A stretch of 64,000 bases of DNA from Hyphomicrobiales bacterium (GTDB taxonomy: Bacteria; Pseudomonadota; Alphaproteobacteria; Rhizobiales; NORP267): positions 3,761 through 67,760 of the forward strand of contig JAJFGZ010000006.1 of NCBI GenBank assembly GCA_021775855.1, in the 5' to 3' direction. The notes below the pieces were generated by a model. The model was not told the DNA's origin and searched no databases. It saw nothing but the letters and a program-made list of their open reading frames with translations. The position numbers were made by a program, and so were the translations under genes. Below, piece by piece: positions 1 through 64,000 of the stretch. How positions within the stretch are numbered: position 1 is the first letter of the stretch; every line of letters begins with the position of its first letter.

Positions 1-1
1 A

Positions 2-256
2 GCCCAGTGGTGGGGGAACGACTTGTTGGGCATTGATCACGCATTGTTGGGTGATTGGCCCGTTGTGGAAATTCAAAATGCCAAGGCAAAAATTGTTGAA
101 TTTCGCTCAATCCTTGACTGGTGGGTGGATCACGGTGCCACGCTCGAGAAACATATGCGCGCGCTCGGCCAGATGTGGGATCAGCGCATTTCACCATCTC
201 CAACTGCGGATATTGTGCCAAGTAGCGAATTCTTGCATCGTAAGAGCAATATTTAG
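2..256 (+). CDS. 3' part of an ABC substrate-binding protein (Liv type), paralog of 826-2127; 5' end outside window
   Basis: Frame from nt 2 reads AQWWGNDLLGIDHALLGDWPVVEIQNAKAKIVEFRSILDWW...LGQMWDQR, colinear with DADWWGEELFGINNALVGDWPVVVIEDGKAVIKEYKSIPAWW...LGQMWNQR of 826-2127. Confidence 0.85.
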   Translation, partial: AQWWGNDLLGIDHALLGDWPVVEIQNAKAKIVEFRSILDWWVDHGATLEKHMRALGQMWDQRISPSPTADIVPSSEFLHRKSNI

Positions 257-457
257 CCAGTAATTGGTATACACGCCATCGGTAAAATTGGTGGGTGAGG
301 CGCAATCCGCGAGCAATTCTACACAAAAGTAAAATCTGACGACAACAAAGTTTCTCCGAAATTCTGAACCACTGATATCTGTCTGTTTATAAGCCAGATC
401 GTTTCCAAATGTATCGAGATAAACGGCTTTGGCCGTGTCGGTATTTTGGGATATCTG

Positions 458-470
458 TAAAATATTGATT
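458..470 (-). promoter_or_regulatory. IHF-consensus site
   Basis: Minus strand AATCAATATTTTA matches WATCAA-N4-TTR in an AT-rich intergenic region. Confidence 0.35.
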
Positions 471-560
471 TAAAACAGTTTTATATCCGTTTTTACTGTT
501 TGGAATAATTTTTCGACTGCGCTGTTTTTTGATTATTGGAGAAATACGTAGTTGCGCTTG

Positions 561-597
561 AACCAAAGTAAACCAATTTAAACCAATATAAATCCAA
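561..597. promoter_or_regulatory. Helically phased AACCAA array upstream of the ABC operon (candidate operator half-sites)
   Basis: aaccaaagta aaccaattta aaccaatata aatccaa: AACCAA at 561, 571, 581 and ATCCAA at 592. Confidence 0.5.
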
Positions 598-825
598 TTC
601 TTGATTATTTGTCGAATTTCGGTCTAGAATTTGGAGGAGGCCCCTATAAATCGATGAACGGGCCTGGAAATTGGTATATTGTGGTGCTGCGCATTCAGAA
701 TATCCAGCTCCTTCGAGCCCGGCCGAAAGAATCAGTGCGCACGGAATTGACTAAGGAAATCCAGTGACGATCAAGTGAACGCCGGGTTTTTGAAATTAGG
801 GAACCTTTAAGGGAGGATTTCGAAC

Positions 826-2127
826 ATGAATAACCCAACACGGAAAAGAGGCATGCATCGCCGTGATTTTTTGTCTAGCACGGCGGCGATTACGCTCATG
901 GCCACGACCAGTTGGCCCAAAGTCGTATTTGGTGCGGAGGAGACCGTCAAGATTGGCTTTCTTGCTCCTTTGACGGGTCCCGTATCGGCATGGGGTAAAC
1001 CCGGTTTGGATGGTTGCCAAATCTGGGCTGACTGGGTCAACCAGGCTGGCGGTATCATGGTTGGCGGTCAAAGCCACAAGGTGGAGTTTATCGGCTATGA
1101 CAACGAATATGATGCCGGTAAGGCCCGCACCGGTGCGGCCAAACTGATCAAGGAAGATGGCGTCAAGTTTATCATGATGCTTGGTGGTGACACCTGGCCG
1201 GGCGTTCAGCCATTGGCTGCAAATGAGAATATGTTGGTATCGACCCTGCTGCCGTCTGATTTGACCCCGGAAACGGACATGCTGATTGCGCCGTGTGAAG
1301 TCCATCCAATTTACAATGTGACCGGTGTACAGTGGCTGGCGGAAAATTATCCTGATAAAAAGCGGGCCGTGATTTGCGCGCAGGACGATGCGTTGGGTAA
1401 ACCTTCGGTCGCGACTTATCTCGCCGCTTTCGAAGCAGCGGGAATCGAGGTTGTTGACGAGCCGTTGTTTTTTGATCCGGCCACCACTGACTTTGCCCCG
1501 GTTATGACCCGCCTGTTGTCGAGCGACCCGGATATTCTGTGTCTCGATACCAGCTACGCCGATTATGTGCATCCTTTGTGCGAACAGGCATTTCAACAGG
1601 ACTTCAAGGGAACCATTATTTCCTGTACAGCGGATTTCTACCCAAAGATTATCGAAAAAACCTCCAAGGAATTCATGGAAGGATTCATCTTCCAGTTCCC
1701 GGATTTCGATGACCCGGCGCTCAATGCGGATCAGGTTAACTTTCCGCGGCCAAACGAATTCTACGCCGAATACGCGAACCGGTACGGAGAGGCCGAATGG
1801 GGTGCTGTATCGTGGGAATATGCTTCGATCATGGACCTTTGGGCCGATGCTGCCATCAAGGCAGATTCGTTTGAGCCTGCCGACGTTCTGACAGCCATGA
1901 AAGATGGCGGCACCGGCAAGCATGCCTTTGGCGACGCCGATTGGTGGGGTGAAGAATTATTTGGTATCAACAATGCACTCGTGGGTGACTGGCCAGTGGT
2001 CGTCATCGAAGATGGCAAAGCTGTAATCAAAGAATACAAATCCATCCCGGCTTGGTGGGCGCAGCACAAGGATCTCCTGATCAAGCACTTCACTGATCTT
2101 GGCCAGATGTGGAATCAGCGTGGTTGA
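826..2127 (+). CDS. ABC transporter substrate-binding protein, branched-chain amino acid (LivK-like) family, Tat-exported
   Basis: RRDFL twin-arginine signal; VKIGFLAPLTGPVSAWG start of the PBP1 fold; followed by LivH/M/G/F-like genes; SD ggagg. Confidence 0.9.
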   Translation: MNNPTRKRGMHRRDFLSSTAAITLMATTSWPKVVFGAEETVKIGFLAPLTGPVSAWGKPGLDGCQIWADWVNQAGGIMVGGQSHKVEFIGYDNEYDAGKARTGAAKLIKEDGVKFIMMLGGDTWPGVQPLAANENMLVSTLLPSDLTPETDMLIAPCEVHPIYNVTGVQWLAENYPDKKRAVICAQDDALGKPSVATYLAAFEAAGIEVVDEPLFFDPATTDFAPVMTRLLSSDPDILCLDTSYADYVHPLCEQAFQQDFKGTIISCTADFYPKIIEKTSKEFMEGFIFQFPDFDDPALNADQVNFPRPNEFYAEYANRYGEAEWGAVSWEYASIMDLWADAAIKADSFEPADVLTAMKDGGTGKHAFGDADWWGEELFGINNALVGDWPVVVIEDGKAVIKEYKSIPAWWAQHKDLLIKHFTDLGQMWNQRG

Positions 2128-2167
2128 TTGGGTAATGTCGGGCGAATAGCACGCTTACCTCTTCTAA

Positions 2168-2199
2168 AACCGTTCCCCTTGTCGTAAAGGGGAACGGTT
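2168..2199 (+). terminator. 13-bp intercistronic hairpin (mRNA stabiliser or partial terminator)
   Basis: aaccgttcccctt-gtcgta-aaggggaacggtt perfect stem, no U tract, between binding protein and permease. Confidence 0.55.
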
Positions 2200-2250
2200 C
2201 CTCCTAGCCGGTTTCCCTATATTTGACCTGACGTGCGGTGCTATTTGGCC

Positions 2251-3120
2251 ATGTCCGAACTCATATTGCAGACAATCGTCAATTCCATTTACGCCGCCAG
2301 CTACATGTCGCTGATTGCTGTTGGGTTGGTTTTGATTTTCGGTGTGATGGGCGTTATCAATTTTGCACATGGCGAGTTGTATATGGCCGGAGCCTATACA
2401 GTCGTTGCGTTATATTCCGGGTTAAACCTTCCCTTTTTTGTTGCCGTGGTCGTCGGGATGGTTTTCGTTGGCCTTCTCGGGCTGGTGATGGAATATGCTT
2501 TCTTTCGAGCGTTAAGAGATAATCCGCTCGGTGGCCTGATCGCATCGATCGGGTTTTTATTGATATTACAGACAGTTGCTGTCCTCGGGTTTGGTGTGCG
2601 TATGGCTCATATCAGGCCATCGACGCAGGAAAAAATAGAGTTATTCGATGGCGTGTTGCTCACCCATCAACGCCTCTATGTGATTGTCGCGGCCATACTG
2701 CTTTTGACAGCGTTATATATTTTTTTGCGCAAGACCAAATTTGGCTGGGCCATGCGCGCCTGCGCCCAGGATACGGAAGCTGCGGCGCTACAGGGTATTT
2801 CTCTCAACCAGATCACGCGGATTGCTATGTTTATCGGTGCCGGGCTAGCTGGCGTTGTAGGCGCCTTGACCGCACCGCTTGTCAGTCCGACGCCCTATAT
2901 GGGGCATTCGATCATCGTCACTGCTTTCATCATTATCGTTGTTGGAGGCATCGGCCAGCTTGAAGGCGCGGTTGTGGCGGCCATCCTCTATGCGTTTGTG
3001 CATACTTTCGTGACTACATTCTTTGATGGTGTGGTCGCGGATATGGTTGGATTGGTGTTGATGCTCCTTGTGTTGGTGGTCAAGCCAACCGGATTGTTTG
3101 GAGCCAACGATCGTGTCTGA
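2251..3120 (+). CDS. ABC permease, LivH-like
   Basis: SLIAVGLVLIFGVMGVINFAHGELYMAGAY and TKFGWAMRA motifs; ATG 2251 preferred. Confidence 0.9.
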   Translation: MSELILQTIVNSIYAASYMSLIAVGLVLIFGVMGVINFAHGELYMAGAYTVVALYSGLNLPFFVAVVVGMVFVGLLGLVMEYAFFRALRDNPLGGLIASIGFLLILQTVAVLGFGVRMAHIRPSTQEKIELFDGVLLTHQRLYVIVAAILLLTALYIFLRKTKFGWAMRACAQDTEAAALQGISLNQITRIAMFIGAGLAGVVGALTAPLVSPTPYMGHSIIVTAFIIIVVGGIGQLEGAVVAAILYAFVHTFVTTFFDGVVADMVGLVLMLLVLVVKPTGLFGANDRV

Positions 3121-4117
3121 CAGCAAGACTACTATAACCGTGTGGATCTTTGCGTTGACATTGCTTGCAGGATTGCTGGTTTTGCCGCAGCTGCTTTCCT
3201 ATTCGCAGCGAGAAATTGCTGTATTTTTGATCATCAACGTTTTGCTCGTGGTTTCATATCGCTTGATGACGCTGACCGGGGAATGGTCGCTTGGTCATGT
3301 GGTGATAATGGGTGTTGGTGCCTATGCCAGCGCGTTGTTCTCCAAACGGTTGGGTGTGCCTGTGCCGCTCTCCATGTTTCTCGGTGCGAGTACGGCCGGA
3401 TTGACGGCGGTGGTCCTCAGTTTCCCGCTATTCCGCATGAAGGGGTTCTATTTCCTGATCGGGTCCTTCGCAGCTGGAGAGGTAATACGGCTGATCTGGA
3501 AATATTTTACATTTCCGTTTGGCGGCGCAAAGGGTTTGAATCTGATTCCCTCGTTCCCTGACATTGGCTGGATTTCGTTCTTTGATCCCGTAAACTATTA
3601 TTACCTTTGCCTGATTGTCGTGTCGGTAAGCCTGTTCATCCTGTACCGCGTTGAGCGCTCTCGTTTTGGCCTAACATTCCATGCTTTGCATTGGCAGGAC
3701 AAATTGGCAGAATCGGTTGGCGTGAATACCTTCCGGTATCGCATGCTGGCCTTTACATTGGCGTCGTTCTTCGCGGGCTTGTCCGGCGCGCTTTACGCGC
3801 ATTATATTGGCACCGTTAATCCGACACGCTTTGACGTGGAGGAAATGGTCTATGTTTTAATCTGGGCGATTGTCGGCGGGACAGCAACTTTCTACGGTCC
3901 AATCGTTGGTGTAGTGGCGTTGACCATCGTCAACGACGTCCTCCTGCGCGCTCTGGGTTTTGATACGATCCGGCCCATGATTTATGGTGCGGTTCTTATA
4001 GCCTCGGTGTTGTTTATGCCGGATGGTCTCGAGAGCATTTTTCCAAAACTCAAACGCCTGATGATGGGCAGGAAGACTGAGCCGGCGACGAAATCTGAAG
4101 CGGGGGAAATCCCATGA
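3113..4117 (+). CDS. ABC permease, LivM-like
   Basis: GEWSLGHVVIMGVGAY, RMKGFYFLIGSFAAGE, SRFGLTFHAL motifs; GTG overlaps upstream stop. Confidence 0.9.
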   Translation: MSDSKTTITVWIFALTLLAGLLVLPQLLSYSQREIAVFLIINVLLVVSYRLMTLTGEWSLGHVVIMGVGAYASALFSKRLGVPVPLSMFLGASTAGLTAVVLSFPLFRMKGFYFLIGSFAAGEVIRLIWKYFTFPFGGAKGLNLIPSFPDIGWISFFDPVNYYYLCLIVVSVSLFILYRVERSRFGLTFHALHWQDKLAESVGVNTFRYRMLAFTLASFFAGLSGALYAHYIGTVNPTRFDVEEMVYVLIWAIVGGTATFYGPIVGVVALTIVNDVLLRALGFDTIRPMIYGAVLIASVLFMPDGLESIFPKLKRLMMGRKTEPATKSEAGEIP

Positions 4118-4884
4118 CCCAACCGATCCTGGAGGTCTGTGATCTGTCGCGAAATTTTGGCGGCTTGTTGGCAGTAAACCAGCTTAGCTTCTCGGTCATA
4201 CCGGGCACAATCCATGGGATCATCGGCCCCAATGGTGCCGGTAAAACCACCACATTCAATGTGATCAGCGGGTTCTATGCACCAAGCAGCGGCCATGTGA
4301 CCTATCTGGGCAAAGACATATCCGGCATACGGACGGACAGGCTGGCCGAAATTGGTCTGATCCGCACCTTCCAGGGCACAACGCTGTTCAACGAGTTTTC
4401 AGTGATCGACAATGTTCGGCTCGGCTGCCACGTATCCGCCAAGTCTGGATTTTTAAGCCGCCTTTTAGGTGCTGACCGCGAATCTGAAGCGGTGGCGACA
4501 AAAAAAGCCGAGGATTTGCTGGCCTTTTTTAATCTTAGCGATCTGCGTGACGAGGAGGCGTCGAACCTTCCCCACGGCCACCAGCGTGCGTTGGGCATGG
4601 CGGTGGCATTGGCGGCCGATCCTAAAATACTCCTGCTGGATGAACCGTTCACGGGCATGAACCCGGAAGAAACGGCGCGGATGATGACACTTACCCGGGA
4701 TATCCGTGACCGCGGTATTACGGTCATGCTGGTCGAGCATGACATGCAGGCAGTAATGGGTTTGTGCGATATGATTACGGTCATGAATTTTGGATCGCTG
4801 CTTACCGAAGGCACGCCGAAAGAAGTGCGTACAAATCCTGGTGTGATCGAAGCCTATCTCGGGAGTGCCCACCATGCTTCTTGA
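4114..4884 (+). CDS. ABC ATP-binding protein, LivG-like
   Basis: Walker A GPNGAGKTT, LPHGHQR signature, LLLDEP Walker B, C-terminal VIEAYLG. Confidence 0.92.
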   Translation: MTQPILEVCDLSRNFGGLLAVNQLSFSVIPGTIHGIIGPNGAGKTTTFNVISGFYAPSSGHVTYLGKDISGIRTDRLAEIGLIRTFQGTTLFNEFSVIDNVRLGCHVSAKSGFLSRLLGADRESEAVATKKAEDLLAFFNLSDLRDEEASNLPHGHQRALGMAVALAADPKILLLDEPFTGMNPEETARMMTLTRDIRDRGITVMLVEHDMQAVMGLCDMITVMNFGSLLTEGTPKEVRTNPGVIEAYLGSAHHAS

Positions 4885-5581
4885 GATCAAAGATATCCAT
4901 GTGCATTACGGAAAAATCGCCGCGCTAAAGGGTGTTTCCATGGAGGTGCCGGAAGACGGAATTGTGACCATCATCGGTGCCAATGGCGCGGGCAAGAGCA
5001 CCACATTGCGTGCCATTTCGGGTCTTAGCAAAATATCCGCTGGTGAAATCTGGTTCGATGGCGAGCGTATTGACGCGCTCCCGCCAGAGAAAATTGTAGC
5101 CTGCGGCATCGCCCAGGTGCCGGAAGGCCGGCGCGTCTTTCCTGATCTTAGCGTAGAGGAAAATTTGCGCACAGGGGCGTTCTTGCGGAATGACAGGGTT
5201 GAGATTGATCACAGCCTGGAGCAGGTTTTTACACGATTTCCACGTCTAAAAGAGCGACGCAGCCAATGGGCGAAGACCCTTTCCGGCGGTGAGCAGCAAA
5301 TGGTGGCCATTGGCCGGGCTTTGATGTCGAAACCGCGCCTACTATTGCTGGATGAGCCGTCCATGGGTCTTGCGCCGGTAATAATTCAGGAGATTGTTCG
5401 TATCCTCGAAGATATCGTCGCTGATGGTGTGCCGGTTGTTCTGGTCGAGCAAAATGCGGAATTGGCGCTTTCTCTTGCCCGATACGCGTATGTATTGGAA
5501 ACTGGCTCGGTATCATTGGCCGGGATTGCAGAGGATTTGCATGAAAATGATCACGTCAAGAAAGCCTATCTAGGTGGCTGA
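4874..5581 (+). CDS. ABC ATP-binding protein, LivF-like
   Basis: GANGAGKST, LSGGEQQM, LLLDEPSMGLAP, VKKAYLGG. Confidence 0.92.
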   Translation: MLLEIKDIHVHYGKIAALKGVSMEVPEDGIVTIIGANGAGKSTTLRAISGLSKISAGEIWFDGERIDALPPEKIVACGIAQVPEGRRVFPDLSVEENLRTGAFLRNDRVEIDHSLEQVFTRFPRLKERRSQWAKTLSGGEQQMVAIGRALMSKPRLLLLDEPSMGLAPVIIQEIVRILEDIVADGVPVVLVEQNAELALSLARYAYVLETGSVSLAGIAEDLHENDHVKKAYLGG

Positions 5582-6167
5582 ATCTTGGGAGCTTCAAGAT
5601 CTGATCCGTGCCGGCTGGTCTGAAGATGACCTGAAATGGGAAGGTATTTTAGAAGAGTTTGCTGCCTTTTGGTTGGAATCCAAAGATCAGGATGCCCAGG
5701 ATGCAGCTGGCCGAGCGCTTTATCTGGCACGCGAATTTTTTAAGCCAAATGATCCTCGTCTCGGCACATCGCTTGCCAATTTTGGCTTATGTCTTGCTCA
5801 AAATGACAAAGAATCCGGTGCCCGTCTACTGGATGAAGCCCGACAGGTCTGGGAGCAAACGGGCCCATGGATTGAAACGATGAAGGCCTCCCGTGTTGCC
5901 CGGTCGTCGATGTTCCATCTACGAATGGAGTTACGTCACCGGGATGCATTTCGAGAAAACTGGCAGACGAAATGGCTTCAAATGGCCGAGGATGCAACCG
6001 CGCGTATCGCAAGTGCGGTTTCCGATTTTCCTCACGATGCAACCGCCGCTTCTTCTGCCGCCGAGCGTTGGCAGCGTGAACGGCCTGCCATGTTAAACGA
6101 TACCCGCAAGCTAATGGCGGCAGTTTTGCTGCTGCTGCCGGGCGTGGGAGAGCCACCCGCTTCGTGA
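5574..6167 (+). CDS. Hypothetical protein with TPR-like helical motif
   Basis: 197 aa; GTG overlaps the livF-like stop; DPRLGTSLANFGLCL resembles a TPR_12-type repeat. Confidence 0.6.
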   Translation: MAESWELQDLIRAGWSEDDLKWEGILEEFAAFWLESKDQDAQDAAGRALYLAREFFKPNDPRLGTSLANFGLCLAQNDKESGARLLDEARQVWEQTGPWIETMKASRVARSSMFHLRMELRHRDAFRENWQTKWLQMAEDATARIASAVSDFPHDATAASSAAERWQRERPAMLNDTRKLMAAVLLLLPGVGEPPAS

Positions 6168-6190
6168 TCCGGCATCGACGATTGGGGGAC

Positions 6191-7060
6191 CTATACGTCC
6201 CGCATCAGGTCGCGCTGTACGTCGGTAATATGGAGCTTGATAAACTCGACCGCGCTTTCGATATCGCGCGTACGGATCGCTTTATAGAGCGATTGGTGTC
6301 TCTTTTTATATTCTCTGATACGGTTTGGTGAGAGGGTTTTTTGGCGATTTTCCACGCCTGAAGAATCGCGCCGTACGATGATTACCATTTTGTAGAGCGA
6401 GCTCAGCAATGGATTATGGACGCCGGCCGCAAGGCACAGGAACAGCTCTTCGTCGCAGCGAGAGAATGCCGTCGCATCTGTGCTGATCATCTCCATGCGC
6501 TCGATGATTTTGCCCATTTTTGAGATATCTTTGTTGGACATATTGATAACAGCAAGTCTGGCTATTTCCGGCTCAAGTATGGACCGGACGACATTGAGTT
6601 CCAAAGGACTGGTCATCTGCGCCGTTTCGGCTATATCGATTGTTAGGCCGTCATCCGCTTCTATGATGGTTTCAAGATTATTCGCGACAGGGAATTCTCC
6701 GGCATTTTGCGCTGGTTCGGGTTGATTGTGGAAGCTTATAAATGTGCCACTACCAGGTCGCCGCGCAATAAGGCCAGAATCTTCCAGAATATCCAATCCT
6801 CTCCGTAATGTTGTTCGCGATACCGCAAACTCTTCGGCCAAATGACGTTCGGCCGGTAATCGCTCGCCATCGGTAAATTCCCCGATCAGGATGCGGGCGC
6901 CAAGTTTAAGTGCCAAAGATTTTGCAACGCCTCCCGAGTAATCCTGTAGCCCACCTGCATCCAGAGATTTCTGGACCGTCTTCAGCAATGTCTCGTTCAA
7001 GGCGAAGTCCTCCTTGCCTGCCAACAGGCGTGGGGAATGATTGGTGGACCAATTCGCCAC
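6191..7060 (-). CDS. GntR-family (FadR subfamily) transcriptional regulator; true start may lie downstream of 7060
   Basis: wHTH RLPAERHLAEEFAVSRTTLRRGLDILEDSGLIARRPGSGTF plus C-terminal FCD-type domain (LNVVRSILEPEIARLA...GVHNPLL). Confidence 0.9.
   Translation of the reverse strand: MANWSTNHSPRLLAGKEDFALNETLLKTVQKSLDAGGLQDYSGGVAKSLALKLGARILIGEFTDGERLPAERHLAEEFAVSRTTLRRGLDILEDSGLIARRPGSGTFISFHNQPEPAQNAGEFPVANNLETIIEADDGLTIDIAETAQMTSPLELNVVRSILEPEIARLAVINMSNKDISKMGKIIERMEMISTDATAFSRCDEELFLCLAAGVHNPLLSSLYKMVIIVRRDSSGVENRQKTLSPNRIREYKKRHQSLYKAIRTRDIESAVEFIKLHITDVQRDLMRDV
7040..7053. promoter_or_regulatory. FadR-subfamily-type palindromic operator
   Basis: ATTGGT-GG-ACCAAT perfect 6-bp inverted repeat at the 5' end of the regulator; weaker copy TTTaGT-AT-ACCAAA at 7235-7248. 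Confidence 0.55.
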
Positions 7061-7268
7061 CTGTTGTATCCGTCCCTATGTAGCTCTTGATTTGTAAAAA
7101 GCAAAATAGGCCTTGGTCTTATTATTGACAAAACCAATCTCAAAAAAAACGATAGGACCAATAAATCAATGATATTTTCTAAAAACATTATAAAAAACAT
7201 ACAAGTAAAAGTTTTTGGATTTTTATTCACTCATTTTAGTATACCAAATTTGTGAGAAAATAATATAA

Positions 7269-7313
7269 AATCAATGGATTGATTAGATTGGTATGTGTTG
7301 GTAGCATTTTGGT
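7269..7313. promoter_or_regulatory. IHF-consensus site plus phased TTGGT array upstream of TMADH
   Basis: AATCAATGGATTG at 7269-7281; TTGGT at 7288, 7298, 7309. Confidence 0.45.
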
Positions 7314-7460
7314 TGGAGGATCGGAACCATTTCGTTACGCGGCTGCGTGAAATCAGTGTTGACCTGAATGTTGGTTTTCGATCGTGCTGGCTGTTTCCCG
7401 GTACCACCGAAAGAAACGGAATTCCCGGACAGACCGGCTAAGATTTGAGGGAGGAATCAA

Positions 7461-9647
7461 ATGCCACGTGACCCAAAACATGATTGTTTGTTTGAGCCGA
7501 TAAAAATTGGCCCAAAGACAATGAAAAATCGGTTTTATCAAGTGCCCCATTGCATTGGTGCCGGCTCTGAAAAGCCTGGGACTCAAGCGCTTAATCGCGG
7601 CATGAAAGCTGAAGGTGGATGGGGTGCTTGCAACACCGAATATTGCTCGATCAGCCCTGAATCTGACGATACTCATCGTGTTTCCGCCCGCATTTGGGAT
7701 GATGGAGATGTAATTAATCTGCGCTATATGAACGACACCCTGCACAAGCATGGCTGCCTGGGCGGTATAGAAATGTGGTATGGCGGCCCGCATGCGCCAA
7801 ATCTGGAATCCCGCGCCGTTTCACGCGCGCCAAATGGTACCGCCTCTGAATTTGAATATCTGACCTATTCTCACGAGGCCGATGAAGACGATATCAAGGA
7901 CCTGATTAAACTCTATGGCGAGGCTGCAAAGCGCGCGGAACAGGCAGGGTTTGACATTGTCTATGTTTATGGCGGTCACTCCTACCTGCCACTCCAGTTC
8001 CTCTCACCGTTTTTTAATAAGAGGACCGACGGATACGGCGGCTCGTTGGAAAACCGGGCCCGCTTCTGGATCGAGGCCTTAACCGAGGTCAAAGAGGCTG
8101 TCGGCAGCACTTGCGCAATCGCCACCCGGCTTGCGATCGATACCCTTTATGGTCCTGGTAGCCTGGAAGTTGCTGACGATGGCCTGAAATTTGTTGAATT
8201 GGTCGCCAAGGAAGGTGTGCTGGATCTTTGGGACGTCAATATCGGCGATATCGCTGAATGGGGCGAAGATGCCGGACCTTCACGGTTCTACAAGGCTGGC
8301 CATCAACGGGCATGGACCAACGAAGTCAAGAAAATTTGCGACATCCCCGTGCTTGGCGTTAGCCGTGAAACCAGCGCTGACGATATGGCGGCTCATATAA
8401 CCTCCGGTCGTCTCGATATTATAGGCGCCGCACGTCCGTCAATTTCGGACCCGTTCCTCCCAAACAAAATTGACGAAGGCCGTATTGAGGATGTACGGGA
8501 ATGCATTGGCTGCAATGTTTGCATTTCTCGTTGGGAAATTGGCGGCCCGCCAATGGTCTGCACCCAGAACGCAACGGCAAACGAGGAATATCGCCGCGGC
8601 TGGCACCCTGAATCTTTCAACGCCGTCAAAACCGAAGAGTCGGTTCTGGTGGTTGGCGCTGGTCCTGCGGGTATGGAATGCGCCCGCGTCCTTGGCGAAC
8701 GCGGTTATGACGTGCATTTGCGTGAAGCCAGCAGCGAAATTGGTGGCTGCGTCAAGGATATCATGCGTTATCCCGGCCTGTCGGAATGGGGCCGCATTAC
8801 CTCCTACCGTCAGATCCAGTTGGACAAGCTGAAGAATGTAGAAGTCCATACCGGTGTAGGCGAAATGTCGGCGGATGATGTCCTGGAATATGGCGCCGAC
8901 AAGGTTGTCATTGCGACCGGGTCGCATTGGTCAACGACCGGGCTCAATTCTGTCAGCCACGATCCCGTCGAAGGGCTGGATGCGAGCAAGCCGTACATCT
9001 GCACACCAGAACAGGTGTTTCAGAAGAAAGAAGTCGGCAAGCGGGTTTTGGTGATCGATGGCGACGGGTATTTCACCGGCATCTCAATGGCTGAAATGCT
9101 GGTCGATCAGGGCAAGGAAGTGAATTTGGTCACTTCACTTGGCTCCGTTGCGCCTTACACGCACTTTACCCTCGAAGCGCCAAACTTGCACCGCATGATG
9201 TATGAAAAAGGTATCCACGAGAAAACCCTGCATTGGGTAGAGAAGGTAGAGGAGGGCGTTGCTACAATCTATTATCTCTATCGCGATGGATATAAGCGTG
9301 ACTCTGGCCCGACGCTCGGCAAAATGCCGCGTAGGGAAGGTACCGATGTCATCAAGATGGAATTCGATACCCTGATTTCTGTCACCGGACGGGTGCCCAA
9401 TGATCAGCTGTTTCGCGAGTTGCGGGCCCGTAAATCCGAATGGGAAGACAACGAAATCAAAGGCATTTATGCAGTTGGTGATTGTTATGCACCAGGTCTT
9501 TTGGCGGATGCGATTTTCTCTGGACATCGTATCGCGCGGGAATTCGAATCGAAGAATCCGCAGCATGCCCAGCCATGGATCCGTGAACGACAGGTTTGGG
9601 GCCATGAGACCTATCCCAAAATCAGCGATCGGGAGGTTCTCGGTTAG
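7461..9647 (+). CDS. tmd: Trimethylamine dehydrogenase (6-S-cysteinyl-FMN, 4Fe-4S, ADP-binding)
   Basis: Colinear with recalled Methylophilus TMADH: RDPKHD start, VPHCIG (flavinylated Cys30), TEYCS (Tyr60), VYVYGGHSY (Tyr169/His172), AEWGED (Trp264), CIGCNVCISRWEIGGPPMVC (4Fe-4S Cys, Trp355), VVGAGPAG. Confidence 0.9.
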   Translation: MPRDPKHDCLFEPIKIGPKTMKNRFYQVPHCIGAGSEKPGTQALNRGMKAEGGWGACNTEYCSISPESDDTHRVSARIWDDGDVINLRYMNDTLHKHGCLGGIEMWYGGPHAPNLESRAVSRAPNGTASEFEYLTYSHEADEDDIKDLIKLYGEAAKRAEQAGFDIVYVYGGHSYLPLQFLSPFFNKRTDGYGGSLENRARFWIEALTEVKEAVGSTCAIATRLAIDTLYGPGSLEVADDGLKFVELVAKEGVLDLWDVNIGDIAEWGEDAGPSRFYKAGHQRAWTNEVKKICDIPVLGVSRETSADDMAAHITSGRLDIIGAARPSISDPFLPNKIDEGRIEDVRECIGCNVCISRWEIGGPPMVCTQNATANEEYRRGWHPESFNAVKTEESVLVVGAGPAGMECARVLGERGYDVHLREASSEIGGCVKDIMRYPGLSEWGRITSYRQIQLDKLKNVEVHTGVGEMSADDVLEYGADKVVIATGSHWSTTGLNSVSHDPVEGLDASKPYICTPEQVFQKKEVGKRVLVIDGDGYFTGISMAEMLVDQGKEVNLVTSLGSVAPYTHFTLEAPNLHRMMYEKGIHEKTLHWVEKVEEGVATIYYLYRDGYKRDSGPTLGKMPRREGTDVIKMEFDTLISVTGRVPNDQLFRELRARKSEWEDNEIKGIYAVGDCYAPGLLADAIFSGHRIAREFESKNPQHAQPWIRERQVWGHETYPKISDREVLG

Positions 9648-9672
9648 TCCCGCATAGCGGTTCCATTATTTT

Positions 9673-9700
9673 CCGGTGTTCCAGAAAGCTGGAACACCGG
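9673..9700 (+). terminator. 12-bp intercistronic hairpin after tmd
   Basis: ccggtgttccag-aaag-ctggaacaccgg perfect stem, no U tract. Confidence 0.55.
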
Positions 9701-9782
9701 CGCTTGCGCGTAATTTTGTGCTTTTCATTATCTACAACGCGGCGTTGAAGACCTTGAAAGCCTTTGTGGACGGAGACGTCGG

Positions 9783-12700
9783 GTGGAAACGCGTGAATTA
9801 TTCTGGTCCCTGAAAACGCCCTCGGTGGTGGTTTTCTATGCTTTTGGGCTTGCTACGATTGCATTATTTATTTGGGGTTGCTGGAGGCATTACGCGAAAT
9901 ATCGACGCGGCACGGCCCCGGTCACTGCCATTGATCTGATCGCTGGGGTCAGACGAATGGTTGCCGATTTGATAACCCATCGCACGCTTGTGCGCCGCGA
10001 TAAGTATGCTGGCTATGCCCATGCCGGGATTTTCTTCGGCTTTGTCATCGCTGCGCTCGGCACCGCCACCATCACACTTGAATATGATATTCTCGAGCCG
10101 CTGTTCGGGATCACGTTCTGGCATGGGGATTTCTACCTCTTGTTCAGCTTGCTCCTCGACCTTGGTCATTTGGCGCTATTTCTCGGGCTCCTGATGATGA
10201 TTGTCCGCCGCTTGTTTTTCAGTCTGGACAAGCTTGACTATCGACGCAGCTACAGAGGGGATAGTGAACTTCGAACGTCAGCAAAAACATGGCGTATTGA
10301 AGACTGGATATTCTTATCCACTCTGCTGCTGATCGAGATAACCGGGTTTGTTCAGGAGGCTGTCCGCCTGCTTATGGATAAACCTGAATGGGCCTCATGG
10401 TCTCCGGTTGGATTGTTGCTGGCGAACGGGTTTGCAGTCCTTGGCATGTCTGATGCCACGGCTGCCGCGATCCGCGGTGCTAATTGGTGGATCCACGGCG
10501 TGCTGGCGCTCGCATTTACTGCGGCCATTCCCTGGTACAAGGCCAAGCACATCATCGCCGTGGTCGGTTCGCTGGCGATGCGTGCTGAAAAACCTCTTGC
10601 CCGTTTGACGCGAGAAGGTGAAGCCCGGCAAAGTAGCGGGATTGCCGATGTCTCGCAGTTTTCCTGGAAAGACATGTTGAATTTCGACGCCTGCACAAAG
10701 TGCGGGCGGTGTCATGAAGCGTGTCCTGCGCAGATTGCCGGATTTCCCTTGAGCCCGCGCGACTTTATTCTCGATCTGCGCACCCACAATGACAAAATGC
10801 AGGGCCGTCCGGATGAAGCGGTTCAGCTTATTGGCGATATCATCGCCCCTGAGACTTTGTGGGCGTGCCGTATGTGTGGGGCGTGTCAGGAAATTTGTCC
10901 TGTTGGAATCGAGCATCCGGCGATCATCGTACAAATGCGCCGCCAATTGGTGGAGCGTGGCGACATGGACCCGCTACTGCAAGGAACCCTCGATACCATT
11001 GCAAGCACCGGTAACAGTTTTGGCGAAAGCGCGCGCAAACGCAGCGCCTGGACGCGCGAACTGGAATTCAAGGTCAAAGATATTCGCGAAGTGGCCGCAG
11101 AAAACCTCTGGTTCGTTGGAGACTATGCGTCTTTCGACCCGCGCAACCAGCAGGTTAGTCGCGCTTTTGCCTCCCTGATGAAACACACCAAAACCGATTT
11201 TGCACTGCTGCATGAAGGCGAACGCAATGCCGGCAATGATGTTCGACGGGTTGGTGAAGAGGGGCTTTTTGAAACCCTGGTCGAGAGCAATTTACAGGCA
11301 ATGACCGGCGTCAAACAATTTTCAAAAATAATTACAACCGACCCCCACAGCTACAATACGATTAAAAACGAATATCCGGAATTCGGTGATGTTGCGCCTA
11401 TCGAACATTATACTTCGATCCTTGATGACCTCCTCAAATCCGGTCGGTTGAAGGTCACCAAGCCGCTCAGCAAGAAAGTGACGTTTCACGATCCGTGCCA
11501 TCTTGGCCGGTTGAATGGTGGCTATGATGCGCCACGCCACGTACTGGAAGCTATCGGCTGTGAAATTGTCGAGATGCCGCGCAACCGCGACAATTCGTTT
11601 TGCTGCGGTGCCGGGGGAGGGCGTATCTGGATTCCCGATCCGCCTGGAAAAGAAAAGCCATCCGAAAATCGTATGCGCGAGGCAGCAGGTCTCGGTGGCA
11701 TCGACATTTTTGTGACCTGCTGTCCAAAGGACCTGACCATGTTCGAAGACGCGCGTAAAACCAGCGGCCACGAAGCCGATTTTCTAGTCCGGGATATCGC
11801 CGAACTGGTGGCCGAAGCTATTGAGTTGAACGAGATTTCGCTGCAGGACATGCCATCGCTTGCCGAGCGTATTACAGACGCCGTGGCGACCCGCGTCGCA
11901 GATGTAGTTGGCGCCCGTCTGGAGAACGTACTTTCTTCCAAACTAGATGGGTTGGCCAGTATACCAGCGCCTGCCAAACCTGCCGAAATTCCTTCGGAAC
12001 CTAAGGAACCATCATCCACCACTCCAGAAACTGTGCAGGCGCGTATCACAGCGCCTGAAGTCGATGAGGATGTGCAGACTTCCACCCCAGAAGCGGAATT
12101 GCCGGCGTTGACAGCGATGGATTGGGACAGCCTGGCCCCTGTGCGTCTGGTCCCGTATGAGGGGTATGAGGCACCTGAGAAATCAACTTTGCGTATTTTG
12201 GTGACGGTGAAACACACAGCAAAACTCGGCGATGAATATGAATTTACAGCTGATACACGCGATGTGGCCGGGGAGTATCTTGAATACGATCTAAATGAAT
12301 GGGACGACGCGGCGTTGGAACAGGCGTTGCTTCTTGTAGAGGCCCATGGTGACGGCGAAGTGGTTGCTGTTTCGGTTGGTCCCGAAGAAGTTGAAAAGTC
12401 CCTCCGCAAGGTTCTCGCCAAGGGCGCCGATCGGGCGGTGCGTATCTGGGACGATAGGCTTCGGATCGCCGATCCGGTGACCATTGCCCGAGCAATTGCT
12501 GGCGTTGCCGCTGCTGAGCAACCTGACCTGATTTTAACGGGGACACAGTCTTCAGACCATGCTCACGGCTCTACTGGCACGGCGCTGGCACGTATTCTCG
12601 ATCTTCCCCATAGCTCGGTTATCGTCGAAGTCGAGCCGCAAGACGAGGGCGTCATCAACGTGACCCGCGAACTTGAAGGCGGAACCCGTCACGTGCTGCA

Positions 12701-12956
12701 GATGTCGATGCCTGCGGTCCTCGCTATCCAGACCGGAACCAACACACCGCGCTATGCGACGATGCGGATGATCAAACAAGCCAAGAAGAAGCCTCTTGAC
12801 GTGCTCGATGGTGCGCCAATTGTCGATGGATCCGGGGGGTACCGGGTACGACGCATGTACACCCCGATTCAGGAAAAGGCACAAATGCTCGAAGGGTCGG
12901 CGGAAGAGGTTGCGGCAAAAGTCGCCGAGCTTATCCGCGACATTAGGGGAGAATAA
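9783..12956 (+). CDS. Membrane heme-b/Fe-S oxidoreductase (FadF/EMO-like: TM domain, 2x4Fe-4S, CCG domains) fused to electron transfer flavoprotein beta subunit
   Basis: TM helices with His in YAHAGIFFGF, WWIHG, KAKHI; CTKCGRCHEACP and CRMCGACQEICP; FHDPCHLGR...FCCGAGGG; P/E/T-rich linker; from ~12189 ETF-beta (RILVTVKH, YDLNEWDD, LAKGADRAVRIWD, GTQSSD, RELEGG, PRYA). Confidence 0.88.
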   Translation: METRELFWSLKTPSVVVFYAFGLATIALFIWGCWRHYAKYRRGTAPVTAIDLIAGVRRMVADLITHRTLVRRDKYAGYAHAGIFFGFVIAALGTATITLEYDILEPLFGITFWHGDFYLLFSLLLDLGHLALFLGLLMMIVRRLFFSLDKLDYRRSYRGDSELRTSAKTWRIEDWIFLSTLLLIEITGFVQEAVRLLMDKPEWASWSPVGLLLANGFAVLGMSDATAAAIRGANWWIHGVLALAFTAAIPWYKAKHIIAVVGSLAMRAEKPLARLTREGEARQSSGIADVSQFSWKDMLNFDACTKCGRCHEACPAQIAGFPLSPRDFILDLRTHNDKMQGRPDEAVQLIGDIIAPETLWACRMCGACQEICPVGIEHPAIIVQMRRQLVERGDMDPLLQGTLDTIASTGNSFGESARKRSAWTRELEFKVKDIREVAAENLWFVGDYASFDPRNQQVSRAFASLMKHTKTDFALLHEGERNAGNDVRRVGEEGLFETLVESNLQAMTGVKQFSKIITTDPHSYNTIKNEYPEFGDVAPIEHYTSILDDLLKSGRLKVTKPLSKKVTFHDPCHLGRLNGGYDAPRHVLEAIGCEIVEMPRNRDNSFCCGAGGGRIWIPDPPGKEKPSENRMREAAGLGGIDIFVTCCPKDLTMFEDARKTSGHEADFLVRDIAELVAEAIELNEISLQDMPSLAERITDAVATRVADVVGARLENVLSSKLDGLASIPAPAKPAEIPSEPKEPSSTTPETVQARITAPEVDEDVQTSTPEAELPALTAMDWDSLAPVRLVPYEGYEAPEKSTLRILVTVKHTAKLGDEYEFTADTRDVAGEYLEYDLNEWDDAALEQALLLVEAHGDGEVVAVSVGPEEVEKSLRKVLAKGADRAVRIWDDRLRIADPVTIARAIAGVAAAEQPDLILTGTQSSDHAHGSTGTALARILDLPHSSVIVEVEPQDEGVINVTRELEGGTRHVLQMSMPAVLAIQTGTNTPRYATMRMIKQAKKKPLDVLDGAPIVDGSGGYRVRRMYTPIQEKAQMLEGSAEEVAAKVAELIRDIRGE

Positions 12957-12958
12957 TC

Positions 12959-13924
12959 ATGGCAGGTATCCTTGTCGTTGCGGAGCAACTGGATGGCGCA
13001 TTACGCGATATTTCGTCGGAATTGATTGGTGCGGCTAATTCCATCAAAGGTGAAATTGATGGACCACTTCAGGTGTTGATCGTTGGTCAGAATGTCGAAG
13101 ACCTCGCCAACAAGATCAATCTGGATGGTATCGATGATATTTTTACGCTGGAAATGCCCGACAATCATTTCGATCCGCTGGTATATGAAGAAGCCATCTG
13201 CAGCCTGGGTGCAGATCTGAAACCGGGCATCATTCTCATCGGCCACACCGTCAGTGGAATGGGTTACGGCGCGGCTGTTGCGGCGCGGCTTGGGTCCGGT
13301 TTTGCCAGCGACGTGATTGCTCTTGCGATGGACGGGGACGATCTCGTCGCCACCCGCAGTGCCTATGGCAACAAGGTGGAGATGGAGTTGGGTTTCCCCG
13401 GCAAGGGCGTTGTCGTGCTCACACTACGCGGCGCCACGTTTGCACCGCCGGAGGGTGATGGGAACGCAAAAATTTCACCGGCCGAAATCGATCTGACAAT
13501 GCTGGAAGGCGTTTCGACTCATGTGGAATTTCAGGAGGCCCCGCCGTCCGACATTGATATAACCAAGGCCGATTTCATCCTCTCGGTGGGACGCGGTATT
13601 CAGGATCAGGATAACCTGCCGCGCTTTGAAGCACTTGCCGATAAACTCGGCGCTACCTTTGGCTGCTCGCGGCCAATTGTCGATGCGGGATGGTTGCCAA
13701 AACCCCACCAGGTTGGCCAGTCGGGCAAAGTCGCTTCAAATTGCCAACTTTATTTTGCCCTCGGTATTTCAGGTGCAGTCCAACACCTGTTCGGAATGAA
13801 GCATATCGATACCATTATCGCGGTCAATACCGACCCCGATGCGCCCATTTTCAACGTGGCAACTTACGGCACCACCATCGATCTGTTTGAACTGACTGAT
13901 GCGTTGGAGCGCCACTTCAACTGA
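12959..13924 (+). CDS. etfA: Electron transfer flavoprotein alpha subunit
   Basis: ILVVAEQ start; SVGRG, GCSRPIVDAGW, QVGQSGK, GISGAVQHLFGM, IAVNTDPDAPIF FAD-binding motifs. Confidence 0.95.
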   Translation: MAGILVVAEQLDGALRDISSELIGAANSIKGEIDGPLQVLIVGQNVEDLANKINLDGIDDIFTLEMPDNHFDPLVYEEAICSLGADLKPGIILIGHTVSGMGYGAAVAARLGSGFASDVIALAMDGDDLVATRSAYGNKVEMELGFPGKGVVVLTLRGATFAPPEGDGNAKISPAEIDLTMLEGVSTHVEFQEAPPSDIDITKADFILSVGRGIQDQDNLPRFEALADKLGATFGCSRPIVDAGWLPKPHQVGQSGKVASNCQLYFALGISGAVQHLFGMKHIDTIIAVNTDPDAPIFNVATYGTTIDLFELTDALERHFN

Positions 13925-13960
13925 CAATTCAACAACCACCAATAGATAAGGGAGACTAAA

Positions 13961-15061
13961 ATGAACGAAGGTACCCGACACTCCGTACTCGCTGATCGCC
14001 ACCGCGCGCTTGGTTCTGATCTTGGTGACTGGAACGGAATGGGCGTCGCGTGGGACTATGCCAGCGACCCATGCGATGAGCACGATGCGGTGCGCACCGC
14101 CGCCGGCCTGTTCGATGTTTCTGGCCTGAAAAAGGTATTCGTACAGGGTCCCGATGCTGGTGCCGTTGTGGATCATGTTATCACGCGAAATATGAAAGTT
14201 ATCACCCCCGGACGCTCGGCCTATGGTCCGAACCTGACCGAACAGGGAACTATTTGCGACGATGCGATTGTCTTTAACCTGGGTGGTGGCAAATGGATGG
14301 TCGTGCATGGATCGGGAAGTTGCATGGAGATGCTGCAAGAATCGGCAGCCGGCAAAAACGTCGATATCGAATTCGACGACGATCTCCACGACATTTCATT
14401 GCAGGGACCGAAATCTACCGAATTCCTCAATGCGCATACTCCATTCGATCTGGCCGGCCTGAAATATTTTCATCAGGAAGAGACCGAATTGTTCGGTCAT
14501 CCGGTGATTATTTCTCGCACCGGGTATTCAGGTGAACGGGGGTACGAGATATTCGCCGGGGCGGATCGTGTAGGCGATATCTGGGATCAGATTATTGGCC
14601 AGGGTAAGGCCGAAGGCATCATGCCATGTTCTTTCACCTGCCTCGACAAAATCCGTGTCGAAGCGGCCCTGTTATTTTACCCATACGACATGACCGAGGC
14701 GAACAGCCCATGGGAAGTTGGTCTTGGCTGGGCAATCACGACCAAAGGTGACGATTTTCGTGGTCGTGCAGCGGTCATGGATCTCAAGGGCAAGGAAAAG
14801 ATCAAGGTCGTTGGTATTAGCGCCGATCATGACGGTATTCTTGCTGGCGAAGAAAAACTGAAGCTGGATGGCAAGGAGGTTGGCGTTGTCAATTCTCCAG
14901 CCTATTCTCATCGCATGAAAAAATCTCTTGCTCTTGCACATGTTACGCCGGACGCAGCCGCACCCGGCACTCAGCTGCGTGTAGAAGGGGATATTTCCTG
15001 CGATGCGATAGTTGAAGCAACGCCTTTCTATGACCCGGATAAAACCCGGACCCATGGATAA
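13961..15061 (+). CDS. Stand-alone aminomethyltransferase (GcvT/T-protein family, folate-binding)
   Basis: GLFDVSGL, DDAIV, ISLQGPKS, SRTGYSGERGYEI, DKIRVEAALLFY, SLALAHV, TPFYDP; no gcvH/gcvP in the window. Confidence 0.88.
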   Translation: MNEGTRHSVLADRHRALGSDLGDWNGMGVAWDYASDPCDEHDAVRTAAGLFDVSGLKKVFVQGPDAGAVVDHVITRNMKVITPGRSAYGPNLTEQGTICDDAIVFNLGGGKWMVVHGSGSCMEMLQESAAGKNVDIEFDDDLHDISLQGPKSTEFLNAHTPFDLAGLKYFHQEETELFGHPVIISRTGYSGERGYEIFAGADRVGDIWDQIIGQGKAEGIMPCSFTCLDKIRVEAALLFYPYDMTEANSPWEVGLGWAITTKGDDFRGRAAVMDLKGKEKIKVVGISADHDGILAGEEKLKLDGKEVGVVNSPAYSHRMKKSLALAHVTPDAAAPGTQLRVEGDISCDAIVEATPFYDPDKTRTHG

Positions 15062-15117
15062 AGGAAACACGTTCTCCGGTTGCAGATCAGGATGAATTCG
15101 ATAGCCGAGCTGGCCAA

Positions 15118-16500
15118 ATGAACGCATTGGACACGGCCAGGGCCAGGTATCGGGCCAACAGTGTCAGATGGGGTTATATCTGGGCGCTGTGGTGCGCTGT
15201 TTTGTGGGGCATCTGGTATATTCCAGGCACCGCGCTGTGGAGCGAGGCGCCCTACAGCACTATGAGTTTCGATACTACGGGCGAGTTATTGCTCAGCGCT
15301 GCCGTGATAACCGCGTTTAGCGCCGTCAGCGTGCTGATTTTCCTGTTTATATGGCTGGCGGTGCTGGAGAAATTTGGCGAATTCCGGCGAACCGTGAAAC
15401 GATTTTCTTCGATCTCCAAATGGTATTTTTTGGCTGCCATTTTTGGCGGTCCTTGTGCTCTTTTCGGGGCTTACCTTGCTATCGGATTTGTAGGGCCGAT
15501 CTTTGCGGCCGTCGCCTCGCTGCTTTACCCTATTGTCGGGGCTACGCTTGCCCGATTGTGGTACAATGAGATCATTACCCAGCGTGCTGCCATCGGCATC
15601 GGCTTGATCGTTACCAGCGGCATTGCGATCTTTTTGCCCGGGTTATTCTCTGAATCCGCCGGTGCCGGAGATACAGCGTGGATCGGCTATCTCGGCGGTG
15701 CTGTGTCGGCAATTGGGTGGGGGTTTGAGGGCGCAATTGTCGGTCGCGCACTCGATGTATCCGACGCCGATGTTGGCATTACCATTCGTTTTACCGCCGA
15801 GGTCCTGTTCTGGGTTTTTCTGATACTCCCCGCCGCGGTAATATTTTTTGACGCCCCTGTTATCCCTGTGGCGTTGGCAACGTTTAATTTTTGGGCCATC
15901 ATCTGGGTCTTGCTCGCAGGCCTCAGTTATGGGTTTTCCTATGTTGCCTGGTATAAATCGTTCCCGCTGATCGGCGTTGGGCGCGGGCAGGCAATCGCTG
16001 CGCTGCATACTGTTTTTGCAGTTGTCTTCCTCGCCGTTTTTGCTTTTCAATTCCCGAGCTGGAATTTTCTTGTCGGACTGGCGCTCGCCGTGGCGGGCAC
16101 TTTTTTAATGGTCAGTGAAGATAGCAAGGTAGTCGAAGTGGTGCGACAGCCTCCTGCAAAAGAATTGACGGCCCGCACTCGCAGAAACAAGACTGCGTGT
16201 GTGTCGAAGGGTGGCCTGCACATGAAAGGTTACATATTGAGATTGCTGATGGAAGCCGGAGAGTCAGGGGTCTGGGATTACGAGATCATGACTTCGGTAT
16301 TTGCCGAATATGGTTACAGCGGAAGCTATTGGAAGGGCGAAGTTCGCGCTACCCTGACAGATCTTTATTCAGGTGCGCTGATCGAGGAAATAGAAGACGA
16401 TCTCGATGATGGCGGGTCATTTGGAATTGGTAAGATCCTGATAAAATTCAGGATAAGCGCATTTGGCACCCAGCGCATTGCCGAAACCGGCCTGATATGA
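15118..16500 (+). CDS. DMT-superfamily permease resembling methanogen MttP, with a fused ~90-aa soluble C-terminal domain
   Basis: About 10 hydrophobic segments; WALWCAVLWGIWYIPGT, GWGFEGAI, WYKSFPLIGVGRGQ match my recollection of MttP; hydrophilic domain from in-frame ATG 16222. Confidence 0.75.
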   Translation: MNALDTARARYRANSVRWGYIWALWCAVLWGIWYIPGTALWSEAPYSTMSFDTTGELLLSAAVITAFSAVSVLIFLFIWLAVLEKFGEFRRTVKRFSSISKWYFLAAIFGGPCALFGAYLAIGFVGPIFAAVASLLYPIVGATLARLWYNEIITQRAAIGIGLIVTSGIAIFLPGLFSESAGAGDTAWIGYLGGAVSAIGWGFEGAIVGRALDVSDADVGITIRFTAEVLFWVFLILPAAVIFFDAPVIPVALATFNFWAIIWVLLAGLSYGFSYVAWYKSFPLIGVGRGQAIAALHTVFAVVFLAVFAFQFPSWNFLVGLALAVAGTFLMVSEDSKVVEVVRQPPAKELTARTRRNKTACVSKGGLHMKGYILRLLMEAGESGVWDYEIMTSVFAEYGYSGSYWKGEVRATLTDLYSGALIEEIEDDLDDGGSFGIGKILIKFRISAFGTQRIAETGLI

Positions 16501-16518
16501 AGATGAAGGGGAGCAGAC

Positions 16519-16629
16519 ATGTCTGATTTCTGGGGATTTGAATATGCGCACCTATGGGCCATCGGCCTGATAATTGTCCTTGCCGGAATTTGCCTCTATC
16601 TGGCCCGATCTTGGGGGGCAAAACTATAG
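16519..16629 (+). CDS. Small single-TM protein (36 aa), below the ORF-track cutoff
   Basis: SD aaggggag; MSDFWGFEYAHLWAIGLIIVLAGICLYLARSWGAKL; 18 nt after the permease stop. Confidence 0.5.
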   Translation: MSDFWGFEYAHLWAIGLIIVLAGICLYLARSWGAKL

Positions 16630-16630
16630 T

Positions 16631-16738
16631 GGTATGGTCACGTTAACTTGGTGACCTATCACTGATTGATCTGCCATGATGTTGGACGATGAAATTCTCA
16701 TACATCCGAGACCGTTTTTCACCCGTGATTATTCAGAA
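16631..16738 (+). mobile_element. IS6-family left-end remnant
   Basis: IR-like GGTATGGTCACGTTAA, then MKFSYIRDRFSPVIIQ (IS6 transposase N-terminus), cut off by the next IS. Confidence 0.6.
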
Positions 16739-17544
16739 GGGACTGTCACGTTAAGCGATTGCGGTCGAGTGCAATTGGGCTGTTGGCCAAGGTTAGGCAG
16801 CCGCTGTCAAATTCCATCCACACATTCATTGCTTCTACGCGAAACTGACGCATGATCTGTCTGGAAATCAGGTGACGTCGAATATTGAAAGTGTTGTAGA
16901 TGGCGGCGTGAGTGCAGAGAAATAGTTATGCTGATCTGGACGACTTGAACCGTTTCATTCGTCGTTCTCGTTGTCGAATGGACAAATGGAAATTCTCCGT
17001 CCGATTGTTCTATCTGTCACCAAAATCATGAAGGCTGGACAGGCCTGACCCTCTCAAAGCAGCACCGCAAGACAGTAGTTTATCGGTCACGGTTGCGTCC
17101 GGAACTCAACCCTGGGCTTTCAATAATTTACGCATCAGCTTGAGGGCGGCCTGCTTGTTTCTCCTGGATTGAACCAGAATACCCAGTACTTCACCTCCAC
17201 TATCGACAGCCCGCCAGAGATATTTTCGATTACCATTGATCGAGACGAACTTGTCGTCCTGATGCCATCGGTCATCTGGGCGAGGGCGCTTTCGCCCCAA
17301 TTTATGTGCACAAATTTGGCCGAACTTGAGAGCCCAACGCCGAGCGGTTTCATATGTAACGTCGACACCGCGCTCAGCCATCAAATCCTCGACATCCCGG
17401 AAGCTGAGCGGGAACCGGAAATACAGCCAAACGGCATACCGGATGATAGAAGTGGGAAAACGGTGTCGAGTGTAGGAGATATTTTGCATTCGACGATGTA
17501 ACTGATCTGTCGAACACCAGTCACCAAGTTACCGCGGCAGTATC
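16739..17544 (-). mobile_element. Degenerate IS6-family element (transposase pseudogene)
   Basis: Ends GGGACTGTCACGTTAA / GATACTGCCGCGGTAA; ORF 17106-17489 RHRFP...AVWLYFRFPLSFRDVEDLMAERG...YLWRAVD continues past in-frame stops into NNRTENFHLSIRQRERRM. Confidence 0.85.
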
Positions 17545-17731
17545 GCTCATACAGTGCGGCAATTAAGGTCACCAGGAATGCGCGGCTCCAAGAGACTGTT
17601 CGCTGGCTGAACAACTGAGCAAAAACTCACATCAACCGCTCGCAGGCGCTTGCCGGATGGCGGCAGCACATCGCCTGATAGAAGTCGAGATGCGGCTTGG
17701 TTTGCCTAAACAATTTTCCTCTGACAATGCC
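17545..17731 (+). mobile_element. IS6-family right-end remnant (second subtype) with internal deletion
   Basis: RSYSAA...RWLNN*AKNSHQP jumps to SQALAGWRQHIA*; IR TTCCTCTGACAATGCC at 17716-17731. Confidence 0.75.
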
Positions 17732-17850
17732 ATCAAGACAGCAAGGCGGATTATCTCGGGCGTAGTCTTGAAATAGCGGAAGGGGTTTCTCCTGCTCGAA
17801 GGCTACGAGGCGCGCAAGGCCGGTTCAAGGAACTGTCCTCTGACAAAGCT
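17732..17850 (-). mobile_element. IS6-family left-end remnant (second subtype)
   Basis: Minus strand ...TTGTCAGAGGA...gagaaaccccttccgctatttcaagactacgcccgagataatccgccttgctgtcttgatg matches the 5' end of the element at 28220. Confidence 0.7.
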
Positions 17851-17867
17851 CCCAGATGAGACATAAA

Positions 17868-18248
17868 TCAGGATATCGCGGGTCGTTTTCGAGAGGCTGC
17901 TTCTTCTGCCTGCTTGAGGTGGCGCGGCAACATGTACGTCTCGCCCCATTTTCTCAATTCCTCCAGCATCGGAGAAAGCGTGCCGCCGAGTTCGGTCAAG
18001 GAATATTCTACCTTCGGGGGGACCTGCGCATAAACTTTCCGCGCTATCAAGCCGTCCCGCTCAAGTTCTCTCAACTGGTTGGTCAACATTCTTTGGGTGA
18101 CGTTGGGCAGGCGGCGCTGCAGCTCGCCAAAGCGCATAATGTCTTCGGAAAGCAAGGCTAGAAGCACCGGCTTCCATTTTCCGCCGATCGCGTCGAGCGC
18201 GGCCTGGACTGGACAGGTGATGTAATGTTCGCGTCGATTTTGGCGCAT
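17868..18248 (-). CDS. HxlR/DUF24 (YodB/QsrR-like) redox-sensing winged-helix regulator
   Basis: TCPVQAALDAIGGKWK with N-terminal Cys; MRFGELQRRLPNVTQRMLTNQLRELERDGL; VPPKVEYSLT; ATG 18248 preferred. Confidence 0.9.
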   Translation of the reverse strand: MRQNRREHYITCPVQAALDAIGGKWKPVLLALLSEDIMRFGELQRRLPNVTQRMLTNQLRELERDGLIARKVYAQVPPKVEYSLTELGGTLSPMLEELRKWGETYMLPRHLKQAEEAASRKRPAIS

Positions 18249-18265
18249 GGTATAACTCCAATAGG

Positions 18266-18282
18266 ATACTTTTCTATAGTAT
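18266..18282. promoter_or_regulatory. YodB/CatR-type operator
   Basis: ATACT-N7-AGTAT between the divergent regulator and qor. Confidence 0.6.
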
Positions 18283-18371
18283 ATACAAAAATTGTGTGTA
18301 CTTGGCAATTATAACCATACTTGCTAGCTCTTTCGAAGTTGCGGAAAGCGATCTTCGAAAGGGTAAATGCG

Positions 18372-19367
18372 ATGGTCATGGCTGCGGTCATTCATGAAAA
18401 AGGGGAGCCGGACGTATTCCGGTGGGAGGAGATTACCGTCGGTTCTCCGGGTGACGACGAGGTGCTCATCAGGAATAGCGCAATCGGCGTCAACTATGTT
18501 GATACCTATCACCGTCGAGGTCTACCGCATCCGTGGCCGGTTCCACCTTTGCCTGTGGTGCTCGGCTTTGAGGGTGTTGGTATCATCGAGGCAGTTGGAA
18601 GAGGCGTGGTGGGTTTTGGACCGGGAGACCGGGTCGGATATGCCCTGCCGCCGCATGGGTCTTATGCTCAAAAACGCCTTTATCCCGCTGAGAAACTGGT
18701 CCCCGTGCCTGACGGCATCAGCGACCAAGTGGTCGCGGCCGTTCTTCTCAAAGGGTTGACCGCTCAGTATTTATTGCGCCGCACATACCGGGTAAGTCCA
18801 GGTGATGTCATACTTGTTCATGCTGCGGCAGGCGGCATGGGATTGATTTTGTGCCAATGGGGCAAGCTTCTTGGCGCGACGGTTATCGGTACGGTCAGCA
18901 ATGACGAGAAGGCCGAATTGGCTCGAAGGAACGGGTGTGATGTGCCGATCGTTTTGGGCCAGGAAGATTTTGTGGCAACGGTCAAAAATGTGACCGATGG
19001 GCTCGGTTGCGATGTCGTATATGAATCGATCGGCAAGGATACATTTCGGCGATCGCTTGAATGTTTGCGGCCAATGGGGATGCTGGTTAGTTACGGACAT
19101 GCGTCCGGCGCTCCTGATCCAGTCGACGTGATCCAGGACCTTGGCGCGAGCGGCTCTCTGTTCGTCACCCGCCCCACATTGATGCATTATATGGCGGCCC
19201 ATGATGACCTTATGACCAGCGCCAGGGAACTTTTCGAGGTAGTCCAAAGCGGCGGGGTCAAGGCACATGTCGGGAGTGTCTATCGCTTGCGTGACGTCGC
19301 GGAGGCGCACCAGGCAATCGAAAATCGTCGTACAAGCGGATCAACTATCCTGCTGCCGTTCGAGTGA
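18372..19367 (+). CDS. qor: NADPH:quinone oxidoreductase (zeta-crystallin/Qor family)
   Basis: AIGVNYVDTYHRRG, LGFEGVG, LLKGLTAQYLL, VHAAAGGMG, YGHASG, GSLFVTRPTL, SGSTILLP. Confidence 0.9.
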   Translation: MVMAAVIHEKGEPDVFRWEEITVGSPGDDEVLIRNSAIGVNYVDTYHRRGLPHPWPVPPLPVVLGFEGVGIIEAVGRGVVGFGPGDRVGYALPPHGSYAQKRLYPAEKLVPVPDGISDQVVAAVLLKGLTAQYLLRRTYRVSPGDVILVHAAAGGMGLILCQWGKLLGATVIGTVSNDEKAELARRNGCDVPIVLGQEDFVATVKNVTDGLGCDVVYESIGKDTFRRSLECLRPMGMLVSYGHASGAPDPVDVIQDLGASGSLFVTRPTLMHYMAAHDDLMTSARELFEVVQSGGVKAHVGSVYRLRDVAEAHQAIENRRTSGSTILLPFE

Positions 19368-19479
19368 ACTGGCGGCCAATTGTGGTTGTCTGAATTAGTC
19401 CAACAATATTCAGTCTCGGGTGGTGAATCTTGCAAATCCCGCGAGAAGTGACAGTCAAAAAGTTTAGGGAGATGCGTCT

Positions 19480-21111
19480 ATGGGTGAACAAAAGACGATA
19501 GCAACGGATGTTCTCGTGATCGGCGGTGGCGCGGCTGGCAACGCGGCAGCATTAACCGCCTCTGAAGCCGGCGTCAGGGTTACACAATTATACAAGGGGC
19601 CAGCAACGTCAGCGATTTCGACTGGGTTTCTGACTTTTCCCGTGGAAGACCGGTTCGATCGCGCTCAGCTTGAAGATTCGTTGCTCAACGTTACCGGAAA
19701 AGGGTTGTGTGACCGTGCGTTGATGAACCGTTTCCTTGCTGAAAGTCCGAAAGAAATAGAGGCCGCCATCGCGCAATACGGGATTCCGGTTGACGATGTT
19801 CCTCGCGGAGTGCGTGCGCGGCGCGCTATTGGGCGACGTGGCAGGGAGCTTGTGGGCGAGGATTATAGTGTCGAGGGGGTCAACGACATGACGTCCGTGG
19901 TGATGGAATTTTCCGCGACCCATGGAACTTCCCTTTTTTCTGGTAGTCTTAAGGCGGTTTTGGCGGAATCAATCCAACGCATCAAAGGCGCGGCGCTCAA
20001 AATATCGCCCGACGGATCATCCGTTGTTGCGTTGATTGAAGGTGAATTTGTCTGGATTTCCGCGAATGCCGTTATTCTGGCGACCGGCGGGGTTCAAGGC
20101 CTTTATGAATTCACGGACAATCCACCAAGTCTGATTGGCGATGGCCACACGATGGCGCTGGAAGCCGGTGCGGCTTTGACAGATATGGAGTTCATTCAGT
20201 TCTACCCGCTCGCGCTTGCCGAGGAGGGCGCTCCGGCGATTTTCATCTACCCGGATTTTCCGCCCGGGGGGCGCATCGTCAACGGTGCGGGAATAGACAT
20301 TCTGCAGAAGCATTTCGACGGGGCTAAAACTCTGGGAGAATTCGATAACTGGGACTATTTGTCGGTCATCCTGCAGCAGGAGATCATGACAGGGCAGGAT
20401 GTCTATATCGATTTTTCCGGTACCGATCCGGGCGAATGGAATGTTAGTTCGCTGACAAAGCTGTTTCTCGACAAATATGCCCCGGATTACATGAAGCGGG
20501 TGATCCGGGTTTCACCCATTGCGCACTACACGATCGGTGGGGTGCGTACGAATGCCGAATGCGAAACTGCTGTGGCCGGTCTCTATGCAGTTGGCGAGGT
20601 GGCTGGGGGGTTGCACGGCGCAAATCGTCACGGAGGCGTTGCCCTGGCCGAGAGCGTAACTTTCGGGCGGATCGCGGGTCGGAACGCTGCCGCGCGGGTT
20701 AAACGGCATGATCCAGCGCCATTTATTGATGATTCATTTGAACAGAACAAATCAGGCAGAGCGTTCGATCCCAGAGATGTCATGCCTGCTTTGCGCCGAC
20801 TGTGTCAGACCGCGCTGGGACCGCTACGCGATGGCTCTGACCTCAGGGTGATGGAGCGGAAGCTGGTTGAATTGGGTGATGAAGCGGAGGAATTCGGTTG
20901 GGACTATCCTTCAGAATATGCCGCCATTTTAGCCTACAAGCGATCATTGATGCTGACCGGAATCATGCGACGTTTTATGCTAAACCGGGCAGAAAGCCGA
21001 GGTGTTCATTTCCGCCGCGACTATCCGGAAGTTAGCAACGAATGGCTGGTGAAGCAGGTGATGATTTTAGGCGATGACAAAAAGCCGATTTTCGAGAATG
21101 TGCCAGTATAA
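19480..21111 (+). CDS. FAD-binding oxidoreductase of the NadB/SdhA/FrdA flavoprotein family with non-canonical active site
   Basis: DVLVIGGGAAG, VILATGG, GDGHTMALEAGA, DMEFIQF, HYTIGG, GLYAVGE, HGANR, RAESRGVHFRRDYP; QFHPT replaced by QFYPL. Confidence 0.8.
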   Translation: MGEQKTIATDVLVIGGGAAGNAAALTASEAGVRVTQLYKGPATSAISTGFLTFPVEDRFDRAQLEDSLLNVTGKGLCDRALMNRFLAESPKEIEAAIAQYGIPVDDVPRGVRARRAIGRRGRELVGEDYSVEGVNDMTSVVMEFSATHGTSLFSGSLKAVLAESIQRIKGAALKISPDGSSVVALIEGEFVWISANAVILATGGVQGLYEFTDNPPSLIGDGHTMALEAGAALTDMEFIQFYPLALAEEGAPAIFIYPDFPPGGRIVNGAGIDILQKHFDGAKTLGEFDNWDYLSVILQQEIMTGQDVYIDFSGTDPGEWNVSSLTKLFLDKYAPDYMKRVIRVSPIAHYTIGGVRTNAECETAVAGLYAVGEVAGGLHGANRHGGVALAESVTFGRIAGRNAAARVKRHDPAPFIDDSFEQNKSGRAFDPRDVMPALRRLCQTALGPLRDGSDLRVMERKLVELGDEAEEFGWDYPSEYAAILAYKRSLMLTGIMRRFMLNRAESRGVHFRRDYPEVSNEWLVKQVMILGDDKKPIFENVPV

Positions 21112-21137
21112 CCTGAACGCCAATAGCCTGGAAACTC

Positions 21138-21215
21138 GGGACTATTCAACTCGCTACTTAGGATTTTGCTGATTGATAGACCTTGCCACCCCGGTCAAGT
21201 TCCTCTGACAATGCC
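21138..21215. mobile_element. IS end debris (IS3-type end and IS6 inverted repeat)
   Basis: gggactattca at 21138-21148 resembles the IS3 end; TTCCTCTGACAATGCC at 21200-21215. Confidence 0.55.
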
Positions 21216-21237
21216 GCATACGCTCAAGCCAGTGCCT

Positions 21238-22195
21238 TGAATAGCCCGAGTTTTCTAGACGCCTTCGGTCCTCGTTTCCTTCTGCCGTTCGAAATCGACG
21301 GGAGACAGCATCCGGTTTCTCACATGTTTGCGCTTCGGATTATAGAACACCTCAATGTAGTCGAACACATCCTGCCGGGCTTCGGGGCGGGTCTTGTAGG
21401 CCCTACGCCGGATCCGTTCACGTTTCAGCAGGTTGAAGAAGCTCTCGGCCACGGCATTATCGTGACAATTCCCGCGTCGGCTCATTGAATGTTCCAGTCC
21501 ACGTCGAACTGCCGATCGAGCGTATTGTCAACAATTATAGACGGCTTCCCACCATAGCTGCCAGGACGGCGCTTGTAGCCGATCTGGGCCTTGATACCCG
21601 CCAAACTGGCCAGGCGTGCGGCCCGGTTCGGGCAGCATGTCTCGCCCTGATCGAGAAGATCGTCGTGGAGTTTACGGTAGCCATACACCTTCCCGCTGTC
21701 TGCCCATGCCTTCCGGATGAGTGCGGTCTGGCGAGCATCTTCCCGGGCTCGCTTGCTCAGCGGATTCTTGAGCCAGGCGTAGAAGCCGCTCGGATGGGTG
21801 CGCAGACAGCGACACATCGCACGCACCGAGAACAGCGGGCGATGCTCGGCAATGAACGCGTATCTCATTTTGCATCCCTGGCGAAATACGCGGTGGCTTT
21901 TTTTGGGTGTCACGCTCCTCGGTGACCCTGGTCAGTTCACGCTTCAATCGTCTGATCTCTGCGGCCTGATCATCATCACTGCCGTCAGACGGCTTTGAGA
22001 GCTTCTTCTTCCACGCATAAAGTGAGTGTTGACTAACACCCAGGCGCTTTGAGACCTCCGCAACCGGATATCCCCGTTCGGTAATCTGGTGCACCGCATC
22101 ACGTTTGAAATCGTCGCTGAATTTGACTTTGCCCATAGTGGCCTCCTTGCCTCATTTTTAGGCAAGAAGGTGTCTACAATTCTAGGGGCTATTCA
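21238..22195 (-). mobile_element. IS3-family element with internal deletion in orfB (non-autonomous)
   Basis: TG...CA ends, IRs TGAATAGCCC-N-TAGAC-N-CCTT; orfA MGKVKFSDDFKRDAV; A7G frameshift window (T run 21898-21904); orfB jumps from LDRQFDVD to LEHSMSRRGNCHDNAVAESFF. Confidence 0.88.
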
Positions 22196-22473
22196 ACCGG
22201 TCGTTGGCTCAACAATCAAGCCGAAAACTCACATCAACCGTTTCGACGAAGAGAACGAGTGATGGCGAGATTGCGAAATACTAAAACACTTCAGAAATTC
22301 ACTTCGATCCATGCCTCAATCCACAATCACTTCAACCATAACCCTCGTCTAAATCGCCGTGATCGCTTCAAGGAAAACCGTTCACAGGCTCTCACCGAAT
22401 GGCGGCAGCTTATCGCCTGATAGAAGTCGAGATGCGGCTTGGCTCGCCTTAATATTTTTCCTCTGACAATGCC
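22196..22473 (+). mobile_element. IS6-family right-end fragment
   Basis: WLNNQAENSHQPFRRRERVM...EWRQLIA*; IR at 22458-22473; related to but not identical with 28760-29027. Confidence 0.8.
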
Positions 22474-22555
22474 ATTTCTGCACAGGTGCATAATTATTGA
22501 TTGATTAATTCGTTCGAACGAATTATATTAAAGAGAACCAGACATTCGAGGTGAC

Positions 22556-23179
22556 ATGGAACAACAAACAGCATCTGAACCAACCCCAACCAAAGTGGTG
22601 CTTTTGGAAGCGGCAAAGCTGGTTTTGCTGACAGAGGGGTATTCAGGCCTTTCAACACGGGCGATTGCTGCAGCCGCCAGCACGCAGATGAGCCAGATTC
22701 GCTATCACTTTGGCTCAAAAGAGGGGATCGTGTTGGCACTTCTCACCTATATGACCGATCAGTTGCTCGAGCGACAAACTGACCTGTTTACCGATCCCAA
22801 TATGGCGCTGTCGACGAAATGGGAGGTTGCCTGTGACTATCTCGACGCAGATATAAAATCGGGTTATGTGCGGGTGCTGCAAGAGTTGATTGCAGTGGGA
22901 TATTCTAATCCAGATGTGAATAAATCGGTTCGCAAAGGCCTGACGCTTTGGCGTGATCTGCATACTCGGCTCGCCAAAGAATTTTCCAAAACTTATGGAT
23001 CGCTGGGGCCGTTTGAGTCGGAAGATTTGGCGGCACTGGTCGGCCCGCTGTTCATCGGGGCGGAAGCGTACATTCTGCTGGGTTGCGAAAATGAGTTGAC
23101 GCCGGTGCGCCGGGCGCTGCGCCGCCTTGGCAATGTGATCCGATTCTTTGAAAACCCACCGAAGGTGGAGGCAGAATAA
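22556..23179 (+). CDS. TetR/AcrR-family transcriptional regulator
   Basis: LLEAAKLVLLTEGYSGLSTRAIAAAASTQMSQIRYHFGSKEG HTH. Confidence 0.88.
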   Translation: MEQQTASEPTPTKVVLLEAAKLVLLTEGYSGLSTRAIAAAASTQMSQIRYHFGSKEGIVLALLTYMTDQLLERQTDLFTDPNMALSTKWEVACDYLDADIKSGYVRVLQELIAVGYSNPDVNKSVRKGLTLWRDLHTRLAKEFSKTYGSLGPFESEDLAALVGPLFIGAEAYILLGCENELTPVRRALRRLGNVIRFFENPPKVEAE

Positions 23180-24069
23180 TGCGTGCCGCCTTGCCCCACA
23201 CCGAACTGATAGTCGAAAACGACGGTATCAAACTCCATTGCGAAATCTACGGGCAGGGAGATCATACAATCTTGTTTATTCCGACCTGGATGTTCATCCA
23301 TTCACGTGGCTATAAGGCGCAAATACCATATTTCGCAGAGCAATTTCGCTGCATCACCTGGGACCCGCGCGGCAACGGAAAATCCGACCGGCCCACTGAC
23401 CCGAAAGCATATGGACAAGGGCAATATGTTGGCGATGCTCTGGCTATCCTTGATGCAACAGACTCCAAATCGGCAATTGTATTTGGTTATTCGCAAAGTG
23501 GCCCAACCTGCGCAATTCTGGCCGCCTATCATAAAGACCGCGTGAAAGCTGTGGTAACTGTCGGCACCCATACGCCACTGGTGCCGCGTTTTGAGCATAG
23601 CAACAAAGACGCTTACAACAGCATCGTTAAAAACCCCAAAGGCTGGCAAAAATACAACCGAAACTACTGGCTAACCAACCTGAAGGATTTTGCAGAATTC
23701 TTCTCCGAACAGCTTTTTGTTGAGCCCCATTCGACCAAACAGCGTGAAGATGTGCTCGGGTGGTCCAGGGGAACTACTGGCGAAATTCTGGCAGCCTCGA
23801 TGGCCGCCCCCTATGCCGGGCACTACACGCTGGACATGACAGCCTACCAACGGATTGCCTGCCCGATGTTGGCGGTGCATGGGCGGCTCGACCCGATTGC
23901 ACCACTGGCTGCGTCGGAAAAGGTCGCGGAGCTGACCGGGTGTGAATTGCTGATATTTGATCAGGCGGGCCATGCGCCCCACGCCAGATACCCGGCGAAG
24001 TTTAACCTGGTTATGCGTGATTTCTTGGCCAGGTATTTTGCTAAGCAGAAACCGGCGGCGGGTCCATGA
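23179..24069 (+). CDS. Alpha/beta-fold hydrolase
   Basis: WDPRGNGKSDRP, nucleophile motif GYSQSG, VHGRLD, AGHAPHARYP catalytic His. Confidence 0.88.
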   Translation: MRAALPHTELIVENDGIKLHCEIYGQGDHTILFIPTWMFIHSRGYKAQIPYFAEQFRCITWDPRGNGKSDRPTDPKAYGQGQYVGDALAILDATDSKSAIVFGYSQSGPTCAILAAYHKDRVKAVVTVGTHTPLVPRFEHSNKDAYNSIVKNPKGWQKYNRNYWLTNLKDFAEFFSEQLFVEPHSTKQREDVLGWSRGTTGEILAASMAAPYAGHYTLDMTAYQRIACPMLAVHGRLDPIAPLAASEKVAELTGCELLIFDQAGHAPHARYPAKFNLVMRDFLARYFAKQKPAAGP

Positions 24070-24231
24070 TGCGTGCGGCTTTACTTGAAATCACCGGAAA
24101 AATCGACCGCGAGGGAGTTGATATTTATTTCGAATCCTACGGGCAGGGCACAATCCATACGCGCGAATTCCAGCAAAGATCAACACGATGACACCTGGCA
24201 CCCGGATGATACCAAGGAAAAGTTGGCTGAT
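24066..24231 (+). pseudogene. Collapsed remnant of a second alpha/beta-hydrolase domain formerly fused to the downstream glycosyltransferase
   Basis: MMRAALLEITGKIDREGVDIYFESYGQG (N-terminus) abuts, in another frame, GHNPYARIPAKINTM (C-terminus); both match the ends of 23179-24069. Confidence 0.7.
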
Positions 24232-25455
24232 ATGAGCAATACCTGCATTAAATCTCAGAAAAAGGTTCTGTATCTTTCCTCGCCAATCGGGCTTGGCCAT
24301 GCGCGTCGTGACCTGGCAATCGCCCGCGAGTTGCGCCAGCATTTTCCCGATATGCATATTGACTGGCTGGCTCAGGATCCGGTCACACGATTTTTGAATG
24401 CAAACAATGAAACGGTCCATCCAGACAGCACCCGCATGGCAAGCGAGAGCGCACATATTGAAGTGGAATGCGGTGAACATGACCTCAATGTTTTCATGGC
24501 AATCCGCAATATGGACGAGATACTGATAAAGAATTTCATGGTGTTTCAGGAGGCGGTAGAGCAGCAGGATTATGATCTGGTGATCGCCGATGAGGCCTGG
24601 GATGTGGATTATTACTGGCATGAACATCCGGAGTTGAAAAAAACTCAGATCGCCTGGTTGACTGATTTTGTCGGCTGGGTGCCGATGCCAGATAACGGTG
24701 CGCGCGAGGCGTTTTTAGCCACCGACTACAATGCCGAAATGATCGGCCACGTGGAAAATCACCCATCCGTTCGAGACCGCGCAATTTTTGTCGGTAATCC
24801 GGCAGATATTATTCCACACAGCTTTGGCAAAGATTTGCCACAAATGCGCGACTGGGTGCCGCAGCATTATGAGTTTTGCGGCTATGTTATCGGCCAGCAC
24901 CCGGATGAATTTGGCGACAGACAGGAGCTTCGCCACCGATTTGGATATCGCGATGACGAGCAAATATGCATTGTCACCGTTGGTGGCTCCGGCGTGGGTG
25001 GTGCGCTGATAGCGCGTATACTTGCAGCCTATCCGGCGGCAAAGGCCAAATTGCCAGCACTTCGGATGGTTGTCGTGGCGGGCCCCCGCATCAACACCAA
25101 TGGCATAAACATTCCCGACGGCGTGGAACTGCGCGCCTTTGTTCCTGATCTCGACCGACATTTGGCGGTATGCGACCTGGCGCTTGTTCAGGGCGGATTA
25201 ACAACCTGCATGGAACTGGCGGCGGCCGGTACACCATTCCTTTATTTCCCGCTGAAAAACCACTTCGAGCAGAACTTTCATGTCGCTCAACGGCTCGACC
25301 GGTATGGCGCAGGACGAAAAATGATCTTTGACCAAAGTCCGCCGGAGGTAATTGCCGAGGCGATGGTCGAGGAATTGTCGAAGCGCTCCAGCTTCAAACC
25401 TGTGGAAGGCGATGGTGCATCGCGTGCGGCTGACATGCTGGTGCAGATGTTATGA
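24232..25455 (+). CDS. GT-B-fold glycosyltransferase-like protein
   Basis: LYLSSPIGLGHARRD, IVTVGGSGVG, DLALVQGGLTTCMEL, PFLYFPL..HFEQ (GT28/UGT-type C-terminal motif); ATG 24232 chosen. Confidence 0.75.
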   Translation: MSNTCIKSQKKVLYLSSPIGLGHARRDLAIARELRQHFPDMHIDWLAQDPVTRFLNANNETVHPDSTRMASESAHIEVECGEHDLNVFMAIRNMDEILIKNFMVFQEAVEQQDYDLVIADEAWDVDYYWHEHPELKKTQIAWLTDFVGWVPMPDNGAREAFLATDYNAEMIGHVENHPSVRDRAIFVGNPADIIPHSFGKDLPQMRDWVPQHYEFCGYVIGQHPDEFGDRQELRHRFGYRDDEQICIVTVGGSGVGGALIARILAAYPAAKAKLPALRMVVVAGPRINTNGINIPDGVELRAFVPDLDRHLAVCDLALVQGGLTTCMELAAAGTPFLYFPLKNHFEQNFHVAQRLDRYGAGRKMIFDQSPPEVIAEAMVEELSKRSSFKPVEGDGASRAADMLVQML

Positions 25456-25511
25456 GGATCAACGCAAACGGCAACAGTCTTTGCGGCTTATTTCCGGTGC
25501 GCAAAGGAGTG

Positions 25512-25850
25512 ATGAAACCATTCATCCAAAGCTGGAAGAAGATCGAATTGACCGAAAATTCATCGATTAAGATCGCATTGGAGCGCAATTTTCGAGCGTT
25601 CAAGGCGAAGCCAGCAGCAGCAATGGATACAACGAAGACCTGTGCCGTGTTGCGTGATGGTTTTCATACCGTGGTTCGCAAAAACGAGCATGAATTTGCC
25701 GCGGATATGCCCTCTATCACGGGTGGGGATGATCGAGGACCGACGCCGGGGTTTTATGGGCGGGCTTGTCTTGCAAGCTGCATCGCGATGGAGATCAAGA
25801 TCGCCGCAATACGTCAGTGCGTGGAAAATGAAAGGGTCAATTGGTGGTGA
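25512..25850 (+). pseudogene. OsmC/Ohr-like protein, C-terminally truncated
   Basis: SD aaggag; ADMPSITGGDDRGPTPG...ACLASCIA motif, then the ORF ends ~25 aa later without the usual C-terminal half. Confidence 0.6.
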
Positions 25851-26716
25851 TTGTAGGCACACAAGGAAGCATTGATTACCAGGAAAAAGGTATCGGGCCG
25901 ACCATTGTGATGGTTCCCGGATCATGCAGCACGGGTGCTGCATGGCACAAGGTGGTGTCTCGATTGAGCGACCGGTTTCGGTGCGTTACCACAAGCTTGC
26001 TTGGATATGGAGAGACGCTCGAACGGCGCACAATAGAGGATTCGTCGATATCTCACGAAGTCGAGGCCTTGGCATCAGTCGTGCGGAAGGCCTGTGGGCC
26101 GGTACACCTGGTTGGTCACTCATTCGGCGGTCTTGTGGCCATCGCACTTGCCATTCGAAACGAGGCTCATCTTGTAAGCCTAACGGTTGTTGAGGCTCCA
26201 GCATCGGAATTGTTGCGGGAATCCGGAGAATTTCAATATCATAACGACTTTCGACAAATGTCGGATTCCTTCATTACCGCATACCGGGGCGGCGACAAAC
26301 AGGCAATCGCCGCGATGATTGACTTTTACGGTGGTGCCAGAACCTATGATTCCTGGCCCGCTGCCGCACGTGCTTATGCAATCGAAACGACACCGGTCAA
26401 TATTCTTGACTGGGAGAGTGCTTATGGTTTCCCGCTTTCACCACAGCTGCTGGCCTCAATTGACGTACCCACGCTGGTGTTACGAGGTCAATCAAGCCAT
26501 CAGGCAGTCAAACGTGCCAATGAACTTATATCCGAGTGCATCGAGCGGGCATCTCTTACCACCATTGATAGTGCGGCACATTTCATGATCACCACCCATG
26601 CCAACGACGTCGCTGAAGCAATCGCCCATCACGTCAGTCAGGTAGAAATAGCCGGGCCGTGCGACAACCTATCGGCAGGGGTGTCAGACACAGAAATAAT
26701 GCGAAGACCAACTTAA
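25841..26716 (+). CDS. Alpha/beta-fold hydrolase (start uncertain, TTG)
   Basis: GPTIVMVPGS, HLVGHSFGG nucleophile motif, AAHFMITTH. Confidence 0.8.
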   Translation: MVVIVGTQGSIDYQEKGIGPTIVMVPGSCSTGAAWHKVVSRLSDRFRCVTTSLLGYGETLERRTIEDSSISHEVEALASVVRKACGPVHLVGHSFGGLVAIALAIRNEAHLVSLTVVEAPASELLRESGEFQYHNDFRQMSDSFITAYRGGDKQAIAAMIDFYGGARTYDSWPAAARAYAIETTPVNILDWESAYGFPLSPQLLASIDVPTLVLRGQSSHQAVKRANELISECIERASLTTIDSAAHFMITTHANDVAEAIAHHVSQVEIAGPCDNLSAGVSDTEIMRRPT

Positions 26717-26738
26717 CCAACCAAAAGGAGTACAGATT

Positions 26739-27377
26739 ATGACCCCCTGGGAATTGAAAATGAAAGAACTCGTCAACTGCAATTGCGCCTATGGCTGCCC
26801 TTGCCAGTTCAACGCTTTACCAACCCATGGCGACTGCTATGCAATCGCCGGTTTTGAAGTATCTGAAGGGCATTTTGGCGATACGGATATGGCCGGTGTC
26901 AAGGCTGTCGCGATCCTGTCCTGGCCCGGCGCAATCCACGAGGGCAAAGGATCGGTCGAAGCGATTGTAGATGAGGCAGCCTCGGACGTGCAAAAAGAGG
27001 CGATGCTGAAAATCATGACCGGGCAGGACACCACGCCGATGGCAACCGTATTCTCGGTATATGCATCAACCATGACCACAGTACACGATCCGGTGTTTGC
27101 GCCAATTGACCTGGAAATCAATGTTGAAAGCCGCAAGGGTCACATTAACGTACCCGGATTGATCGAGTGCATCGGCGAACCCATCCGCAATCCGGTTTCG
27201 GGCGAGGTCCAACAGGCACGCATCGATCTGCCAAGCGGGTTTGAATATTCGATTGCTGAGATGGGATCGGCATCCGGCAAAGCCAAAGGTGCAATTAAAC
27301 ACGAACTGAAGGATTCCTACGCCCAGTTCGCCCATCTTCATCTGACCAATGACGGCCCTGTCCGCAAAGCCGCCTGA
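26739..27377 (+). CDS. DUF1326 domain protein (Cys-rich, probably metal-binding)
   Basis: NCNCAYGCPCQF...GDC, GHFGDTDMAG, WPGAIHEG; paired with DUF2182. Confidence 0.85.
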   Translation: MTPWELKMKELVNCNCAYGCPCQFNALPTHGDCYAIAGFEVSEGHFGDTDMAGVKAVAILSWPGAIHEGKGSVEAIVDEAASDVQKEAMLKIMTGQDTTPMATVFSVYASTMTTVHDPVFAPIDLEINVESRKGHINVPGLIECIGEPIRNPVSGEVQQARIDLPSGFEYSIAEMGSASGKAKGAIKHELKDSYAQFAHLHLTNDGPVRKAA

Positions 27378-27420
27378 CCTTCTGGTTGGCGTTGATGCAT
27401 CAAACCGAAAGGCGTCGATA

Positions 27421-28158
27421 ATGTTTGAAGAAGTAGTCAAACGTGACTGGATGATAGTTGTCCTTGGTCTGTTGTCGGTCGCGGCCATTTCGTGGGCATA
27501 TATTCTTGCCGGAGCCGACATGAACATGACCACGGTCGGTACGGACTGGACACTGAAATACGCGGTACTGATGTTTGTCATGTGGTGGGTAATGATGATT
27601 GCCATGATGGTGCCCAGTGCGGCGCCGATGATCCTGCTGTTTGCCTCTGCAAATCGCAACTCGGGCGCACAGGGGGCACGTGCTGTACCCACATTCATCT
27701 TTGCCTCGGGCTACCTGCTGGTGTGGGGGGCCTTTGGCCTGCTTGCAACAGGCGCGCAATGGCTGCTTACCGCAACCAGCCTGATCGACCATTTGATGCA
27801 GTCAACAAGTGCCTGGCTTGGGGGCCTGCTGCTGATTGGTGCCGGTCTCTACCAGTTCACGCCTGTAAAAAATGCCTGCCTGGAACATTGTCGCTCCCCC
27901 CTCCAGTTCATTATGGCCCACTGGGCGCCGGGTCGTCTGGGTGCACTGAAAATGGGTATGCAGCACGGCGCATTCTGCCTGGGCTGCTGCTGGTTCCTGA
28001 TGGGCCTGTTGTTTTTCGGCGGAGTGATGAACATCTTCTGGATCGCCGGGTTGGCGTTTTATGTGCTGATCGAAAAACTTATACCGCACGCGATCATGTT
28101 CGAAAAACTCGCCGGCGGTGTTCTCGTTGTCTGGGGGATAGCACTGATCGCGAGTTAA
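27421..28158 (+). CDS. DUF2182 predicted metal-binding integral membrane protein
   Basis: MWWVMMIAMMVPSAAPM, GLYQFTPVKNACLEHCRSP, HGAFCLGCCWFLMGLLFFGGVMN. Confidence 0.88.
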   Translation: MFEEVVKRDWMIVVLGLLSVAAISWAYILAGADMNMTTVGTDWTLKYAVLMFVMWWVMMIAMMVPSAAPMILLFASANRNSGAQGARAVPTFIFASGYLLVWGAFGLLATGAQWLLTATSLIDHLMQSTSAWLGGLLLIGAGLYQFTPVKNACLEHCRSPLQFIMAHWAPGRLGALKMGMQHGAFCLGCCWFLMGLLFFGGVMNIFWIAGLAFYVLIEKLIPHAIMFEKLAGGVLVVWGIALIAS

Positions 28159-28219
28159 AAATATTAAATTGAAGTCTACGTAATTTGATTGAGAGAAAGA
28201 CCAGTCATAGCCGGAATGG

Positions 28220-29027
28220 TGCATTGTCAGAGGAATATGACTTGAGCGGGCAGGGGGCATTTCATAGCCTCGTCGGATGAGAAACCCATTCCACTATTTC
28301 AAGACTTCCCCTGAGATTACCCGCTTGGCAGTGATGATGTATGTCCGATTTCCACTTTCACTTTGAAATGTTGAGGACCTGCTTCACGAGCGTGGGGTCG
28401 ATGTGAGCCATGAAATCGTACGCGCTTGGTGGAATAGGTTTAGGCCGTTATTTGCTGAACAGATCAAAAAGAGGTGTGCTGAACCTGGAAGAAATTGGTC
28501 AAATTGGCAATGGCATTTGGACGAGGTGTTCGTCCGAATAAATGGCGAAACCCACTCCCTTTGGCGGGCTGTTGATCACGAGGGCGAAGTTCTCGAAGTG
28601 TTTGTCACAAAGAGAAGAAATCGTATGGCAGCGCTGAAGTTTTTGCGCAAAGCCATGAAACGGCATGGCGCCCAATGGTCATTGTGACGGATAAACTACG
28701 GTCCTATCGGGCGGCCATGAAAGAGATTGGCAACGAAGCACGCCAAAAAGCTGGCCACAGCCTCAACAATCGGGCAGAAAATTCACATCAGCCGTTCCGA
28801 CGATGAGAACGGGCCATGTCGAAATTCAGAAGGACTAAAACACTTCAGAAGTTCACATCAATCCATGTCTCAATCCACAACCATTTCAATCAGGAACGAC
28901 ATCTGAATCGCCGCGATCATTTCAAGGAAAGCCGTTCACAGGCGCTCGCCGAATGGCGGCAGCTCGTGGCCTGATAGAAGTCGAGATGCGGCTTGGCTCG
29001 CCTAAATCTATTTCCTCTGACAATGCC
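28220..29027 (+). mobile_element. Near full-length IS6-family element, transposase pseudogene
   Basis: IRs TGCATTGTCAGAGGAA / TTCCTCTGACAATGCC; transposase 28277-28974 with two in-frame TGA stops and one frameshift. Confidence 0.88.
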
Positions 29028-29029
29028 AT

Positions 29030-29257
29030 CTGTTGGCGTCCGATAGTACAAGCACGATCTCTGATCTTGCCAGAGACGCCAACAAACCACGCTCCTGGTT
29101 TAGCGCCCAATTGTCACTTGCCTTTCTGGAGCCCGACATCGTCACGACCATCCTACAGGGCCGGCAACCACCGGGCATGTCACTCAAGCCGTTACTCAAG
29201 ATCGCCGCTAGGCATCACGACTGGTCAGAGCAGAGGCTAGCGTTCGAACGCGGCTAA
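29030..29257 (+). pseudogene. C-terminal fragment of a large serine recombinase, cut by IS6
   Basis: LSLAFLEPDIVTTILQGRQPPGMSL...DWSEQR resembles the C-terminal motif of alphaproteobacterial island recombinases; lies ~200 bp from the tRNA 3' end. Confidence 0.65.
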
Positions 29258-29470
29258 GATATTCTCCGAACCGGAAGCCAAATTCTCCATCCCGAAAAAA
29301 TGATGCGTATGCCGCGAAATCGCGGTCTGAGACTTTTGGGCTTATTCCACTGGATCGCTCAGAAATTGGCCAATTTGGCATACGCTCTGGCCGAAGCTAC
29401 TCTGCCAAGTCCCGGGAATATGGGCGCTATTCCGCTGGCTCAGAGACCGCACATATGCAGGGCAGGTGGG

Positions 29471-29544
29471 TGGTTGGGGAACTAGGATTCGAACCTAGAT
29501 TGACGGAGTCAGAGTCCGTTGTCCTACCGTTAGACGATTCCCCA
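29471..29544 (-). tRNA. tRNA-Gln(CUG) with encoded CCA
   Basis: tggggaatcgtctaacggtaggacaacggactCTGactccgtcaatctaggttcgaatcctagttccccaacca; acceptor, anticodon and T stems all pair. Confidence 0.97.
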
Positions 29545-29750
29545 AAAGACAGGCCGGTTAGGGTCGAAATTCTGTTCCAATCATCTAACGCAGGCGCGGG
29601 TCTGATGCAACGGAACAAAGATTAACGAAACACATTTCTAGCACTGTTCGATTTGGGCTGTTGCTGGTAGTCTGATTTCAAGTGTACACGTGCCCCGGAT
29701 ACGTCAAGGGCGTTGTGGCATTATAGAATACAAGAGGCCTGAAAGCCCCA

Positions 29751-30917
29751 GTGAGGAATAGCGTGGACCGTCGTCAGGATTCAGATAAAAAGGGACATTG
29801 TGATCCCGGCAAGGCTCAAGCGGCCGGGGATATCCATGACGCCACGGAAAAATCAACTAAACATCCCAGCGGTATTTATGCCGCGCTTGACTTGGGAACC
29901 AACAATTGCCGGCTGCTCGTGGCCCGGCCTGCCAAACGCGGGTTCCGCGTCATCGACGCGTTTTCCCGCATTATCCGCCTCGGTGAAGGCGTCAGCCTGT
30001 CAGGCAGCCTGAACGATAAAGCGATGGACCGGACCATCGACGCGCTCAAGGTTTGCCGCGACAAGATGCATTTCCGGCGCGTGGGGCGGGCGCGCGCAAT
30101 CGCGACACAAGCTTGCCGCGCCGCCTGCAATGGCGAGGAATTCCTGGCGCGGGTGCGCGAAGAAGCCGGACTCGACCTGGAAATTGTAGATCAGGAAACC
30201 GAGGCCCGGCTTGCCGTCTCGGGATGCGCCAATTTGATCGACCCTGACGCCGATGGCGTTCTTGTCTTTGATATCGGCGGCGGATCGTCCGAGATTGCCT
30301 GGCTGGAACTGTCCGGCCGCAACCGCTGCTGCCCGCTGCGCATCCAGAAACACGTCCGGGCCTGGACCTCGTTGCCAGTCGGTGTTGTGACCCTGGCCGA
30401 AAAATTCGGAGGCGTTGAGGTTAACCGCCATGTGTTCGAGGAGATGGTTTCTTATGTTACAGGGCTGCTCCGCTCGTTCGAAGAGGAAAATGGCATCCGC
30501 GCACTTTTACGCGGACGAAATGTTCATCTTCTCGGAACATCCGGCACGGTCACCACGATCGCTGGCGTGTTTCTCAAATTGCCCCGCTACGAGCGCTCCC
30601 GCGTCGACGGTTGCTGGCTCACCGGTGACCAGATCGCCGACGTCAACGACAAGCTCATCGACATGGATTTCTCGGCCCGTGCCGCCAATCCGTGCATCGG
30701 CAACGAGCGGGCTGATCTGGTGCTTGCCGGCTGCGCCATTCTGGAAGCCATCCGGCGGCTCTGGCCGTGCCAGAAATTGCGCGTCGCGGACCGGGGCTTG
30801 CGCGAAGGCATCCTGTCGACCCTGATGGCCGAAGACGGCGTATTCGTGCCGGGTGAAACCCGCCGCCGCAGGCGTCGTCGGCGCTATCCTTATATGACCC
30901 GCTCGCGCGGACACTGA
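29751..30917 (+). CDS. ppx: Ppx/GppA family exopolyphosphatase (start uncertain)
   Basis: AALDLGTNNCRLL, IIRLGEG, ATQACR, DIGGGSSE, GTSGT, ADRGLREG. Confidence 0.9.
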   Translation: MRNSVDRRQDSDKKGHCDPGKAQAAGDIHDATEKSTKHPSGIYAALDLGTNNCRLLVARPAKRGFRVIDAFSRIIRLGEGVSLSGSLNDKAMDRTIDALKVCRDKMHFRRVGRARAIATQACRAACNGEEFLARVREEAGLDLEIVDQETEARLAVSGCANLIDPDADGVLVFDIGGGSSEIAWLELSGRNRCCPLRIQKHVRAWTSLPVGVVTLAEKFGGVEVNRHVFEEMVSYVTGLLRSFEEENGIRALLRGRNVHLLGTSGTVTTIAGVFLKLPRYERSRVDGCWLTGDQIADVNDKLIDMDFSARAANPCIGNERADLVLAGCAILEAIRRLWPCQKLRVADRGLREGILSTLMAEDGVFVPGETRRRRRRRRYPYMTRSRGH

Positions 30918-30919
30918 TC

Positions 30920-31630
30920 ATGGGCAAAAAAGGCCAGGGTTCCGGCACGGCCCGCGAACTAAAGACGAGGCTGAAGACCGCGCGCGGACGCACAACCGCT
31001 TCGACACGGTGGCTGGAGCGCCAACTCAACGATCCTTATGTGGCGGAAGCCAGACGCAAGGGATACCGGTCCCGGGCTGCGTTCAAGCTGATCGGGATAG
31101 AAGAGCGCTACCCGTTCCTCAAACCTGGCCAACGGATTGTTGATCTTGGGGCAGCACCGGGCGGGTGGTCTCAAATCATCGCGGACCGGATTGGCACGGA
31201 AAATCCGGACCCCGAAAAGCGGGGGCATCTGGTGACGATCGACGTGCTGGACATGGACCCGATCCCCGGTGCAACCGTGATCAAGGGCGATTTTCTGGAT
31301 GACGACGCGCCTGACCGCTTGATTGCTGAGTTGGGCGGCGCGGCAGACGCCGTCCTGTCCGACATGGCGGCCAATACCACCGGGCACCGGGCAACCGATC
31401 ATTTGAGGATCATCGCGATGTGCGAAGTCGCGCTTGATTTCGCCCGTCAGGTTCTGGCGCCCGGCGGCGTTTTCCTCGCCAAGGCGCTCCAGGGCGGTAC
31501 GGAAGCAGACCTGCTCGCCGGTATGAAGCGCGATTTCGAGACCGTGCGCCACGTCAAACCCGCCGCCAGTCGATCCGATTCCGCCGAGACCTATGTGTTG
31601 GCGATCGGGTTTAGAGGCAAACAGGATTAG
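30920..31630 (+). CDS. rlmE: 23S rRNA Um2552 methyltransferase
   Basis: WLERQLNDPYV, YRSRAAFKL, DLGAAPGGW, LSDMAANTTG, VKPAASRSDSAETY. Confidence 0.95.
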   Translation: MGKKGQGSGTARELKTRLKTARGRTTASTRWLERQLNDPYVAEARRKGYRSRAAFKLIGIEERYPFLKPGQRIVDLGAAPGGWSQIIADRIGTENPDPEKRGHLVTIDVLDMDPIPGATVIKGDFLDDDAPDRLIAELGGAADAVLSDMAANTTGHRATDHLRIIAMCEVALDFARQVLAPGGVFLAKALQGGTEADLLAGMKRDFETVRHVKPAASRSDSAETYVLAIGFRGKQD

Positions 31631-31637
31631 ATGGGCA

Positions 31638-32171
31638 CTAGGATATCTTCGCCGCGAGTGCCGCAAGCAATTTCCCGATCAAGTCCCGGCAGATATCATC
31701 GGTCAATCGGCCATCATTAAATTTGGTGCTGGCACCGCCCACAAAAATTTCGGGTTTATGTACGATATTGGCGCTCTGAGAGCCCAGCACCTTGCGCAAT
31801 TCGTATTGAACCCGCGCGGTTCCGAGCGGACCGCCCGCAGCCCCCATGATGGCGACGGGTTTATTGGCGAAGGGTTGGTTCTCAACCCGGCTTATCCAGT
31901 CGATGACATTTTTCAGACCGCCGGGTATGGAAAAATTATATTCCGGTGTGGCAATCAAAACCCCGTCGGCAGCGCGAATATCGTCCACTAGTTGAAGGAT
32001 CTTTGCGGGAACACCGTCGCGGGTTTCTTCGTCACCGTTATAGACCGGGATACCGGAAATATCGGCAATTGTGATGTCCATGCCGTCAGGAGATTCTTCA
32101 ATCGCCGCCCGCAACAGCCCGGTATTGAAGGAGTCTTTTCTCAAACTCCCGGAAATAGCTAGAATATTCAT
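31638..32171 (-). CDS. NADPH-dependent FMN reductase
   Basis: ISGSLRKDSFN, IATPEYNFSIPGGLKNVIDW. Confidence 0.9.
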   Translation of the reverse strand: MNILAISGSLRKDSFNTGLLRAAIEESPDGMDITIADISGIPVYNGDEETRDGVPAKILQLVDDIRAADGVLIATPEYNFSIPGGLKNVIDWISRVENQPFANKPVAIMGAAGGPLGTARVQYELRKVLGSQSANIVHKPEIFVGGASTKFNDGRLTDDICRDLIGKLLAALAAKIS

Positions 32172-32280
32172 TGCGTCGCCCTTGTCGATTTCAACGAGGG
32201 CACACTATGCCGGTAAATTCCAAAAATTCAATCGTGCTGTGCGCGCCAACCCACAGCATTCCTGTCCAAAGCTCTTCAGA

Positions 32281-32394
32281 TCAATTGTTTATTCCCGGAT
32301 CTTTCCAGGCTACGTAGGCCAGAACCGATCCGAAAGATGTAAAAAGACCCAACACGAGGAGGAGAAATGCGATTTCACCCATGGTAAAATTCAT
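32281..32394 (-). CDS. Small single-TM protein (37 aa), below the ORF-track cutoff
   Basis: MNFTMGEIAFLLLVLGLFTSFGSVLAYVAWKDPGINN; FNR-type box ~80 nt upstream. Confidence 0.55.
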   Translation of the reverse strand: MNFTMGEIAFLLLVLGLFTSFGSVLAYVAWKDPGINN

Positions 32395-32472
32395 GATCAT
32401 TCGCGCAAGCCAATTTTATCCGCAAGCTATTTCCGGTCACTGGCATTCTGGCAAAAAAGGGTCGAAACCGCG

Positions 32473-32486
32473 TTGACCTGGATCAA
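32473..32486. promoter_or_regulatory. FNR/FixK-type box
   Basis: TTGAC-CTGG-ATCAA, 9/10 match to TTGAT-N4-ATCAA. Confidence 0.6.
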
Positions 32487-32640
32487 AATCACGGGACGTT
32501 TGCTGATTTACCGCCGGCGTCGCTTCCCAACGGCGAAGCGCGGTGATAAAGACATTTGCCAATCCGATTCCCGCACGGGCAGGGCAAATTAAAGGCTGCT
32601 GTCATCGGGTTCCGGTTATCCGGTTCAATGGAGGTTGGTA

Positions 32641-34128
32641 ATGGCTGATGCATCAGCGCCAGGCGGTTTCCCCAATACACTTACGTTTGATGATGTCCTG
32701 TTGCGGCCCCGGCGTTCGGAAATTTTGCCGTCCGAAGCCGAATTGGCGACGCAGGTCACCCGCACCATTTCCATGTCGATCCCGATCCTCTCGGCGGCGA
32801 TGGATACAGTCACTGAATCGCGCCTGGCAATCGCGCTGGCGCAGGCCGGCGGCATCGGAGTGATCCACCGCAACCTGACACCGGACGAACAGGCCAATCA
32901 GGTCATCCAGGTGAAGAAATTTGAATCCGGTATGGTCGTGAACCCGTTCACCTTGCCACCAACAGCGACACTCGGCGCAGCGCTCGATCTTATGAGCCAG
33001 CACGGGTTTTCAGGGATCCCGGTGGTCGACCAGACATCAGGCGGCAAACTGGTCGGCATTCTAACCAACCGTGACGTGCGCTTTGCCAACAACCCCGATC
33101 AACCGGTCTCCGAATTGATGACGAAGGAAAACCTGGTCACTGTGCGCGACAATGTGGACCGCGCGGAAGCCAAGCGGTTGCTGCACAAGTTCAGAATTGA
33201 AAAGCTGCTGGTGGTTGACGACGATTACCGTTGCGTTGGGCTGATCACCGTCAAAGACATTGAAAAGGCGCAGCTTTACCCCAACGCGTGCAAGGACGGG
33301 CAGGGCAGGCTCCGGGTCGCTGCGGCCACATCAGTTGGTGATGATGGTTTTGCCCGCGCCGAGCAGCTAATCGATGCCGGCGCTGACCTGATCGTCGTGG
33401 ATACCGCCCACGGCCATTCGGTCCGTGTGCTGGAGGCGGTTGCCCGGATCAAGCGGCTCTCCAATTCAGCCCAGGTGATTGCCGGCAACGTGGCGACGGT
33501 CGACGGCACCAAGGCGCTGATCGATGCGGGCGCCGATGCGGTCAAGGTCGGGATTGGACCGGGCTCGATTTGCACAACGCGCATCGTTGCCGGTGTCGGG
33601 GTTCCGCAACTCACGGCAATTATGGATTCGGTCTCGGTGGCGCGCGCAAACGATATCCCCGTCATCGCCGATGGCGGGATCAAATTTTCGGGGGACCTGG
33701 CCAAGGCGATTGCGGCTGGTGCCAGTTGCGTCATGATCGGCTCGCTTCTGGCGGGCACCGAAGAAAGCCCCGGCGAGACATATCTGTATCAAGGCCGCAG
33801 CTACAAGAGCTACAGAGGCATGGGCTCTGTGGGCGCCATGGCGCGTGGCTCGGCCGACCGCTATTTTCAGCAGGATATCAAAGACACCTTGAAGCTCGTG
33901 CCGGAAGGTATTGAGGGGCAGGTGCCGTATAAAGGCCCGGCGGCTGATATTCTCCACCAGTTACTGGGTGGCTTGAAAGCCGCCATGGGGTATACGGGTG
34001 CTGCCAGCATCCCCGAATTCCAGGAAAATGCCGAATTTATCCAGATTTCAGGCGCGTCGTTGCGCGAAAGTCACGTCCATGACGTGACCATGACCCGCGA
34101 ACCGCCGAACTATCATCGAGACAGGTAG
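32641..34128 (+). CDS. guaB: IMP dehydrogenase
   Basis: [20 protein letters not shown] pair, [17 protein letters not shown]. Confidence 0.97.
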
Positions 34129-34133
34129 GATCT

Positions 34134-34556
34134 ATGAACCCAGTTGCCATTCTCTACGCGGTTTTTGCCCAGATTGCCCTAACCTACATACTTGGCTTCT
34201 GGACCGGGTATCTACGCCACCGCGCCACACTAAGCCGCAGGGTAAGGGTCAAGAATATCGCGCTCCATCAGCCTGCTTGGCCTGAATATGAAACGAAAAT
34301 CGGGAATTGTTTCCGCAACCAGTTTGAGGGTCCGATCCTCTTTTATGCTGTTGTTGCCCTGCTGCTGTCGACCGGCATGGTGGACATGGTACAGATTGTT
34401 CTGGCGTGGGCGTTTATCGGTGCGCGGGTCATCCATGCCTACATCCACACAGGTTCCAATTTCGTGCCGTGGCGCTTCATCGCCTATTCTTCGGGCATGA
34501 TCATCCTACTCGCAATGTGGGTCTGGTTCGCCATCCGCACTTTTGGCCTGTATTAG
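34134..34556 (+). CDS. MAPEG family membrane protein
   Basis: NCFRNQFEGPILFY, AWAFIGARVIHAYIH. Confidence 0.85.
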   Translation: MNPVAILYAVFAQIALTYILGFWTGYLRHRATLSRRVRVKNIALHQPAWPEYETKIGNCFRNQFEGPILFYAVVALLLSTGMVDMVQIVLAWAFIGARVIHAYIHTGSNFVPWRFIAYSSGMIILLAMWVWFAIRTFGLY

Positions 34557-35849
34557 ATGAGGGCTGGAGCGCGCGCCACCGCAGCAATCGAGATTCTGGA
34601 TGACATCGATGCGCGTAAACGCCCCGCGACACAGGCGCTCAGAGATTGGGGACTAAGCAACCGGTTTGCCGGCTCCGGCGACCGCGCGGTGATCGGCAAC
34701 CTGGTTTTTGACGTGCTCCGGAAGAAATCGTCACTTGCCTGGCGCATGGGGGATGAAAATGCCCGGGCGGCGGTCATCGGTACACTACGCTGGGTCTGGG
34801 GCCTGTCGCGCGACGATATCGCTCTCCAGTTTGATGGATCGTTCCACGCGCCTGTGACTCTAACGGAAGACGAGATCGAGCGCCTCTATAGCGACAACCT
34901 CGTTGACTCTCCCGCTTGGGTCAGGGGCGACTATCCACAATGGCTGCATGACTCAATGGTCAAGCAGTTTGGCGAACGGGCCAGCGAAGAAGGCGCGGCC
35001 CAGACGAACCGGGCGCCGGTCGATCTGCGCGCAAACGGTCTGAAGTCTGATCGCGATAGGGTTTTGAAGGCGCTTTCGCGCTTTTCTCCGCAAGAAACGC
35101 CGCTTTCGCCGCTCGGAGTTCGCATCCCGGCCACCGTTGGCGCCGGACGTTCTCCCGCGATCACGGTGGAAACCGGGTACAATAAGGGCTGGTTCGAAGT
35201 GCAGGACGAGGGGTCGCAACTGGCGGCGTTGCTGGCGGGTGCCGAACCGGGTCAACAGGTCGCCGATATCTGCGCCGGTGCAGGCGGCAAGACGCTGGCC
35301 TTGTCGGCGATCATGGACAACAAGGGCCAGGTCCATGCATTTGATGTTGACCGCCACCGGTTCAAGAAAATCCACGAGCGCCTGCGCCGCGCCGGGACCC
35401 GGAATGTCCAGGTGATCGAGCCGGGAGATCATGCGCTCGACCCCTTGATTGACCGAATGGACCTGGTTCTGGTCGATGCCCCGTGCACAGGGTCGGGCAC
35501 CTGGCGACGTCACCCCGATGCTAAATGGCGGATGCGCGAGGGGGCTTTCGAGGCCCGAAAAACAGAACAGATAGTCGCCCTGAACATGGCCGCGCCTCTG
35601 GTCAAACCAAGCGGTCGGATTGTCTACGTGACCTGCTCGATCTTGCCGCAGGAAAATGATGACCAGGTGCGTGCGTTTTTGTCAGGCAACAAGAATTTTC
35701 GCCCCGGGAAATTACACCCCGGTACACTTAAAAAAATAACTGATCGGCGGGGCGAAAGCTCGTCGGCACTTGAATCAGAAATTCAACTAACCCCGCTAAG
35801 AGATTCAACTGACGGATTTTTTGTGGCCTGCTTGGAGCGCGTATCATGA
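34557..35849 (+). CDS. RsmB/NOP family m5C RNA methyltransferase
   Basis: [32 protein letters not shown]. Confidence 0.9.
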
Positions 35850-37393
35850 GCGGTTCAATCCTTATCATCGATTTCGGGTCGCAGGTGACCCAGCTGATCG
35901 CGCGCCGGATCCGCGAGGCGGGCGTTTATTGCGAGATCGTCCCGTTCAACAAAGCGGATAAGGTCTTCGCCGATTTCGACCCGGCCGCCGTGATCCTCTC
36001 GGGCGGACCGGCCAGCGTGCACGAAGCCGATACCCCGCGCGCGCCGCAGGCGGTATTCGAGGCAGGCATCCCGGTGCTCGGCATCTGCTACGGTCAAATG
36101 ACCATGGTCGAACAGTTGGGGGGCGCGACCGAAGCAAGTTCCCAGCGCGAATTTGGTCGTGCCGCTCTAGAGGTCATTGGCGATATCCCGTTCCTGGACG
36201 GGGTTTGGAACAGAGGTGATACCCCGACTGTCTGGATGAGCCACGGCGACCGGGTCACCGAAATGCCGCCTGGTTTTGAGAAAGTCGGCATATCCGAAAA
36301 TGCCCCCTTCGCCCTGATCGCCGACGAAACCCGGAAATTCTACGGGCTGATGTTCCACCCCGAAGTTGTCCATACGCCGGAAGGTGGAAAATTGTTGGCA
36401 AATTTTGCCCGCAAAATTGCTGGCTGTCCGGGCGATTGGTCCATGGCCCATTTCAGGACCGCGGCGATCGATGCGATCCGAAAACAGGTCGGCACGGCTA
36501 AGGTAGTCTGTGGCCTTTCCGGCGGTGTGGATTCATCGGTGGTCGCGGCTCTCATCTTTGAGGCCATCGGCGACCAGCTCACCTGCATCCTGGTCGATCA
36601 CGGATTGATGCGCCTGGACGAGGCGAACGACGTGGCCGAGATGTTCCGGGAACATTACAAAATTCCTCTGGTCCATATTGACGCCTGCGACAAGTTCGTC
36701 TCGGCGCTTGCCGGCATCAGCGATCCGGAAAAGAAACGTAAGACAATCGGCGGGCTGTTCATCGACGTTTTCGAGGAAGAGGCCAAAAAAATCGGGGGCG
36801 CGGAGTTTTTGGCGCAGGGGACCCTTTACCCAGACGTAATAGAGTCGGTGTCTTTCACCGGCGGTCCCTCGGTCACCATCAAATCCCACCATAACGTGGG
36901 TGGCTTGCCGGAGCGTATGGATCTGAAACTGGTCGAGCCGTTGCGCGAACTCTTCAAGGACGAAGTGCGCGAACTGGGCCGCGAACTGGGTCTGCCGGAA
37001 AGCTTTGTCGGGCGCCACCCGTTCCCAGGCCCCGGCCTTGCGATCCGCATCCCCGGTGATATCACGGTTGAAAAACTGGACATATTGCGCAAGGCGGACG
37101 CGATCTACCTGGATGAAATTCGCAAGGCCGGGTTGTACGATAAAATCTGGCAAGCCTTCGCTGTGCTGTTACCCGTCCAGACCGTCGGCGTAATGGGGGA
37201 CGCGCGCACCTACGACAATGTCTGCGCGCTCCGCGCCGTCACCTCGACCGACGGCATGACCGCCGATTTTTACCCCTACGAGATGGATTTTCTCGCCCGC
37301 ACCGCCACCCGCATCATCAACGAAGTAAAGGGCATCAATCGCGTGGTTTACGATGTGACCTCGAAACCGCCGGGAACCATCGAGTGGGAGTGA
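35846..37393 (+). CDS. guaA: GMP synthase (glutamine-hydrolysing)
   Basis: [51 protein letters not shown]. Confidence 0.97.
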
Positions 37394-37451
37394 AAAACGC
37401 CGTCATCCCGGAATGACAAGATTTATTGGATCTGGATATCCGCGCCAAAAC

Positions 37452-37796
37452 CTACCCTTCGGAGCGTGATGCGCACTTGATGCAGAGCGCGGCGGCGGGA
37501 TCGACCTCGAGGCGTTTTGGCGCAATTTCTTCGTCGCAATTAGCGCAATAGCCGTACTCGCCATCGTTAAGCCGCTTCAATGCTTCTTCCACCCGGACGA
37601 GATCGCGCCCGCGCCGTCGCTCGGCCTCCTGCGCCATTGCCTGGACCTGTATCGCGTCCATCCGCGACAGGCGACCGACGCTCTGCTGGTCGAGCGTGAC
37701 CGGATCTCGGGACCTGGCTGAAATCGAGCTCAGGTCCTGCAATTCGATCCGGCGTTTTTTTAGCGTCGCCAGCGCCAGTTTCGCGTTTATTGCCAT
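37452..37796 (-). CDS. TraR/DksA-family C4 zinc-finger protein
   Basis: YGYCANC...LCIKC; coiled coil with LDQQSVGRLSRMDA. Confidence 0.88.
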   Translation of the reverse strand: MAINAKLALATLKKRRIELQDLSSISARSRDPVTLDQQSVGRLSRMDAIQVQAMAQEAERRRGRDLVRVEEALKRLNDGEYGYCANCDEEIAPKRLEVDPAAALCIKCASRSEG

Positions 37797-38036
37797 CGAA
37801 ACGATTTTCCTCGAATTCCACATTACCAGACCCCACCGACGATCGCCAATTTGGCCCGGAGCCTGCTTTCTTCACCCTGAATTGTTTGACCGGGCCGCTG
37901 GCCCCGAAAATTCCGCTTCTGCGACCTTCGACCAATTTTTGTCGTAGATGGATCGTGGCCGTTCGCGCCGGATTGAGCATGACTGCGCGCGCCCGGTGTT
38001 ATAACCTACATTTCATTCCAAATCACGGAGGCAGAT

Positions 38037-38609
38037 ATGTCGTTGCTGATAGTCGGACTATTGATTTTTTCCGCCATCCATTTCGTGCCGTCCTTTCCGG
38101 GCGTGAAAAGTACAATGCAGAGCCGTTTGGGTGTGTTGGGGTATCGGGGAGTATTTTCAGGCATTTCGCTGGTCGCCTTGTTGCTCATGATTTACGGCTA
38201 CGCTGAAGCCCAGCCGCAATCCCCGAACGTTTGGACAATGCCGTCCTGGGGCAGGGACGTGACGCCTGTTCTGGTCCTGGTGGCGTTTATCCTTTTGGCG
38301 GCGACGTATTTGCGCGGCAACATCGCACGAATGGTGCGACACCCCATGACGATCGCGGTGATCGTCTGGGCCGGCGCGCATCTACTCGTCAATCCGACAC
38401 AAGCGGATGTGGTCCTTTTCGGTGGAATCCTGGCTTGGGCCGTCGTCGCAATCGTCTTTGCCTTTGCCCGCAACAATAATCGCGCAGTCGTTGCCGGCGC
38501 TACTGCGGTACGCAATGATATATTGGCAATCGTGGTGGGCGTGATCGTCTATATTCTTTTTGTCTGGCGCGCCCATGAATGGTTATTCGGGGTCCAGCCG
38601 ATCCCCTGA
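38037..38609 (+). CDS. NnrU family membrane protein
   Basis: [14 protein letters not shown]...WAGAHLLVN...DVVLFG. Confidence 0.85.
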
Positions 38610-38683
38610 TCCGGGTTTCATTGCCAACAATGTTGCAGTGCGGTATCACTCTCCAAACCAGCAATTTACGTGAGGAGAACAGA

Positions 38684-39541
38684 ATGTCGGCACAGACCCC
38701 GGTCAGACGGTTGACCGCACCAGATATCGCCGCGAAAAAGGGCGTTGAGACGATTATTTCGCTCACCGCCTATCACGCCCATACGGCTGCCATTGCTGAC
38801 CAATATTGCGATTTTTTGCTGGTCGGCGATTCCCTTGGCATGGTGATGCATGGTTTTGAGTCGACCCTGCCGGTCCCCCTCGAATTGATGATCCTGCATG
38901 GCAAAGCGGTGATGCGTGGCGCGTCAAAGGCGCTGATTGTCGTAGACATGCCGTTCGGGTCTTACGAGGAAAGCCCTGAAATTGCGTTCCGCAACGCCGC
39001 CGCGATTATCAAGGAAACCCAGGTTGGCGCGGTCAAGCTCGAAGGCGGTGCGCGAATGGCAGATACCATTCACTATCTGACTGAGCGCGGCATTCCGGTC
39101 ATGGCGCATATCGGGCTCACCCCCCAATCAATCAATGTTATGGGCGGGTTCAAGGTCCAGGGCCGGGAAAAAGCCCAATGGAAGGCCCTCGAGAATGACG
39201 CGGACGCGGTCTCCAAAGCTGGCGCGTTCGCGATAGTGCTGGAGGCCATGCCGGAAACGCTTGCCAAACGGATCACCAAGGCCGTGCCCATTCCAACAAT
39301 AGGCATCGGCGCCGGGCGCGATTGCGATGGGCAAATCCTGGTCATGGAGGATATGCTCGGCCTGAGCCCCTGGGTTCCAAAATTTGTAAAAAAATTCGGT
39401 ACCGTGGGGGCGGCCATCAATCGCGCGATCAAAGGCTATGCCGATGAAGTGCGGGGTGGGCAATTTCCGGCTAGCGAGCACACCTACGCCATGAAAGCGC
39501 CGCAAAAAAAGGCTGCAAGAACGGCACGCGCCAAACGCTAA
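38684..39541 (+). CDS. panB: 3-methyl-2-oxobutanoate hydroxymethyltransferase
   Basis: [41 protein letters not shown]; SD gaggag. Confidence 0.96.
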
Positions 39542-39646
39542 CCTTGTGGCACACCGGGAATTGCAACTGCCGGTCACAAGGGGTAGTTATCTTGCTTGCC
39601 TCGCTGCAGGGCGGCGTACCGGCGGCAACAGAATATTGGAAACCGA

Positions 39647-40333
39647 ATGAGTGACGTTTTTCGCGAAGTCGACGAAGACCTTCGCCACGAGCATCTGACC
39701 AACCTCTGGCGTCGTTTTGGCCTGTTTGCAATCGGCGCTGCAGTGCTGGTCGTTGCCGGCGTTGCTGGATTCAAAGGCTGGACCTGGTACATGACCCAAC
39801 AGGCCGAAGATGCAGGGCTCCGTTACGAGCAGGCCGTCGACGCCAGCGAAAATGGTAGTCAGGCTGAAGGAATTCGCCAGATGGAACTCCTGGCGCAGTC
39901 TTCATCCGGCGGATATCCAGCCCTTGCAGCGCTTGAAATTGCCGGATTGAAGGCTCAGGCCGGCGATATTGAAGGTGCAATAGCGGCGTACGACGCCTTT
40001 GCTGCCGATAGTTCCAACGATCAGAATTTGCGTAATGTCGCGACAATGCAGGCGGCTTACTATCTTCTCGATACGGCTGACACCGCCACCATCCGTGCCC
40101 GGCTGGAAACACTCGCGAGCGCGGATAATGTGTGGCGCCCGACCGCCCGCGAGGTGATCGCGCTCAGTTTGTGGAAGGCTGGAAGTTATTCCGAAGCCGC
40201 AAATATTTACCGTGAATTGTCCAATGATTTTCAATCCCCGCGCGGTGTTCGCCAGCGCGCCCTTGTGATGTTGAACCTGATTGCTCCTGACGAGCAGGCC
40301 AGCGGCGGGACGGGGGCGGGGAGCAACCAATGA
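39647..40333 (+). CDS. TPR/YfgM-like membrane-anchored protein
   Basis: MSDVFREVDEDLR, one TM helix, helical repeats; usual position upstream of a PQQ-propeller gene and der. Confidence 0.8.
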   Translation: MSDVFREVDEDLRHEHLTNLWRRFGLFAIGAAVLVVAGVAGFKGWTWYMTQQAEDAGLRYEQAVDASENGSQAEGIRQMELLAQSSSGGYPALAALEIAGLKAQAGDIEGAIAAYDAFAADSSNDQNLRNVATMQAAYYLLDTADTATIRARLETLASADNVWRPTAREVIALSLWKAGSYSEAANIYRELSNDFQSPRGVRQRALVMLNLIAPDEQASGGTGAGSNQ

Positions 40334-41661
40334 ACTATCGTTCCAAGGTCCTGGTCGCTCTGGCGATTCTGGTCGGCCTTTCCGGTTGCGGTAATAACTC
40401 GTTGAGCGATTTTAACCCGTTCAGGCGCGACGACCCACTACTTCCCGGGGATCGACAGGAAGTCCTGACCGAGCCCAACCCGCTCACGGTCAATCCCGAC
40501 GCAACAAGCGTTGGTGCCATCGTTCTACCGCCCGCGATCAGCAACGGCGACTGGTCGCAGCCCGGCGGCACACCGTCCAACGCGCCGGGCCATCTGGCAT
40601 ATTCCGGCGGTGGCCAACGTATCTGGATTTCCAGCGCGGGCGAGGGAACCGGCGACAACGGAAATATTTCTGCCTCCCCGGTGGTTGCCGGTGGCCGGGC
40701 TTATACTATGGACGTAAAGGGTACGATCACTGCCTTTAGCGCAGCCAGTGGTGGCCGCGCGTGGCGTATATCCATTGTTCCCGAAGGCGAGGATGACGAT
40801 GGAATTACCGGAGGAGGATTAGCGGCCAGCAATGGCATCCTCTATGCCGTCACCGGGTATGGCGAAATCATCGCGCTGGATCAGGGTAGCGGGCAACGGC
40901 TTTGGACAGTCAATATGGACATCCCCATGCGCAGTGCGCCGACCGTCGAAGGGAGCACGCTATACGCGGTGAGTACTGACAACCGGATTTTTGCTGTCTC
41001 GACTGCGGATGGCAGCAAGCTATGGACCTACCGGGGGATCCCTGAAACCACCGGGCTCGTCTCCAGCGCCAGCCCGGCTGTTTCTGGTGACATGGTTGTC
41101 GTCCCGTTTTCGTCAGGCGAGATCATTGCTTTCAAGAGCGCAACCGGAGACCCGGTTTGGGCCGAGACCCTGACCAGGACCCGGAGTTTCACGAGCCTGT
41201 CCGGTATCCGTGAAGTCGCGGCCCGCCCGGTCATTCAAAACGGTGTCGTCTATGCGGTTAGTGTATCGGGTCGCATGATCGCCACGGGCCTTGCCGATGG
41301 CGAAAGAATTTGGACAAGAAATTTTTCAGGTATTCACACCCCCTCAATTGCGGGCGACAGTCTATTCGCCGTCGATGTAGACGGCCGGCTGGTTGCTTTT
41401 GACCGCCTGACCGGCGATGTGCTCTGGCTTATCGAATTACCCAAAGACGATCGCGATCCGGAACGCTGGGCCGGACCCGTCCTAGCCGGTGGCCGGCTAT
41501 GGCTGGCATCCACCCAGGGCCGGATGGTCTCGGTTGATCCAGCGACCGGGCAGTTGGGCACCGAGCGTAGCGTAGGTGACCCGGTCAGAATGCAACCGAT
41601 TGTCGCGGCCAACAGGATCTATATGCTGACCGATGACGCCAACCTGGTCGCGTTCAACTAG
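40330..41661 (+). CDS. PQQ-like beta-propeller lipoprotein (BamB-like)
   Basis: Lipobox LSGC; repeated ALD..G...W / SPAV propeller motifs. Confidence 0.85.
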   Translation: MNYRSKVLVALAILVGLSGCGNNSLSDFNPFRRDDPLLPGDRQEVLTEPNPLTVNPDATSVGAIVLPPAISNGDWSQPGGTPSNAPGHLAYSGGGQRIWISSAGEGTGDNGNISASPVVAGGRAYTMDVKGTITAFSAASGGRAWRISIVPEGEDDDGITGGGLAASNGILYAVTGYGEIIALDQGSGQRLWTVNMDIPMRSAPTVEGSTLYAVSTDNRIFAVSTADGSKLWTYRGIPETTGLVSSASPAVSGDMVVVPFSSGEIIAFKSATGDPVWAETLTRTRSFTSLSGIREVAARPVIQNGVVYAVSVSGRMIATGLADGERIWTRNFSGIHTPSIAGDSLFAVDVDGRLVAFDRLTGDVLWLIELPKDDRDPERWAGPVLAGGRLWLASTQGRMVSVDPATGQLGTERSVGDPVRMQPIVAANRIYMLTDDANLVAFN

Positions 41662-41697
41662 GCGTACGTGGCGAACTGGAATATGCCGGCAAATACC

Positions 41698-43053
41698 ATG
41701 CAGTTTAAAATCGCCATCATCGGCCGCCCCAATGTGGGTAAATCGACGTTGTTCAACCGGCTGGCCGGTAAACGGCTTGCTATTGTCGACGACCGGCCAG
41801 GGGTCACCCGCGACCGCCGAAACGCGGACGTTAGCTGGGGCGGGCTGGAATTCACCCTGATCGATACGGCGGGGCTTGATAATGCCGACCGCGACAGCCT
41901 CGAGGGCCGCATGCAGAACCAGACCGCGGCGGCGATCAAGGAAGCGGATCTCTGTGTTTTTGTAATGGATTCGCGGGCCGGCCTGACACCCATGGATAAA
42001 CATTTTTCCGCCCTCCTGCGCAGGGGTGGCAGGCCCGTTATCATCCTCGCAAACAAGGCCGAGGGCCGGGCAGGCGACGTTGGCGCGCTGGAGGCGCATG
42101 CATTGGGGTTCGGCACGCCGATCCTCTTTTCTGCTGAGCATGGCGACGGCATGTCGGACCTGTTCCAGGCGATCCGCCATGAGCGCGACGATTGGGAAGC
42201 AAATCTGGAGAGCGACGAATTTGTGGATGACGGGGAAGCCGACAGGCCGCTAAAGATTGCCGTTATCGGCAGGCCGAATGCCGGGAAATCGACCCTCGTC
42301 AACCAGCTGATCGGCGAAAGCCGTTTGTTAACCGGACCCGAAGCGGGCATCACCCGCGACGCTATCGCGGTAAAATGGCGCTGGCAGGGCCGTGATATCC
42401 AGCTTGTTGATACGGCGGGTTTGCGCAAAAAAGCCCGGATCAAGGATCGTCTCGAAAAACTCTCTGCTGGCGACGCCCTGCACACCCTCAAGTTTGCCGA
42501 AGTGGTCATCCTGCTTGTGGATGCGTCTCAGCCGTTCGAAAATCAGGATTTGAAACTTGCCGACCTGATTGCCAGGGAAGGCCGGGCGGTCGTGATCGGG
42601 GTCAACAAATGGGACCTGGTCAAGAACAAGCAGATCACCCGCAAGAAGCTCGACGAAATGGTCGGGCGCTTGCTGCCCCAAATCCGAGGTGTTCCGGTTG
42701 TGACCTTGTCCGCCGCGCAGGGCAAAGGGCTTGATAAATTGATCAAGGCCGCGTGCGAAATCCACGATGTCTGGAACAAGCGCATCGCGACAGCAAAGCT
42801 CAATGCCTGGCTCGCCGATGTCAGCAACGAACACCCGCCGCCCGCAGACAAGGGACGCCGGGTCCGGCTGCGCTATATGACCCAGCCGAATGCCCGCCCA
42901 CCGAGCTTCGTGGCATTTTCTCAACGCGCTTCATCAGTTCCGGAATCGTATATTAGATATCTCATTAACGCTTTACGGGATTATTTTAATCTAAAAGGTG
43001 TGCCGATCAGGTTCCATATCCGGTCAGGCAATAATCCCTATGTGGATAAGTGA
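41698..43053 (+). CDS. der: Ribosome biogenesis GTPase Der
   Basis: Tandem G-domains GRPNVGKS and [12 protein letters not shown] twice, NKWD. Confidence 0.97.
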
Positions 43054-43098
43054 GGCCGACCGTCGAGCTTGAAATTTTAACCGAATTCAATTTCTTGC

Positions 43099-43304
43099 TT
43101 GACCCGGAATTTCACCGCGTATAATTGACAAATTACGTGGGCGGCGATGGCGTCGCCGCAATCTCGTCCGTCAGCTTTGCCTGTCGATTGAGAATCCACG
43201 AGATCATGCCGGTCTATCGGTTGGCATGTTTGACGTCCTGAACGCCCGGATTTTGTTCGCCGGTGTGTTCAGTCTGACCTCCGGCGACTGCTCAGGAGGT
43301 TATA
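43099..43304 (+). promoter_or_regulatory. Candidate promoter and structured 5' leader of creatinase
   Basis: TTGACC 43099 / TATAAT 43120 (15-nt spacer, short); several hairpins; ACCTCC 43277-43282 complementary to SD GGAGGT 43295-43300. Confidence 0.45.
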
Positions 43305-44522
43305 ATGTTGCAGAAAGTCACCCGTCCAAAATTTTTCGAATGTGACGTCGCCAAAGCGCCGCTACCATTCTCCGAGGACGAATATTCGCGGCGTCTGAAA
43401 AGGTTGCGGCTTGATATGGCGCGCCGGGATATCCCAGCGGTCTTGCTAACTTCGATGCACAATATCGCATACTTTTCCGGCTTCCTTTATTGCAGTTTCG
43501 GCCGGCCCTATGGATGCGTTGTGACATCAGAGCGATGTGTCACCATCTCGGCAAAAATTGACGGCGCGCAGCCTTCGCGCCGTTCGGTTGGCGAAAATAT
43601 CGTCTACACGGACTGGGAGCGGGGAAATTTCTGGCGGGCTGTCTCCAGCGTTGTCCTTGAGTCCAAACGGATTGGCATTGAGGCCGACCACGTGACTCTA
43701 ACGTCAAGAACGGATCTGGAAGAATTTCTCCATCATCCGGAACTGGTCGATATCGCGCCGGTCACCATGGCGGCGCGGATGATCAAGTCGGAAGAGGAAA
43801 TTGCATTGATCCGGGAAGGCGCCCGCATTGCCGACGTCGGAGGCGCGGCTGTTCGCGATGCGATCCGGTCCGGGACCCGCGAAATTGACGTGGCCATGGC
43901 AGGCCGTGACGCCATGGAACTGGAAATCGCACGCGTGTTTCCAGATAGCGAACTGCGTGACAACTGGGTGTGGTTCCAGTCCGGGCCGAATACCGATGGC
44001 GCCCACAACCCGGTCACTTCCAGGCAGCTTGAGGCCGGTGACATATTGAGCCTCAATACCTTTCCAATGATCTCCGGTTATTACACAGCGCTTGAACGGA
44101 CGCTCTTTCTGGGCGAACCCGATGCCGCATCGCTAGCACTGTGGGAGGCCAATGTTAGAGCCCACGACTTGGGCCTGTCCCTGATCAGACCAGGCATCAA
44201 ATGTTCCGACATCTGCCAGACCATAAATGACCTGTTCGAAAGTGAGGGGCTGCTGGACTATCGCTCGTTTGGCTACGGCCATTCGTTTGGCGTCCTGTCC
44301 CATTATTACGGACGCGAAGCCGGACTGGAATTCCGCGAGGATATTGAAACAATTCTCGAACCCGGCATGGTCGTTTCCATGGAACCCATGCTCTGGGTAC
44401 CGCCCGGAATACCGGGAGCAGGGGGCTATCGCGAACACGATATCCTGCTGGTGACCGAAGATGGTGGAGAGAATTTCACCGGTTTCCCATACGGCCCGGA
44501 TGAAAACATTATTTCGATCTGA
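43305..44522 (+). CDS. Creatinase (creatine amidinohydrolase, M24 fold)
   Basis: FLYCSFGRPY, WFQSG.NTDGAHNPVT, YYTALERTLF, FGYGHSFG.LSHYYGREAGLE, GAGGYREHDIL match recalled Pseudomonas creatinase. Confidence 0.9.
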   Translation: MLQKVTRPKFFECDVAKAPLPFSEDEYSRRLKRLRLDMARRDIPAVLLTSMHNIAYFSGFLYCSFGRPYGCVVTSERCVTISAKIDGAQPSRRSVGENIVYTDWERGNFWRAVSSVVLESKRIGIEADHVTLTSRTDLEEFLHHPELVDIAPVTMAARMIKSEEEIALIREGARIADVGGAAVRDAIRSGTREIDVAMAGRDAMELEIARVFPDSELRDNWVWFQSGPNTDGAHNPVTSRQLEAGDILSLNTFPMISGYYTALERTLFLGEPDAASLALWEANVRAHDLGLSLIRPGIKCSDICQTINDLFESEGLLDYRSFGYGHSFGVLSHYYGREAGLEFREDIETILEPGMVVSMEPMLWVPPGIPGAGGYREHDILLVTEDGGENFTGFPYGPDENIISI

Positions 44523-44525
44523 ATG

Positions 44526-45263
44526 TTAGGTCGCTGCGAGCGGGATTAAATCCCCGCTTGCAAAATCCGACATCAAGCCGTTGCCGTCGAACGCTGGATC
44601 TGCGAGCGCGATGAACGTGTCTACCAGTTCTTCGGGTGGGGGCAGGGTGGACGGGTCTTCACCGGGCATCGCCTCGGCCCGCATCCCGGTACGCACGGGT
44701 CCGGGCGAGAGCGTATTGACCCGGACATTTGTCTTGGCGCACTCGTTCGCGTAAGTCGCAGCCAGCGCGTTGACGGCTGCCTTGGACACCGAATACGGAC
44801 CCCAATAGGCGCGGAACTTAAAGGCCGCGCCCGATGTGACGAAAATCACCCGGCCGGCATCGGATTGCCGAAGAAGCGGGTCCATCGAACGGATCAGCCG
44901 CCAATTGGCAGTGACATTGATGGTCATCACCTCGTCCCATTGTTCTGGCGCGACGTGACCAAGTGGCGACAGCGGCCCCAGAATACCGGCATTGCCGAGC
45001 AGAATGTCGAGTTTTTTCCAACGCTCGAAAATAGCACCACCGAGCCGGTCGATCCCTTCAAAGTCTGTCAGATCAAGCGGTACCAGGGTGGCGGTGCTGC
45101 CAACCGCCTGGATATCGTCATCGAGTTCCTCAAGCCCGCCGGTTGTCCGCGCAACGGCGATGATATGGGCGCCTTCGCGCGCATAGGCGAGCGCGACGGC
45201 GCGCCCTATGCCGCGCGACGCACCGGTAACGAGGGCGACCCGGTCCTGAAGCCGTCCACTCAT
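44526..45263 (-). CDS. SDR family oxidoreductase (YciK-like)
   Basis: TGASRGIG, NAG, YSVSK. Confidence 0.9.
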   Translation of the reverse strand: MSGRLQDRVALVTGASRGIGRAVALAYAREGAHIIAVARTTGGLEELDDDIQAVGSTATLVPLDLTDFEGIDRLGGAIFERWKKLDILLGNAGILGPLSPLGHVAPEQWDEVMTINVTANWRLIRSMDPLLRQSDAGRVIFVTSGAAFKFRAYWGPYSVSKAAVNALAATYANECAKTNVRVNTLSPGPVRTGMRAEAMPGEDPSTLPPPEELVDTFIALADPAFDGNGLMSDFASGDLIPLAAT

Positions 45264-46726
45264 CCGGTTTCAGCCAGCAGGGATAGATGTGTCGCACGAT
45301 GCTTGCCCTGTACATCAGTCAGGGGCGTTGGGTAATCGCCGGTAAAACAATGGTCGGTATATTGCGGGGCGGTGGCATCGCGCCCCTGATGGCCCATCGC
45401 TTGATACAGGCCGTCGATGGATAGGAAATCCAGAGAATCGCAACCGATAAATTCGCGCATCGCGTCTATATCGTGTGTGGCAGCCAAGAGATTATCTTTG
45501 ACTGGGGTATCTATGCCGTAATAGTCCGGGTGCGTAATCGGCGGGCAGGCGATCCGCATATGAACTTCGTGGGCACCTGCTTCACGGATCATTTGCACGA
45601 TCTTGACCGACGTCGTCCCTCGAACAATGGAATCGTCTACCAACACAACCCGCTTGCCGCGGATCACGCCAGAATTGACATTATGCTTCAGCTTGACGCC
45701 CAACTGGCGGATTTGCTGCGACGGTTCGATAAACGTGCGCCCAACATAATGGTTTCGGATGATGCCCAACTCAAATGGAATGCCCACGGTCTCAGCATAA
45801 CCGATGGCCGCCGGGACGCCTGAATCCGGAACGGGGACGATTACATCGGCGTCAATTCCCGATTCCCGGGCAAGCATCGCACCCATGGATTTTCGGGTGG
45901 AATAAACACTGCGTCCGCCAACGATCGAGTCTGGCCGGGAAAAATAGATATATTCGAAGATGCACGGGCGTGCCGGTAATGCCGGGAATGGTTTCAGGCT
46001 TTCGATGCCATCGTCAGTAATGACCACGATCTCGCCGTGGTCGATTTCGCGCTCGAACGTCGCTCCAATAATGTCGAGCGCGCAGGTCTCAGACGCCAGA
46101 ATGTACGAGCCGTCCAGTCTGCCCAGAACCAACGGACGGATGCCTAGGGGATCGCGCGCCCCGATCAACTTTTTGTTGGTCATGGCAACGAGGGAATAGG
46201 CGCCCTCGATTTGGCGAAGCGCATCGATGAAACGATCAATAAACTTGCGTTTCTGGCTGCGCGCAACCAGATGTAGAATAACCTCGGTATCTGACGTTGA
46301 CTGGCAAATCGCCCCATCTTCGATGAGCCGGTCGCGCAGCGTCAGCGCGTTCGTCAGATTGCCGTTGTGGCAGACCGCGAACCCACCGGAATCGAGATCA
46401 GCGTAGAGCGGCTGCACGTTGCGCAGCAGCGTATCTCCGGTTGTCGAATAGCGCACATGCCCCATGGCGCTGGACCCCTTGAGACGCTCAATCACGCTGG
46501 CTTTCGAGAAATGATCTCCGACCAGCCCGAGACGCCGCTCGGACGAGAAATTGTTGCCGTCGAAGCTGACAATGCCGACGGCTTCCTGCCCCCGGTGCTG
46601 CAGCGCGTGCAGCCCGAGCGCCGTCAATTCGGTTGCATCAGGGTGGCCATAGACCCCGAACACGCCGCATTCTTCGCGCAGTGTATCGGCGTACATATCA
46701 TCAGAATCAATTGAAATGCCGGTCAT
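45260..46726 (-). CDS. purF: Amidophosphoribosyltransferase
   Basis: EECGVFG, LQHRGQE, GHVRYST, HNGN, VDDSIVRGTT. Confidence 0.97.
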   Translation of the reverse strand: MTGISIDSDDMYADTLREECGVFGVYGHPDATELTALGLHALQHRGQEAVGIVSFDGNNFSSERRLGLVGDHFSKASVIERLKGSSAMGHVRYSTTGDTLLRNVQPLYADLDSGGFAVCHNGNLTNALTLRDRLIEDGAICQSTSDTEVILHLVARSQKRKFIDRFIDALRQIEGAYSLVAMTNKKLIGARDPLGIRPLVLGRLDGSYILASETCALDIIGATFEREIDHGEIVVITDDGIESLKPFPALPARPCIFEYIYFSRPDSIVGGRSVYSTRKSMGAMLARESGIDADVIVPVPDSGVPAAIGYAETVGIPFELGIIRNHYVGRTFIEPSQQIRQLGVKLKHNVNSGVIRGKRVVLVDDSIVRGTTSVKIVQMIREAGAHEVHMRIACPPITHPDYYGIDTPVKDNLLAATHDIDAMREFIGCDSLDFLSIDGLYQAMGHQGRDATAPQYTDHCFTGDYPTPLTDVQGKHRATHLSLLAETG

Positions 46727-46759
46727 CAGTTCACCCGGATGTTGCCGAACGGAGAGGCC

Positions 46760-47413
46760 CTAATTGCCTGTGCCGCCCGTTCCCTGTTCCAGTTGGTTGA
46801 GCTGCTGCCTCTGCGACTCTGTATAGCCTGAATCGCTGGGCTCGTCCTGATCTGACGTGCCGTTGCTATCATCCGTCGGACTTTCGCCATCGCCGCCAAG
46901 AGCCCGCGAATTGATCCGCGACAACATTGCCTCCGGATCATCGGGCAATATCGACAATATCATATCGCCAGCTGAATTGAGCAGAGGCTGTGTTTTAGCC
47001 GTCCGTACCCATTCCGGTTGATCGTTTTCCGGAACAAGCCAGATAAAAAACAGATACCCGATGGCCACCAATACGAGGCCGCGGGCCAGCCCGAAAACGA
47101 ACCCGAATGTTCGGTCAATCGCACCAACCCGGCTATCCAGGACTTTATCCCCGATCCGGATAGTAATGAACGAGACAACCACCAGCACGACAATGAAGAT
47201 TCCGACAACCAGTGAGATGTCGGCAAGCCAGTTTGGTTCCAGCGCCTCACGCGCCATCGGCTGAAACCGCGGAAACAACAGCAAAGCGGCTGCGGCGGCG
47301 GCGGCCCAGGAAAAAATAGATAATACTTCACGGGTAAACCCGCGCGCCATCGCCAGAAGTCCAGATACAAGCATGAAGATAATGACAATGATGTCGAGCC
47401 AGGTGATCGGCAT
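46760..47413 (-). CDS. cvpA: Colicin V production protein
   Basis: LDII...ARGFTREVLS, DRTFGFVFGLARG; upstream of purF. Confidence 0.92.
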   Translation of the reverse strand: MPITWLDIIVIIFMLVSGLLAMARGFTREVLSIFSWAAAAAAALLLFPRFQPMAREALEPNWLADISLVVGIFIVVLVVVSFITIRIGDKVLDSRVGAIDRTFGFVFGLARGLVLVAIGYLFFIWLVPENDQPEWVRTAKTQPLLNSAGDMILSILPDDPEAMLSRINSRALGGDGESPTDDSNGTSDQDEPSDSGYTESQRQQLNQLEQGTGGTGN

Positions 47414-47532
47414 GTAACTCTGTCTCTTCTTTGTCCTGCCGCGAATGAATCCGCCGGGTCAATTCAAGTGTAGCACACTTGTGCTTTTGATGTCTGGACC
47501 ACGTCTTTAGATCAAATTTGCGATCACGCCAA

Positions 47533-48930
47533 TCACGAACTGGAATTCGTATTCTCTTTCCCCGACCCGGCGCCGATCATGGCAACAAGGTCGGCGAGAT
47601 TGCTGACCTGCGAAACGGACAAATTGCTCTGGGATTTTTTGGTCTGGGCTTCCGGAACCACTGCGCCGGTAAATCCCAGTTTGCCGGCTTCGCGAAGCCG
47701 CGCGTCTGGTTGCGATACCTTGCGGACCGCGCCGGACAGGGACACTTCGCCAAAATAGACGTTTTCCGCCGGCAATACCGATCCTGTGAGTGCTGAAATG
47801 ATTGCCGCACTGGCGGCGAGATCGGCTGCGGGTTCAGATAGTTTTAGCCCGCCTGCCACATTGAGATAGACATCGTGCCCCGACAGGCGAATTCCGCAAC
47901 GCGCCTCCAACACGGCCAAAACCATGGCAAGCCGGCTTGAATCCCAGCCAACGACCGCCCGGCGCGGGGTCCCGAGGTTAGAATCTGCGACCAACGCCTG
48001 GACCTCAATGAGCAACGGCCTGCTGCCCTCCATAGCGGCGAATACGGCTGTCCCAGGGCTGCCTGTTTCCCGGTCACCCAGGAACAGGGCGGACGGGTTG
48101 GATACTTCAGCGAGGCCGCCCCCGGTCATCTCAAATACACCGATTTCGTCGGTCGGTCCGAACCGGTTCTTGACGGCTCGCAATATGCGGAACTGGTGGG
48201 AGCTGTCGCCCTCGAAATACAGCACCGCATCGACCATATGTTCAACGACCCTTGGTCCGGCAATCTGGCCGTCCTTGGTAACGTGCCCAACGAGTACGAT
48301 TGCCGTCCCGCTGCGTTTGGCATATCGGATCAATGCCTGCGAGGAGGCGCGAACCTGAGAGACCGTGCCCGGAGCCGATTCGATGGTGTCGGTCCACATG
48401 GTCTGGATGGAATCGATTACCGCAAGATCGGCCTTTTTGTCCGCGCCAAGGGTAGCGAGAATATTCTCGACATTGGTCTCCGCACCAAGCGAGACCCCCG
48501 CGTCAGAAAGTCCCAAACGGCGGGCGCGCAATTGTACCTGCCCAGGTGCTTCTTCCCCGGAAATATAAACGACGCGGGCTTTGGTCTTCGCGAGTTCTCC
48601 GGCAATCTGCAGCAACAATGTTGACTTGCCGATGCCGGGATCGCCGCCAACCAGCACGGCCGACCCACGCACCAGCCCGCCCCCGGATACCCGGTCGAAT
48701 TCGCTGATACCGGTGGATTTACGCGGCGCTTCGCCAAGTTCGCTATCAAGGGATACCAGCTTGACCGGGCTGCCGCGTCCCTGTTTCCCGCGCTTGGGGC
48801 CGCCCGCTGCCCCGCCGGATTCTTCCGTGATGGTATTCCACTCGCCGCACGAATCGCACCGCCCGGACCAGCGTGATGCAATGCCTCCGCAGCTCTGGCA
48901 GACAAATTGTGGTTGCGCCCGGGCCATCAA
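47533..48930 (-). CDS. radA: DNA repair protein RadA/Sms
   Basis: CQSCG...CDSC zinc finger, GGDPGIGKST, KNRFG. Confidence 0.97.
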   Translation of the reverse strand: MMARAQPQFVCQSCGGIASRWSGRCDSCGEWNTITEESGGAAGGPKRGKQGRGSPVKLVSLDSELGEAPRKSTGISEFDRVSGGGLVRGSAVLVGGDPGIGKSTLLLQIAGELAKTKARVVYISGEEAPGQVQLRARRLGLSDAGVSLGAETNVENILATLGADKKADLAVIDSIQTMWTDTIESAPGTVSQVRASSQALIRYAKRSGTAIVLVGHVTKDGQIAGPRVVEHMVDAVLYFEGDSSHQFRILRAVKNRFGPTDEIGVFEMTGGGLAEVSNPSALFLGDRETGSPGTAVFAAMEGSRPLLIEVQALVADSNLGTPRRAVVGWDSSRLAMVLAVLEARCGIRLSGHDVYLNVAGGLKLSEPAADLAASAAIISALTGSVLPAENVYFGEVSLSGAVRKVSQPDARLREAGKLGFTGAVVPEAQTKKSQSNLSVSQVSNLADLVAMIGAGSGKENTNSSS

Positions 48931-50084
48931 TTAGCCACCTCGTCATAATCCCGGTAGAGACGTGGTCCCAATTGGGTCAGCAATTCATAGGCGATCGTGC
49001 CGCTCCACGCAGCGACTTCGTCGATTGATATCGTGTTGCCGAACAGTTCGATCATGCTGCCACGGGTCACGGAACCGGGCGGTAAATCGGTCACATCGAC
49101 CGCGATCAAATCCATGGAAACCCGGCCAACAACCGGTACCCGTGTTTGCCCCACCGCCGCCATGGCAATTGGATTGTCGCCGCCATCGCCAAGGCATCTC
49201 TGGTATCCATCGGCGTAACCCGTCGAGAGGATTGCGATCAGGCTCTCCCGCTTTGTGGTGAACGTCGCGCCGTACCCTATGCTCTCGCCGGCTGCCACCC
49301 GACGGACCTGGATGACGCGGGCCTCCAGTGTTGCGACTGTCAGCATGGGGTTTGGAATATCGTCTCGCGCCGCGCTGCCGTAGAGCGCGATCCCCGGGCG
49401 GGCCACGTCAAACACGATCCGCGATCGGGCATCGTTCGACCACAACAAAGCGGCGGAATTTGCAAAGCTTGCCGGGATCCCGGGGAATGCCTCTCGGGCC
49501 GTATCGAAACGCTCGATCTGCTTCTTGTTGAGCGGGTGTCCCGGAGTATCAGCACAGGCGAAATGGCTCATCAGGAGGGCAATTTCGAAATCCGGGCTGT
49601 CGCCGAATTCGCTGGCAAACGCTGCCACGTCGATGGGCGCAATGCCGAGCCGGTTGATCCCGGTATCAATATGAACCGCCGCTGGCCGCTTCTGCCTGTC
49701 CCTTCGGCACAGGTTTTCCCATTCTTCGGCTTCCTCAAAACACGACAGGACCGGGCGGACATTCAGATCCGCGAATTGTCGCGCCGCGCCTTCCGGAATC
49801 CCCGAGAGTACGTAAATCGTGGCTTCGCCCGCGATTTCCCGAACCCGCCGGGCTTCAGCGATCTGGGCAACAAAAAACGTGTCCGCGCCGGCTTCGAGAA
49901 GTGCCGCAACGCAGGCATCCAGTCCGAGCCCGTAGGCGTTGGCCTTGACCACGGCGGCACAATTCGATTTTCCGGCCTGGCCCGCCAGCATCCGGTAATT
50001 GGCTTTCAGATTGGTCAGATTGACAGACAGGCGCGCCCCCGCCTCGAAAAGCGTTTGGGGAGTAATAGTGTCCCGCGCAGCCAA
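48927..50084 (-). CDS. alr: Alanine racemase
   Basis: AVVKANAYG (PLP lysine), HIDTGINRLG, RPGIALYG, GRVSMD, TIAYELLT. Confidence 0.95.
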   Translation of the reverse strand: MAARDTITPQTLFEAGARLSVNLTNLKANYRMLAGQAGKSNCAAVVKANAYGLGLDACVAALLEAGADTFFVAQIAEARRVREIAGEATIYVLSGIPEGAARQFADLNVRPVLSCFEEAEEWENLCRRDRQKRPAAVHIDTGINRLGIAPIDVAAFASEFGDSPDFEIALLMSHFACADTPGHPLNKKQIERFDTAREAFPGIPASFANSAALLWSNDARSRIVFDVARPGIALYGSAARDDIPNPMLTVATLEARVIQVRRVAAGESIGYGATFTTKRESLIAILSTGYADGYQRCLGDGGDNPIAMAAVGQTRVPVVGRVSMDLIAVDVTDLPPGSVTRGSMIELFGNTISIDEVAAWSGTIAYELLTQLGPRLYRDYDEVAN

Positions 50085-50087
50085 AAC

Positions 50088-51593
50088 TCAATCCCTATCG
50101 TGGTGTGCGGGCAGGTGGGAATCAGGGACGTGATTGCCGAACCGGGTAACGTCGGCCTGGAACTGCAATTTGACCGTTCCCGTCGGTCCGTGGCGCTGTT
50201 TGCCGATGATCAACTCCGCAAGTCCGTGGATTTTTTCACCTTCCTCCTGCCAGGCAATATATTCCGTGGTACCCGCACGAGGCTCCCGGCGTTCATGATA
50301 ATATTCCTCGCGGAACACAAACATGACGACATCGGCATCTTGCTCGATCGAGCCGGATTCACGCAGATCCGATAATTGCGGGCGCTTGTCGTCGCGGTTC
50401 TCCACCTGACGCGACAATTGCGAAAGGGCCAGAATAGGGACGTTCAGCTCCTTGGCGAGCGCTTTCAGGCTTGTGGTGATCTCGGAGACTTCCTGCACCC
50501 GGCCCTCGGCAGCCCGCTTGTGGGATCCGCGCAATAGTTGCAGATAGTCGACGACGATCAGGTCAAGCCCGTGCTGGCGCTGCAATCGCCGGGCCCGCGC
50601 CGCAAGCTGGGCAATGGTGATTCCGCCGGTATGGTCGATATAGAGCGGGATCGATTGCAGCTCCCTGGAGACCGCAACCAGGCGCTGAAATTCGCTGTCG
50701 GTAATTTTCCCGCGCCGGATCATTTCCGACGGGATGCCGGATTGTTCCGCGAGAATTCGGGTGGCTAACTGTTCCGACGACATTTCCAGCGAAAAGAACC
50801 CGACGACACCGCCGTTGAGTGTTTCGCGCTTGCCGTCGGCCTTGACCTCAAACTGATGGGCCCGGGCAATTTCGAACGCGATATTGGTGGCCAGTGCGGT
50901 TTTCCCCATCGACGGGCGCCCGGCAATGATGATCAGGTCAGACGCTTGCAGGCCGCCCATCTTGTGGTCAACATCCGACAATCCGGTGGCGATCCCCGAT
51001 AACCCGCCGTCGCGCTTATAGGCCTTTCCCGCCATGTCGATCGCGTCTGTGAGGGCGGTTTTGAATGTAAAAAATCCACCGCCATACTGCCCCTTTTCGG
51101 CGATCTCATAGAGGCGCGATTCAGCGACCTCGATCTGCTCGCTTGGCGGTAAATCTACAGGGGCGTCGTAGGCGTTGACGACCAGATCTTCGCCGATCAT
51201 GATCAGACCCCGGCGGGTCGCCAAGTCGAAAATGGCGCGGCCATAATCGGAGGCGTTGATGACGGTTGTGGCGGAAGCCGAAAGGCGCGCCAGATATTGC
51301 TGCACGGTCACGTCGTCCACAACCACTTCGTCTTCGAAGAAAGTTTTCACCGTTATTGGCGACGCCAGCTTCGTGGAACGTATAAGTTGGCCTACGCAAT
51401 CGTAGATCCGCTGATGGATTGGCTCAAAAAAATGATCGGGTTCGAGGAAATCCATTACCCGGTCATAAGCGGCATTATTCAGCAGAATAGCCCCCAGCAG
51501 CGCCTGTTCCGCCTCGATATTGTGCGGAGCCTGCCTGAAGGGCAGTTCAGAATCTTCGTCGATTTGAGTGGCTGCGATGCCGCGCGCGTTCAT
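50088..51593 (-). CDS. dnaB: Replicative DNA helicase
   Basis: PHNIEAEQALLG, AGRPSMGKTA, VDYLQL, LSQLSR, DLRESGSIEQDAD. Confidence 0.97.
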   Translation of the reverse strand: MNARGIAATQIDEDSELPFRQAPHNIEAEQALLGAILLNNAAYDRVMDFLEPDHFFEPIHQRIYDCVGQLIRSTKLASPITVKTFFEDEVVVDDVTVQQYLARLSASATTVINASDYGRAIFDLATRRGLIMIGEDLVVNAYDAPVDLPPSEQIEVAESRLYEIAEKGQYGGGFFTFKTALTDAIDMAGKAYKRDGGLSGIATGLSDVDHKMGGLQASDLIIIAGRPSMGKTALATNIAFEIARAHQFEVKADGKRETLNGGVVGFFSLEMSSEQLATRILAEQSGIPSEMIRRGKITDSEFQRLVAVSRELQSIPLYIDHTGGITIAQLAARARRLQRQHGLDLIVVDYLQLLRGSHKRAAEGRVQEVSEITTSLKALAKELNVPILALSQLSRQVENRDDKRPQLSDLRESGSIEQDADVVMFVFREEYYHERREPRAGTTEYIAWQEEGEKIHGLAELIIGKQRHGPTGTVKLQFQADVTRFGNHVPDSHLPAHHDRD

Positions 51594-51867
51594 TATTCTG
51601 GTGCCGCTTTATTCTGTTTGTTGCCTGCCCCGTCCCTCCATTACGGATACTCCTCCAGGGCAGTATAAGTCCATGGCCGAATTCACTAGAGCTGTGAGAT
51701 TTCGGCGAATGACGTAATATACATATTCGTCCACAAGCCGCATGTAACAAAAGATGTCATTGGCGAAAATTCGCTTGACCAAAATTCTCACCGTTAGCTG
51801 GTTGCTGACTTGCGATTCGCCGATGTTACCACACCCTGTGACACAGGCCGGGACGTGGTCCTGATAC

Positions 51868-51894
51868 AAAAAGAGCGCTCCGAAGGGAGCGCTC
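51868..51894 (-). terminator. Rho-independent terminator after rplI
   Basis: Minus strand gagcgctcc-cttc-ggagcgctc followed by TTTTT. Confidence 0.8.
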
Positions 51895-51917
51895 CAATTT
51901 GTTCAGATGCGATCTGA

Positions 51918-52640
51918 CTAGGCGGTCGTCTCGTCGCTACTTTCCTCGGCATCGGACGGGGTATTTTCTTCCGGCGCTTCCAGCGGATACGGATCTCCTG
52001 GCCCGCTTTTGACTGCAGAGCTACGTTCTTCCGCATTTTCATTTTCTGCCGCGTCCTCTTCGGCGAGTTCCGCTTCGGCTTCCGCCGCCAGTTCGGCGTC
52101 TTCGAAGACTTCTTCCGCATCCAGGCCTTCGTCGTCGTCGAGGTCATCGTCGCGCTGAGTCACGTCTTCGCCGCGTGCCTGCAATTCCGCTTCATCGTCA
52201 CTGCGCGCGACATTGACAATGATTGTCGACCCGACTTCAGGGTGGAGCGCTACCGTCACTTCGCTTAGACCAAGGGTCTTGATCGGAGCGTTGAGGTGGA
52301 CCTGAGAGCGAGTTACTTCGATCCCGGATTCTTTTAACAATGCAGCGATGTCGCGGGTCGAGACCGAGCCGTACAATTGTCCGGCATCGCTCGCCTGACG
52401 GATGGCAATATAGCTTTTGCCGTCAAGCAGGATGGCTTGACCCTCGGCGTCGGATTTCTGCGCAAGGTTTCGGGATTCGAGCTCTGACCGCTCGGATTCA
52501 AATTTGGCCAGATTGGCTTTGTTGGAGCGAAGCGCCTTGCCTTGCGGCAAAAGATAATTGCGCGCATAGCCGTCCTTTACACTAACGGTCTCGCCAAGAT
52601 TACCGAGCTTGGCGACGCGTTCCAATAATATTACTTCCAT
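51918..52640 (-). CDS. rplI: 50S ribosomal protein L9 with long acidic tail
   Basis: [35 protein letters not shown]. Confidence 0.96.
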
Positions 52641-52684
52641 TGTTAGTCTCCTGGTTAGTTCAATGTTTTAGGTGTTAATCAAAT

Positions 52685-53662
52685 TCATGTGGTGCGATTT
52701 CCCGGTGTCGGCAGGTTTCCGCCACCGCCAAATCGGTCGCGAAGGCGGATCCAAGGTTCCGCCAGTCCGAGCCCGCCGAGAATGAGAGCGGGTGCGCCGA
52801 GCAGCAGTAAGCTGCCATAAACGACCCCCAAAATTGCCGGCCGCATCGCCATGCCGCGGGTCACTACATGCACAACGGCCAGCCCGATGACAGCATGGGC
52901 AATCGCCAATGCACCGAGCCCGATCAGGCTCACGAGACCTGGAAAGCCCGTTAGAAATGTGCCCGCGAATACCGGAACCATGGCAAATGCGTAATTCTTT
53001 GAAAGGGTTATCTGTCCCAGGTCTTCCCACGGGCGTATGAACTGCCCGGACAGTGCGGCGATTTTTGCCCCACCGAACAGATTGAGCAGCATGATCATGA
53101 TCCACCCACTCACCAGCAGGACGGGGAGCAGGTAGGTCAACTGATCGAGAAACTGGTTATAGGCATCGATGTCGATCTGGACGCCGTCGGGCTGTAGTTC
53201 TGAACTGTCGTTGATACCCTGAAAATGCTCGCGGACGAAGGTCTGGTAAGCGTCGAAGCTGTCGCTGACAGTGAAAATACCGGCTATGGCCAGCGCAGCA
53301 GATACCAGCGATACCGACGCGACGATATGCCCGAGTGGGTACCAGACCCGTTCCGGCGCGCTATTGTCCGGTGCCGTTTCGCGGAACAACAATATCCGGT
53401 TGCAGAACCAGGCAACGGGCAGGGAAAAACTGAGTGTGAATATTACTGCAAGCGTGACGTCCCCGACATACGCCACAACGACGCCGCCAGAGACAAGGGC
53501 CGCAACGCTCGCCGGCCAGAACCAGACAAACCCGGCAATCGCCAGGGGCAGGGGAGCAGCATAAAACAGCAGTAGCGACACAAATGAGCCGCCGCCGGCG
53601 GCGACATACAGTATGCCCGCGACCAGCCCCGCCAATAATCCTGCTGCGATCAGTTTCGTCAT
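52685..53662 (-). CDS. DUF2232/YybS-like membrane protein
   Basis: Multi-TM, WYPLG motif; usual alphaproteobacterial position between rpsR and rplI. Confidence 0.8.
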   Translation of the reverse strand: MTKLIAAGLLAGLVAGILYVAAGGGSFVSLLLFYAAPLPLAIAGFVWFWPASVAALVSGGVVVAYVGDVTLAVIFTLSFSLPVAWFCNRILLFRETAPDNSAPERVWYPLGHIVASVSLVSAALAIAGIFTVSDSFDAYQTFVREHFQGINDSSELQPDGVQIDIDAYNQFLDQLTYLLPVLLVSGWIMIMLLNLFGGAKIAALSGQFIRPWEDLGQITLSKNYAFAMVPVFAGTFLTGFPGLVSLIGLGALAIAHAVIGLAVVHVVTRGMAMRPAILGVVYGSLLLLGAPALILGGLGLAEPWIRLRDRFGGGGNLPTPGNRTT

Positions 53663-53810
53663 ATTCCTGCTGTCCCGCTGCGTGAGCGGTTAGAGGCATG
53701 TCGTTTCCAGACGGCCCCAACCGGGAGGAGGCAAGTTGGCGATCGCCCGGGACCGCCAACTATCCTCATATGGAAAGCCTGAGTCGGATGTTACTCCGAA
53801 TGATCAGGCC

Positions 53811-54059
53811 CTATTCAATTACATATGGCAGTAAACCCAAAAAACGCGCGCGCTTGATTGCCTTGGCAAGTTCACGTTGTTTGCGGTGTGAAACTGCAGA
53901 AATTCGGCTAGGAACGATCTTGCCGCGCTCGGAAATATAACGCTGCATCAACCGGATATCCTTGTAATCGATCTTCTGGCCGTTATCACCGGAAAACGGG
54001 CAGGTCTTGCGGCGTCGGAAAAACGGTCGCCGTGTGGGAAGCTGTGCAATATCGACCAT
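53811..54059 (-). CDS. rpsR: 30S ribosomal protein S18
   Basis: [37 protein letters not shown]. Confidence 0.97.
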
Positions 54060-54061
54060 GA

Positions 54062-54523
54062 CTATTCCTCGCTTCCTTTATCATTATCTTCGCTCTTGCT
54101 CTCGGCGGGTTTTGCCGCCGGGGCGTCGTCGTTTCGGCCGCCGGAATCACGCCGGGGAGGCCGGTCGTCTGAGCGTCCGCCACGGCGGTCGTCGCGCCGG
54201 TCTCGCTTTTGCATCATCACCGAAGGGTCGTCTTCGTGTTCATCGACCCGAAGCGTCAGAAACCGCAGCACGTCTTCGTTCAGCCGCATCTGGCGTTCCA
54301 TCTCGGAAATCGCGGCCGGCGAGGCGTCGATATTCATCAACGAAAAATGCGCTTTGCGGTTTTTCTTGATCCGGTATGACAGGACCTTGAGGCCCCAATA
54401 TTCAGATTTGCTGATCGAGCCACCATCTGCCTCGATCACACCCTTGAACTGTTCAATCAAGGTATCAACTTGCGCGCCTGATACATCAGGACGCATCACA
54501 ACTACATGTTCGTAGAGCGGCAT
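54062..54523 (-). CDS. rpsF: 30S ribosomal protein S6
   Basis: [32 protein letters not shown]. Confidence 0.97.
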
Positions 54524-54599
54524 TTGCCAGCCTTTCATTCTGGTTCGGTGCGAAGCCTCGTTTCAAGCCAATAGGAAAGGCTGTTTGAGATACGAGAAA

Positions 54600-54676
54600 G
54601 AGCAGAGACACGGGAAGCCGGGAACCATTTCCCTGCTGCAGATGCTGCAGCCTTCCGTTCAGCCTCCGACCGAACG
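54600..54676 (-). promoter_or_regulatory. Candidate rpsF leader (S6:S18 autoregulatory RNA)
   Basis: Minus strand ggaggctgaacggaaggc...gcttcccgtgtctct forms an imperfect long stem with a CCCG bulge region upstream of rpsF. Confidence 0.45.
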
Positions 54677-54842
54677 TTTACAATCGATGCGTTATACGCG
54701 TAATTGCCAGCCAATCAAGTGAAAATAATGGCTCGTTTGGGTGCATTTGGCGAACCCGAATGGCCCAATACTTGACTTTACCCATGCAACTGGTCTTTTT
54801 GCGGCGCGGCGTGAATAAAATCTCAGATATCCAGGGCAGACA

Positions 54843-55790
54843 ATGGCCAACGCATTTACTTTTCCCGGGCAGGGTAGCCAGCATGTGGGCATGGGCAAGG
54901 ACCTTGCCGACGCGTTCCCGGTTGCCCGTGCGGTATTTGACGAAGTCGACGGGGTGCTTGGCCAAAACCTGTCCAGGATAATGTTCGAGGGTCCGCTTGA
55001 CGAGTTGACTCTAACGGAAAACACGCAGCCGGCATTGTTGGCAGTTAGTATCGCGATTCTGCGCGTTCTCGACGAAGGTGGCGTTCGCCTGCCTGGCGCT
55101 GCGTCCCATGTCGCGGGCCATTCGCTTGGAGAATATTCGGCGCTTGTGGCAGCGGGCGCACTTTCGCTTGGCGATGCCGCGCGACTGGTGAAAACGCGCG
55201 GCAAGGCAATGCAACAGGCTGTCCCGGTGGGCGAGGGCGCCATGGCGGCGCTTCTCGGGCTGGATTTCGATGTGGCGGCCGAGGTCGCGGCGGCAGCGGC
55301 TGACGGCGAGGTTTGCCAGGCCGCCAACGACAATGCCCCGGGCCAGGTGGTCATTAGCGGTGCAGCGGCAGCGATCGAGCGGGCCATCGTTATTGCCCAG
55401 GAAAAGGGTGCAAAACGCGCGATCAAGCTGCCGGTATCTGCACCTTTCCATTGTGCTATGATGGCGCCGGCGGCGGACATCATGGCCGAAGCGCTCGCGG
55501 CGACAGATATCCGCCCACCCCAGATCCCCGTTGTGGTCAACGTTCTGGCGCAACCAATATCAGACCCCTCTGAAATCCGTACGCAATTGGTTGCTCAGGT
55601 AACCGGGACTGTGCGCTGGCGGGAATCGATTATCTGGCTTGCTGCAAATGGCGTCGATACATTGTATGAAATTGGTGCGGGCAAAGTTTTATCTGGTCTG
55701 GCGCGGCGCATTGATCGAAGCCTGAAGGGCGTTCCCGTCAACACACCCGACGACATTGCGCAAACAATTTCGGAGCTCGGGGATAATTAG
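54843..55790 (+). CDS. fabD: Malonyl-CoA-ACP transacylase
   Basis: FPGQGSQ, GHSLGEYSA, VSAPFHC. Confidence 0.97.
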   Translation: MANAFTFPGQGSQHVGMGKDLADAFPVARAVFDEVDGVLGQNLSRIMFEGPLDELTLTENTQPALLAVSIAILRVLDEGGVRLPGAASHVAGHSLGEYSALVAAGALSLGDAARLVKTRGKAMQQAVPVGEGAMAALLGLDFDVAAEVAAAAADGEVCQAANDNAPGQVVISGAAAAIERAIVIAQEKGAKRAIKLPVSAPFHCAMMAPAADIMAEALAATDIRPPQIPVVVNVLAQPISDPSEIRTQLVAQVTGTVRWRESIIWLAANGVDTLYEIGAGKVLSGLARRIDRSLKGVPVNTPDDIAQTISELGDN

Positions 55791-55815
55791 TCATTGGTTT
55801 GGAAAATAGTTATAA

Positions 55816-56553
55816 ATGTTTGAATTGAAAGATAAAACTGCCCTTGTTACGGGCGCCACAGGCGGCATTGGCGCAGCCATCGCGACCATTCTCCATAGCC
55901 AGGGTGCGACGGTTGCAATCTCCGGCACGCGGCAGAACGTGTTGGACGAGTTGGCGGAAAAGCTGAAGAACCGGGTCCATGTGGTGGCCTGCAATCTGTC
56001 TGATAGCGCCGAGGTCGATGGCCTGGCGGGCAGGGCCGAGGAAGCGATGGGCGGGCTCGATATCATCGTCAACAATGCCGGTATCACGCGCGACAATTTA
56101 TTCCTGCGGTTCAGTGACGAAGACTGGCAGAGTGTGTTGGATGTCAACCTGACAGCCGGGTTCCGCATCATTCGCGCGGCGCTGCGCGGCATGATGCGTC
56201 GCCGGTATGGCAGAATTATCGGCATTACGTCGGTTGTGGGTGTGACCGGAAACCCGGGGCAGGGAAATTATGCCGCTGCCAAAGCCGGGATGATCGGCAT
56301 GACCAAGGCGCTGGCCATGGAAGTGGCATCGCGCAACATAACCGCAAACTGTATCGCGCCCGGATTTATCGAAACCGCGATGACCGATGCTTTGAGCGAA
56401 AAACAGCACGAAGCGGTTTTATCGAAAATTCCGGCAGGGCGCCTTGGAACAACCGACGAAATTGCCAGCGCGGCGCTATACCTCGCAAGCGAAGAGGCTG
56501 CCTATGTTACAGGCCAGACGCTCCATGTGAATGGCGGCATGGCGATGATTTGA
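55816..56553 (+). CDS. fabG: 3-oxoacyl-ACP reductase
   Basis: TGATGGIG, NNAGITRD, YAAAK, TGQTLHVNGG. Confidence 0.96.
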   Translation: MFELKDKTALVTGATGGIGAAIATILHSQGATVAISGTRQNVLDELAEKLKNRVHVVACNLSDSAEVDGLAGRAEEAMGGLDIIVNNAGITRDNLFLRFSDEDWQSVLDVNLTAGFRIIRAALRGMMRRRYGRIIGITSVVGVTGNPGQGNYAAAKAGMIGMTKALAMEVASRNITANCIAPGFIETAMTDALSEKQHEAVLSKIPAGRLGTTDEIASAALYLASEEAAYVTGQTLHVNGGMAMI

Positions 56554-56825
56554 CGGCAGACAGCGCTGGTCTTTTCCACTGCTACCTGTTCAGGCCTAAA
56601 AGGAAGATAGAGGCATATGGTAAAGGGTGCTAAAGTGTGCTACTTCGCCCGCCGAGGTTTGGATAAACCGTAGAGCAGGTAGCCTCAATAACCGTCGAGG
56701 AGATGGCCGCAGGGAAAAGGTAATTTATTGCGTTGCTGCGATAAATTGGTATTACAAGGGAAATTAGTGAGCCTGGGGCATTAAGTGATTCAGGGTATCT
56801 GTTATTGGAATCAGGGAAGTAGCAA

Positions 56826-57062
56826 ATGAGCGACATTGCAGACAGGGTCAAGAAGATCGTTATCGAGCATCTTGGCGTGGAAACAGACAAGGTGTCTGAC
56901 GGTGCCAGTTTTATTGACGATCTTGGTGCAGACAGCCTCGATACCGTGGAATTGGTTATGGCGTTTGAAGAAGAATTCGGCGTCGAAATCCCTGACGATG
57001 CGGCCGAGACGATTTTGACCGTCGGCGACGCTGTAAAATTTCTGGAAAAAAATGCCGGCTGA
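56826..57062 (+). CDS. acpP: Acyl carrier protein
   Basis: [12 protein letters not shown] phosphopantetheine site. Confidence 0.97.
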
Positions 57063-57127
57063 ATATATCGGAATATCCGATTGAACGATGCGGCAAACTG
57101 GCCTTATGAGCCATCGGATATTACGAC

Positions 57128-58390
57128 ATGAGGCGCGTAGTAATTACAGGTTTGGGGATGGTGTCGCCACTTGGCTGCGGCACAGAAATTTCCTGGAAGC
57201 GTCTGCTTGAGGGACAGTCCGGGGCGGTCAATCCCGATCTGGATCTCACCGACATTGCCTGCAAAGTCGCGTGCGTAATACCTACCGGTGACGGTAGCGA
57301 TGGCACATTCAATCCAGACGACTGGATGGAGGCGAAGGAGCAGCGCAAGGTCGACGACTTTATCATCTACGGCGTCGCCGCAGCTGATATGGCCCTGGCC
57401 GATGCCAATTGGGCGCCGAAAACCAGAGACGAGCAGATCAACACAGGGGTGCTTATTGGCTCCGGCATCGGCGGGCTGCAGGGCATCGAAGACGCCGCGC
57501 ATACGGTGCGTGACCGCGGCGCGCGGCGCCTCAGCCCGTTCTTTATCCCTGGCCGGTTGATCAATCTGGTGTCCGGCCATGTCTCGATCCGCCACGGCTT
57601 GCGGGGCCCAAACCATTCTGTTGTAACCGCCTGTTCGACGGGTTCGCACGCCATCGGCGATGCCGCTCGTTTGGTCGCCCTCGGCGATGCCGATGTGATG
57701 GTGGCGGGTGGTTCAGAATCCCCCGTCTGTCGTCTTGCAATCGCAGGTTTCAATAATATGCGCGCTCTCTCGCGCAATTTTAACGACACACCGGAACGCG
57801 CCTCCAGGCCGTATGACCGTGATCGCGACGGTTTTGTCGTCGGCGAAGGAGCGGGTGTGGTCGTCGTCGAGGCGCTCGATCATGCTTTGGCGCGTGGCGC
57901 TAAAATTTACGGCGAAGTTATCGGCTATGGCCTGTCCGGAGATGCCCATCATATTACGTCTCCGGCACCGGACGGTGATGGGGCATATAGATGTATGGAA
58001 ATGGCTTTGAAGCGGGCCGACATTCCGGTCAGCGAAATCCAGTATGTCAACGCCCACGGGACATCGACACAGCAAGGCGATGAGATTGAACTGGGCGCGG
58101 CGGAACGGCTGTTTGGCGACGCGGCTGAAAATATTTCCATGTCGTCTACAAAATCCGCGATCGGCCATTTGTTGGGCGCGGCTGGCGCGGTCGAGGCGAT
58201 TTTTTCTCTGCTTGCGATCCGCGATAACGTTGCGCCGCCAACCATAAATCTCGACAACCCTTCGGTCGAAAGTCCCATCGACCTTGTGCCGCTCACGGCG
58301 CGCAAGCGCGAAATCAATACGGCGCTCAGCAATTCCTTTGGTTTTGGCGGGACCAACGCGGCCCTGATATTCCGGCAATACGACGCCTGA
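57128..58390 (+). CDS. fabF: 3-oxoacyl-ACP synthase II
   Basis: TACSTG, NAHGTST, KSAIGHLLGAAG, SNSFGFGGTN. Confidence 0.97.
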   Translation: MRRVVITGLGMVSPLGCGTEISWKRLLEGQSGAVNPDLDLTDIACKVACVIPTGDGSDGTFNPDDWMEAKEQRKVDDFIIYGVAAADMALADANWAPKTRDEQINTGVLIGSGIGGLQGIEDAAHTVRDRGARRLSPFFIPGRLINLVSGHVSIRHGLRGPNHSVVTACSTGSHAIGDAARLVALGDADVMVAGGSESPVCRLAIAGFNNMRALSRNFNDTPERASRPYDRDRDGFVVGEGAGVVVVEALDHALARGAKIYGEVIGYGLSGDAHHITSPAPDGDGAYRCMEMALKRADIPVSEIQYVNAHGTSTQQGDEIELGAAERLFGDAAENISMSSTKSAIGHLLGAAGAVEAIFSLLAIRDNVAPPTINLDNPSVESPIDLVPLTARKREINTALSNSFGFGGTNAALIFRQYDA

Positions 58391-58459
58391 AATTAAAATT
58401 TCCCACGCTTTTGCCATATTTGTCGATTGCTTTGGGGCCGAGGAGACAGGATACCGAAG

Positions 58460-59929
58460 ATGATTGGCGGTTTGTGGCGGAAAAAGCGCGATAATTCCGG
58501 GCACGACGGCGAAGAACCGGCCGGAGCGGAAGTCATTTCGGGTGACGTTTCGGCTCATCCGCTGGACGATCACCATCAGGCTTCCGGATCCGGTGATGTA
58601 CTCGATCCGCCTCTAGACCCTGTTTACGAAGATGATGTGGCACAGCCGGGCGAATATTATGACCAGGAATCGGATTTGGCGCCAGAACCGGCTGACTATA
58701 CCGTACGCGCCGAGCCCGCGACTGAGTCGGACTATGAGCGGATTTATCCACGCAGCCCCGCAGAAGCCCTGCAGCCGGAGGTCGGGCCCCTGCCGCCGAT
58801 AACCAAGCGAAAAAAGAGCAGTATCCTTGCCCTTCTGAATGGCTTGATTTCAGCCTTCATATTTTTTGCGCTGATTGGTGCCGGGATTCTCTTTGTGGGT
58901 TTCCGGCAATTTACGGCCGAAGGGCCCCTGACGGAGACACGCAATGTCATCATCCCGCCGGGCGACAGCCTTACCAGCATCGCGACCCGCCTGGAGCGGG
59001 AAGGCATAATTGCCGACGCGTATGTTTTCTTGGCGGGCGTTTCGGTTGCGCAAGCCTCAAGCCAGCTCAAGGCCGGTGAATATCTGTTCCAGGAAGGCGT
59101 GACCATGCGCGAGGTGCTGGGGAAATTGACCGAAGGGAAATCGATTCTTCATGGCATAACTTTTCCGGAAGGGCGCACCAGCCAGCAGATTGTCGAAATT
59201 CTTCGCGAGGACCCGATCCTGATAGGTGACATTATCGAAATCCCGCCGGAAGGAAGCCTGCTGCCGGAGACCTACAAATTCTCCCGCGGCGACGATCGTC
59301 AGAGCATCATTGACCGGATGCGCCAGGCCCGCGACCGGGAATTGGCAAGAGTTTGGGCGACCCGCGATACATCCCTGCCGTTGCAGTCGCCTGGCGAGTT
59401 GGTGACCTTGGCATCGATCGTTGAAAAGGAAACTGGCCGCGCTGATGAACGCCCGCAAGTCGCCGCCGTCTTCGTCAATCGCCTGCGCCAGGGGATCAGA
59501 CTGCAATCCGATCCAACGATCATCTACGGGATTGTCGGCGGGCAGGGGAGCCTCGGCCGTCCGATCCGTCAAAGCGAACTGGACGCAGTCACGCCCTACA
59601 ATACCTATAAAATTGACGGACTGCCGCCGACCCCGATTGCCAATCCGGGTATCGCAGCGCTGGAGGCCACCGCCAACCCGTCTAAAACCAGTTACTTGTT
59701 CTTTGTCGCCGATGGAACCGGTGGCCACGCATTTGCTGAAACCCTTGGAGAGCATCAACGAAATGTTGCGCGCTGGCGCCAGATCGAAGCCCAGGCGGCT
59801 GCCGCGCCACCACCAGCAGACCCGGATGTCGATAGTGCATCCGGTGAAGATGCGGATTCAACTTTGCCGCCCATGCCGGAGCTCAATCTCGATCTGACCA
59901 GACCCCTTGTCCCGCCACCAGCGCAATAA
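58460..59929 (+). CDS. mltG: Endolytic transglycosylase MltG with acidic N-terminal extension
   Basis: LKAGEY, EGSLLPETY, LASIVEKE, LQSDPT, PYNTY..GLPPTPIANPG, YLFFVADG. Confidence 0.93.
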   Translation: MIGGLWRKKRDNSGHDGEEPAGAEVISGDVSAHPLDDHHQASGSGDVLDPPLDPVYEDDVAQPGEYYDQESDLAPEPADYTVRAEPATESDYERIYPRSPAEALQPEVGPLPPITKRKKSSILALLNGLISAFIFFALIGAGILFVGFRQFTAEGPLTETRNVIIPPGDSLTSIATRLEREGIIADAYVFLAGVSVAQASSQLKAGEYLFQEGVTMREVLGKLTEGKSILHGITFPEGRTSQQIVEILREDPILIGDIIEIPPEGSLLPETYKFSRGDDRQSIIDRMRQARDRELARVWATRDTSLPLQSPGELVTLASIVEKETGRADERPQVAAVFVNRLRQGIRLQSDPTIIYGIVGGQGSLGRPIRQSELDAVTPYNTYKIDGLPPTPIANPGIAALEATANPSKTSYLFFVADGTGGHAFAETLGEHQRNVARWRQIEAQAAAAPPPADPDVDSASGEDADSTLPPMPELNLDLTRPLVPPPAQ

Positions 59930-60039
59930 CAACGCGGACGGATTTGGGGCCTCAAATATTTCCGTATAAACAGGATAATCTCTTGGCTTGAGCCGATTCT
60001 GCTCGAAGCCGTTTCCGGATCGCGGAGTATGGACTTTAT

Positions 60040-60927
60040 ATGACCGCCAAAAGCATGACCGGCTTTGCACGCCAAGAGGATAGCCTGGATTCCCATCTGT
60101 GGTTCTGGGAACTGCGCAGCGTCAATGGCCGCGGTCTCGATGTCCGGCTGCGGCTGGCTCCAGGTCATGATTTCCTCGAGCCGTTCGTTCGCGATTCTGT
60201 GCGTAAAGAATTCTCGCGCGGTTCAATCCAGATATCCCTGAATGTCAAACGGTCGTCTGCGGAACCGCAAATCCAAATCAACGAACAGGTTATCAGCAGC
60301 TTGCTCGAGATGACCCGGACTGTGGGCAAAAAGCATGGTCTGGAACCGCCCGGTTTTGATTCATTATTGAATATACGTGGTGTCGTGGACACTGTTGAAC
60401 CGGAAGAATCGGAAAAAGAGACCCAAATCCGGGTTGAGGCAATGAAAGCCGGATTTCTAAGTGCCCTGGATGACCTCGCCAAAGCTCGTGCTGAAGAGGG
60501 CGGGCGCCTGGCCGATATTCTCGAAGGGCAATTGGTGCGGATCGGGGAGTTGGCGGATATGGCAGCTAACGCACCGTCCCGGGAGCCTGAGAATATCAGA
60601 ACACGGATTGCCGAACAGATCGCGCGGATCACCGGGTCGGTCGGCGATATGGATCCGGATCGTTTGCATCAGGAAGCCGTGCTGCTCGCCGCCAAGGCCG
60701 ACATCCAGGAAGAACTTGACCGTCTCCAGACGCATATTTCAGCGGCCCGCGATTTGCTCAGGTCGGATTCACCATCGGGCCGGAAGCTGGATTTTCTAGC
60801 ACAGGAATTTAATCGCGAAAGCAATACACTTTGTTCGAAATCGAACCATGTGGATTTGACTGAAATCGGATTGGAACTGAAAGTGGTGGTCGATCAGATG
60901 CGCGAACAGGTGCAGAATATTGAATAG
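60040..60927 (+). CDS. yicC: YicC/YloC family endoribonuclease
   Basis: SMTGFAR, SVNGRGLD, DIQEELDRL, GRKLDFLAQEFNRESNTLCSK, REQVQNIE. Confidence 0.93.
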   Translation: MTAKSMTGFARQEDSLDSHLWFWELRSVNGRGLDVRLRLAPGHDFLEPFVRDSVRKEFSRGSIQISLNVKRSSAEPQIQINEQVISSLLEMTRTVGKKHGLEPPGFDSLLNIRGVVDTVEPEESEKETQIRVEAMKAGFLSALDDLAKARAEEGGRLADILEGQLVRIGELADMAANAPSREPENIRTRIAEQIARITGSVGDMDPDRLHQEAVLLAAKADIQEELDRLQTHISAARDLLRSDSPSGRKLDFLAQEFNRESNTLCSKSNHVDLTEIGLELKVVVDQMREQVQNIE

Positions 60928-61579
60928 GCCCGGCGACAACCAGGGCGTACCGCGCAGGGGGTTGATGCTGGTTTTATCGTCTCCCTCGGGCGCCGGTAAA
61001 TCGACGCTGGCCCGCATGCTGCTGGAGCGCGACGGCGATATCACCATGTCGGTCTCCGCGACCACCCGGACCCGCCGGTCGGGCGAAAAAGACGGCATAG
61101 ACTATCATTTCGTGTCTATTGAAAAATTCATGGAGATGCGAGACGCCGGCGCGCTTCTCGAATGGGCCGAGGTGTTCGGCCACCATTACGGCACACCGCG
61201 AGCCGCCGTCGAAAACGAATTGGAGGCGGGGAGGGACGTGCTGTTCGATATCGACTGGCAGGGCACCCAGCAGTTGCACGGCAAACGCGCCAGCGACATG
61301 GTGCGGGTTTTTGTATTACCGCCCTCGGCCCACGAGCTCGAAGAGCGGTTGCAACGCAGGGCCAAAGATTCCGCGGAAGTGGTCGCCAAGCGGATGGCAG
61401 GCGCGGCGAACGAAATCGTCCATTACGCCGAATACGATTATGTGATTGTCAATCGCGACGTCGAGGAATCTGTTTCCCAGCTTGTGGCAATCCTGGACGC
61501 CGAGCGCCTGCGCCGCGAACGTCAGGTCGGCCTCTCTGATTTTGTCCGGGGAATTTTGGGCCCGCTGTCAAATTTCTGA
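60920..61579 (+). CDS. gmk: Guanylate kinase
   Basis: SSPSGAGKST, SATTR..R.GE.DG.DYHF, YGTP, DIDWQG. Confidence 0.97.
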   Translation: MNRPGDNQGVPRRGLMLVLSSPSGAGKSTLARMLLERDGDITMSVSATTRTRRSGEKDGIDYHFVSIEKFMEMRDAGALLEWAEVFGHHYGTPRAAVENELEAGRDVLFDIDWQGTQQLHGKRASDMVRVFVLPPSAHELEERLQRRAKDSAEVVAKRMAGAANEIVHYAEYDYVIVNRDVEESVSQLVAILDAERLRRERQVGLSDFVRGILGPLSNF

Positions 61580-61746
61580 CACTCGGCAGGTATACCCATG
61601 TGTCAAGGCATCAAAATTTGTTCATGATTCTCGTATAGTGATTCTAATTGGGTACATCAGGCCGCCACGACGAGGCCCCTGAAAGGTGATCCAAATTTTG
61701 ATTTCCTGATTGCAGTATTTTTGGAAACCCTGAACGGCCGGGATAA

Positions 61747-63567
61747 ATGCAGATATTCACTTCCTTTTTAGCGCAACTGACGCTCCTCCTGATGGCGGCG
61801 GTTTTCGCTGCGCCACTCGCCAAGCGTCTCGGTATCGGTTCGGTCCTCGGGTACCTGTTCGCGGGCATTCTTATCGGGCCGTTCGGCCTCGGGTTGATTT
61901 ATTCGGTGTATCAGGTTGGACGGATCCAGCATTTTGCCGAATTCGGCGTCGTCATGCTGTTGTTCCTGATCGGTCTCGAACTGCGTCCGCGACGTCTCTG
62001 GGTCATGAGGTCTTCGATCTTTGGCCTCGGCGGCACCCAAGTATTGGTGACCGGACTGATATTGGGCGTTGGAATTTATCTGTTTGGGGTGGCCTACAAC
62101 ACCGCAATTTTGTTGGGCCTCGCGCTCGCGTTGTCGTCCACGGCATTTGCGTTGCAGGTGCTGGAGGAAAAATCTGAGTTGAAGTCGCGCCATGGCCGGG
62201 CGGCTTTTTCGGTACTCCTGTTTCAGGACCTGGCGGCGATCCCGCTCATCGCCCTCATCCCGCTATTTGCGTTAAACACGCCGGTTGGCGAGGGGATGCA
62301 GTTCTGGGGTGCGGTCCGGGCTTTGGCAATGATTTGCATCGTCATCCTGGTTGGCAGGTACGTGATCCAGTACCTCTTCCGCTTCGTGGCCTCGACGAAT
62401 ATTCGCGAAGCTATGACAGCCTGCGCCTTGCTGATTGTCACCGGCGTGGCACTTCTGATGGAAGTTGCGGGTCTGTCGGCTGCGTTGGGGGCGTTTCTGG
62501 CAGGTGCATTATTGGCGGAATCCGAATACCGCCACGAAATGGAAGCGGCGATCAAACCGTTCGAAGGGCTGCTGCTCGGTCTCTTTTTCACGGCTGTCGG
62601 CATGTCGCTGAATTTGCAGATATTTTTTGAAAACCCCGGCTTGATTCTAATGCTGGCGGCGGCATTGTTGGCGATCAAGGGGGCCGTGCTGTATCTGCTC
62701 GGCCGGTGGTACGGTCTGAAAAACAGGAGCGCGCGCCGGTTTGCTATTGCCATTTCCCAGGGCGGAGAATTTGCATTTGTCATTTTCAGCGCAGCTCGGG
62801 GAACTGGTGTTATTGAAAGCTCCCTTGTCGATCTGGTATCGGTCGTCGTCACGATCTCTCTGATGGCGACACCGCTGTTGCTGGCGTTCGACGACATTTT
62901 GATTAAACGGCATAGGATCACGGGTGAAACTCCGGAATTCGATTCGATGCCGGAAGAAGAGGCGCCTGTGATCATTGCCGGCCTTGGCCGTTTCGGCCAG
63001 ATAGCAGTCCGGATTCTGACCGCCAAGAAAATTCCTGTGATCGCGCTTGATGCGGATTCCCAGCAAGTCAATATTGTCCGCAAGTTTGGCAACCAGGTTT
63101 ACTACGGTGATCCGGCCCGCCTGGATATTTTGCGCGCAGCTCAGGCCGGCAAGGCGCGCGCGTTCATGCTGGCAATCGACGATGTGGATAAATCCGTCCA
63201 TATCGCATTGCTTATGCGGACCCATTACCCCCACGTCCCGATTTATGCGCGTGCGCGCGATCGGATGCACGTCCACCGGTTGATGGATACAGGCGTCGAG
63301 ACAATCCTCCGCGAGACCTTCCTCTCCTCGCTCGACCTGACGGCCGACATGTTGCGCGGATTGGGGTTGCCCGAGGAAGAAGTCCTGAAAACCATTCAGA
63401 CCTTCAAGGAGCACGATCAGAGCCGTCTGTATGACGATTACGAACATTATACTGACGCCGAAAAAATGCAGGCACGCACGCGGGCTTCAGCCGACGAACT
63501 GGAAGAGCTCTTTTCTCAGGATATCGAGAAGGAACTAACCGATCCAACTGTTATCGGTGGAAATTGA
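61747..63567 (+). CDS. Glutathione-regulated K+ efflux antiporter (KefB/KefC family)
   Basis: AEFGVVMLLFLIGLEL, LLFQDL, QGGEFAFV, KTN domain IIAGLGRFGQ, YYGD. Confidence 0.92.
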   Translation: MQIFTSFLAQLTLLLMAAVFAAPLAKRLGIGSVLGYLFAGILIGPFGLGLIYSVYQVGRIQHFAEFGVVMLLFLIGLELRPRRLWVMRSSIFGLGGTQVLVTGLILGVGIYLFGVAYNTAILLGLALALSSTAFALQVLEEKSELKSRHGRAAFSVLLFQDLAAIPLIALIPLFALNTPVGEGMQFWGAVRALAMICIVILVGRYVIQYLFRFVASTNIREAMTACALLIVTGVALLMEVAGLSAALGAFLAGALLAESEYRHEMEAAIKPFEGLLLGLFFTAVGMSLNLQIFFENPGLILMLAAALLAIKGAVLYLLGRWYGLKNRSARRFAIAISQGGEFAFVIFSAARGTGVIESSLVDLVSVVVTISLMATPLLLAFDDILIKRHRITGETPEFDSMPEEEAPVIIAGLGRFGQIAVRILTAKKIPVIALDADSQQVNIVRKFGNQVYYGDPARLDILRAAQAGKARAFMLAIDDVDKSVHIALLMRTHYPHVPIYARARDRMHVHRLMDTGVETILRETFLSSLDLTADMLRGLGLPEEEVLKTIQTFKEHDQSRLYDDYEHYTDAEKMQARTRASADELEELFSQDIEKELTDPTVIGGN

Positions 63568-63571
63568 GAAA

Positions 63572-64000
63572 TTATGGGGTCAAGACCACTCGACCTATAA
63601 TTTTACCGTTTCTCAGATCTTCAAGTGATTTATTGGCTTCCGTCAAAGCGCGTTTCTCGATCGGCATTGGCTTGACCGCGCCTTTGCGCACCAACTCGAG
63701 CAGTTCCCGGGCTTCATCCAGTGTTCCGACAAAACTGCCCTGGATTCCGATCGCCCGCAGCGGGAACATCGGGATTGCGATTTCAAAATGCCCTCCGATC
63801 AGCCCGGCAACCACAATCTTGCCGCCCTTGCGCAGGACCGAATGGCCAAAGTTCAGGGAACCTTCCGCCCCGGCAAAATCGACCGAGCCGGAGACACCTC
63901 CGCCCGTGCTTTTGATGACGGCCTTGACGTCTGCCCGCTCTGCTGAATCGAACGCCGCGCCAGCGCCGAGGGCGAGCGCCGCCTCGCGCTTGGCCGGATC
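63572..64000 (-). CDS. 3' part of a zinc-dependent alcohol dehydrogenase; 5' end outside window
   Basis: Open frame DPAKREAALALGA...VDFAG...LRKGGKIVVAGL...IQGSFVG...IIGRVVL. Confidence 0.85.
   Translation of the reverse strand, partial: DPAKREAALALGAGAAFDSAERADVKAVIKSTGGGVSGSVDFAGAEGSLNFGHSVLRKGGKIVVAGLIGGHFEIAIPMFPLRAIGIQGSFVGTLDEARELLELVRKGAVKPMPIEKRALTEANKSLEDLRNGKIIGRVVLTP

Follow-up and report, generated by a model that had tools for sequence, protein, structure and literature searches.

The window (the whole 64,000-nucleotide stretch that was analysed) contains at positions 826-16629 a block in which a Liv-type ABC importer and a GntR/FCD regulator precede a co-oriented operon, as defined by ORF calls, Pfam and NCBIfam. 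The operon begins with trimethylamine dehydrogenase (TMADH) and continues with an EtfD-like::EtfB fusion of 1057 aa, EtfA, a stand-alone GcvT-like protein, a DMT permease and a membrane peptide of 36 aa. From 7461 to 16629 every gene is on the + strand, and the intergenic gaps are 135, 2, 36, 56 and 18 nt. A preliminary description had listed co-oriented genes from 7461 to 16629, and each gene that it named is present where it was placed. The features are as follows.

1..256, +, 3' end of a second, paralogous Liv-type SBP gene (443 aa; start upstream of the window, C46:2685)
257..825, no strand, promoter region of the ABC-importer operon; four ATTGGTATA-like sites (263, 569, 579, 670)
826..2127, +, periplasmic SBP, Liv/HAAT family, 433 aa (Peripla_BP_6, E 2e-48)
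2233..3120, +, ABC permease, LivH-type (BPD_transp_2, E 1e-37)
3068..4117, +, ABC permease, LivM-type (BPD_transp_2, E 1e-38; start codon uncertain)
4114..4884, +, ABC ATPase, LivG-type (ABC_tran and BCA_ABC_TP_C)
4865..5581, +, ABC ATPase, LivF-type (ABC_tran, E 3e-31)
5574..6167, +, 197-aa ORF without family, weakly conserved at the same position
6191..7060, -, GntR/FCD-family transcription regulator, divergent from tmd (GntR and FCD domains)
7061..7460, no strand, A+T-rich gntR-tmd intergenic promoter region; ATTGGTATA-like sites at 7240 and 7287
7461..9647, +, TMADH, 728 aa (963 bits, E 7e-289 to PDB 1djn/2tmd)
9783..11834, +, fusion, EtfD-like part, residues 1-684 (E 6e-64 to M. smegmatis EtfD, 9ojn)
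11835..12188, +, fusion linker, residues 685-802: amphipathic helix, Pro/Ala/Glu-rich segment, MDWD motif
12189..12956, +, fusion, complete EtfB domain, residues 803-1057 (216 bits to W3A1 ETF beta, 1o94_C)
12959..13924, +, EtfA, W3A1 type, 321 aa (300 bits to 1o94_D; Pfam ETF and ETF_alpha)
13961..15061, +, stand-alone GcvT-like folate-binding protein, 366 aa (GCV_T and GCV_T_C; below GcvT cut-offs)
15118..16221, +, DMT/EamA permease core and short linker (EamA); candidate TMA permease, MttP-like by gene context
16222..16500, +, 92-aa soluble domain joined in frame to the permease; encoded by its own gene in other phyla
16519..16629, +, membrane peptide of 36 aa with a single helix (MSDFWGF...LYLARSWGAKL); third conserved component of the permease module
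16800..17489, -, decayed IS6-family transposase (DDE_Tnp_IS240; three in-frame stops)

The block sits on an island of ~19 kb between decayed IS6 elements. The remnant at 16800-17489 forms the downstream edge and a matching remnant lies upstream (C46:1823-2354); per-run contigs stop at both. The paralogous SBP at the start of the window is 57.6% identical (tblastn) to that at 826-2127. The ORF at 5574-6167 has no family match in Pfam or NCBIfam, with TPR_12 below cut-off, and a counterpart of 31-50% identity occupies the equivalent place in related loci.

The dehydrogenase and the EtfD-like::EtfB fusion

The dehydrogenase keeps C30, Y60, S74, W105, Y169, H172, W264, D267 and W355, together with the four Fe-S cysteines. 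It scores 963 bits against the Methylophilus W3A1 enzyme, compared with 511-534 bits against histamine dehydrogenases. In 75 aligned orthologs Y60, S74, W105, W264 and W355 are of the TMA type in nearly all, with 3 differing at S74. The pocket and the score thus bear out the earlier identification as TMADH.

The fusion gene (9783-12956) encodes a membrane domain, two [4Fe-4S] sites and CCG domains, and then an entire EtfB. Five transmembrane helices are predicted in the EtfD-like part (AF2 model), in which His80 and His238 are invariant. Across 52 orthologs of this part these histidines, the eight [4Fe-4S] cysteines and the D2 ligands are all invariant. The CCG domains keep the ligands for one non-cubane cluster, and D/A/D/S stand in place of the D1 cysteines. 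HMMER left the membrane domain unaligned to EtfD, and assignment of the haem ligands follows position and invariance only. The linker spans 63-135 aa in 25 fused orthologs, with a conserved helix and a variable Pro/Ala/Glu-rich segment. In the AF2 model, which is of low confidence overall (mean pLDDT 58; 28-45 at residues 684-787), it is predicted to form a disordered Pro/Ala-rich arm.

Both ETF subunits are of the W3A1 type. The EtfB domain scores 216 bits over residues 1-263 of 1o94_C but 103 bits against Paracoccus ETF, and has the recognition loop PRYATMRMI; EtfA scores 300 bits against 1o94_D but 113-125 bits against housekeeping ETFs. A housekeeping etfBA (32% identity) and ETF-QO are encoded elsewhere in the genome, where no second EtfD paralog was found. 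The semiquinone couple of the W3A1 ETF is unusually positive, about +200 mV, so simple downhill transfer to ubiquinone is not obvious. Mycobacterial EtfD has been shown experimentally to link ETF to menaquinone, and its disordered C-terminal tail is predicted to bind ETF (PMC13083937). Since EtfB is here fused to a homolog of that protein, wiring to the quinone pool, as proposed in the preliminary description, is the best reading of the fusion.

The fused frame might in principle derive from a lost stop codon or a frameshift introduced in sequencing or assembly. In the closest locus, L009 (a long-read MAG), the two parts are in overlapping frames, and in one Zoogloea MAG they are in frame with a single stop between them. 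Yet 26 independent loci, two of them from isolates, have the frame open, contigs from four separate runs agree on it exactly, and the character of the linker is conserved together with flanking motifs. Independent per-run contigs have zero differences over 11400-12700 at 20-34x depth. An artefact is extremely unlikely, and assembly error as the source of the frame is ruled out by the per-run contigs and the 26 open loci. It is also quite improbable that the fusion and EtfA form a general-purpose ETF that happens to lie beside tmd, with TMADH using another acceptor. ETF systems can serve many dehydrogenases, and eleven related alphaproteobacterial MAG loci (L037-L047) and a few others have tmd and the GcvT-like gene with no ETF module within 10 kb. 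Against this, both ETF parts are nearest to the TMADH-specific W3A1 ETF, in three classes the module lies directly 3' of tmd at ~50 loci, a housekeeping ETF and an ETF-QO are encoded at other sites in the genome, and the fusion is absent from all five other genomes of the same family.

Similar doubt attaches to the idea that this is not a TMA system, the substrate being DMA, histamine or another N-methyl compound delivered by the Liv-type importer; we consider it unlikely. The TMADH family does include DMADH, histamine dehydrogenase and DgcA-like demethylases, the histamine enzymes match at 511-534 bits, the usual ligands of Liv-type SBPs are amino acids, amides or urea, and the missing DMA enzyme (below) would matter less with another substrate. 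But true TMADH gives a score almost double the best from a histamine dehydrogenase (963 and 534 bits), and the TMA-type pocket is kept in nearly all the aligned orthologs. DMADH has Q/T/F at positions 60/74/105, where the TMA type is Y/S/W. Moreover, orthologous clusters of Methylophaga, Methylobacillus, Paraburkholderia and Zoogloea continue into or adjoin dmm genes, which fits TMA -> DMA -> MMA, and members of the permease family are found alongside two other TMA enzymes.

Transport, one-carbon capture and regulation

The permease module has three parts. The 92-aa domain (16222-16500) has zero Pfam matches, and is 48-51% identical to ORFs of 92-97 aa located 3' of the permease in L096, L098, L100 and L101. 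The stop codon of the 36-aa peptide marks the end of the block at 16629, and homologous peptides follow the permease module in Rhodobacteraceae, Pseudomonas, Dehalobacterium and Actinobacteria loci. In Pseudomonas, permease homologs of 53-62% identity lie beside FMO-like/Tmm genes; in an actinobacterial MAG they are flanked by pyl/MtbB on one side and MttC-MttB on the other. These neighbors support transport of TMA by the module. In methanogens, mtt operons encode MttP as a putative TMA permease, and the earlier label 'MttP-like' is upheld by gene context. Both permeases are of the DMT type and have the gene of a TMA-consuming enzyme as a neighbor, but the island permease has a fused 92-aa domain followed by the 36-aa peptide, and accompanies a dehydrogenase. 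The label would be a misnomer if the module exported DMA or another solute, with the ABC system alone importing TMA. Exporters are frequent among DMT/EamA proteins, and an outlet would be useful to a cell unable to oxidize DMA. However, the Pseudomonas homologs adjoin Tmm, whose product is TMAO rather than DMA, those of the actinobacterial MAG adjoin MttB/MttC/MtbB, which would consume DMA, and TMA is the sole solute common to the tmd, Tmm and MttB/MttC contexts. We think export rather unlikely, and import of TMA distinctly the better explanation.

TMA is also the proposed ligand of the SBP at 826-2127. This protein has a twin-arginine signal (RRDFL) and nine Trp residues that are invariant across 46 tmd-linked orthologs, and its gene is tied to tmd in most alphaproteobacterial and some gammaproteobacterial loci. 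No NCBIfam equivalog was found for it, and its relatives in the PDB are weak, the closest solved SBPs binding amino acids or urea.

The GcvT-like protein is 25% identical to the product of the genome's own gcvT (C69). In a tree it falls in a clade that always adjoins tmd and is sister to DmmD, a stand-alone GcvT-domain protein needed in vivo for the use of TMA and TMAO (PMC5520151). We infer from this precedent and the tmd-linked clade a role in one-carbon capture, in support of the earlier suggestion that the C1 unit passes to folate.

The GntR/FCD gene adjoins tmd in most alphaproteobacterial loci, and there is a precedent in TmoR, a GntR-family repressor of tmm (PMC13390433). The ATTGGTATA motif is common to the ABC-importer and tmd promoter regions, which contain six of its nine matches in the window. 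The regulator probably controls both promoters. As previously noted, neither promoter has an FNR box; scanning both gave nothing above chance level. Among the RNA runs, none contained the locus.

A DMA-oxidizing enzyme had been reported missing from the window, and this extends to the whole genome, in a search run with a positive control. Tmm, Tdm, Dmm and DMADH are absent from the genome, and a second close TMADH-like paralog was not found there. Oxidation therefore probably ends at DMA, which is most likely released or only slowly turned over, and the locus is not 'self-contained' as first described. The genome encodes GmaS and NarG; the missing DMA step leaves the pathway incomplete, which is odd next to an intact GmaS/Mgs route. 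The suggested use at low O2 is plausible. The route does not require O2 as a substrate, so nitrate respiration via NarG could accept the electrons.

A proposed route for TMA oxidation

From these comparisons we think it probable that the block is the alphaproteobacterial form of a conserved TMADH respiratory operon with a membrane-tethered ETF. TMA would enter by the three-part DMT module, the Tat-exported Liv-type ABC system, or both. Soluble TMADH would convert it to DMA and formaldehyde, by way of 6-S-cysteinyl-FMN followed by its [4Fe-4S] cluster, and pass electrons singly to the FAD of the dedicated W3A1-type ETF. The beta subunit of this ETF would be held covalently by the disordered arm to the membrane EtfD-type protein, in which electrons would pass through one non-cubane cluster, a pair of [4Fe-4S] clusters and haem b on their way to the quinone pool. 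Tethering would therefore place the chain at the membrane, apart from the housekeeping ETF and ETF-QO. The GcvT-like protein may trap formaldehyde as 5,10-methylene-THF, as is thought for DmmD with DMA monooxygenase. For each TMA the cell would thus gain two electrons and one C1 unit. This would be a route of TMA oxidation without O2 as a substrate, with a private ETF fused to its probable link to the respiratory chain.

Conservation and relation to known systems

The preliminary description did not recognize this gene combination, and proposed a gene-neighborhood search. The core tmd-etfD-etfB-etfA is kept in about 50 of 80 related loci, in alpha-, beta- and gammaproteobacterial classes. It is thus widespread, including in classic TMADH methylotrophs, where it runs on into dmmDABC. 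The fusion occurs in 26 alphaproteobacterial loci, and its carriers include Roseovarius conchicola 2305UL8-3 and Hyphomicrobium sp. GJ21; beta and gamma loci have separate genes and an LRV-repeat gene that is present in no fused locus. Both the fusion/LRV pattern and that of the surface residues follow phylogeny, with alpha set apart from beta/gamma, and so are not independent evidence. We found no paper on the fused operon.

The combination also resembles the published dgcAB-etfAB (fixAB) operon for dimethylglycine demethylation in Pseudomonas aeruginosa and Vibrio natriegens, in which an Fe-S flavoenzyme of the TMADH/OYE family is encoded with an Fe-S membrane protein of EtfD type and a dedicated EtfAB pair (PMC12093977). 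That system has another substrate, and lacks the fusion, the GcvT-like gene and the transport genes. DgcB carries DUF3483, which Pfam did not detect in the island fusion. Like DmmD of DmmDABC (PMC5520151), the GcvT-like protein is a lone GcvT-domain protein encoded with a formaldehyde-releasing N-demethylase, but it belongs to a separate, tmd-linked clade and dmmABC is absent from its genome.

The EtfD-like part shares with mycobacterial EtfD (Rv0338c; 9OJN) a membrane haem-b domain, two [4Fe-4S] clusters, CCG domains and the proposed electron route from ETF to quinone (PMC13083937). Each protein has a disordered C-terminal region, which in the island protein leads into a whole EtfB domain. 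Like DgcB and FadF, the island protein lacks the four cysteines that mycobacterial EtfD has for the linear [3Fe-4S] cluster D1. The mycobacterial protein serves acyl-CoA dehydrogenases and menaquinone; the island fusion would serve an amine dehydrogenase and probably ubiquinone.

The TMADH-ETF system of W3A1 (PDB 2TMD, 1DJN, 1O94-1O97) has an orthologous dehydrogenase, with all cofactor and substrate residues kept, and its two ETF subunits are of the dedicated type found in the island. On the TMADH surface, V344 and Y442 of W3A1 are E and R in the island enzyme, and the ETF recognition loop is PRYASLRGI in W3A1 and PRYATMRMI in the island. The island also differs in having EtfB joined to a membrane protein and in lacking the LRV-repeat gene of the beta/gamma operons. 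What is novel is narrower than first claimed, and consists of the fusion, the GcvT clade linked to tmd, and the transport parts. The island is a conserved, unstudied alphaproteobacterial version of the classic TMADH system, and not a new pathway.

Gene order and the dehydrogenase

The ORF map and family scans recovered every gene named in the preliminary description, and the position that it gave as the end of the block, 16629, coincides with the stop of the frame of a 36-aa membrane peptide.

Genes of the TMADH locus, from the ORF map and family scans (window coordinates, strand, product)
826-2127, +, Liv/HAAT-type substrate-binding protein (SBP)
2233-3120 and 3068-4117, +, two ABC permeases (BPD_transp_2)
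4114-4884 and 4865-5581, +, two ABC ATPases
5574-6167, +, 197-aa ORF without family
6191-7060, -, GntR/FCD regulator
7461-9647, +, TMADH-family protein, 728 aa (tmd)
9783-12956, +, 1057-aa fusion (EtfD-like::EtfB): membrane region, [4Fe-4S] dicluster, CCG domain, complete EtfB domain
12959-13924, +, EtfA
13961-15061, +, GcvT-type protein, 366 aa
15118-16500, +, EamA/DMT permease, 460 aa
16519-16629, +, 36-aa membrane peptide

A fusion of this kind might have been created during assembly. The region of the junction (11400-12700) has zero differences in contigs assembled separately from four biofilm-metagenome runs, and frame analysis found 26 other loci in which the EtfD::EtfB frame is open. 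The fused frame is therefore genuine, and an assembly artefact was rejected. In the closest relative, a long-read MAG, the fusion gene is split into two overlapping frames (L009:12268-15493), probably by a sequencing frameshift. The 135-nt gap after tmd (9648-9782) holds a weak terminator-like hairpin at 9706-9721 that could leave the genes after it less expressed than TMADH; the terminator scan overall was at chance level.

In a PDB search the dehydrogenase aligns over its full length with TMADH of Methylophilus methylotrophus W3A1 (963 bits, E 7e-289, residues 3-717 of 1djn), and histamine dehydrogenases score 511-534 bits. The three-domain architecture of TMADH (EC 1.5.8.2), an OYE-like FMN barrel with ADP-binding and pyridine-nucleotide-disulfide-like domains behind it, is seen in the Pfam matches (Oxidored_FMN 10-341, Pyr_redox_2 and OYE-like_second_a-b). 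Cys30, which carries the covalent 6-S-cysteinyl-FMN, and the [4Fe-4S] ligands Cys345/348/351/364 are kept in the window protein and in every aligned ortholog. The window enzyme also keeps the Tyr169/His172/Asp267 group, the aromatic bowl Tyr60/Trp264/Trp355, and Ser74 and Trp105. Among 75 aligned sequences these functional residues are near-invariant; three differ at Ser74 and one at Asp267.

Two related enzymes were considered as alternatives. DMADH, we presume, has Gln60, Thr74 and Phe105 at the pocket positions, where the window protein has Tyr60, Ser74 and Trp105. On that basis the dehydrogenase would be a TMA enzyme and not a DMA enzyme, and identity as DMADH was rejected. A DgcA/StcD-type demethylase is excluded by the TMADH score together with the pocket. 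The source genome has no second close TMADH paralog, the next matches being at most 35% identical. The predicted activity is oxidative demethylation of TMA with ETF as acceptor.

A dedicated ETF and its EtfD-like partner

TMADH and its ETF are the textbook model of protein-to-protein electron transfer. To our knowledge the oxidant of the TMADH-specific ETF has never been assigned, and we found no such assignment in the literature. The C-terminal 255 residues of the fusion align end to end with W3A1 ETF beta (residues 803-1056 to 1o94_C 1-263), scoring 216 bits, compared with 103 to Paracoccus ETF. EtfA scores 300 bits to the W3A1 alpha chain (1o94_D), compared with 113-125 to housekeeping ETFs. 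The features of a W3A1-type ETF are all found, i.e. a complete EtfB fold with the recognition loop PRYATMRMI, and an EtfA with an FAD-binding domain.

The N-terminal part of the fusion matches the ETF:menaquinone membrane oxidase EtfD of M. smegmatis (PDB 9ojn) with E 6e-64. In EtfD electrons from ETF travel to menaquinone by way of D1 (a linear [3Fe-4S] cluster), D2 (a non-cubane [4Fe-4S] cluster), a pair of cubane clusters and haem b (PMC13083937). Two CX2CX2CX3C motifs of the fusion (C304/307/310/314 and C362/365/368/372) align to EtfD D3/D4 and are invariant in 52 orthologs. The D2 ligands H522, C572, C607, C608 and C647 are conserved, plus C646, with the last motif CCP instead of CPxC; all the ligands noted are invariant among the 52 orthologs except Cys646 (38/52) and Cys647 (51/52). 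The four cysteine positions of D1 are Asp, Ala, Asp and Ser in the window protein. Since cluster D1 is similarly missing from DgcB and FadF (PMC13083937), the sequence of the EtfD-like part assigns it to a D1-less branch. The DgcB domain DUF3483 was not detected in the fusion by Pfam, and its membrane domain has zero Pfam matches at E<=0.01. Five long helices are predicted in the membrane region. Within it His80 and His238, invariant in the 52 orthologs, are placed like the EtfD haem ligands His78 and His241, a correspondence by position only as HMMER left this region unaligned.

The two parts are joined by a linker (residues 685-802) with a conserved amphipathic helix, then a Pro/Ala/Glu-rich stretch and then an MDWD motif before EtfB. 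Its whole length is 63-135 residues across the fused orthologs. The AlphaFold model of the fusion is weak (mean pLDDT 58) and was used for the pattern of order and disorder only; it has five long N-terminal helices, a pLDDT of 28-45 at residues 684-787, and a well-formed EtfB fold.

The source genome has a separate housekeeping etfB-etfA pair on contig C49 (32% identity), a canonical ETF-QO on contig C34, and no other EtfD paralog. This argues that the locus carries a private electron outlet. The conserved joining of EtfB to an EtfD-type membrane protein points strongly, at the genomic level, to that protein as the oxidant of the TMADH-specific ETF.

Three layouts, putative docking residues and island edges

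A scan of species-representative genomes gave 80 TMADH loci, against which all window proteins were compared by tblastn, with frame analysis. Three layouts were found. Layout A, alphaproteobacterial and fused (26 loci), has tmd, EtfD::EtfB, etfA and usually the GcvT-like gene, with the permease next in the closest relatives and the SBP/ABC genes and gntR upstream. It is present in Rhodobacteraceae including Roseovarius conchicola, Hyphomicrobium including GJ21, Rhodospirillales and Kiloniellales. Layout B, in other alphaproteobacterial MAGs, has the GcvT-like gene directly after tmd and ABC genes nearby, with the ETF module absent within 10 kb. In layout C, found in Beta- and Gammaproteobacteria (Paraburkholderia, Methylophaga, Methylotenera, Methylobacillus and Zoogloea), etfD and etfB are separate genes.

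Most unfused loci have an additional gene. The cluster of Methylophaga sulfidovorans runs tmd, etfD, an LRV/HEAT-repeat gene, etfB, etfA, a lumazine-synthase-like gene, dmmDABC. Of the 21 unfused loci (among L061-L088, e.g. L080:5027-6460), 19 carry the LRV gene; none of the 26 fused loci (among L010-L060) does, nor does the source genome. The two exceptions are Zoogloea loci (L074:7541-10747 and L071:12194-15395), which are also without the fusion. In the Zoogloea MAG L074, etfD, with a Pro/Ala-rich tail, and etfB are in frame with one stop codon between them, which may be an intermediate state or a candidate for read-through. Fusion and LRV gene are mutually exclusive, yet the pattern is confounded with phylogeny. 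The lumazine-synthase-like (DMRL_synthase) gene of M. sulfidovorans lies between etfA and dmmD (L080:8291-8809); L078 (Methylophaga) and L088 (Methylobacillus) have ORFs of like size at the corresponding place.

Positions 344 and 442 of W3A1 TMADH (347 and 445 in the window protein), which we take to be ETF-facing surface residues, are Glu and Arg in all alphaproteobacterial TMADHs; the beta/gamma enzymes have Val or Thr, and Tyr. The ETF recognition loop (for the concept see PMC4148887) is PRYATMRMI in fused proteins versus PRYASLRGI in unfused proteins and W3A1, placing Met against Leu. E344/R442 and the loop Met may be a co-adaptation of the docking surface, although both contrasts between alpha and beta/gamma follow phylogeny and are therefore suggestive only.

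The Pro/Ala-rich arm in the alphaproteobacteria and the LRV protein in the beta/gammaproteobacteria could be alternative ways to hold ETF at the membrane oxidase, with the fused form as a fixed supercomplex. We put this forward tentatively, and would sooner bet against it than for it. If it were true, the fused ETF would stay at the membrane throughout, with its FAD domain alone swinging from TMADH to the non-cubane cluster and back. The result would be a fixed TMA:quinone oxidoreductase with co-adapted contacts (E344/R442 on TMADH, Met in the ETF loop). ETF docking was not visible in the 2026 EtfD structure, where a disordered C-terminal tail was predicted to bind ETF (PMC13083937). For structural studies of how ETF docks on EtfD the locus provides a naturally tethered complex, and a fixed supercomplex would be a natural stable complex in which to solve the docking on EtfD-type enzymes that this structure left open.

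Of nine matches to a ATTGGTATA-like motif across the 64 kb of the window, six fall in the two promoter regions, a distribution that fits control of both promoters by the divergent GntR/FCD protein. A GntR-family repressor, TmoR, acts on tmm in Ruegeria (PMC13390433). Scans for promoter and terminator consensus sequences were at chance level, as were FNR-box matches. Among RNA runs, the locus turned up in none. Decayed remnants of IS6-family transposases in opposite orientation flank a TMADH island of ~19 kb, at C46:1823-2354 on the contig holding the window and at window ~16800-17489, and the independently assembled per-run contigs end near both. Further IS6-family remnants lie at window ~22195-22376 and 28491-29380. 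None of five other genomes of the organism's small family has the fusion, any EtfD-like homolog or TMADH, and TMADH of at least 54% identity is present in ~8 of 201 genomes sampled from the order. The island was likely acquired horizontally. Downstream of it the window contains only housekeeping genes.

The C1 unit, the fate of DMA and transport

The 366-aa GcvT-like protein has GCV_T and GCV_T_C domains (Pfam) and falls under the NCBIfam equivalog cut-offs (235.6 bits versus 300, and 196 versus 236). A canonical gcvT, 25% identical to it, lies with P-protein genes on contig C69, and a role as the glycine cleavage T protein was rejected on these grounds. It scores 165 bits to the folate domain of TMAO demethylase, about equal to true T proteins. 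DmmD, a free-standing protein with a GcvT domain that is required in vivo alongside a formaldehyde-releasing demethylase (PMC5520151), is the other candidate identity. In a maximum-likelihood tree 35 tmd-linked alphaproteobacterial GcvT-like proteins group with moderate support (92/89). The dmmDABC-context proteins form a clade with Hyphomicrobium proteins (100/100; DmmD-context clade 100/99), and both this clade and the tmd-linked group are far from canonical GcvT. The window protein falls outside the DmmD clade, in the separate tmd-linked one, and the genome lacks a DmmC-type gene. From the GcvT-like placement and the DmmD precedent we may reasonably infer that the protein captures the C1 unit.

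The source genome is 94% complete. It lacks an FMO-like gene/Tmm and a DmmC-type gene, and has no Tdm over the cut-off. As a control, the DmmC search recovered the gene in 7 of 16 other tmd genomes, usually in or adjoining the tmd locus; it found none in six marine Rhodobacteraceae carriers. The FMO-like gene is absent from 7 of the 10 alphaproteobacterial carriers checked. Given the absence of Tmm, Tdm and DmmC-type genes, and only housekeeping genes downstream of the island, the locus would stop at DMA, matching the 'Dmm bottleneck' known in marine bacteria (PMC5520151). GmaS is present over the cut-off, with adjoining mgsABC-like genes read by eye. The stretch C42:135960-148278, on another contig of the genome, contains GmaS, an Amt-type transporter, the mgsABC-like genes, a further GS-like gene and a paralog of GntR that shares 30% identity with the locus regulator. 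It resembles a monomethylamine island and is not linked to that of TMADH. A 911-aa molybdopterin-type oxidoreductase is encoded nearby (C42:129796-132531).

Use of TMA under low oxygen is established physiology for Hyphomicrobium. Respiratory NarG is present in the source genome over the cut-off and NapA is absent. As O2 is not needed as a substrate and nitrate respiration is at hand, low-oxygen use of the TMADH route is plausible.

Homologs of the DMT permease occur in distant phyla at 53-62% identity. The Pseudomonas homolog overlaps an FMO-like (Tmm-type) gene at the end of the latter, and that of an actinobacterial MAG is flanked by pyrrolysine genes plus MtbB at one side and by MttC-MttB at the other. 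In both, a 92-97-aa ORF and a 36-38-aa peptide come next. The corresponding 92-aa unit is fused to the permease in the window (16222-16500) and in ~30 close relatives, and stands as a small gene of its own in other phyla (48-51% identity; L098:9108-9401, L100:9112-9390 and L096:9074-9364). This domain has zero Pfam matches at E<=0.01, and its structure prediction from a five-sequence alignment (pLDDT 51) was too poor for a fold search. The 36-aa single-helix peptide MSDFWGF...LYxAR..KL (16519-16629) is conserved after the permease module, with homologs in Rhodobacteraceae, Pseudomonas, Dehalobacterium and the Actinobacteria MAG, and is likely an unannotated third subunit of it. The permease has no NCBIfam match. 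TMA is the sole solute common to the TMADH, Tmm and MttB contexts, which supports a TMA permease; the likeness to MttP is one of gene context.

All components of a Liv/HAAT importer are encoded: the SBP, a pair of BPD_transp_2 permeases and a pair of ATPases. The SBP, with a twin-arginine signal and many tryptophans that are invariant, belongs to no equivalog family and its solved relatives are weak. It lies beside tmd in most alpha and some gamma loci. The simplest guess for the ligand of the importer is TMA. A second Liv-type SBP, 57% identical to that at 826-2127, lies directly upstream (C46:2685-4016, with its 3' end at window 1-256). Two SBP specificities are possible.

Particular to the window, as judged from gene content and sequence, are the EtfD::EtfB fusion with its exclusivity to the LRV gene, the tmd-linked GcvT clade, the linked ABC system and the three-part permease, each with a putative function. 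We found nothing in the literature on a tmd-etfD cluster, an EtfD::EtfB fusion, a bacterial TMA ABC importer, the tmd-linked GcvT clade or the three-part permease module, and a methylotrophy paper on Paracoccus aminophilus does not mention TMADH. The clade, the Liv-type SBP and the DMT module are candidates for C1 capture and TMA transport. The locus would mark bacteria that gain two electrons and one C1 unit per TMA, with O2 not a substrate. Carriers include marine Rhodobacteraceae, most without Tmm and all without Dmm, and probably release DMA, a point of relevance to methylamine fluxes where biofilms and sediments are low in oxygen. Were the ETF indeed fixed in a supercomplex, this, with the folate protein and the permease common to TMADH, Tmm and MttB, would make up a marine or biofilm route from TMA to DMA that releases DMA.

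The system of the window would work like the TMADH-ETF pair of W3A1, extended by an EtfD-type outlet, and it follows the same modular logic as the dgcAB-etfAB operon (PMC12093977).

Follow-up and report, generated by a model that had tools for sequence, protein, structure and literature searches.

In a 64,000-nt stretch of contig JAJFGZ010000006.1 from a Hyphomicrobiales bacterium (hereafter, the window), a single gene located downstream of the trimethylamine dehydrogenase gene (tmd) encodes what its sequence identifies as an EtfD/DgcB-type membrane ETF:quinone oxidoreductase joined to ETF-beta, with catalysis predicted. The most probable explanation, which we hold with good confidence, is that the protein keeps a dedicated ETF-beta on a flexible arm some 120 residues long and serves the neighboring trimethylamine dehydrogenase (TMADH). 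The features of the locus are listed in the table.

Features of the fusion gene, its product and the surrounding cluster (positions refer to the window)
Feature	Position	Strand	Basis
HAAT/Liv-type ABC transporter: binding protein, two permeases, two ATPases	826..5581	+	Pfam Peripla_BP_6, BPD_transp_2 x2, ABC_tran x2
GntR/FCD-family regulator, divergent from tmd	6191..7060	-	Pfam GntR + FCD
tmd: trimethylamine dehydrogenase (FMN, 4Fe-4S, ADP-type fold)	7461..9647	+	963 bits to 1djn_A over 715 aa
Perfect 12-bp stem-loop in 135-nt tmd-etfD spacer	9673..9700	+	Hairpin CCGGUGUUCCAG/CUGGAACACCGG
Fusion gene	9783..12956	+	Single ORF, 1057 aa
NarI-like five-helix membrane domain, residues 1-265 (predicted heme b and quinone site)	9783..10577	+	AF2 model, alignment
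Two CxxCxxCxxxCP motifs, two predicted cubane [4Fe-4S] clusters, residues 295-376	10665..10910	+	Pfam Fer4_8/9/10
First CCG-like domain, without Cys or D1 cluster, residues ~438-530	11094..11372	+	Alignment to M. smegmatis
Second CCG domain, predicted non-cubane [4Fe-4S] site, residues 566-650	11478..11732	+	Pfam CCG (566-648), 58.8 bits
Helical segment after Fe-S domain, residues 683-724	11829..11954	+	AF2 helix 693-724, low pLDDT
Disordered Ala/Pro/Glu/Thr-rich linker, residues ~725-770	11955..12092	+	AF2 pLDDT 31-39
Pre-ETF motif MDWDxLxPVxPAxLxxYxxPxKxG, residues 771-802	12093..12188	+	Alignment; AF2 pLDDT 73-87 vs <40 directly upstream
Complete ETF-beta, residues 803-1057, with recognition loop PRYATMRMIKQAKKKPL	12189..12956	+	216 bits to 1o94_C residues 1-263
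etfA: ETF-alpha, FAD-binding subunit	12959..13924	+	Start 2 nt past fusion-gene stop codon; 300 bits to 1o94_D
GcvT-like folate-binding aminomethyltransferase	13961..15061	+	Pfam GCV_T + GCV_T_C; syntenic in L001, L003, L005
EamA/DMT-type permease, 460 aa, last gene of the cluster	15118..16500	+	Pfam EamA, 39 bits

Domains and family of the fusion protein

The open reading frame begins with a GTG codon preceded 8 nt upstream by GGAGA and, as a first-pass annotation of the window had proposed, runs without interruption; its N-terminus, METRELFW, is common to the protein and its orthologues. The 116-kDa product is predicted from a sequence that a run search located in DNA runs only. Conservation counts given below refer to an alignment of 45 fused orthologues.

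A sequence search of the PDB matched residues 286-742 to Mycobacterium smegmatis EtfD (9ojn_A; 219 bits with phmmer, 323 bits with a profile). Foldseek, run on the AF2 model, ranked the same structure first (E = 2.6e-33, target TM-score 0.75) and the ETF-beta of Methylophilus methylotrophus W3A1 second (45-46% identity, target TM-score 0.79-0.87). Sequence, profile and fold thus agree with the initial placement of the N-terminal part in the FadF/EMO-like family, and the domain of canonical ETF-QO (PF05187) had no Pfam match in the protein. With the EtfD/EMO enzymes, ETF:(methyl)menaquinone oxidoreductases, of M. smegmatis (9OJN, PMC13083937) and Syntrophus aciditrophicus (bioRxiv 10.64898/2026.08.18.745454), which provide its best PDB sequence and fold match, the protein shares a five-helix NarI-like domain with the three family His, a pair of motifs for cubane 4Fe-4S clusters, a CCG module resembling HdrD, a gene adjoining etfBA and, putatively, a cytoplasmic Fe-S "wire" leading from ETF through heme b to quinone. 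Unlike them, it carries ETF-beta in the same polypeptide.

The AF2 model contains five long transmembrane helices (residues 12-41, 74-108, 115-145, 165-199 and 224-252). The three His initially put forward as candidate heme ligands, H80, H238 and H256, are invariant across the 45 orthologues and align with M. smegmatis His78, His223 and His241, the counterparts of three His conserved throughout the EMO family; R143 aligns with the heme-propionate Arg137 and F245 with the quinone-site Phe230. Both predicted cubane clusters likewise hold up, with Fer4 Pfam matches and eight invariant Cys (C304, C307, C310, C314, C362, C365, C368 and C372) aligned to the D3/D4 ligands of 9ojn. Of the CCG domains originally reported, only the second retains its Cys ligands. 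In the first, all four are lost in 45/45 orthologues, with D447, N482, D520 and S523 standing in place of M. smegmatis Cys503, Cys538, Cys581 and Cys584, and the protein departs from EtfD/EMO in lacking the ligands of the D1, or second non-cubane, cluster. The second module, likely the electron entry point, keeps H522, C572, C607, C608 and C647, but an invariant Asp650 occupies the position of the fifth Cys, beside an extra C646 present in 43/45 orthologues, and the type of cluster that it holds is uncertain because of this replacement. EtfD/EMO sensu stricto is characterized by two Cys-complete CCG modules; the pattern found here fits instead the DgcB/FadF subgroup, represented by Pseudomonas aeruginosa DgcB (dimethylglycine catabolism) and Bacillus subtilis FadF, which is also reported to lack the D1 cysteines (PMC13083937). 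Members of this subgroup are described as stand-alone proteins of ~650-700 aa whose C-terminal tail is very short or missing altogether (PMC13083937), which sets them apart from the fusion protein.

The first-pass annotation had described the connection to ETF-beta as a flexible arm of ~90 aa. Its disordered Pro/Glu/Thr/Ala-rich part is borne out, but the arm spans ~120 aa and is not flexible as a whole, comprising a predicted helix, a disordered stretch and a motif (771-802) that is conserved and modelled with confidence. The helical sequence LAERITDAVAxRIAxVVAxRLDEVL is conserved in most orthologues and missing from several. The disordered stretch varies between 17 and 84 aa in the 45 orthologues (27% Ala, 21% Pro, 9% Glu), and W781 and P786 are invariant in the motif that follows, which is not present in the EtfB of the split sister lineage. 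Composition, variable length and modelled disorder suggest that the linker behaves like a flexible arm. Ala/Pro-rich linkers of variable length also tether the E2 lipoyl domains of 2-oxo-acid dehydrogenases, carrier domains that move between active sites. The resemblance in Ala/Pro/Glu composition would be one of analogy, given that the proteins are unrelated and that the arm described here would tether a whole heterodimeric flavoprotein and not a small cofactor domain.

The ETF-beta moiety, of the non-bifurcating W3A1/human type, is complete from ~12189, as first proposed, down to the C-terminal arm, with residues 803-1056 spanning chain residues 1-263 of 1o94_C, a Pfam ETF match (residues 833-1009, 117 bits) and a conserved recognition loop. 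Matches of bifurcating EtfB to this moiety are far weaker (49-66 bits), and its closest relatives are AMP-containing ETFs, by analogy with which the beta subunit would hold AMP rather than a second FAD. EtfA matches Pfam ETF and ETF_alpha and keeps the FAD-domain motif CSRPIxDAGWLPK...QVGQSGK. The expected resemblance of both subunits to the TMADH partner of Methylophilus was confirmed: for TMADH, ETF-beta and ETF-alpha alike, the W3A1 proteins (1O94, 1O96, 1DJN) are the closest solved relatives. TMADH keeps the TMA pocket, the Cys30 that binds FMN covalently and the ligands of the 4Fe-4S cluster, and the ETF subunits keep the recognition loop and the motifs of the FAD domain. In W3A1, however, ETF-beta is a free protein of 264 aa.

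The tmd locus and its genomic context

The gene upstream of the fusion is, judging from its sequence, a true TMADH with a TMA-type pocket, in line with its original identification: aligned with 1djn_A, it retains Cys30 for 6-S-cysteinyl-FMN, the aromatic bowl of Tyr60, Trp264 and Trp355, the TMA-type Ser74 and Trp105, and all four Cys that bind the 4Fe-4S cluster. DMADH reportedly carries Gln60, Thr74 and Phe105. Two surface positions differ from W3A1 (Val344 to Glu, Tyr442 to Arg), and this counts against the favored explanation, since we take the W3A1 residues to be implicated in electron transfer from TMADH to ETF. The spacer between tmd and the fusion gene (9648-9782) is predicted to fold with an MFE of -48.8 kcal/mol (z = -3.2), and its stem-loop is a possible partial terminator or stabilizer. 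Downstream, etfA adjoins the fusion gene in every orthologous locus and is translationally coupled to it.

Several other genes of the cluster recur elsewhere. The ABC transporter probably serves substrate uptake, and the same set of genes lies upstream of tmd in a Roseovarius locus (L001). The GntR/FCD gene is present in Hyphomicrobium and Roseovarius loci, and the EamA/DMT-type permease is both syntenic and 67% identical in the Roseovarius locus and is also found in Hyphomicrobium (L003). The GcvT-like protein is a candidate trap for the C1 unit freed from TMA.

The genome contains one TMADH-family gene and one EtfD. Because it also encodes a separate housekeeping etfBA (contig C49) and a canonical ETF-QO, its sole PF05187 match (contig C34), the fusion module looks dedicated to TMADH. 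Canonical ETF-QO, a monotopic protein with FAD and 4Fe-4S, performs the same overall task of ETF reoxidation and membrane quinone reduction, but is not homologous to the fusion protein, which would provide a parallel, dedicated route beside it. UbiG was found in the genome and MenD was not, so the acceptor is probably ubiquinone. Its predicted use of ubiquinone rather than menaquinone sets the host apart from the EtfD/EMO systems, as does the client of the fusion, an amine dehydrogenase instead of acyl-CoA dehydrogenases. EtfD-type enzymes have so far been studied in menaquinone users and in fatty-acid oxidation, and these results would extend them to ubiquinone-using Alphaproteobacteria and to methylated-amine oxidation, with relevance for TMA turnover in marine and biofilm settings.

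Proposed electron transfer and role of the tether

ETF is the textbook diffusible carrier, linking many dehydrogenases to one membrane acceptor. In the mechanism that we favor, EtfA would assemble on the tethered EtfB, soluble TMADH would oxidize trimethylamine, and single electrons would pass from its 4Fe-4S cluster to the FAD of ETF. ETF would then use its EtfB part to dock with the cytoplasmic Fe-S domain of the same polypeptide and swing its FAD domain to the lone non-cubane cluster of the second CCG domain, from which electrons would travel via both cubane clusters and then heme b to quinone, most likely ubiquinone. We infer this path, the shuttling and the presence of either one or three hemes, as we do the identity of the quinone. 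The tether would hold the single-client ETF at the membrane, set a 1:1:1 stoichiometry and bring TMADH to the membrane, while general ETF traffic would be handled by the separate housekeeping EtfAB and ETF-QO. DgcB is likewise said to work with an N-demethylating flavoprotein of the OYE/TMADH family, DgcA, and to have etf genes as neighbors.

A tethered swinging arm of this kind is suggested by the variable-length, Ala/Pro-rich linker and by the published docking of EtfB to both TMADH (1O94) and EMO. TMADH anchors ETF via the beta subunit (PMC8097209), and a cryo-EM preprint reports that EMO contacts ETF solely via EtfB, which fits the tethered-shuttle reading, and that a turn of ~60 degrees brings the FAD domain within 12-13 A of the EMO non-cubane clusters (bioRxiv 10.64898/2026.08.18.745454). 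In Syntrophus, EMO and ETF associate transiently, and a ternary complex that includes a donor was not seen (bioRxiv 10.64898/2026.08.18.745454). For mycobacterial EtfD, a disordered C-terminal tail of 30 kDa is predicted to bind ETF non-covalently (PMC13083937), whereas the tail of the fusion protein ends in ETF itself. Because split relatives apparently work untethered, the benefit of the fusion may be a modest one, kinetic or in assembly.

The Syntrophus result argues for alternating binding, and thus speaks against a static supercomplex in which ETF remains bound to the EtfD domain to which it is fused, TMADH binds the pre-formed membrane complex and the sole moving part is the FAD domain of EtfA, going back and forth between the 4Fe-4S cluster of TMADH and the non-cubane cluster of EtfD, the fusion serving mainly co-assembly and stoichiometry. 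Such an arrangement appears unlikely, given also that EtfB is the anchor for both partners in published structures and that a disordered, Ala/Pro-rich linker of such variable length (17-84 aa) would be unneeded, even though the conservation and confident modelling of residues 771-802 suggest a fixed docking element in the arm, etfA is translationally coupled, and rotation of the FAD domain alone is the established gating motion of ETF. A more ambitious proposal, which we regard as decidedly speculative and quite unlikely, is that the fused clade constitutes a respiratory enzyme class of its own, a membrane-anchored "amine dehydrogenase:quinone" entry module. The Trp/Pro motif of 771-802 would here be a new docking element to position the tethered ETF, the invariant H238, which corresponds to the distal twin-heme ligand in Syntrophus EMO, would imply that the enzyme retains the distal heme(s), and ubiquinone would be reduced at the periplasmic face, with the membrane potential helping to pull electrons from the unusually high-potential semiquinone of TMADH-type ETF. 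If true, the classical TMADH-ETF system of W3A1, close relatives of which have an EtfD gene between tmd and etfB, would have its physiological acceptor in EtfD.

The fusion might also be merely genetic, with free ETF-beta released through internal initiation (TTG 12189 or ATG 12117) or through proteolysis, to which disordered linkers are prone, and operating as in the split operons of existing relatives. The TTG, which the first-pass annotation had singled out, lies exactly at the ancestral EtfB start position, but this start is not conserved among the 45 orthologues: in 23 of them the Met1 position is occupied by Pro, Ser, Arg or Ala, encoded by codons unable to initiate, and free EtfB is therefore not a conserved product. 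Neither candidate start has a well-placed Shine-Dalgarno sequence, that before TTG 12189 being weak and distant and none having been found before ATG 12117, and both frame and linker are retained across a fused clade whose members have diverged to 47-58% identity. We consequently deem this possibility very improbable.

The tethered-shuttle reading would make this single-client ETF, bound covalently to its acceptor, a natural experiment on diffusion, docking and stoichiometry in electron transfer. The results also point to an EtfD-type enzyme, encoded between tmd and etfB in split and fused operons alike, as the acceptor of TMADH-specific ETF, for which we found no paper stating that such an enzyme takes its electrons. 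In L010, a close relative of the W3A1 system (TMADH 1299 bits, ETF-beta 340 bits), EtfD is encoded at this position by a gene of its own, the one that is joined to etfB in the window. We know of no solved structure for the single-cluster DgcB/FadF subgroup, and the fused protein, as a naturally stabilized ETF:EtfD complex, could aid structural work on both docking and this subgroup.

Origin and distribution of the fusion

Phylogenetic inference placed all fused proteins in one clade (SH-aLRT 99), sister to a split lineage (P0124) whose locus encodes, in order, TMADH, EtfD (722 aa), EtfB (263 aa) and EtfA, with a 47-nt gap. Because the sister group is a split tmd-etfD-etfB-etfA operon, the fusion arose once, by the joining of neighboring genes. 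It is neither rare nor unique, but defines a well-populated clade that goes back to one event: the same Pfam set is present in at least 120 clusters of 995-1088 aa, built at 90% identity, and homologs, which might have been split throughout, are fused across this whole clade. Fused proteins occur in the Rhodobacteraceae, Hyphomicrobium, Mesorhizobium and the Kiloniellales, and share 47-79% identity; an even sampling of 401 alphaproteobacterial species genomes contained a fused orthologue in about 7, across at least six families. This wide distribution under one architecture indicates, at the sequence level, that the fusion is under selection.

We rejected a false joining of two adjacent genes in the assembly, whose probability we consider negligible: the genome is a draft in 88 contigs and the sister lineage has both genes apart, but run contigs agree with the assembly and the same single frame recurs in over 120 orthologues, drawn from isolates as well as metagenomes and some of them on closed-quality contigs of >1 Mb, and one systematic error common to all public assemblies is implausible given the divergence of the fused clade. 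Logan contigs from four biofilm-metagenome runs cover positions 11500-12500 with zero differences (20-34x in two of them), so that the read check across the linker revealed neither stop nor frameshift; all four runs belong to one study, which may include the source sample, and the chief proof is conservation in the orthologues.

We found no paper describing the ETF-beta/EtfD fusion. Database names such as "4Fe-4S dicluster domain-containing protein" and "heterodisulfide reductase-related" obscure its function. In one lineage (G340), EtfB is free and retains the pre-ETF motif in a genome without EtfD at E <= 1e-45, and the tether is therefore dispensable there.

A single reading frame joining an EtfD-type oxidoreductase to ETF-beta

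The fusion gene is a single unbroken ORF of 1057 aa that starts with GTG, preceded by GGAGA 8 nt upstream, and its product shares the N-terminus METRELFW with its orthologues. Pfam assigns to it a 4Fe-4S dicluster domain, one CCG domain and an ETF domain (Table). Sequence comparison to solved structures matched residues 286-742 to Mycobacterium smegmatis EtfD (9ojn_A, 219 bits) and residues 803-1056 to the entire Methylophilus W3A1 ETF-beta (1o94_C residues 1-263, 216 bits). In an AlphaFold2 model built from 45 orthologues (mean pLDDT 76), five long helices span the membrane, the Fe-S domain is helical and the C-terminal part adopts the fold of ETF-beta. Foldseek searches with this model returned 9ojn as the top match (E = 2.6e-33, target TM-score 0.75), followed by W3A1 ETF-beta (45% identity and a target TM-score of up to 0.87). 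The agreement of reading frame, domain assignment, solved-structure matches and modeling demonstrates that the fusion architecture proposed in the first-pass annotation is real.

Table. Locations of the features discussed, in window nucleotides unless residues or a compared locus (L-handle) are named
Feature	Location	Remarks
GntR/FCD regulator and Liv-type ABC transporter		farther upstream than tmd
197-aa ORF	5574-6167	between ABC ATPase and regulator
Its Roseovarius counterpart	L001 5120-5626	same place; 36% identity
tmd (TMADH)	7461-9647	upstream of fusion gene; 963 bits to 1djn_A over 715 residues
Stem-loop	9673-9700	perfect 12 bp, GC-rich, CCGGTGTTCCAG...CTGGAACACCGG; within 135-nt tmd-fusion spacer
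Fusion gene	9783-12956 (+)	
4Fe-4S dicluster domain (Pfam)	fusion residues 295-376	
CCG domain (Pfam)	fusion residues 566-648	
CCPKD motif	11718-11732	fusion residues 646-650
ETF domain (Pfam)	fusion residues 833-1009	
etfA	12959-13924	2 nt past fusion-gene stop codon; 300 bits to 1o94_D; FAD-domain motifs kept
GcvT-like gene	13961-15061	downstream of etfA
Its counterparts	L001 12186-13277; L005 7335-8000; L003 16968-18077	
EamA/DMT-type permease	15118-16500	460 aa; follows GcvT-like gene
Its Roseovarius counterpart	L001 13372-14742	67% identical
Histamine-dehydrogenase-like gene	L008 4644-6716	690 aa; adjoins fused cluster P0122
Fused EtfD-EtfB and EtfA, Mesorhizobium sophorae	L002 8001-12173	
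Free EtfB, genome G340	L006 5798-6700 (-)	300 aa; directly after TMADH-like gene

An assembly artefact is ruled out by orthologue conservation and by identical run contigs. Logan contigs from four biofilm-metagenome runs, with 20-34x in two of them, presented zero differences over window positions 11500-12500, so the read-level break at the junction that the first-pass annotation had raised as a concern does not appear; because the four runs belong to one study, possibly of the source sample, they carry limited independent weight. Orthologue conservation is the decisive evidence. The best 120 matches in a collection of 5.8 billion proteins are all 995-1088 aa long, with the identical Pfam set and 58-78% identity to the window protein. 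Fused matches come from Rhodobacteraceae, Roseovarius, Mesorhizobium, Hyphomicrobium, Kiloniellales and Rhodospirillales, and carry the JGI label 'Fe-S oxidoreductase/electron transfer flavoprotein alpha/beta subunit'.

A free ETF-beta translated from within the fusion gene had also been suggested, starting at the TTG at 12189, whose residue 803 aligns with Met1 of W3A1 ETF-beta. Across the 45 orthologues this position is occupied by Pro (18), Leu (15), Val (5), Ser (2), Ile (2), Arg (2) and Ala (1), and in 23 of them the codon is unable to initiate translation. The GAGG closest to this TTG in the window sequence is 18-28 nt upstream of it, and no Shine-Dalgarno-like sequence was seen before the ATG at 12117. 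Given the non-initiating codons and the poor Shine-Dalgarno placement, a conserved internal start is ruled out, and the TTG is not a conserved source of free ETF-beta.

Cofactor sites and linker

Profile alignment pairs H80 and H256 of the fusion protein with His78 and His241 of 9ojn, which in M. smegmatis EtfD coordinate its only heme b from the axial positions (PMC13083937), and thereby overturned an initial assignment of H80 and H238, guessed from residue numbering, in favor of a proximal heme at H80/H256. The same alignment pairs H238 with His223, R143 with Arg137 and F245 with Phe230, the latter two providing, respectively, a heme propionate contact and part of the quinone site in M. smegmatis EtfD (PMC13083937). 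All three His residues are invariant across the 45 orthologues of the fused clade and pair with family-conserved His, in line with the three motifs picked out in the first-pass annotation. A preprint on the Syntrophus EMO reports that the same three His are kept across the whole family, the third ligating a distal 'twin heme' absent from the mycobacterial enzyme (bioRxiv 10.64898/2026.08.18.745454). Judged by sequence, H238 is the family's third His, and the fusion protein fits either one or three hemes.

The eight Cys for the two cubane clusters are likewise invariant in the orthologues. Of the two CCG domains, the second retains His522, Cys572, Cys607, Cys608 and Cys647, whereas the first has lost all four D1-cluster Cys in all 45 orthologues. 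An invariant Asp650 occupies the position expected for the fifth Cys of the non-cubane cluster, so that the last CCG motif, GCPxC in EtfD and CPKC in the split sister, reads CCPKD in the fused clade (Cys646 in 43/45 orthologues, SCPKD in 2/45). With the D1 Cys absent, the protein is in the single-cluster state, as DgcB and FadF are reported to be (PMC13083937). By its ligand pattern, the Fe-S part is of the DgcB/FadF cluster type despite its TMADH-type neighbor. A DgcA/DgcB-type dimethylglycine system, guessed from gene order, is rejected, since the adjacent OYE-family gene scores 963 bits to TMADH and has a TMA pocket.

The variable part of the linker spans 17-84 aa in the 45 orthologues and is composed of 27% Ala, 21% Pro and 9% Glu. 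Residues 719-769 of the model have pLDDT below 50 and residues 771-800 pLDDT of 73-87. C-terminal to the variable part, the orthologue alignment revealed a conserved motif, MDWDxLxPVxPAxLxxYxxPxKxG, with invariant W781 and P786, which AlphaFold2 models with confidence. The 2-oxo-acid dehydrogenase E2 chains carry swinging-arm linkers, which the linker of the fusion protein resembles in composition, by analogy only.

Distribution and origin of the fusion

In an even sample of 401 alphaproteobacterial species genomes, five (G000, G057, G068, G088 and G143) have a fused orthologue and two (G121 and G262) a truncated one, a frequency of about 2% over at least six families, and unfused EtfD/DgcB-like proteins (33-42% identity) occur in about 10 further genomes. 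An apparent TGA split of the G057 orthologue in the genome search proved to be one 1013-aa frame in the ORF listing. A phylum-wide genome sample added only one known fused genome (G007) and two unfused matches. The fusion locus is absent from both of the other genomes of the same genus examined, indicating that it is accessory, and no RNA run carrying its sequence was found among those searched.

Clustering at 50% over 1.84 billion representatives yielded only two full-length fused clusters, P0042 and P0122; the matches listed also included more than 140 clusters of unfused proteins, 640-750 aa long. On a tree of the EtfD parts every fused protein falls into one clade (SH-aLRT 99), which rules out multiple independent fusions; the lone 'split' entry in the clade, P0123, is a fragment starting at query residue 402. 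The sister of this clade is the unfused P0124, encoded next to N-methylglutamate-pathway genes in the order TMADH, EtfD (722 aa), a 47-nt gap, EtfB (263 aa, MKILV...) and EtfA, with 1299 bits between its TMADH and that of W3A1 and 340 bits between its EtfB and W3A1 ETF-beta. A single fused clade with a split sister of this gene order indicates that the fusion arose once, by the joining of adjacent operon genes, and the ancestral operon coupled TMADH, EtfD and ETF before fusion. Relative to the split form, the fused form has about 120 extra residues, comprising a helix, the Ala/Pro-rich stretch and the Trp/Pro motif.

Several loci depart from the one-dehydrogenase arrangement. The divergent fused cluster P0122 adjoins a histamine-dehydrogenase-like enzyme, and a JGI metagenome contig (P0113) carries three TMADH paralogues (731-735 aa) next to one fused module, so that one tethered ETF may serve several amine dehydrogenases. 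At the M. sophorae locus no TMADH-family gene was found adjacent to the fused gene, which neighbors aminotransferase, SIS-domain regulator, ABC transporter and N-formylglutamate-amidohydrolase-like genes. Together, these loci suggest that the module serves a wider amine-dehydrogenase family. The free EtfB of genome G340 keeps the Ala/Pro-rich N-terminal tail and the Trp/Pro motif of the fused clade (WRAEPVTPAALPGYDVPDK), and no EtfD-like gene was found in that genome at E <= 1e-45; it is probably a product of secondary fission or of loss of the membrane part.

A putative tethered electron path and its gene neighborhood

The window TMADH keeps the covalent-FMN Cys30, the cation bowl of Tyr60, Trp264 and Trp355, residues Ser74 and Trp105, and all four Cys of the 4Fe-4S cluster; Gln60, Thr74 and Phe105 at the same positions would presumably mark a DMADH. 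Its surface differs from that of W3A1 TMADH at Val344, replaced by Glu, and Tyr442, replaced by Arg, two positions that we take to lie on the electron exit route and to be implicated in transfer to ETF. Both substitutions may reflect co-evolution with a tethered ETF.

The 3.14-Mb source draft genome (88 contigs) has a single TMADH-family gene and a single gene of EtfD type. A second etfB-etfA pair, of housekeeping type and about 32% identical, is on contig C49, and contig C34 carries a canonical ETF-QO. A UbiG match exceeds its cut-off and none for MenD reaches its own, making ubiquinone the likely acceptor. In the proposed path, the 4Fe-4S cluster of TMADH would give single electrons to the FAD of ETF. 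In the 1O94 complex the beta subunit anchors ETF to TMADH while the FAD domain samples positions (PMC8097209). Cryo-EM of Syntrophus EMO:ETF shows ETF docking exclusively via EtfB, with the FAD domain turning through about 60 degrees and coming as near as 12-13 A to the non-cubane clusters, in a transient complex that does not form a ternary complex with a donor dehydrogenase (bioRxiv 10.64898/2026.08.18.745454). EtfB, which docks both partners, would here be tethered by a flexible arm to the C-terminal end of the Fe-S domain, so that one ETF could visit TMADH and its own acceptor in turn while staying at the membrane; further effects of the fusion would be a stoichiometry set at 1:1:1 and the recruitment of TMADH to the membrane. 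Such tethering would be affordable because this ETF has a single client, general ETF traffic having its own carrier and ETF-QO. In parallel to this covalent tether, the 30-kDa disordered C-tail of mycobacterial EtfD is predicted to hold ETF non-covalently (PMC13083937). We consider a dedicated tethered-ETF module probable, and are less sure that the ETF shuttles rather than forming part of a static supercomplex.

Each part of the fusion protein is a member of a known family, and structures already document the electron path from ETF to EtfD. The novelty lies in the covalent EtfD-EtfB architecture, in the conserved linker motif and in the association with amine dehydrogenases of the TMADH type in Alphaproteobacteria that use ubiquinone; no description of an EtfD-EtfB or DgcB-ETF fusion was found in the literature searched, which took in a minority of subscription-journal papers.

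The stem-loop in the tmd-fusion spacer (fold z-score -3.2) could set the expression ratio of TMADH to EtfD-ETF. Downstream, synteny between the TMADH/ETF module and the gene for an orphan GcvT-like folate-binding protein extends over several genera; this protein may take up the formaldehyde-level C1 unit to form methylene-THF. The permease is kept at the cluster end, and the 197-aa ORF, with a weak TPR_12 match and no confident family, is also found in Roseovarius.

Follow-up and report, generated by a model that had tools for sequence, protein, structure and literature searches.

Trimethylamine dehydrogenase (TMADH) is the classic amine dehydrogenase releasing free formaldehyde: trimethylamine (TMA) is converted to an iminium ion, which is hydrolysed to dimethylamine (DMA) and formaldehyde. 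Owing to this free-formaldehyde release, pathway maps route the carbon of TMA to formaldehyde-handling routes. Other amine demethylases carry folate modules with the fold of the glycine-cleavage T-protein (GcvT), which are fused in dimethylglycine oxidase, dimethylglycine dehydrogenase (DMGDH), the sarcosine oxidase SoxA and the TMAO demethylase Tdm and free-standing in the case of DmmD. The T-domains of dimethylglycine oxidase, DMGDH and SoxA, being fused to FAD amine oxidases or present as their subunits, capture the iminium- or formaldehyde-level carbon of these amine-oxidising flavoenzymes. In the Paracoccus Tdm (PDB 9Q59/9Q5A) the T-domain is fused to a DUF1989 Zn catalytic core, and formaldehyde formed at the Zn site reaches it through an intramolecular tunnel and is converted to 5,10-methylene-tetrahydrofolate (methylene-THF); within the modules of the DmmD/Tdm type, THF binding and methylene-THF formation from enzyme-derived formaldehyde have been shown for Tdm only (PMC13619132). 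DmmD is the accessory subunit of the dimethylamine monooxygenase DmmDABC (R. pomeroyi SPO1579, M. silvestris Msil_3605, P. aminophilus pAMI6). The Dmm activity in E. coli does not depend on it, and R. pomeroyi needs it to grow on TMA, TMAO and DMA; it also affects growth in Methylocella and P. aminophilus, and was proposed to conjugate formaldehyde with THF to methylene-THF (PMC5520151, PMC4543880). As the DmmD reference we used WP_011655280 from pRL11 of Rhizobium johnstonii, whose gene directly precedes dmmA, dmmB and dmmC within a tmm/tdm/gmaS island.

The window, i.e., the whole stretch of 64,000 nucleotides analysed here, contains a TMADH operon with a stand-alone gene of a T-fold protein, further referred to as the T-like gene (Table 1). 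Compared with the M. methylotrophus TMADH (PDB 1DJN), the TMADH of the window keeps the VPHC cysteinyl-FMN site (Cys30), Tyr60, Trp264 and Trp355, and the motif CxxCxxC...C of the 4Fe-4S cluster is conserved as well, so that, with the high score and the cofactor and active-site residues in agreement, the earlier note was right in calling this gene a TMADH. The product of the next gene gave partial NCBIfam matches to EtfB, TfrB and QmoC. The T-like gene is separated from the stop codon of etfA by 36 nt, and its co-transcription with the TMADH operon is likely, because the gaps flanking it on either side contain no promoter- or terminator-like sites.

Table 1. Coordinates of the T-like gene and its operon neighbours in the window.
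Feature	Position	Strand	Remarks
Liv-type ABC importer: substrate-binding protein, two permeases, two ATPases	826..5581	+	Pfam; accompanies TMADH cluster
GntR/FCD regulator	6191..7060	-	PF00392+PF07729; divergent from TMADH operon
Trimethylamine dehydrogenase (TMADH)	7461..9647	+	728 aa; 963 bits over 715 residues to 1DJN; presumed C1 source
Membrane Fe-S/CCG oxidoreductase (DgcB/EtfD-like) fused to ETF-beta	9783..12956	+	1057 aa; Fer4 dicluster, CCG and ETF domains (Pfam)
ETF-alpha (etfA)	12959..13924	+	PF01012+PF00766
Shine-Dalgarno-like AGGGAG	13944..13949	+	6 nt 5' of the ATG of the T-like gene; sequence reading
DmmD-like stand-alone T-protein (THF-binding, GcvT fold)	13961..15061	+	366 aa; ATG start
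DMT/EamA-type permease with small C-terminal domain (MttP-like)	15118..16500	+	PF00892; downstream, co-conserved

The T-like protein matched GCV_T (PF01571) over the whole profile with its residues 10-258 (E=3.4e-67) and GCV_T_C (PF08669) with residues 282-358 (E=4.2e-13). Its AlphaFold2 model, for which 42 homologs served as input, had a mean pLDDT of 91.1 and comprised a complete T-protein fold, closely matching the T. maritima T-protein 1WOO (TM-score 0.91). The three-domain cloverleaf is shared with the GcvT proteins of E. coli (1VLO/3A8I), T. maritima (1WOO) and human (1WSV); all T-fold subfamilies gave TM-scores of 0.83-0.91, so the subfamilies are not separable by fold in this comparison, the library of which did not include the Tdm entries. 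Thus, the full T-protein fold and the strong Shine-Dalgarno sequence at a short distance from etfA, both read by the earlier note from the sequence alone, were confirmed. The same is true for the absence of gcvH and gcvP near the gene: neither was found in the window, and the matches to GCV_H in the host genome (assembly of 3.14 Mb, 56% G+C, 94% complete) are restricted to contigs C69 and C48. Since the canonical gcvT, adjoining gcvH on C69, and further T-fold genes (two SoxA-type, two DMGDH-type and one DmdA-like) lie elsewhere in the genome, the T-like gene of the window is an additional paralog that has neither gcvH nor gcvP in its vicinity.

Judging by profile scores, sequence identities and trees, the T-like protein is closely related to DmmD and to the Tdm folate domain and is not a glycine-cleavage enzyme. 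In NCBIfam it stayed under the cut-off of every GcvT, Tdm or DmdA model. The best match by score, the GcvT subfamily PRK00389, gave 235.6 bits against a cut-off of 300, followed by TIGR00528 (196.4 against 235.85) and PRK13579 (159.5 against 459); the C-terminal half of the TMAO demethylase model reached 223 bits, which is near the 236 of GcvT. The models of LigM and DesA gave 48 and 58 bits, respectively. An identity with DmdA was considered and rejected on account of 136 bits to PRK12486 (cut-off 410) and of the separate DmdA-like gene on contig C42, which scored 390 bits. The identity of the T-like protein is 49% to the Rhizobium DmmD, 30-32% to the C-terminal domains of Tdm (with a match of 165 bits across the whole domain) and 25-33% to GcvT proteins, with 25% to the host's own GcvT; the T-domains of dimethylglycine oxidase, DMGDH and SoxA are more distant.

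The maximum likelihood trees (LG+C20; support given as ultrafast bootstrap/SH-aLRT), rooted with the fused T-domains of dimethylglycine oxidase, DMGDH and SoxA as the outgroup, contained a long-stemmed clade of stand-alone proteins of 363-378 aa (100/99), to which the C-terminal domain of Tdm is sister (98/92). This clade comprises the DmmD linked to dmmABC, a TMADH-linked clade from Betaproteobacteria and a TMADH-linked grade from Alphaproteobacteria; the window protein falls into the latter, in a subclade sister to the dmmABC-linked sequences. The canonical GcvT proteins of E. coli, B. subtilis, T. maritima and the host itself were placed outside the clade, and DmdA outside the whole DmmD/Tdm-side grouping. 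The earlier note had proposed a phylogeny against GcvT, DmdA, LigM and the Tdm/DmmD domains, and in this phylogeny the protein took the DmmD/Tdm side and grouped with neither DmdA nor LigM. The note's description of the protein as an "orphan" has to be abandoned, as with 49% identity and a place in the 100/99 clade it belongs to the DmmD-type family. There is no curated NCBIfam model covering the DmmD-like clade, and its members are named in databases as "aminomethyltransferase family protein" or "glycine cleavage T protein".

The comparison of residues leads to the same assignment. Human GcvT contacts THF via M56, D101, Y197, E204 and R233; M56, D101, Y197 and E204 belong to the canonical set of THF-binding T-folds, R233 being peculiar to GcvT (PMC9551070). 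According to the alignment, the T-like protein has L56, D100/D101, Y189 and E196 at the four canonical positions, all of them invariant or nearly so across 42 homologs, and thus shares with GcvT the catalytic Asp as well as the folate-site Tyr and Glu. In contrast, L228 (in TCLD) replaces the GcvT-specific Arg (human R233 of the GARD motif), and SGL56 stands against the SHM motif that includes human M56, while Arg and SHM are both present in four of four GcvT references. The position of R233 is occupied by Leu or Ile in Tdm, DmmD, SoxA and all clade members (Leu in SoxA itself) and by Met in DMGDH. In the cryo-EM structure of the Paracoccus Tdm the THF pocket is formed by R480, K782, F582 and F672 (PMC13619132). 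In our alignment R480, F582, F672 and K782 correspond to R76, F170, W257 and K361 of the T-like protein. The Arg at position 76 and the C-terminal YDPxK tail occur in Tdm, DmmD and those clade members that come from Alphaproteobacteria, and are absent from GcvT, in which Asn or Gly stands in place of R480 and the chain stops short of the tail; in the betaproteobacterial sequences of the clade R76 is replaced by Ile or Val and K361 by Arg, and the C-terminus of SoxA has a similar FDP motif. The folate and catalytic residues of the T-like protein are intact and the GcvT-specific Arg has been lost.

The described systems can be set against the window protein feature by feature. With DmmD it shares the stand-alone GcvT fold of about 370 aa, the place in an operon of a formaldehyde-releasing methylamine demethylase, the folate residues and the Leu replacing the GcvT Arg, in addition to the common clade. 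It differs from DmmD sensu stricto by its separate subclade and by its partner, as DmmD serves the NADPH-dependent monooxygenase DmmABC acting on DMA, with dmmABC absent from the host genome, whereas the partner in the window is an ETF-linked TMADH acting on TMA. From Tdm, with which it has the pocket residues and the YDPxK tail in common, it is distinguished by being a separate polypeptide, and unlike GcvT it is encoded away from gcvH and gcvP.

The linkage of the T-like gene to TMADH is not limited to the window. Ten of the 21 relatives found in a collection of species-representative genomes were located in a TMADH cluster; all ten were from Alphaproteobacteria and 61-84% identical to the window protein. 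The commonest order in these loci was tmd - FeS/etfB - etfA - T-like - permease; in one locus the T-like gene had moved to the opposite strand, beside the ABC transporter. Neither gcvH nor gcvP adjoined the T-like gene in any syntenic locus. A matching cluster, with etfB as a separate gene, is found on plasmid IV of the cultured methylotroph Paracoccus aminovorans JCM 7685, whose ortholog of the window protein is WP_074966983. Among Betaproteobacteria, Azoarcus sp. KH32C and Paraburkholderia phymatum have homologs with 41-42% identity whose genes directly precede tmd, and the single homolog of Cupriavidus oxalaticus heads a co-oriented cluster T-like-dmmA-dmmB-dmmC-tmd-FeS-etfB-etfA. Altogether, the T-like gene accompanies TMADH in the window and, within Alpha- and Betaproteobacteria, in some 20 other loci or genomes. 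As the alphaproteobacterial, P. aminovorans and betaproteobacterial clusters are arranged differently yet keep both genes, the gene order varies and the linkage persists; in the tree, linkage to TMADH stands at the base of both the alphaproteobacterial grade and the betaproteobacterial clade.

An even sample of the class comprised 401 genomes, in which both proteins were scored at a threshold of at least 57% identity; seven genomes encoded a TMADH-type enzyme and nine had the T-like gene. The latter lay within about 6 kb of TMADH in five of the seven TMADH genomes, which belong to five different families, and the co-occurrence was significant by Fisher's exact test (p=3e-8, a figure that ignores shared ancestry). 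A separate phylum-wide sample, also of 401 genomes, yielded one further TMADH genome only and was too sparse for a comparison with methylotrophs of the RuMP type. The pairing is not universal: G300, a complete genome, encodes three TMADH-type enzymes but lacks the T-like gene, on the Shinella replicon no T-like gene was found within 14 kb on either side of the TMADH-type gene, and one of the two TMADH copies of G048 stands alone. No fusion of TMADH or ETF to a T-domain was detected among the best 150 cluster representatives, in which all proteins with at least 44% identity were 366-379 aa long and the longer matches were Tdm-like or had other N-terminal extensions.

As to further C1 metabolism of the host, tblastn with the Rhizobium DmmA, DmmB and DmmC revealed no homolog of dmmABC anywhere in its genome, and neither tmm, tdm nor a second TMADH-type enzyme was found, which leaves gmaS as the sole methylamine gene detected in that search. 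The second possibility named in the earlier note, that the T-like protein processes the carbon of DMA/MMA downstream of TMADH, was set aside as unsupported in view of this gene content. Glutathione-dependent formaldehyde dehydrogenase is present, and Fae, FTHFS and PurU were not found in the 94%-complete assembly; with neither FTHFS nor PurU found, capture of the carbon by THF would supply biosynthesis rather than any obvious route of folate-linked oxidation. Eight genomes were searched for Fae, asking whether TMADH genomes without the T-like gene carry it instead. As Fae was absent from all eight and glutathione-dependent formaldehyde dehydrogenase occurs in almost all of them, the Fae/H4MPT route does not discriminate the genomes with the T-like gene from those without it.

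On the basis of these data we consider it rather probable that the T-like protein is a DmmD-type accessory THF-binding protein serving TMADH and capturing its formaldehyde as methylene-THF. It is read as an accessory module of TMADH because its nearest characterised relatives, Tdm and DmmD, handle such carbon; by analogy with them, we infer TMADH-derived formaldehyde or iminium as the substrate and methylene-THF as the product. In the proposed sequence of events, the electrons withdrawn by TMADH would exit via ETF-alpha and the fusion of ETF-beta with the membrane Fe-S protein, the T-like protein would bind (poly)glutamyl-THF in the cavity of its cloverleaf, and the conserved Asp (D100/D101) would assist the reaction of the formaldehyde-level carbon with THF to 5,10-methylene-THF, so that the C1 unit would enter folate metabolism rather than diffuse as free formaldehyde. 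The T-like protein may either dock on TMADH or act on formaldehyde released locally; formaldehyde and THF also condense spontaneously. The earlier note suggested coupling of the C1 unit of TMADH to THF by a T-domain acting in trans, and this reading, the best supported of those considered, is upheld in part: it agrees with the linkage, the kinship with DmmD and Tdm and the intact residues, but the protein is not a novel orphan, and subclades with other neighbours, linked to MttB-family and EamA genes, are nested among its TMADH-linked relatives and leave room for a different or broader activity.

These subclades bring up a different explanation. Seven loci pair a homolog with 56-64% identity to the T-like protein directly with a non-Pyl MttB-family gene, usually in the order LysR-MTTB-GCV_T, in Alphaproteobacteria (Roseobacters and others), Gammaproteobacteria and Acidimicrobiales, and no corrinoid protein is encoded within 8 kb of them. 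The MttB-linked sequences are monophyletic (100/99), as are those flanked by EamA transporters in Thioglobus-like Gammaproteobacteria (100/100); both subclades are 57-64% identical to the window protein and nested in the TMADH-linked grade. Besides, homologs from Desulfobacula (69%) and G094 (70%) have no TMADH nearby, and that of G094 is accompanied by no remnants of a TMADH cluster, the neighbouring ORF-poor 3 kb giving no Rfam match. Because none of these contexts has an evident source of formaldehyde, the family may have a broader or different activity, for example, acceptance of a methyl group. The T-like protein itself would then be a THF-dependent enzyme with its own small-molecule or partner-bound substrate, for instance one that performs a DmdA-like methyl transfer to 5-methyl-THF from such a donor as a methylated amine or an MttB-family partner, and its place in the operon would reflect a shared methylamine C1 pathway. 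The MttB pairs with no corrinoid protein, the nesting of both subclades and the homologs from Desulfobacula and G094 speak for such an enzyme. Nevertheless, we regard it as unlikely, since the T-like protein is far from DmdA and LigM both in sequence and in the tree, keeps the Asp-Asp, Tyr and Glu set of the methylene-forming T-domains together with the Tdm-specific pocket residues, and belongs to a family in which TMADH linkage is basal in the alphaproteobacterial grade and the betaproteobacterial clade. No precedent is known for a neutral amine, tertiary or secondary, donating a methyl group to THF.

The same variety of neighbours could also be accounted for by a general folate-dependent scavenger or buffer of formaldehyde, induced along with any methylamine pathway and having neither docking to nor preference for TMADH. 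The family does occur next to methylamine systems of four kinds (Dmm, TMADH, MttB-family genes and EamA transporters), the Cupriavidus copy heads a combined dmmABC-tmd cluster, and the best 150 cluster representatives include no fusion with TMADH; a scavenger of this kind departs, however, from the accessory role preferred above in specificity only, and the tight operonic placement, which survived rearrangements, suggests stoichiometric co-expression with TMADH, while the homologous domain of Tdm receives formaldehyde via a closed tunnel (PMC13619132). We therefore hold a non-specific scavenger to be quite improbable. Hardly credible is that the T-like protein is a second genuine glycine-cleavage T-protein, with the H-protein encoded elsewhere and the operon place incidental, for although it has the full T-protein fold and its best NCBIfam score with PRK00389, and a second GCV_H homolog lies on C48, it scores under all GcvT cut-offs, is 25% identical to the host's own GcvT encoded beside gcvH on C69, has L228 and SGL in place of the GcvT Arg and SHM (PMC9551070), falls outside the GcvT clade at 98/92, and is conserved with TMADH and not with gcvH or gcvP.

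Apart from the choice between these explanations, several points speak against the accessory function at TMADH, namely the relatives without TMADH (the nested subclades and the homologs from Desulfobacula and G094), which are the weightiest, the TMADH genomes that have no T-like gene, the absence of a fusion, the glutathione-dependent formaldehyde dehydrogenase together with the lack of an obvious folate-linked oxidation route, and the spontaneous condensation of formaldehyde with THF.

A further-reaching version of the accessory role would be a physical complex of TMADH and the T-like protein with direct transfer of iminium or formaldehyde, turning TMADH, in these bacteria, into a THF-coupled demethylase, the whole clade being a portable folate module for at least four unrelated demethylating machines; we find this doubtful. 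The four machines would be Tdm (in fused form), DmmABC, TMADH and non-Pyl MttB-family proteins with no corrinoid partner, and the pairing with MttB would imply an undescribed corrinoid-independent MttB:THF system.

The kind of system, a T-fold folate module acting together with an amine demethylase, is already known, and TMADH as its partner is new. In the searchable literature we found no paper linking TMADH with a GcvT-, aminomethyltransferase- or DmmD-type protein or with tetrahydrofolate, and no relevant paper linking MttB with GcvT. If a dedicated folate-capture protein accompanies TMADH in marine and soil Alpha- and Betaproteobacteria, the TMA carbon would pass straight into the folate pool, cells growing on TMA would face less formaldehyde stress than is assumed, and Tdm, Dmm and TMADH, i.e., three aerobic demethylation steps, would share one homologous C1-capture module. 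Such a role would extend what is proposed for DmmD and shown for Tdm, and is useful rather than surprising. Recognition of the DmmD-like clade also gives genome annotators a handle on proteins whose current names are generic.

Of the remaining neighbours, the permease downstream of the T-like gene is syntenic in five loci (L013, L015, L017, L018 and L019) and has two separate genes as its counterpart in P. aminovorans, Azoarcus and Cupriavidus. The Liv-type ABC importer is syntenic in seven loci (L014, L015, L017, L019, L021, L045 and L051), and the GntR/FCD regulator in L013, L018 and P. aminovorans.

The genome to which the window belongs encodes both TMADH and gmaS. Searches of its assembled 94% found no dmmABC, tmm or tdm genes and no second enzyme of the TMADH/DMADH type, and likewise neither FTHFS nor PurU. 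No route from dimethylamine to methylamine is evident, and dimethylamine may be excreted. In Betaproteobacteria, the dimethylamine monooxygenase genes (dmmABC) adjoin the TMADH-FeS-ETF genes. The two sets of the Cupriavidus plasmid form a single co-oriented cluster headed by a lone T-like gene, which suggests that one folate module serves both demethylation steps, Dmm and TMADH.

Relatives of the T-like protein also occur in a conserved pair with a non-pyrrolysine MttB-family gene (PF06253), the T-like member being 56-64% identical to the protein of the window. The seven pair loci lie on Leisingera plasmids, in three further genomes of Alphaproteobacteria, in Oceanospirillaceae (Gammaproteobacteria) and in one Acidimicrobiales genome; a LysR regulator is often found upstream. 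These T-like partners make up a single clade in the tree (support 100/99), and no corrinoid or B12-binding protein is encoded within 8 kb of the pairs. The pair might represent a corrinoid-independent MttB:THF demethylase; our literature search found no description of it. A second MttB context occurs in the window's own genome, on another contig (C34), where an MttB-family gene lies amid classical corrinoid neighbours. As read from their sequences, these neighbours encode a B12-binding protein with a DxHxxG motif, a small DUF-type protein and an MTHFR-like product, together with a RACo/RamA-like activase and a MeTr-like, pterin-binding methyltransferase. The cluster looks like a complete MtgB-type system of quaternary-amine demethylation in an aerobic alphaproteobacterium.

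In SUP05/Thioglobus-type Gammaproteobacteria, a T-like gene (60% identity) is flanked by three EamA-family transporter genes, with no TMADH, Dmm, Tdm or MttB genes near it. The only T-like gene of the TMADH clade found without TMADH is that of genome G094; the approximately 3 kb beside it have a G+C content of 43-48% vs 52-57% in the surroundings, and contain no ORF longer than 120 aa, Rfam match or remnant of a TMADH cluster.

The fusion of ETF-beta to a membrane Fe-S oxidoreductase is a lineage-specific arrangement. For the equivalent region, P. aminovorans, Azoarcus, Cupriavidus and P. phymatum have three genes instead: one for a ~720-aa Fe-S protein, one for a ~460-aa hypothetical protein and, on its own, etfB. 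Downstream of the locus, the window encodes an SdhA/NadB-like flavoprotein; a different contig of this genome, C21, carries a paralog of it (81% identity).

Coordinates of the features discussed (L, loci of relatives; C, other contigs of the window's own genome)
Feature	Position	Host
TMADH operon region, compared with the whole genome	window 7461-16500	own genome
dmmABC + TMADH-FeS-ETF	L059:10143-21742	Cupriavidus oxalaticus plasmid
dmmABC + TMADH-FeS-ETF	L057:7700-21849	Paraburkholderia phymatum pBPHY01
MttB/T-like pair	L039:10436-13083	
MttB/T-like pair	L053:6426-9095	
MttB/T-like pair	L055:6492-9119	
MttB/T-like pair	L041:7407-10010	
MttB/T-like pair	L042:5519-8162	
MttB/T-like pair	L043:1570-5319	
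MttB/T-like pair	L022:2110-4743	
Corrinoid-type MttB cluster	C34:90516-98331	own genome
EamA-flanked T-like gene	L034:8126-12017	Ca. Thioglobus autotrophicus
EamA-flanked T-like gene	L023-L026	
T-like gene without TMADH	L044:10376-13640	G094
ETF-beta/Fe-S fusion	window 9783-12956	own genome
ETF-beta/Fe-S region compared	L038:6598-10976	
ETF-beta/Fe-S region compared	L056:16408-20799	
SdhA/NadB-like flavoprotein	window 19480-21111	own genome
SdhA/NadB-like paralog	C21:1976-3604	own genome

Follow-up and report, generated by a model that had tools for sequence, protein, structure and literature searches.

The closest described system to the locus analysed here is the trimethylamine (TMA) transporter MttPQS of the methanogen Methanosarcina mazei (MM_1691, MM_1692 and MttS/sORF_05). 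MttP is classed as a DMT protein (TC 2.A.7), and its transport of TMA was still unvalidated in 2024 (PMC11708041); a translated, membrane-bound small protein, sORF_05, has been reported beside MM_1691 and MM_1692 (PMC11456600). A preprint of December 2025 (10.64898/2025.12.02.691841) named the subunits MttQ (98 amino acids) and MttS (49 amino acids), and reported that the three M. mazei proteins co-purify as a complex (MttQ with MttP, 1:1:1), that Escherichia coli carrying all three had 3.5-fold more TMA and that a ΔmttS strain grew poorly on TMA. The uptake data are modest, having been obtained at 33 mM TMA with two replicates, and do not cover energetics (10.64898/2025.12.02.691841). With this report of uptake by MttPQS in E. 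coli, the statement of the first-pass annotation that MttP is established only as a putative TMA permease is outdated. According to the same preprint, MttQ and MttS occur solely in methylotrophic methanoarchaea.

Three further systems are relevant for comparison. LicB of Streptococcus pneumoniae (PDB entries 7B0K and 7PAF) has the same DMT fold as the protein described here and is a proton-coupled importer of choline, which bears a trimethylammonium group, but the sequence identity is 17–18%, no Q or S subunit accompanies LicB and the imported choline serves cell-wall decoration. TmaT from Myroides profundi, an Na+/TMA symporter, has been validated as a TMA importer in bacteria and, like the Pseudomonas module discussed below, is found together with the TMA monooxygenase Tmm; however, it is a 12-TM BCCT trimer of unrelated fold and family, and thus an analogue and not a homologue (PMC11708041). 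The EamA gene in the choline demethylation (mth) cluster of Eubacterium limosum encodes a DMT protein adjoining an MttB-family methyltransferase; its top TCDB hits are MttP and LicB, both distant, and it is linked to choline, with no Q or S partners reported, the likeness being drawn from its description (PMC12155760). No paper was found in the literature that connects MttP homologues of bacteria with trimethylamine dehydrogenase (TMADH) or with Tmm, the E. limosum gene being the nearest case.

The window analysed in this study is a stretch of 64,000 nucleotides from a Hyphomicrobiales bacterium (contig JAJFGZ010000006.1), the features of which are collected in Table 1. The first-pass annotation had recognized a permease resembling MttP but had placed its end at position 16170, where the frame contains no stop codon; the plus-strand frame from the ATG at 15118 stays open as far as the TGA at 16498–16500 and encodes 460 amino acids. 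By ending at 16170, the annotated span lost a fused soluble domain of 92 amino acids and overlooked the ORF of 36 codons that follows. The permease had been correctly seen, but it is one component of three, and the counterparts of MttQ and MttS had been missed. All four motifs on which the annotation relied were found in the plus-strand translation from 15118, namely WALWCAVLWGIWYIPGT (residues 22–38), GGPCALFG (residues 110–117), GWGFEGAI (residues 200–207) and WYKSFPLIGVGRGQ (residues 278–291). All of them map to columns that are invariant, or nearly so, in an alignment of 35 bacterial and archaeal sequences, and are therefore family signatures rather than chance resemblances.

Table 1. Features of the window, with coordinates on the 64,000-nucleotide stretch
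Feature	Position	Strand	Evidence
Liv-type ABC importer: binding protein (826..2127), two permeases and two ATPases	826..5581	+	Pfam
GntR/FCD-type regulator, divergent from the operon	6191..7060	-	NCBIfam
Trimethylamine dehydrogenase (TMADH), 728-aa flavoprotein	7461..9647	+	963 bits over 715 residues to Methylophilus TMADH (1DJN/2TMD); pocket residues kept
Fe–S/CCG oxidoreductase fused to ETF-beta, 1057 aa	9783..12956	+	Pfam Fer4, CCG, ETF; syntenic in nine loci
ETF-alpha	12959..13924	+	Pfam ETF, ETF_alpha
GcvT-type aminomethyltransferase	13961..15061	+	Pfam GCV_T; NCBIfam match to the C-terminal part of Tdm
MttP-like permease core, 10-helix DMT/EamA fold, aa 1–339	15118..16134	+	Homology, Pfam, AF2 model, fold match
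Linker, aa 340–368	16135..16221	+	Poorly conserved, partly disordered
MttQ-like cytoplasmic winged-helix domain, aa 369–460, in-frame fusion, with stop codon	16222..16500	+	
MttS-like 36-aa single-helix membrane peptide MSDFWGFEYAHLWAIGLIIVLAGICLYLARSWGAKL	16519..16629	+	Shine–Dalgarno GAAGGGGAG at 16505–16513

A frameshift or assembly artefact behind the 460-residue frame was ruled out by independent contigs: positions 15000–16700 are identical and free of gaps in the separately assembled contigs of three biofilm metagenome runs, and the fusion is therefore real. The same fusion of P and Q is present in around 30 homologues of 455–471 amino acids. The AF2 model of the 460-residue protein, calculated with 35 homologues for the P::Q fusion alone as a single chain, has a pLDDT of 87 and a pTM of 0.88, the latter of which suggests a defined arrangement of the domains. 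The linker is variable and gappy in the alignment, with a pLDDT below 50 at residues 353–361. A scan of 14900–17100 for promoters and terminators gave sites no more numerous than those in shuffled sequence.

The permease core has the DMT architecture that the first-pass annotation had proposed. Pfam EamA (PF00892) matches the second half of the permease with 39.1 bits against a cut-off of 28.2, about ten membrane helices are present up to residue 339 in the AF2 model, and in the PDB the whole protein is structurally closest to LicB, the choline importer of the DMT superfamily (TMt 0.82, E 4e-8), which is also its sole sequence match there. Other fold matches are YddG, CMP-sialic acid transporters and TPT. 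The protein thus combines the two-repeat 5+5 helix DMT fold (TC 2.A.7) with an EamA match, which is its sole Pfam match. NCBIfam lacks a model for this permease, and the 460-residue protein matched nothing in it. When species genomes were scanned, relatives emerged in Methanomassiliicoccales at 41% identity, one of which is encoded between mtbC–mtbB and mttC–mttB, amid genes for pyrrolysine-containing methyltransferases. A search seeded with this archaeal protein led to proteins of 348 amino acids from Methanosarcina, Methanolobus, Methanococcoides and others. The gene order in Methanosarcina CP009503.1 is mtbC, mtbB, mttB, mttC and then the gene for one of these proteins (P0196); since this position directly after mttB–mttC is the published position of mttP, P0196 is MttP. 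The window protein is 47% identical to P0196 over 346 residues (E 6e-97), and CP009503.1 holds just two copies of the family, which are 88% alike. The resemblance to MttP proposed from the motifs was thus borne out by the comparison with Methanosarcina, and the best matches are not unrelated EamA proteins.

Fifty-eight invariant columns of the 35-sequence alignment are common to the window permease and archaeal MttP, and all of the family-invariant residues are retained in the permease core of the window. The aromatic residues that are invariant in both domains of life include Trp30, Trp33, Tyr34, Trp41, Trp79, Trp201, Tyr275, Trp278, Tyr279 and Phe282, and the membrane-embedded Glu204 of the GWG-x-EGA motif is likewise invariant across Bacteria and Archaea. 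By inference, the aromatic residues and Glu204 would suit cation–π binding of a methylammonium ion.

The soluble domain at residues 369–460 is 29% identical (E 2e-13) to the 98-residue ORF directly after mttP in Methanosarcina. An alignment of 18 MttQ copies was built, some of which are free-standing proteins of bacteria and archaea. The P::Q fusion also occurs in archaeal proteins of about 486 amino acids, and in all of the unfused bacterial homologues inspected an MttQ-family gene of 91–110 amino acids lies directly downstream, followed by an ORF of 36–37 amino acids. There is no Pfam or NCBIfam model for MttQ, and an MttQ profile found just 130 representative clusters among 1.84 billion proteins, consisting of stand-alone proteins of about 95 amino acids or of the C-termini of proteins of 420–470 amino acids. 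The AF2 model of the domain is a winged helix (pLDDT 95.4), the best PDB matches of which are PadR-like regulators at a weak level (TMq 0.66, E 2e-3), and residues 369–460 have no PadR sequence match in Pfam or NCBIfam. The domain therefore looks PadR-like in fold alone, without sequence membership in the PadR family.

The 36-codon ORF begins 18 bases past the stop codon of the permease, behind GAAGGGGAG, and encodes a single hydrophobic helix. An MttS-like ORF lies directly downstream of MttQ at all of the bacterial loci examined. An HMM built from 14 bacterial peptides was searched against 11,182 six-frame segments and found exactly one ORF per locus, always in the position after MttQ, including at the untrained loci of Arenicellales (E 6.5e-18), Azoarcus KH32C (E 1e-17), Neobacillus (E 4e-15) and Paracoccus aminovorans (E 1e-4). 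The HMM also recovered the 49-residue ORF of Methanosarcina (E 4.7e-7), which carries Tyr11, Tyr14 and Trp15, the residues that the preprint names for M. mazei MttS. Against the Methanomassiliicoccales peptides the bacterial HMM gave E values of about 2, and these are counterparts by their position and hydrophobic tail alone. NCBIfam has no model for MttS, and the 36-residue subunit is unannotated in the RefSeq records inspected.

The window and M. mazei therefore share all three parts in the same order, and in both the module is linked to a TMA-consuming enzyme. MttP and MttQ of the window are 47 and 29% identical to their archaeal counterparts, respectively, and the C-terminal motif L-[YW]-x-A-R-x-[WF] of MttS is common to both. 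The systems differ in that P and Q are fused in the window and separate in M. mazei (a fusion is also reported for M. intestinalis), and in that the window MttS, with 36 residues against 49 in M. mazei, is missing most of the outer N-terminal segment. The context also differs: the window module belongs to an aerobic-type TMADH/ETF operon in a bacterial host, whereas the archaeal module belongs to a corrinoid/pyrrolysine methyltransferase operon.

The TMADH that the first-pass annotation placed beside the permease is a true TMADH, as indicated by its score (Table 1) and by the retention of Cys30, Tyr60, Ser74, Trp105, Trp264 and Trp355, of which Tyr60, Ser74 and Trp105 are the residues that set TMADH apart from dimethylamine dehydrogenase. 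A DgcA-type demethylase was considered as the identity of this flavoprotein and was rejected in favour of TMADH. In P. aminovorans and in one further locus (L001), a homologue of the GntR/FCD regulator is likewise encoded upstream of TMADH. By analogy with DmmD, the role of which has been described (PMC5520151), and with the C-terminal domain of Tdm, the GcvT-type protein is likely to trap formaldehyde as methylene-THF.

The full three-part module is present in Alpha-, Beta- and Gammaproteobacteria and in Firmicutes. It follows TMADH in ten alphaproteobacterial loci, comprising P. aminovorans and nine loci from metagenome or draft genomes of Rhodobacteraceae, Rhizobiaceae, Hyphomicrobiales and Rhodospirillales; the order TMADH, Fe–S/ETF-beta, ETF-alpha, (GcvT), MttP::Q, MttS is kept in these nine. 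Plasmid IV of P. aminovorans JCM 7685 carries the same operon with P and Q unfused and with a TMADH that scores 1315 bits to 1DJN; RefSeq names the P/Q pair `DMT family transporter' and `hypothetical protein'. In the marine Arenicellales, contigs bearing the module were seen in 330 index blocks, and the order is TMADH, Fe–S, a HEAT-like gene, ETF-beta, ETF-alpha, MttP, MttQ and MttS, with P and Q unfused. In Azoarcus KH32C and Aromatoleum the module is near a TMADH-like gene and ETF genes; in the former, it is unfused and lies about 5 kb downstream of the TMADH–ETF genes, past genes for a porin and a two-component regulator. The Pseudomonas module and the gene for a 456-residue TMA monooxygenase overlap at the stop codon of the latter; the module is thus translationally coupled to an enzyme that passes the NCBIfam equivalog for Tmm (NF058570; 820 bits, cut-off 675) and scores 648 bits to Tmm 5IPY. 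The Neobacillus module neighbours genes of the ribulose-monophosphate and pentose-phosphate pathways and a gene for an HxlR regulator, and in Dehalobacterium the module stands alone. The module is nevertheless rare: among 300 other genomes sampled from the same class MttP was found in none, whereas TMADH of at least 56% identity was found in six, and MttP is therefore not required for TMADH function.

A maximum-likelihood tree of 62 MttP sequences, left unrooted because the sole outgroups were too distant, resolves an archaeal-type and a bacterial-type clade, between which lies a single branch with a length of about 1.4 changes per column and 100/100 support. Within the bacterial-type clade, Actinobacteria, Firmicutes and Proteobacteria group roughly by phylum. 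A single long branch with three phyla on its bacterial side indicates that any cross-domain transfer was ancient, and on the basis of these sequences the gene of the window is no recent acquisition from a methanogen. The cross-domain transfer suggested by the first-pass annotation accordingly finds weak support, in that the relationship to the archaeal proteins holds but the one deep branch speaks against a recent transfer. All eight bacterial fusions fall in one clade (97/75), the sister of which is the marine gammaproteobacterial group linked to TMADH. The tree implies three independent fusions of P and Q, once in bacteria and twice in archaea, which argues that the two act as one unit.

On this evidence, 15118–16500 together with 16519–16629 most probably encodes a bacterial transporter of the MttPQS type that imports trimethylammonium for TMADH. 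The homology of all three parts to the archaeal system, the kept gene order and the linkage to TMA-consuming enzymes come from the present analysis, and complex formation and TMA uptake are literature results on the archaeal system; for this bacterium we infer the substrate, the direction of transport and the energy coupling. The 10-helix DMT permease MttP would provide the substrate path, and a floppy linker would covalently tie its cytoplasmic C-terminus to the winged-helix MttQ, which in Methanosarcina is a separate 98-residue subunit docking on the cytoplasmic face. MttS would insert alongside the permease with its aromatic N-terminus (Phe4, Trp5, Phe7 and Tyr9) facing outwards. The complex would import trimethylammonium from the outside, probably driven by membrane potential or by proton coupling, as in LicB, its nearest solved relative, and would pass it to TMADH, a cytoplasmic enzyme whose gene heads the operon. 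Electrons from TMADH would flow to ETF and the membrane Fe–S protein, and the formaldehyde would be captured by the GcvT-type protein. The earlier argument that an unrelated TMA enzyme next door backs TMA transport as the function of the family is sound, and it gains strength from the further TMADH loci and from the Pseudomonas Tmm locus. TMA is the sole direct substrate common to MttB, TMADH and Tmm, which, taken with the archaeal uptake data, favours import of TMA feeding TMADH; dimethylamine (DMA) is the direct product of just two of these enzymes, the product of Tmm being TMAO, which again favours import of TMA.

The complex could nevertheless act as a DMA exporter or as a TMA/DMA exchanger that removes the protonated DMA made by TMADH, while TMA enters through the Liv-type ABC importer. 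Many DMT transporters are exchangers, and the fold matches of the window protein include nucleotide-sugar and triose-phosphate antiporters. The fate of DMA in this organism would also fit, since the 94% complete genome has one TMADH with a TMA-type pocket, together with genes of the MMA pathway (mgsABC-like genes for monomethylamine and a gene resembling type III glutamine synthetase that exceeds the TIGR03105 cut-off), and no DMA-oxidizing enzyme was found in it: there is no FMO-type Tmm and no second TMADH/DMADH paralogue, and no dmmDABC-like cluster lies near the GcvT and GXGXG family matches inspected, an indirect check. On these results, DMA may be an end product that must exit the cell. 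When Dmm is blocked, Ruegeria pomeroyi excretes DMA, and Dmm is missing from many marine bacteria (PMC5520151). Moreover, TMADH keeps the ABC binding protein as a neighbour in genomes without MttP: copies of 50–67% identity adjoin TMADH in Arenicellales and in two alphaproteobacterial genomes that have no MttP, and the ABC system could therefore be the real TMA importer. That TMADH also occurs in genomes without MttP leaves further room for export or exchange. However, the Pseudomonas module is coupled to Tmm, which yields TMAO, with no DMA-forming enzyme adjacent; in E. coli, where there is no DMA to exchange, expression of the archaeal complex leads to more cell-associated TMA; and the search for Dmm was indirect in a genome that is 94% complete. 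Export or exchange of DMA is thus considered unlikely. In a more specific form, for which we would give a somewhat smaller chance still, MttPQS would be a precursor–product exchanger in bacteria that stop at DMA, carrying trimethylammonium in and dimethylammonium out on the same carrier, with MttQ and MttS setting the amine accepted on each face. Methanogens growing on TMA release DMA transiently, and such an exchanger, if true, would explain this release as well as part of the marine DMA `bottleneck'.

A different substrate is improbable. In principle, the carrier could take another methylated amine such as choline or betaine, its adjacency to TMADH reflecting a precursor pathway, given that LicB, the closest solved relative, transports choline and that MttP and LicB head the TCDB hits of the EamA protein from the choline cluster of E. 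limosum (PMC12155760). However, the protein is closer in sequence to MttP (47% identity) than to LicB (17–18%), the module includes the Q and S subunits, a TMA-specific enzyme occurs in all of the informative contexts and the Pfam and NCBIfam matches of the operon include no choline- or betaine-cleaving enzyme. It is more improbable still, to the point of being hardly credible, that the fused winged-helix protein is a membrane sensor or regulator (transceptor) of the operon instead of a carrier. The DNA-binding PadR-like fold of the MttQ domain would suit such a role, but this fold match is weak and has no PadR match in Pfam or NCBIfam behind it, MttQ of M. mazei co-purifies 1:1:1 with MttP, the operon already owns a GntR/FCD regulator and the permease core retains all of the family-invariant residues. 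Import of trimethylammonium by a three-part MttPQS complex is therefore preferred.

In conclusion, MttPQS itself was already known, and what this study adds are its bacterial members and the correction of a published generalization: the bacterial loci contradict the claim that MttQ and MttS are confined to methylotrophic methanoarchaea. TMA is an amine of relevance to both climate and health, and TmaT, a BCCT protein, is the sole validated bacterial TMA importer, with none assigned to the users of TMADH or to many users of Tmm. The recruitment of the same transporter by MttB, TMADH and Tmm, three chemically unrelated enzymes, provides independent comparative evidence for its substrate. The methanogen transporter and both of its small subunits have counterparts in a bacterial sister clade that is deep and widespread. 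Cultured and genetically workable carriers of the module include P. aminovorans JCM 7685, Pseudomonas and Azoarcus KH32C, and the roles of the small subunits would be far easier to test in these bacteria than in methanogens.

The trimethylamine dehydrogenase (TMADH) of the window lies in a regulator-linked locus that also contains a Liv-type ABC importer, the binding protein of which shares 50–67% identity with counterparts adjoining TMADH in Arenicellales, and at the same level of identity this protein also adjoins TMADH in two alphaproteobacterial genomes without the trimethylamine (TMA) permease MttP. No close characterized relative of the binding protein was found in the PDB or NCBIfam. 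The ABC system is a candidate for high-affinity methylamine import. In the same window, positions 9783–12956 encode a 1057-residue alphaproteobacterial fusion of an Fe–S/CCG protein to ETF-beta, to which three separate genes correspond in Arenicellales, P. aminovorans and Azoarcus, encoding an Fe–S protein of 711–722 residues, a HEAT/LRV-like protein of about 455–480 residues and ETF-beta; no part of the fusion matches the middle, HEAT/LRV-like gene. Just past the operon are a truncated transposase fragment and an HTH_Tnp_1 open reading frame, and mobile-element remnants therefore border the TMA locus.

Coordinates of the features discussed, in the window and in the loci compared with it
Feature	Sequence	Position	Strand	Context
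Liv-type ABC importer	window	826–5581		within the same regulator-linked locus
IS240/IS6-type DDE transposase fragment, truncated	window	17106–17489	-	just downstream of TMA operon 3' end
HTH_Tnp_1 ORF	window	21672–22136	-	downstream of TMA operon 3' end
Split-gene region	L019	2635–7045		set against window 9783–12956
Split-gene region	L036	7370–11748		set against window 9783–12956
mttP–mttQ–mttS, Neobacillus citreus	L022	5668–7184
APC-family amino-acid-type permease, Methanomethylophilaceae	L010	9633–11072		between mttS and mttC

In Neobacillus citreus, mttP–mttQ–mttS adjoins genes for G6PD, GAPDH, HxlR, GlpX, FBA, transketolase and PFK, a layout like that of a ribulose-monophosphate methylotrophy cluster; the 8 kb around the three genes contain no TMA enzyme. 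The APC-family permease of the Methanomethylophilaceae locus, which is unrelated to MttP, is a candidate second methylamine carrier in the same cluster. Among the matches to the profile of MttQ, the winged-helix partner of MttP, P0267 (3115 residues) has six stretches that match the middle of the profile (E = 1.4e-18), and it may be either a protein with repeats in which part of the MttQ fold is reused or a compositional artefact.

In the MttP tree, the 'bacterial' protein P0225, labelled as a Synergistaceae bacterium MAG, nests in the archaeal Methanoplasma clade (support 100/100). Either the MAG was wrongly binned or the gene passed recently from an archaeon to a bacterium. P0086, labelled as Rhodococcus sp. 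IEGM1300, is nearly identical to P0041 from Pseudomonas (end branches of 0.009 and 0.024), which points to assembly contamination or a very recent transfer.

The genome to which the window belongs encodes a single TMADH, and neither an FMO-type TMA monooxygenase (Tmm) nor a dmmDABC-like cluster for dimethylamine (DMA) oxidation was found in it. The gmaS-like and mgsABC-like genes form two clusters, on contigs C42 and C70, one of which includes an Amt-type transporter gene. The host is possibly a DMA 'bottleneck' organism.
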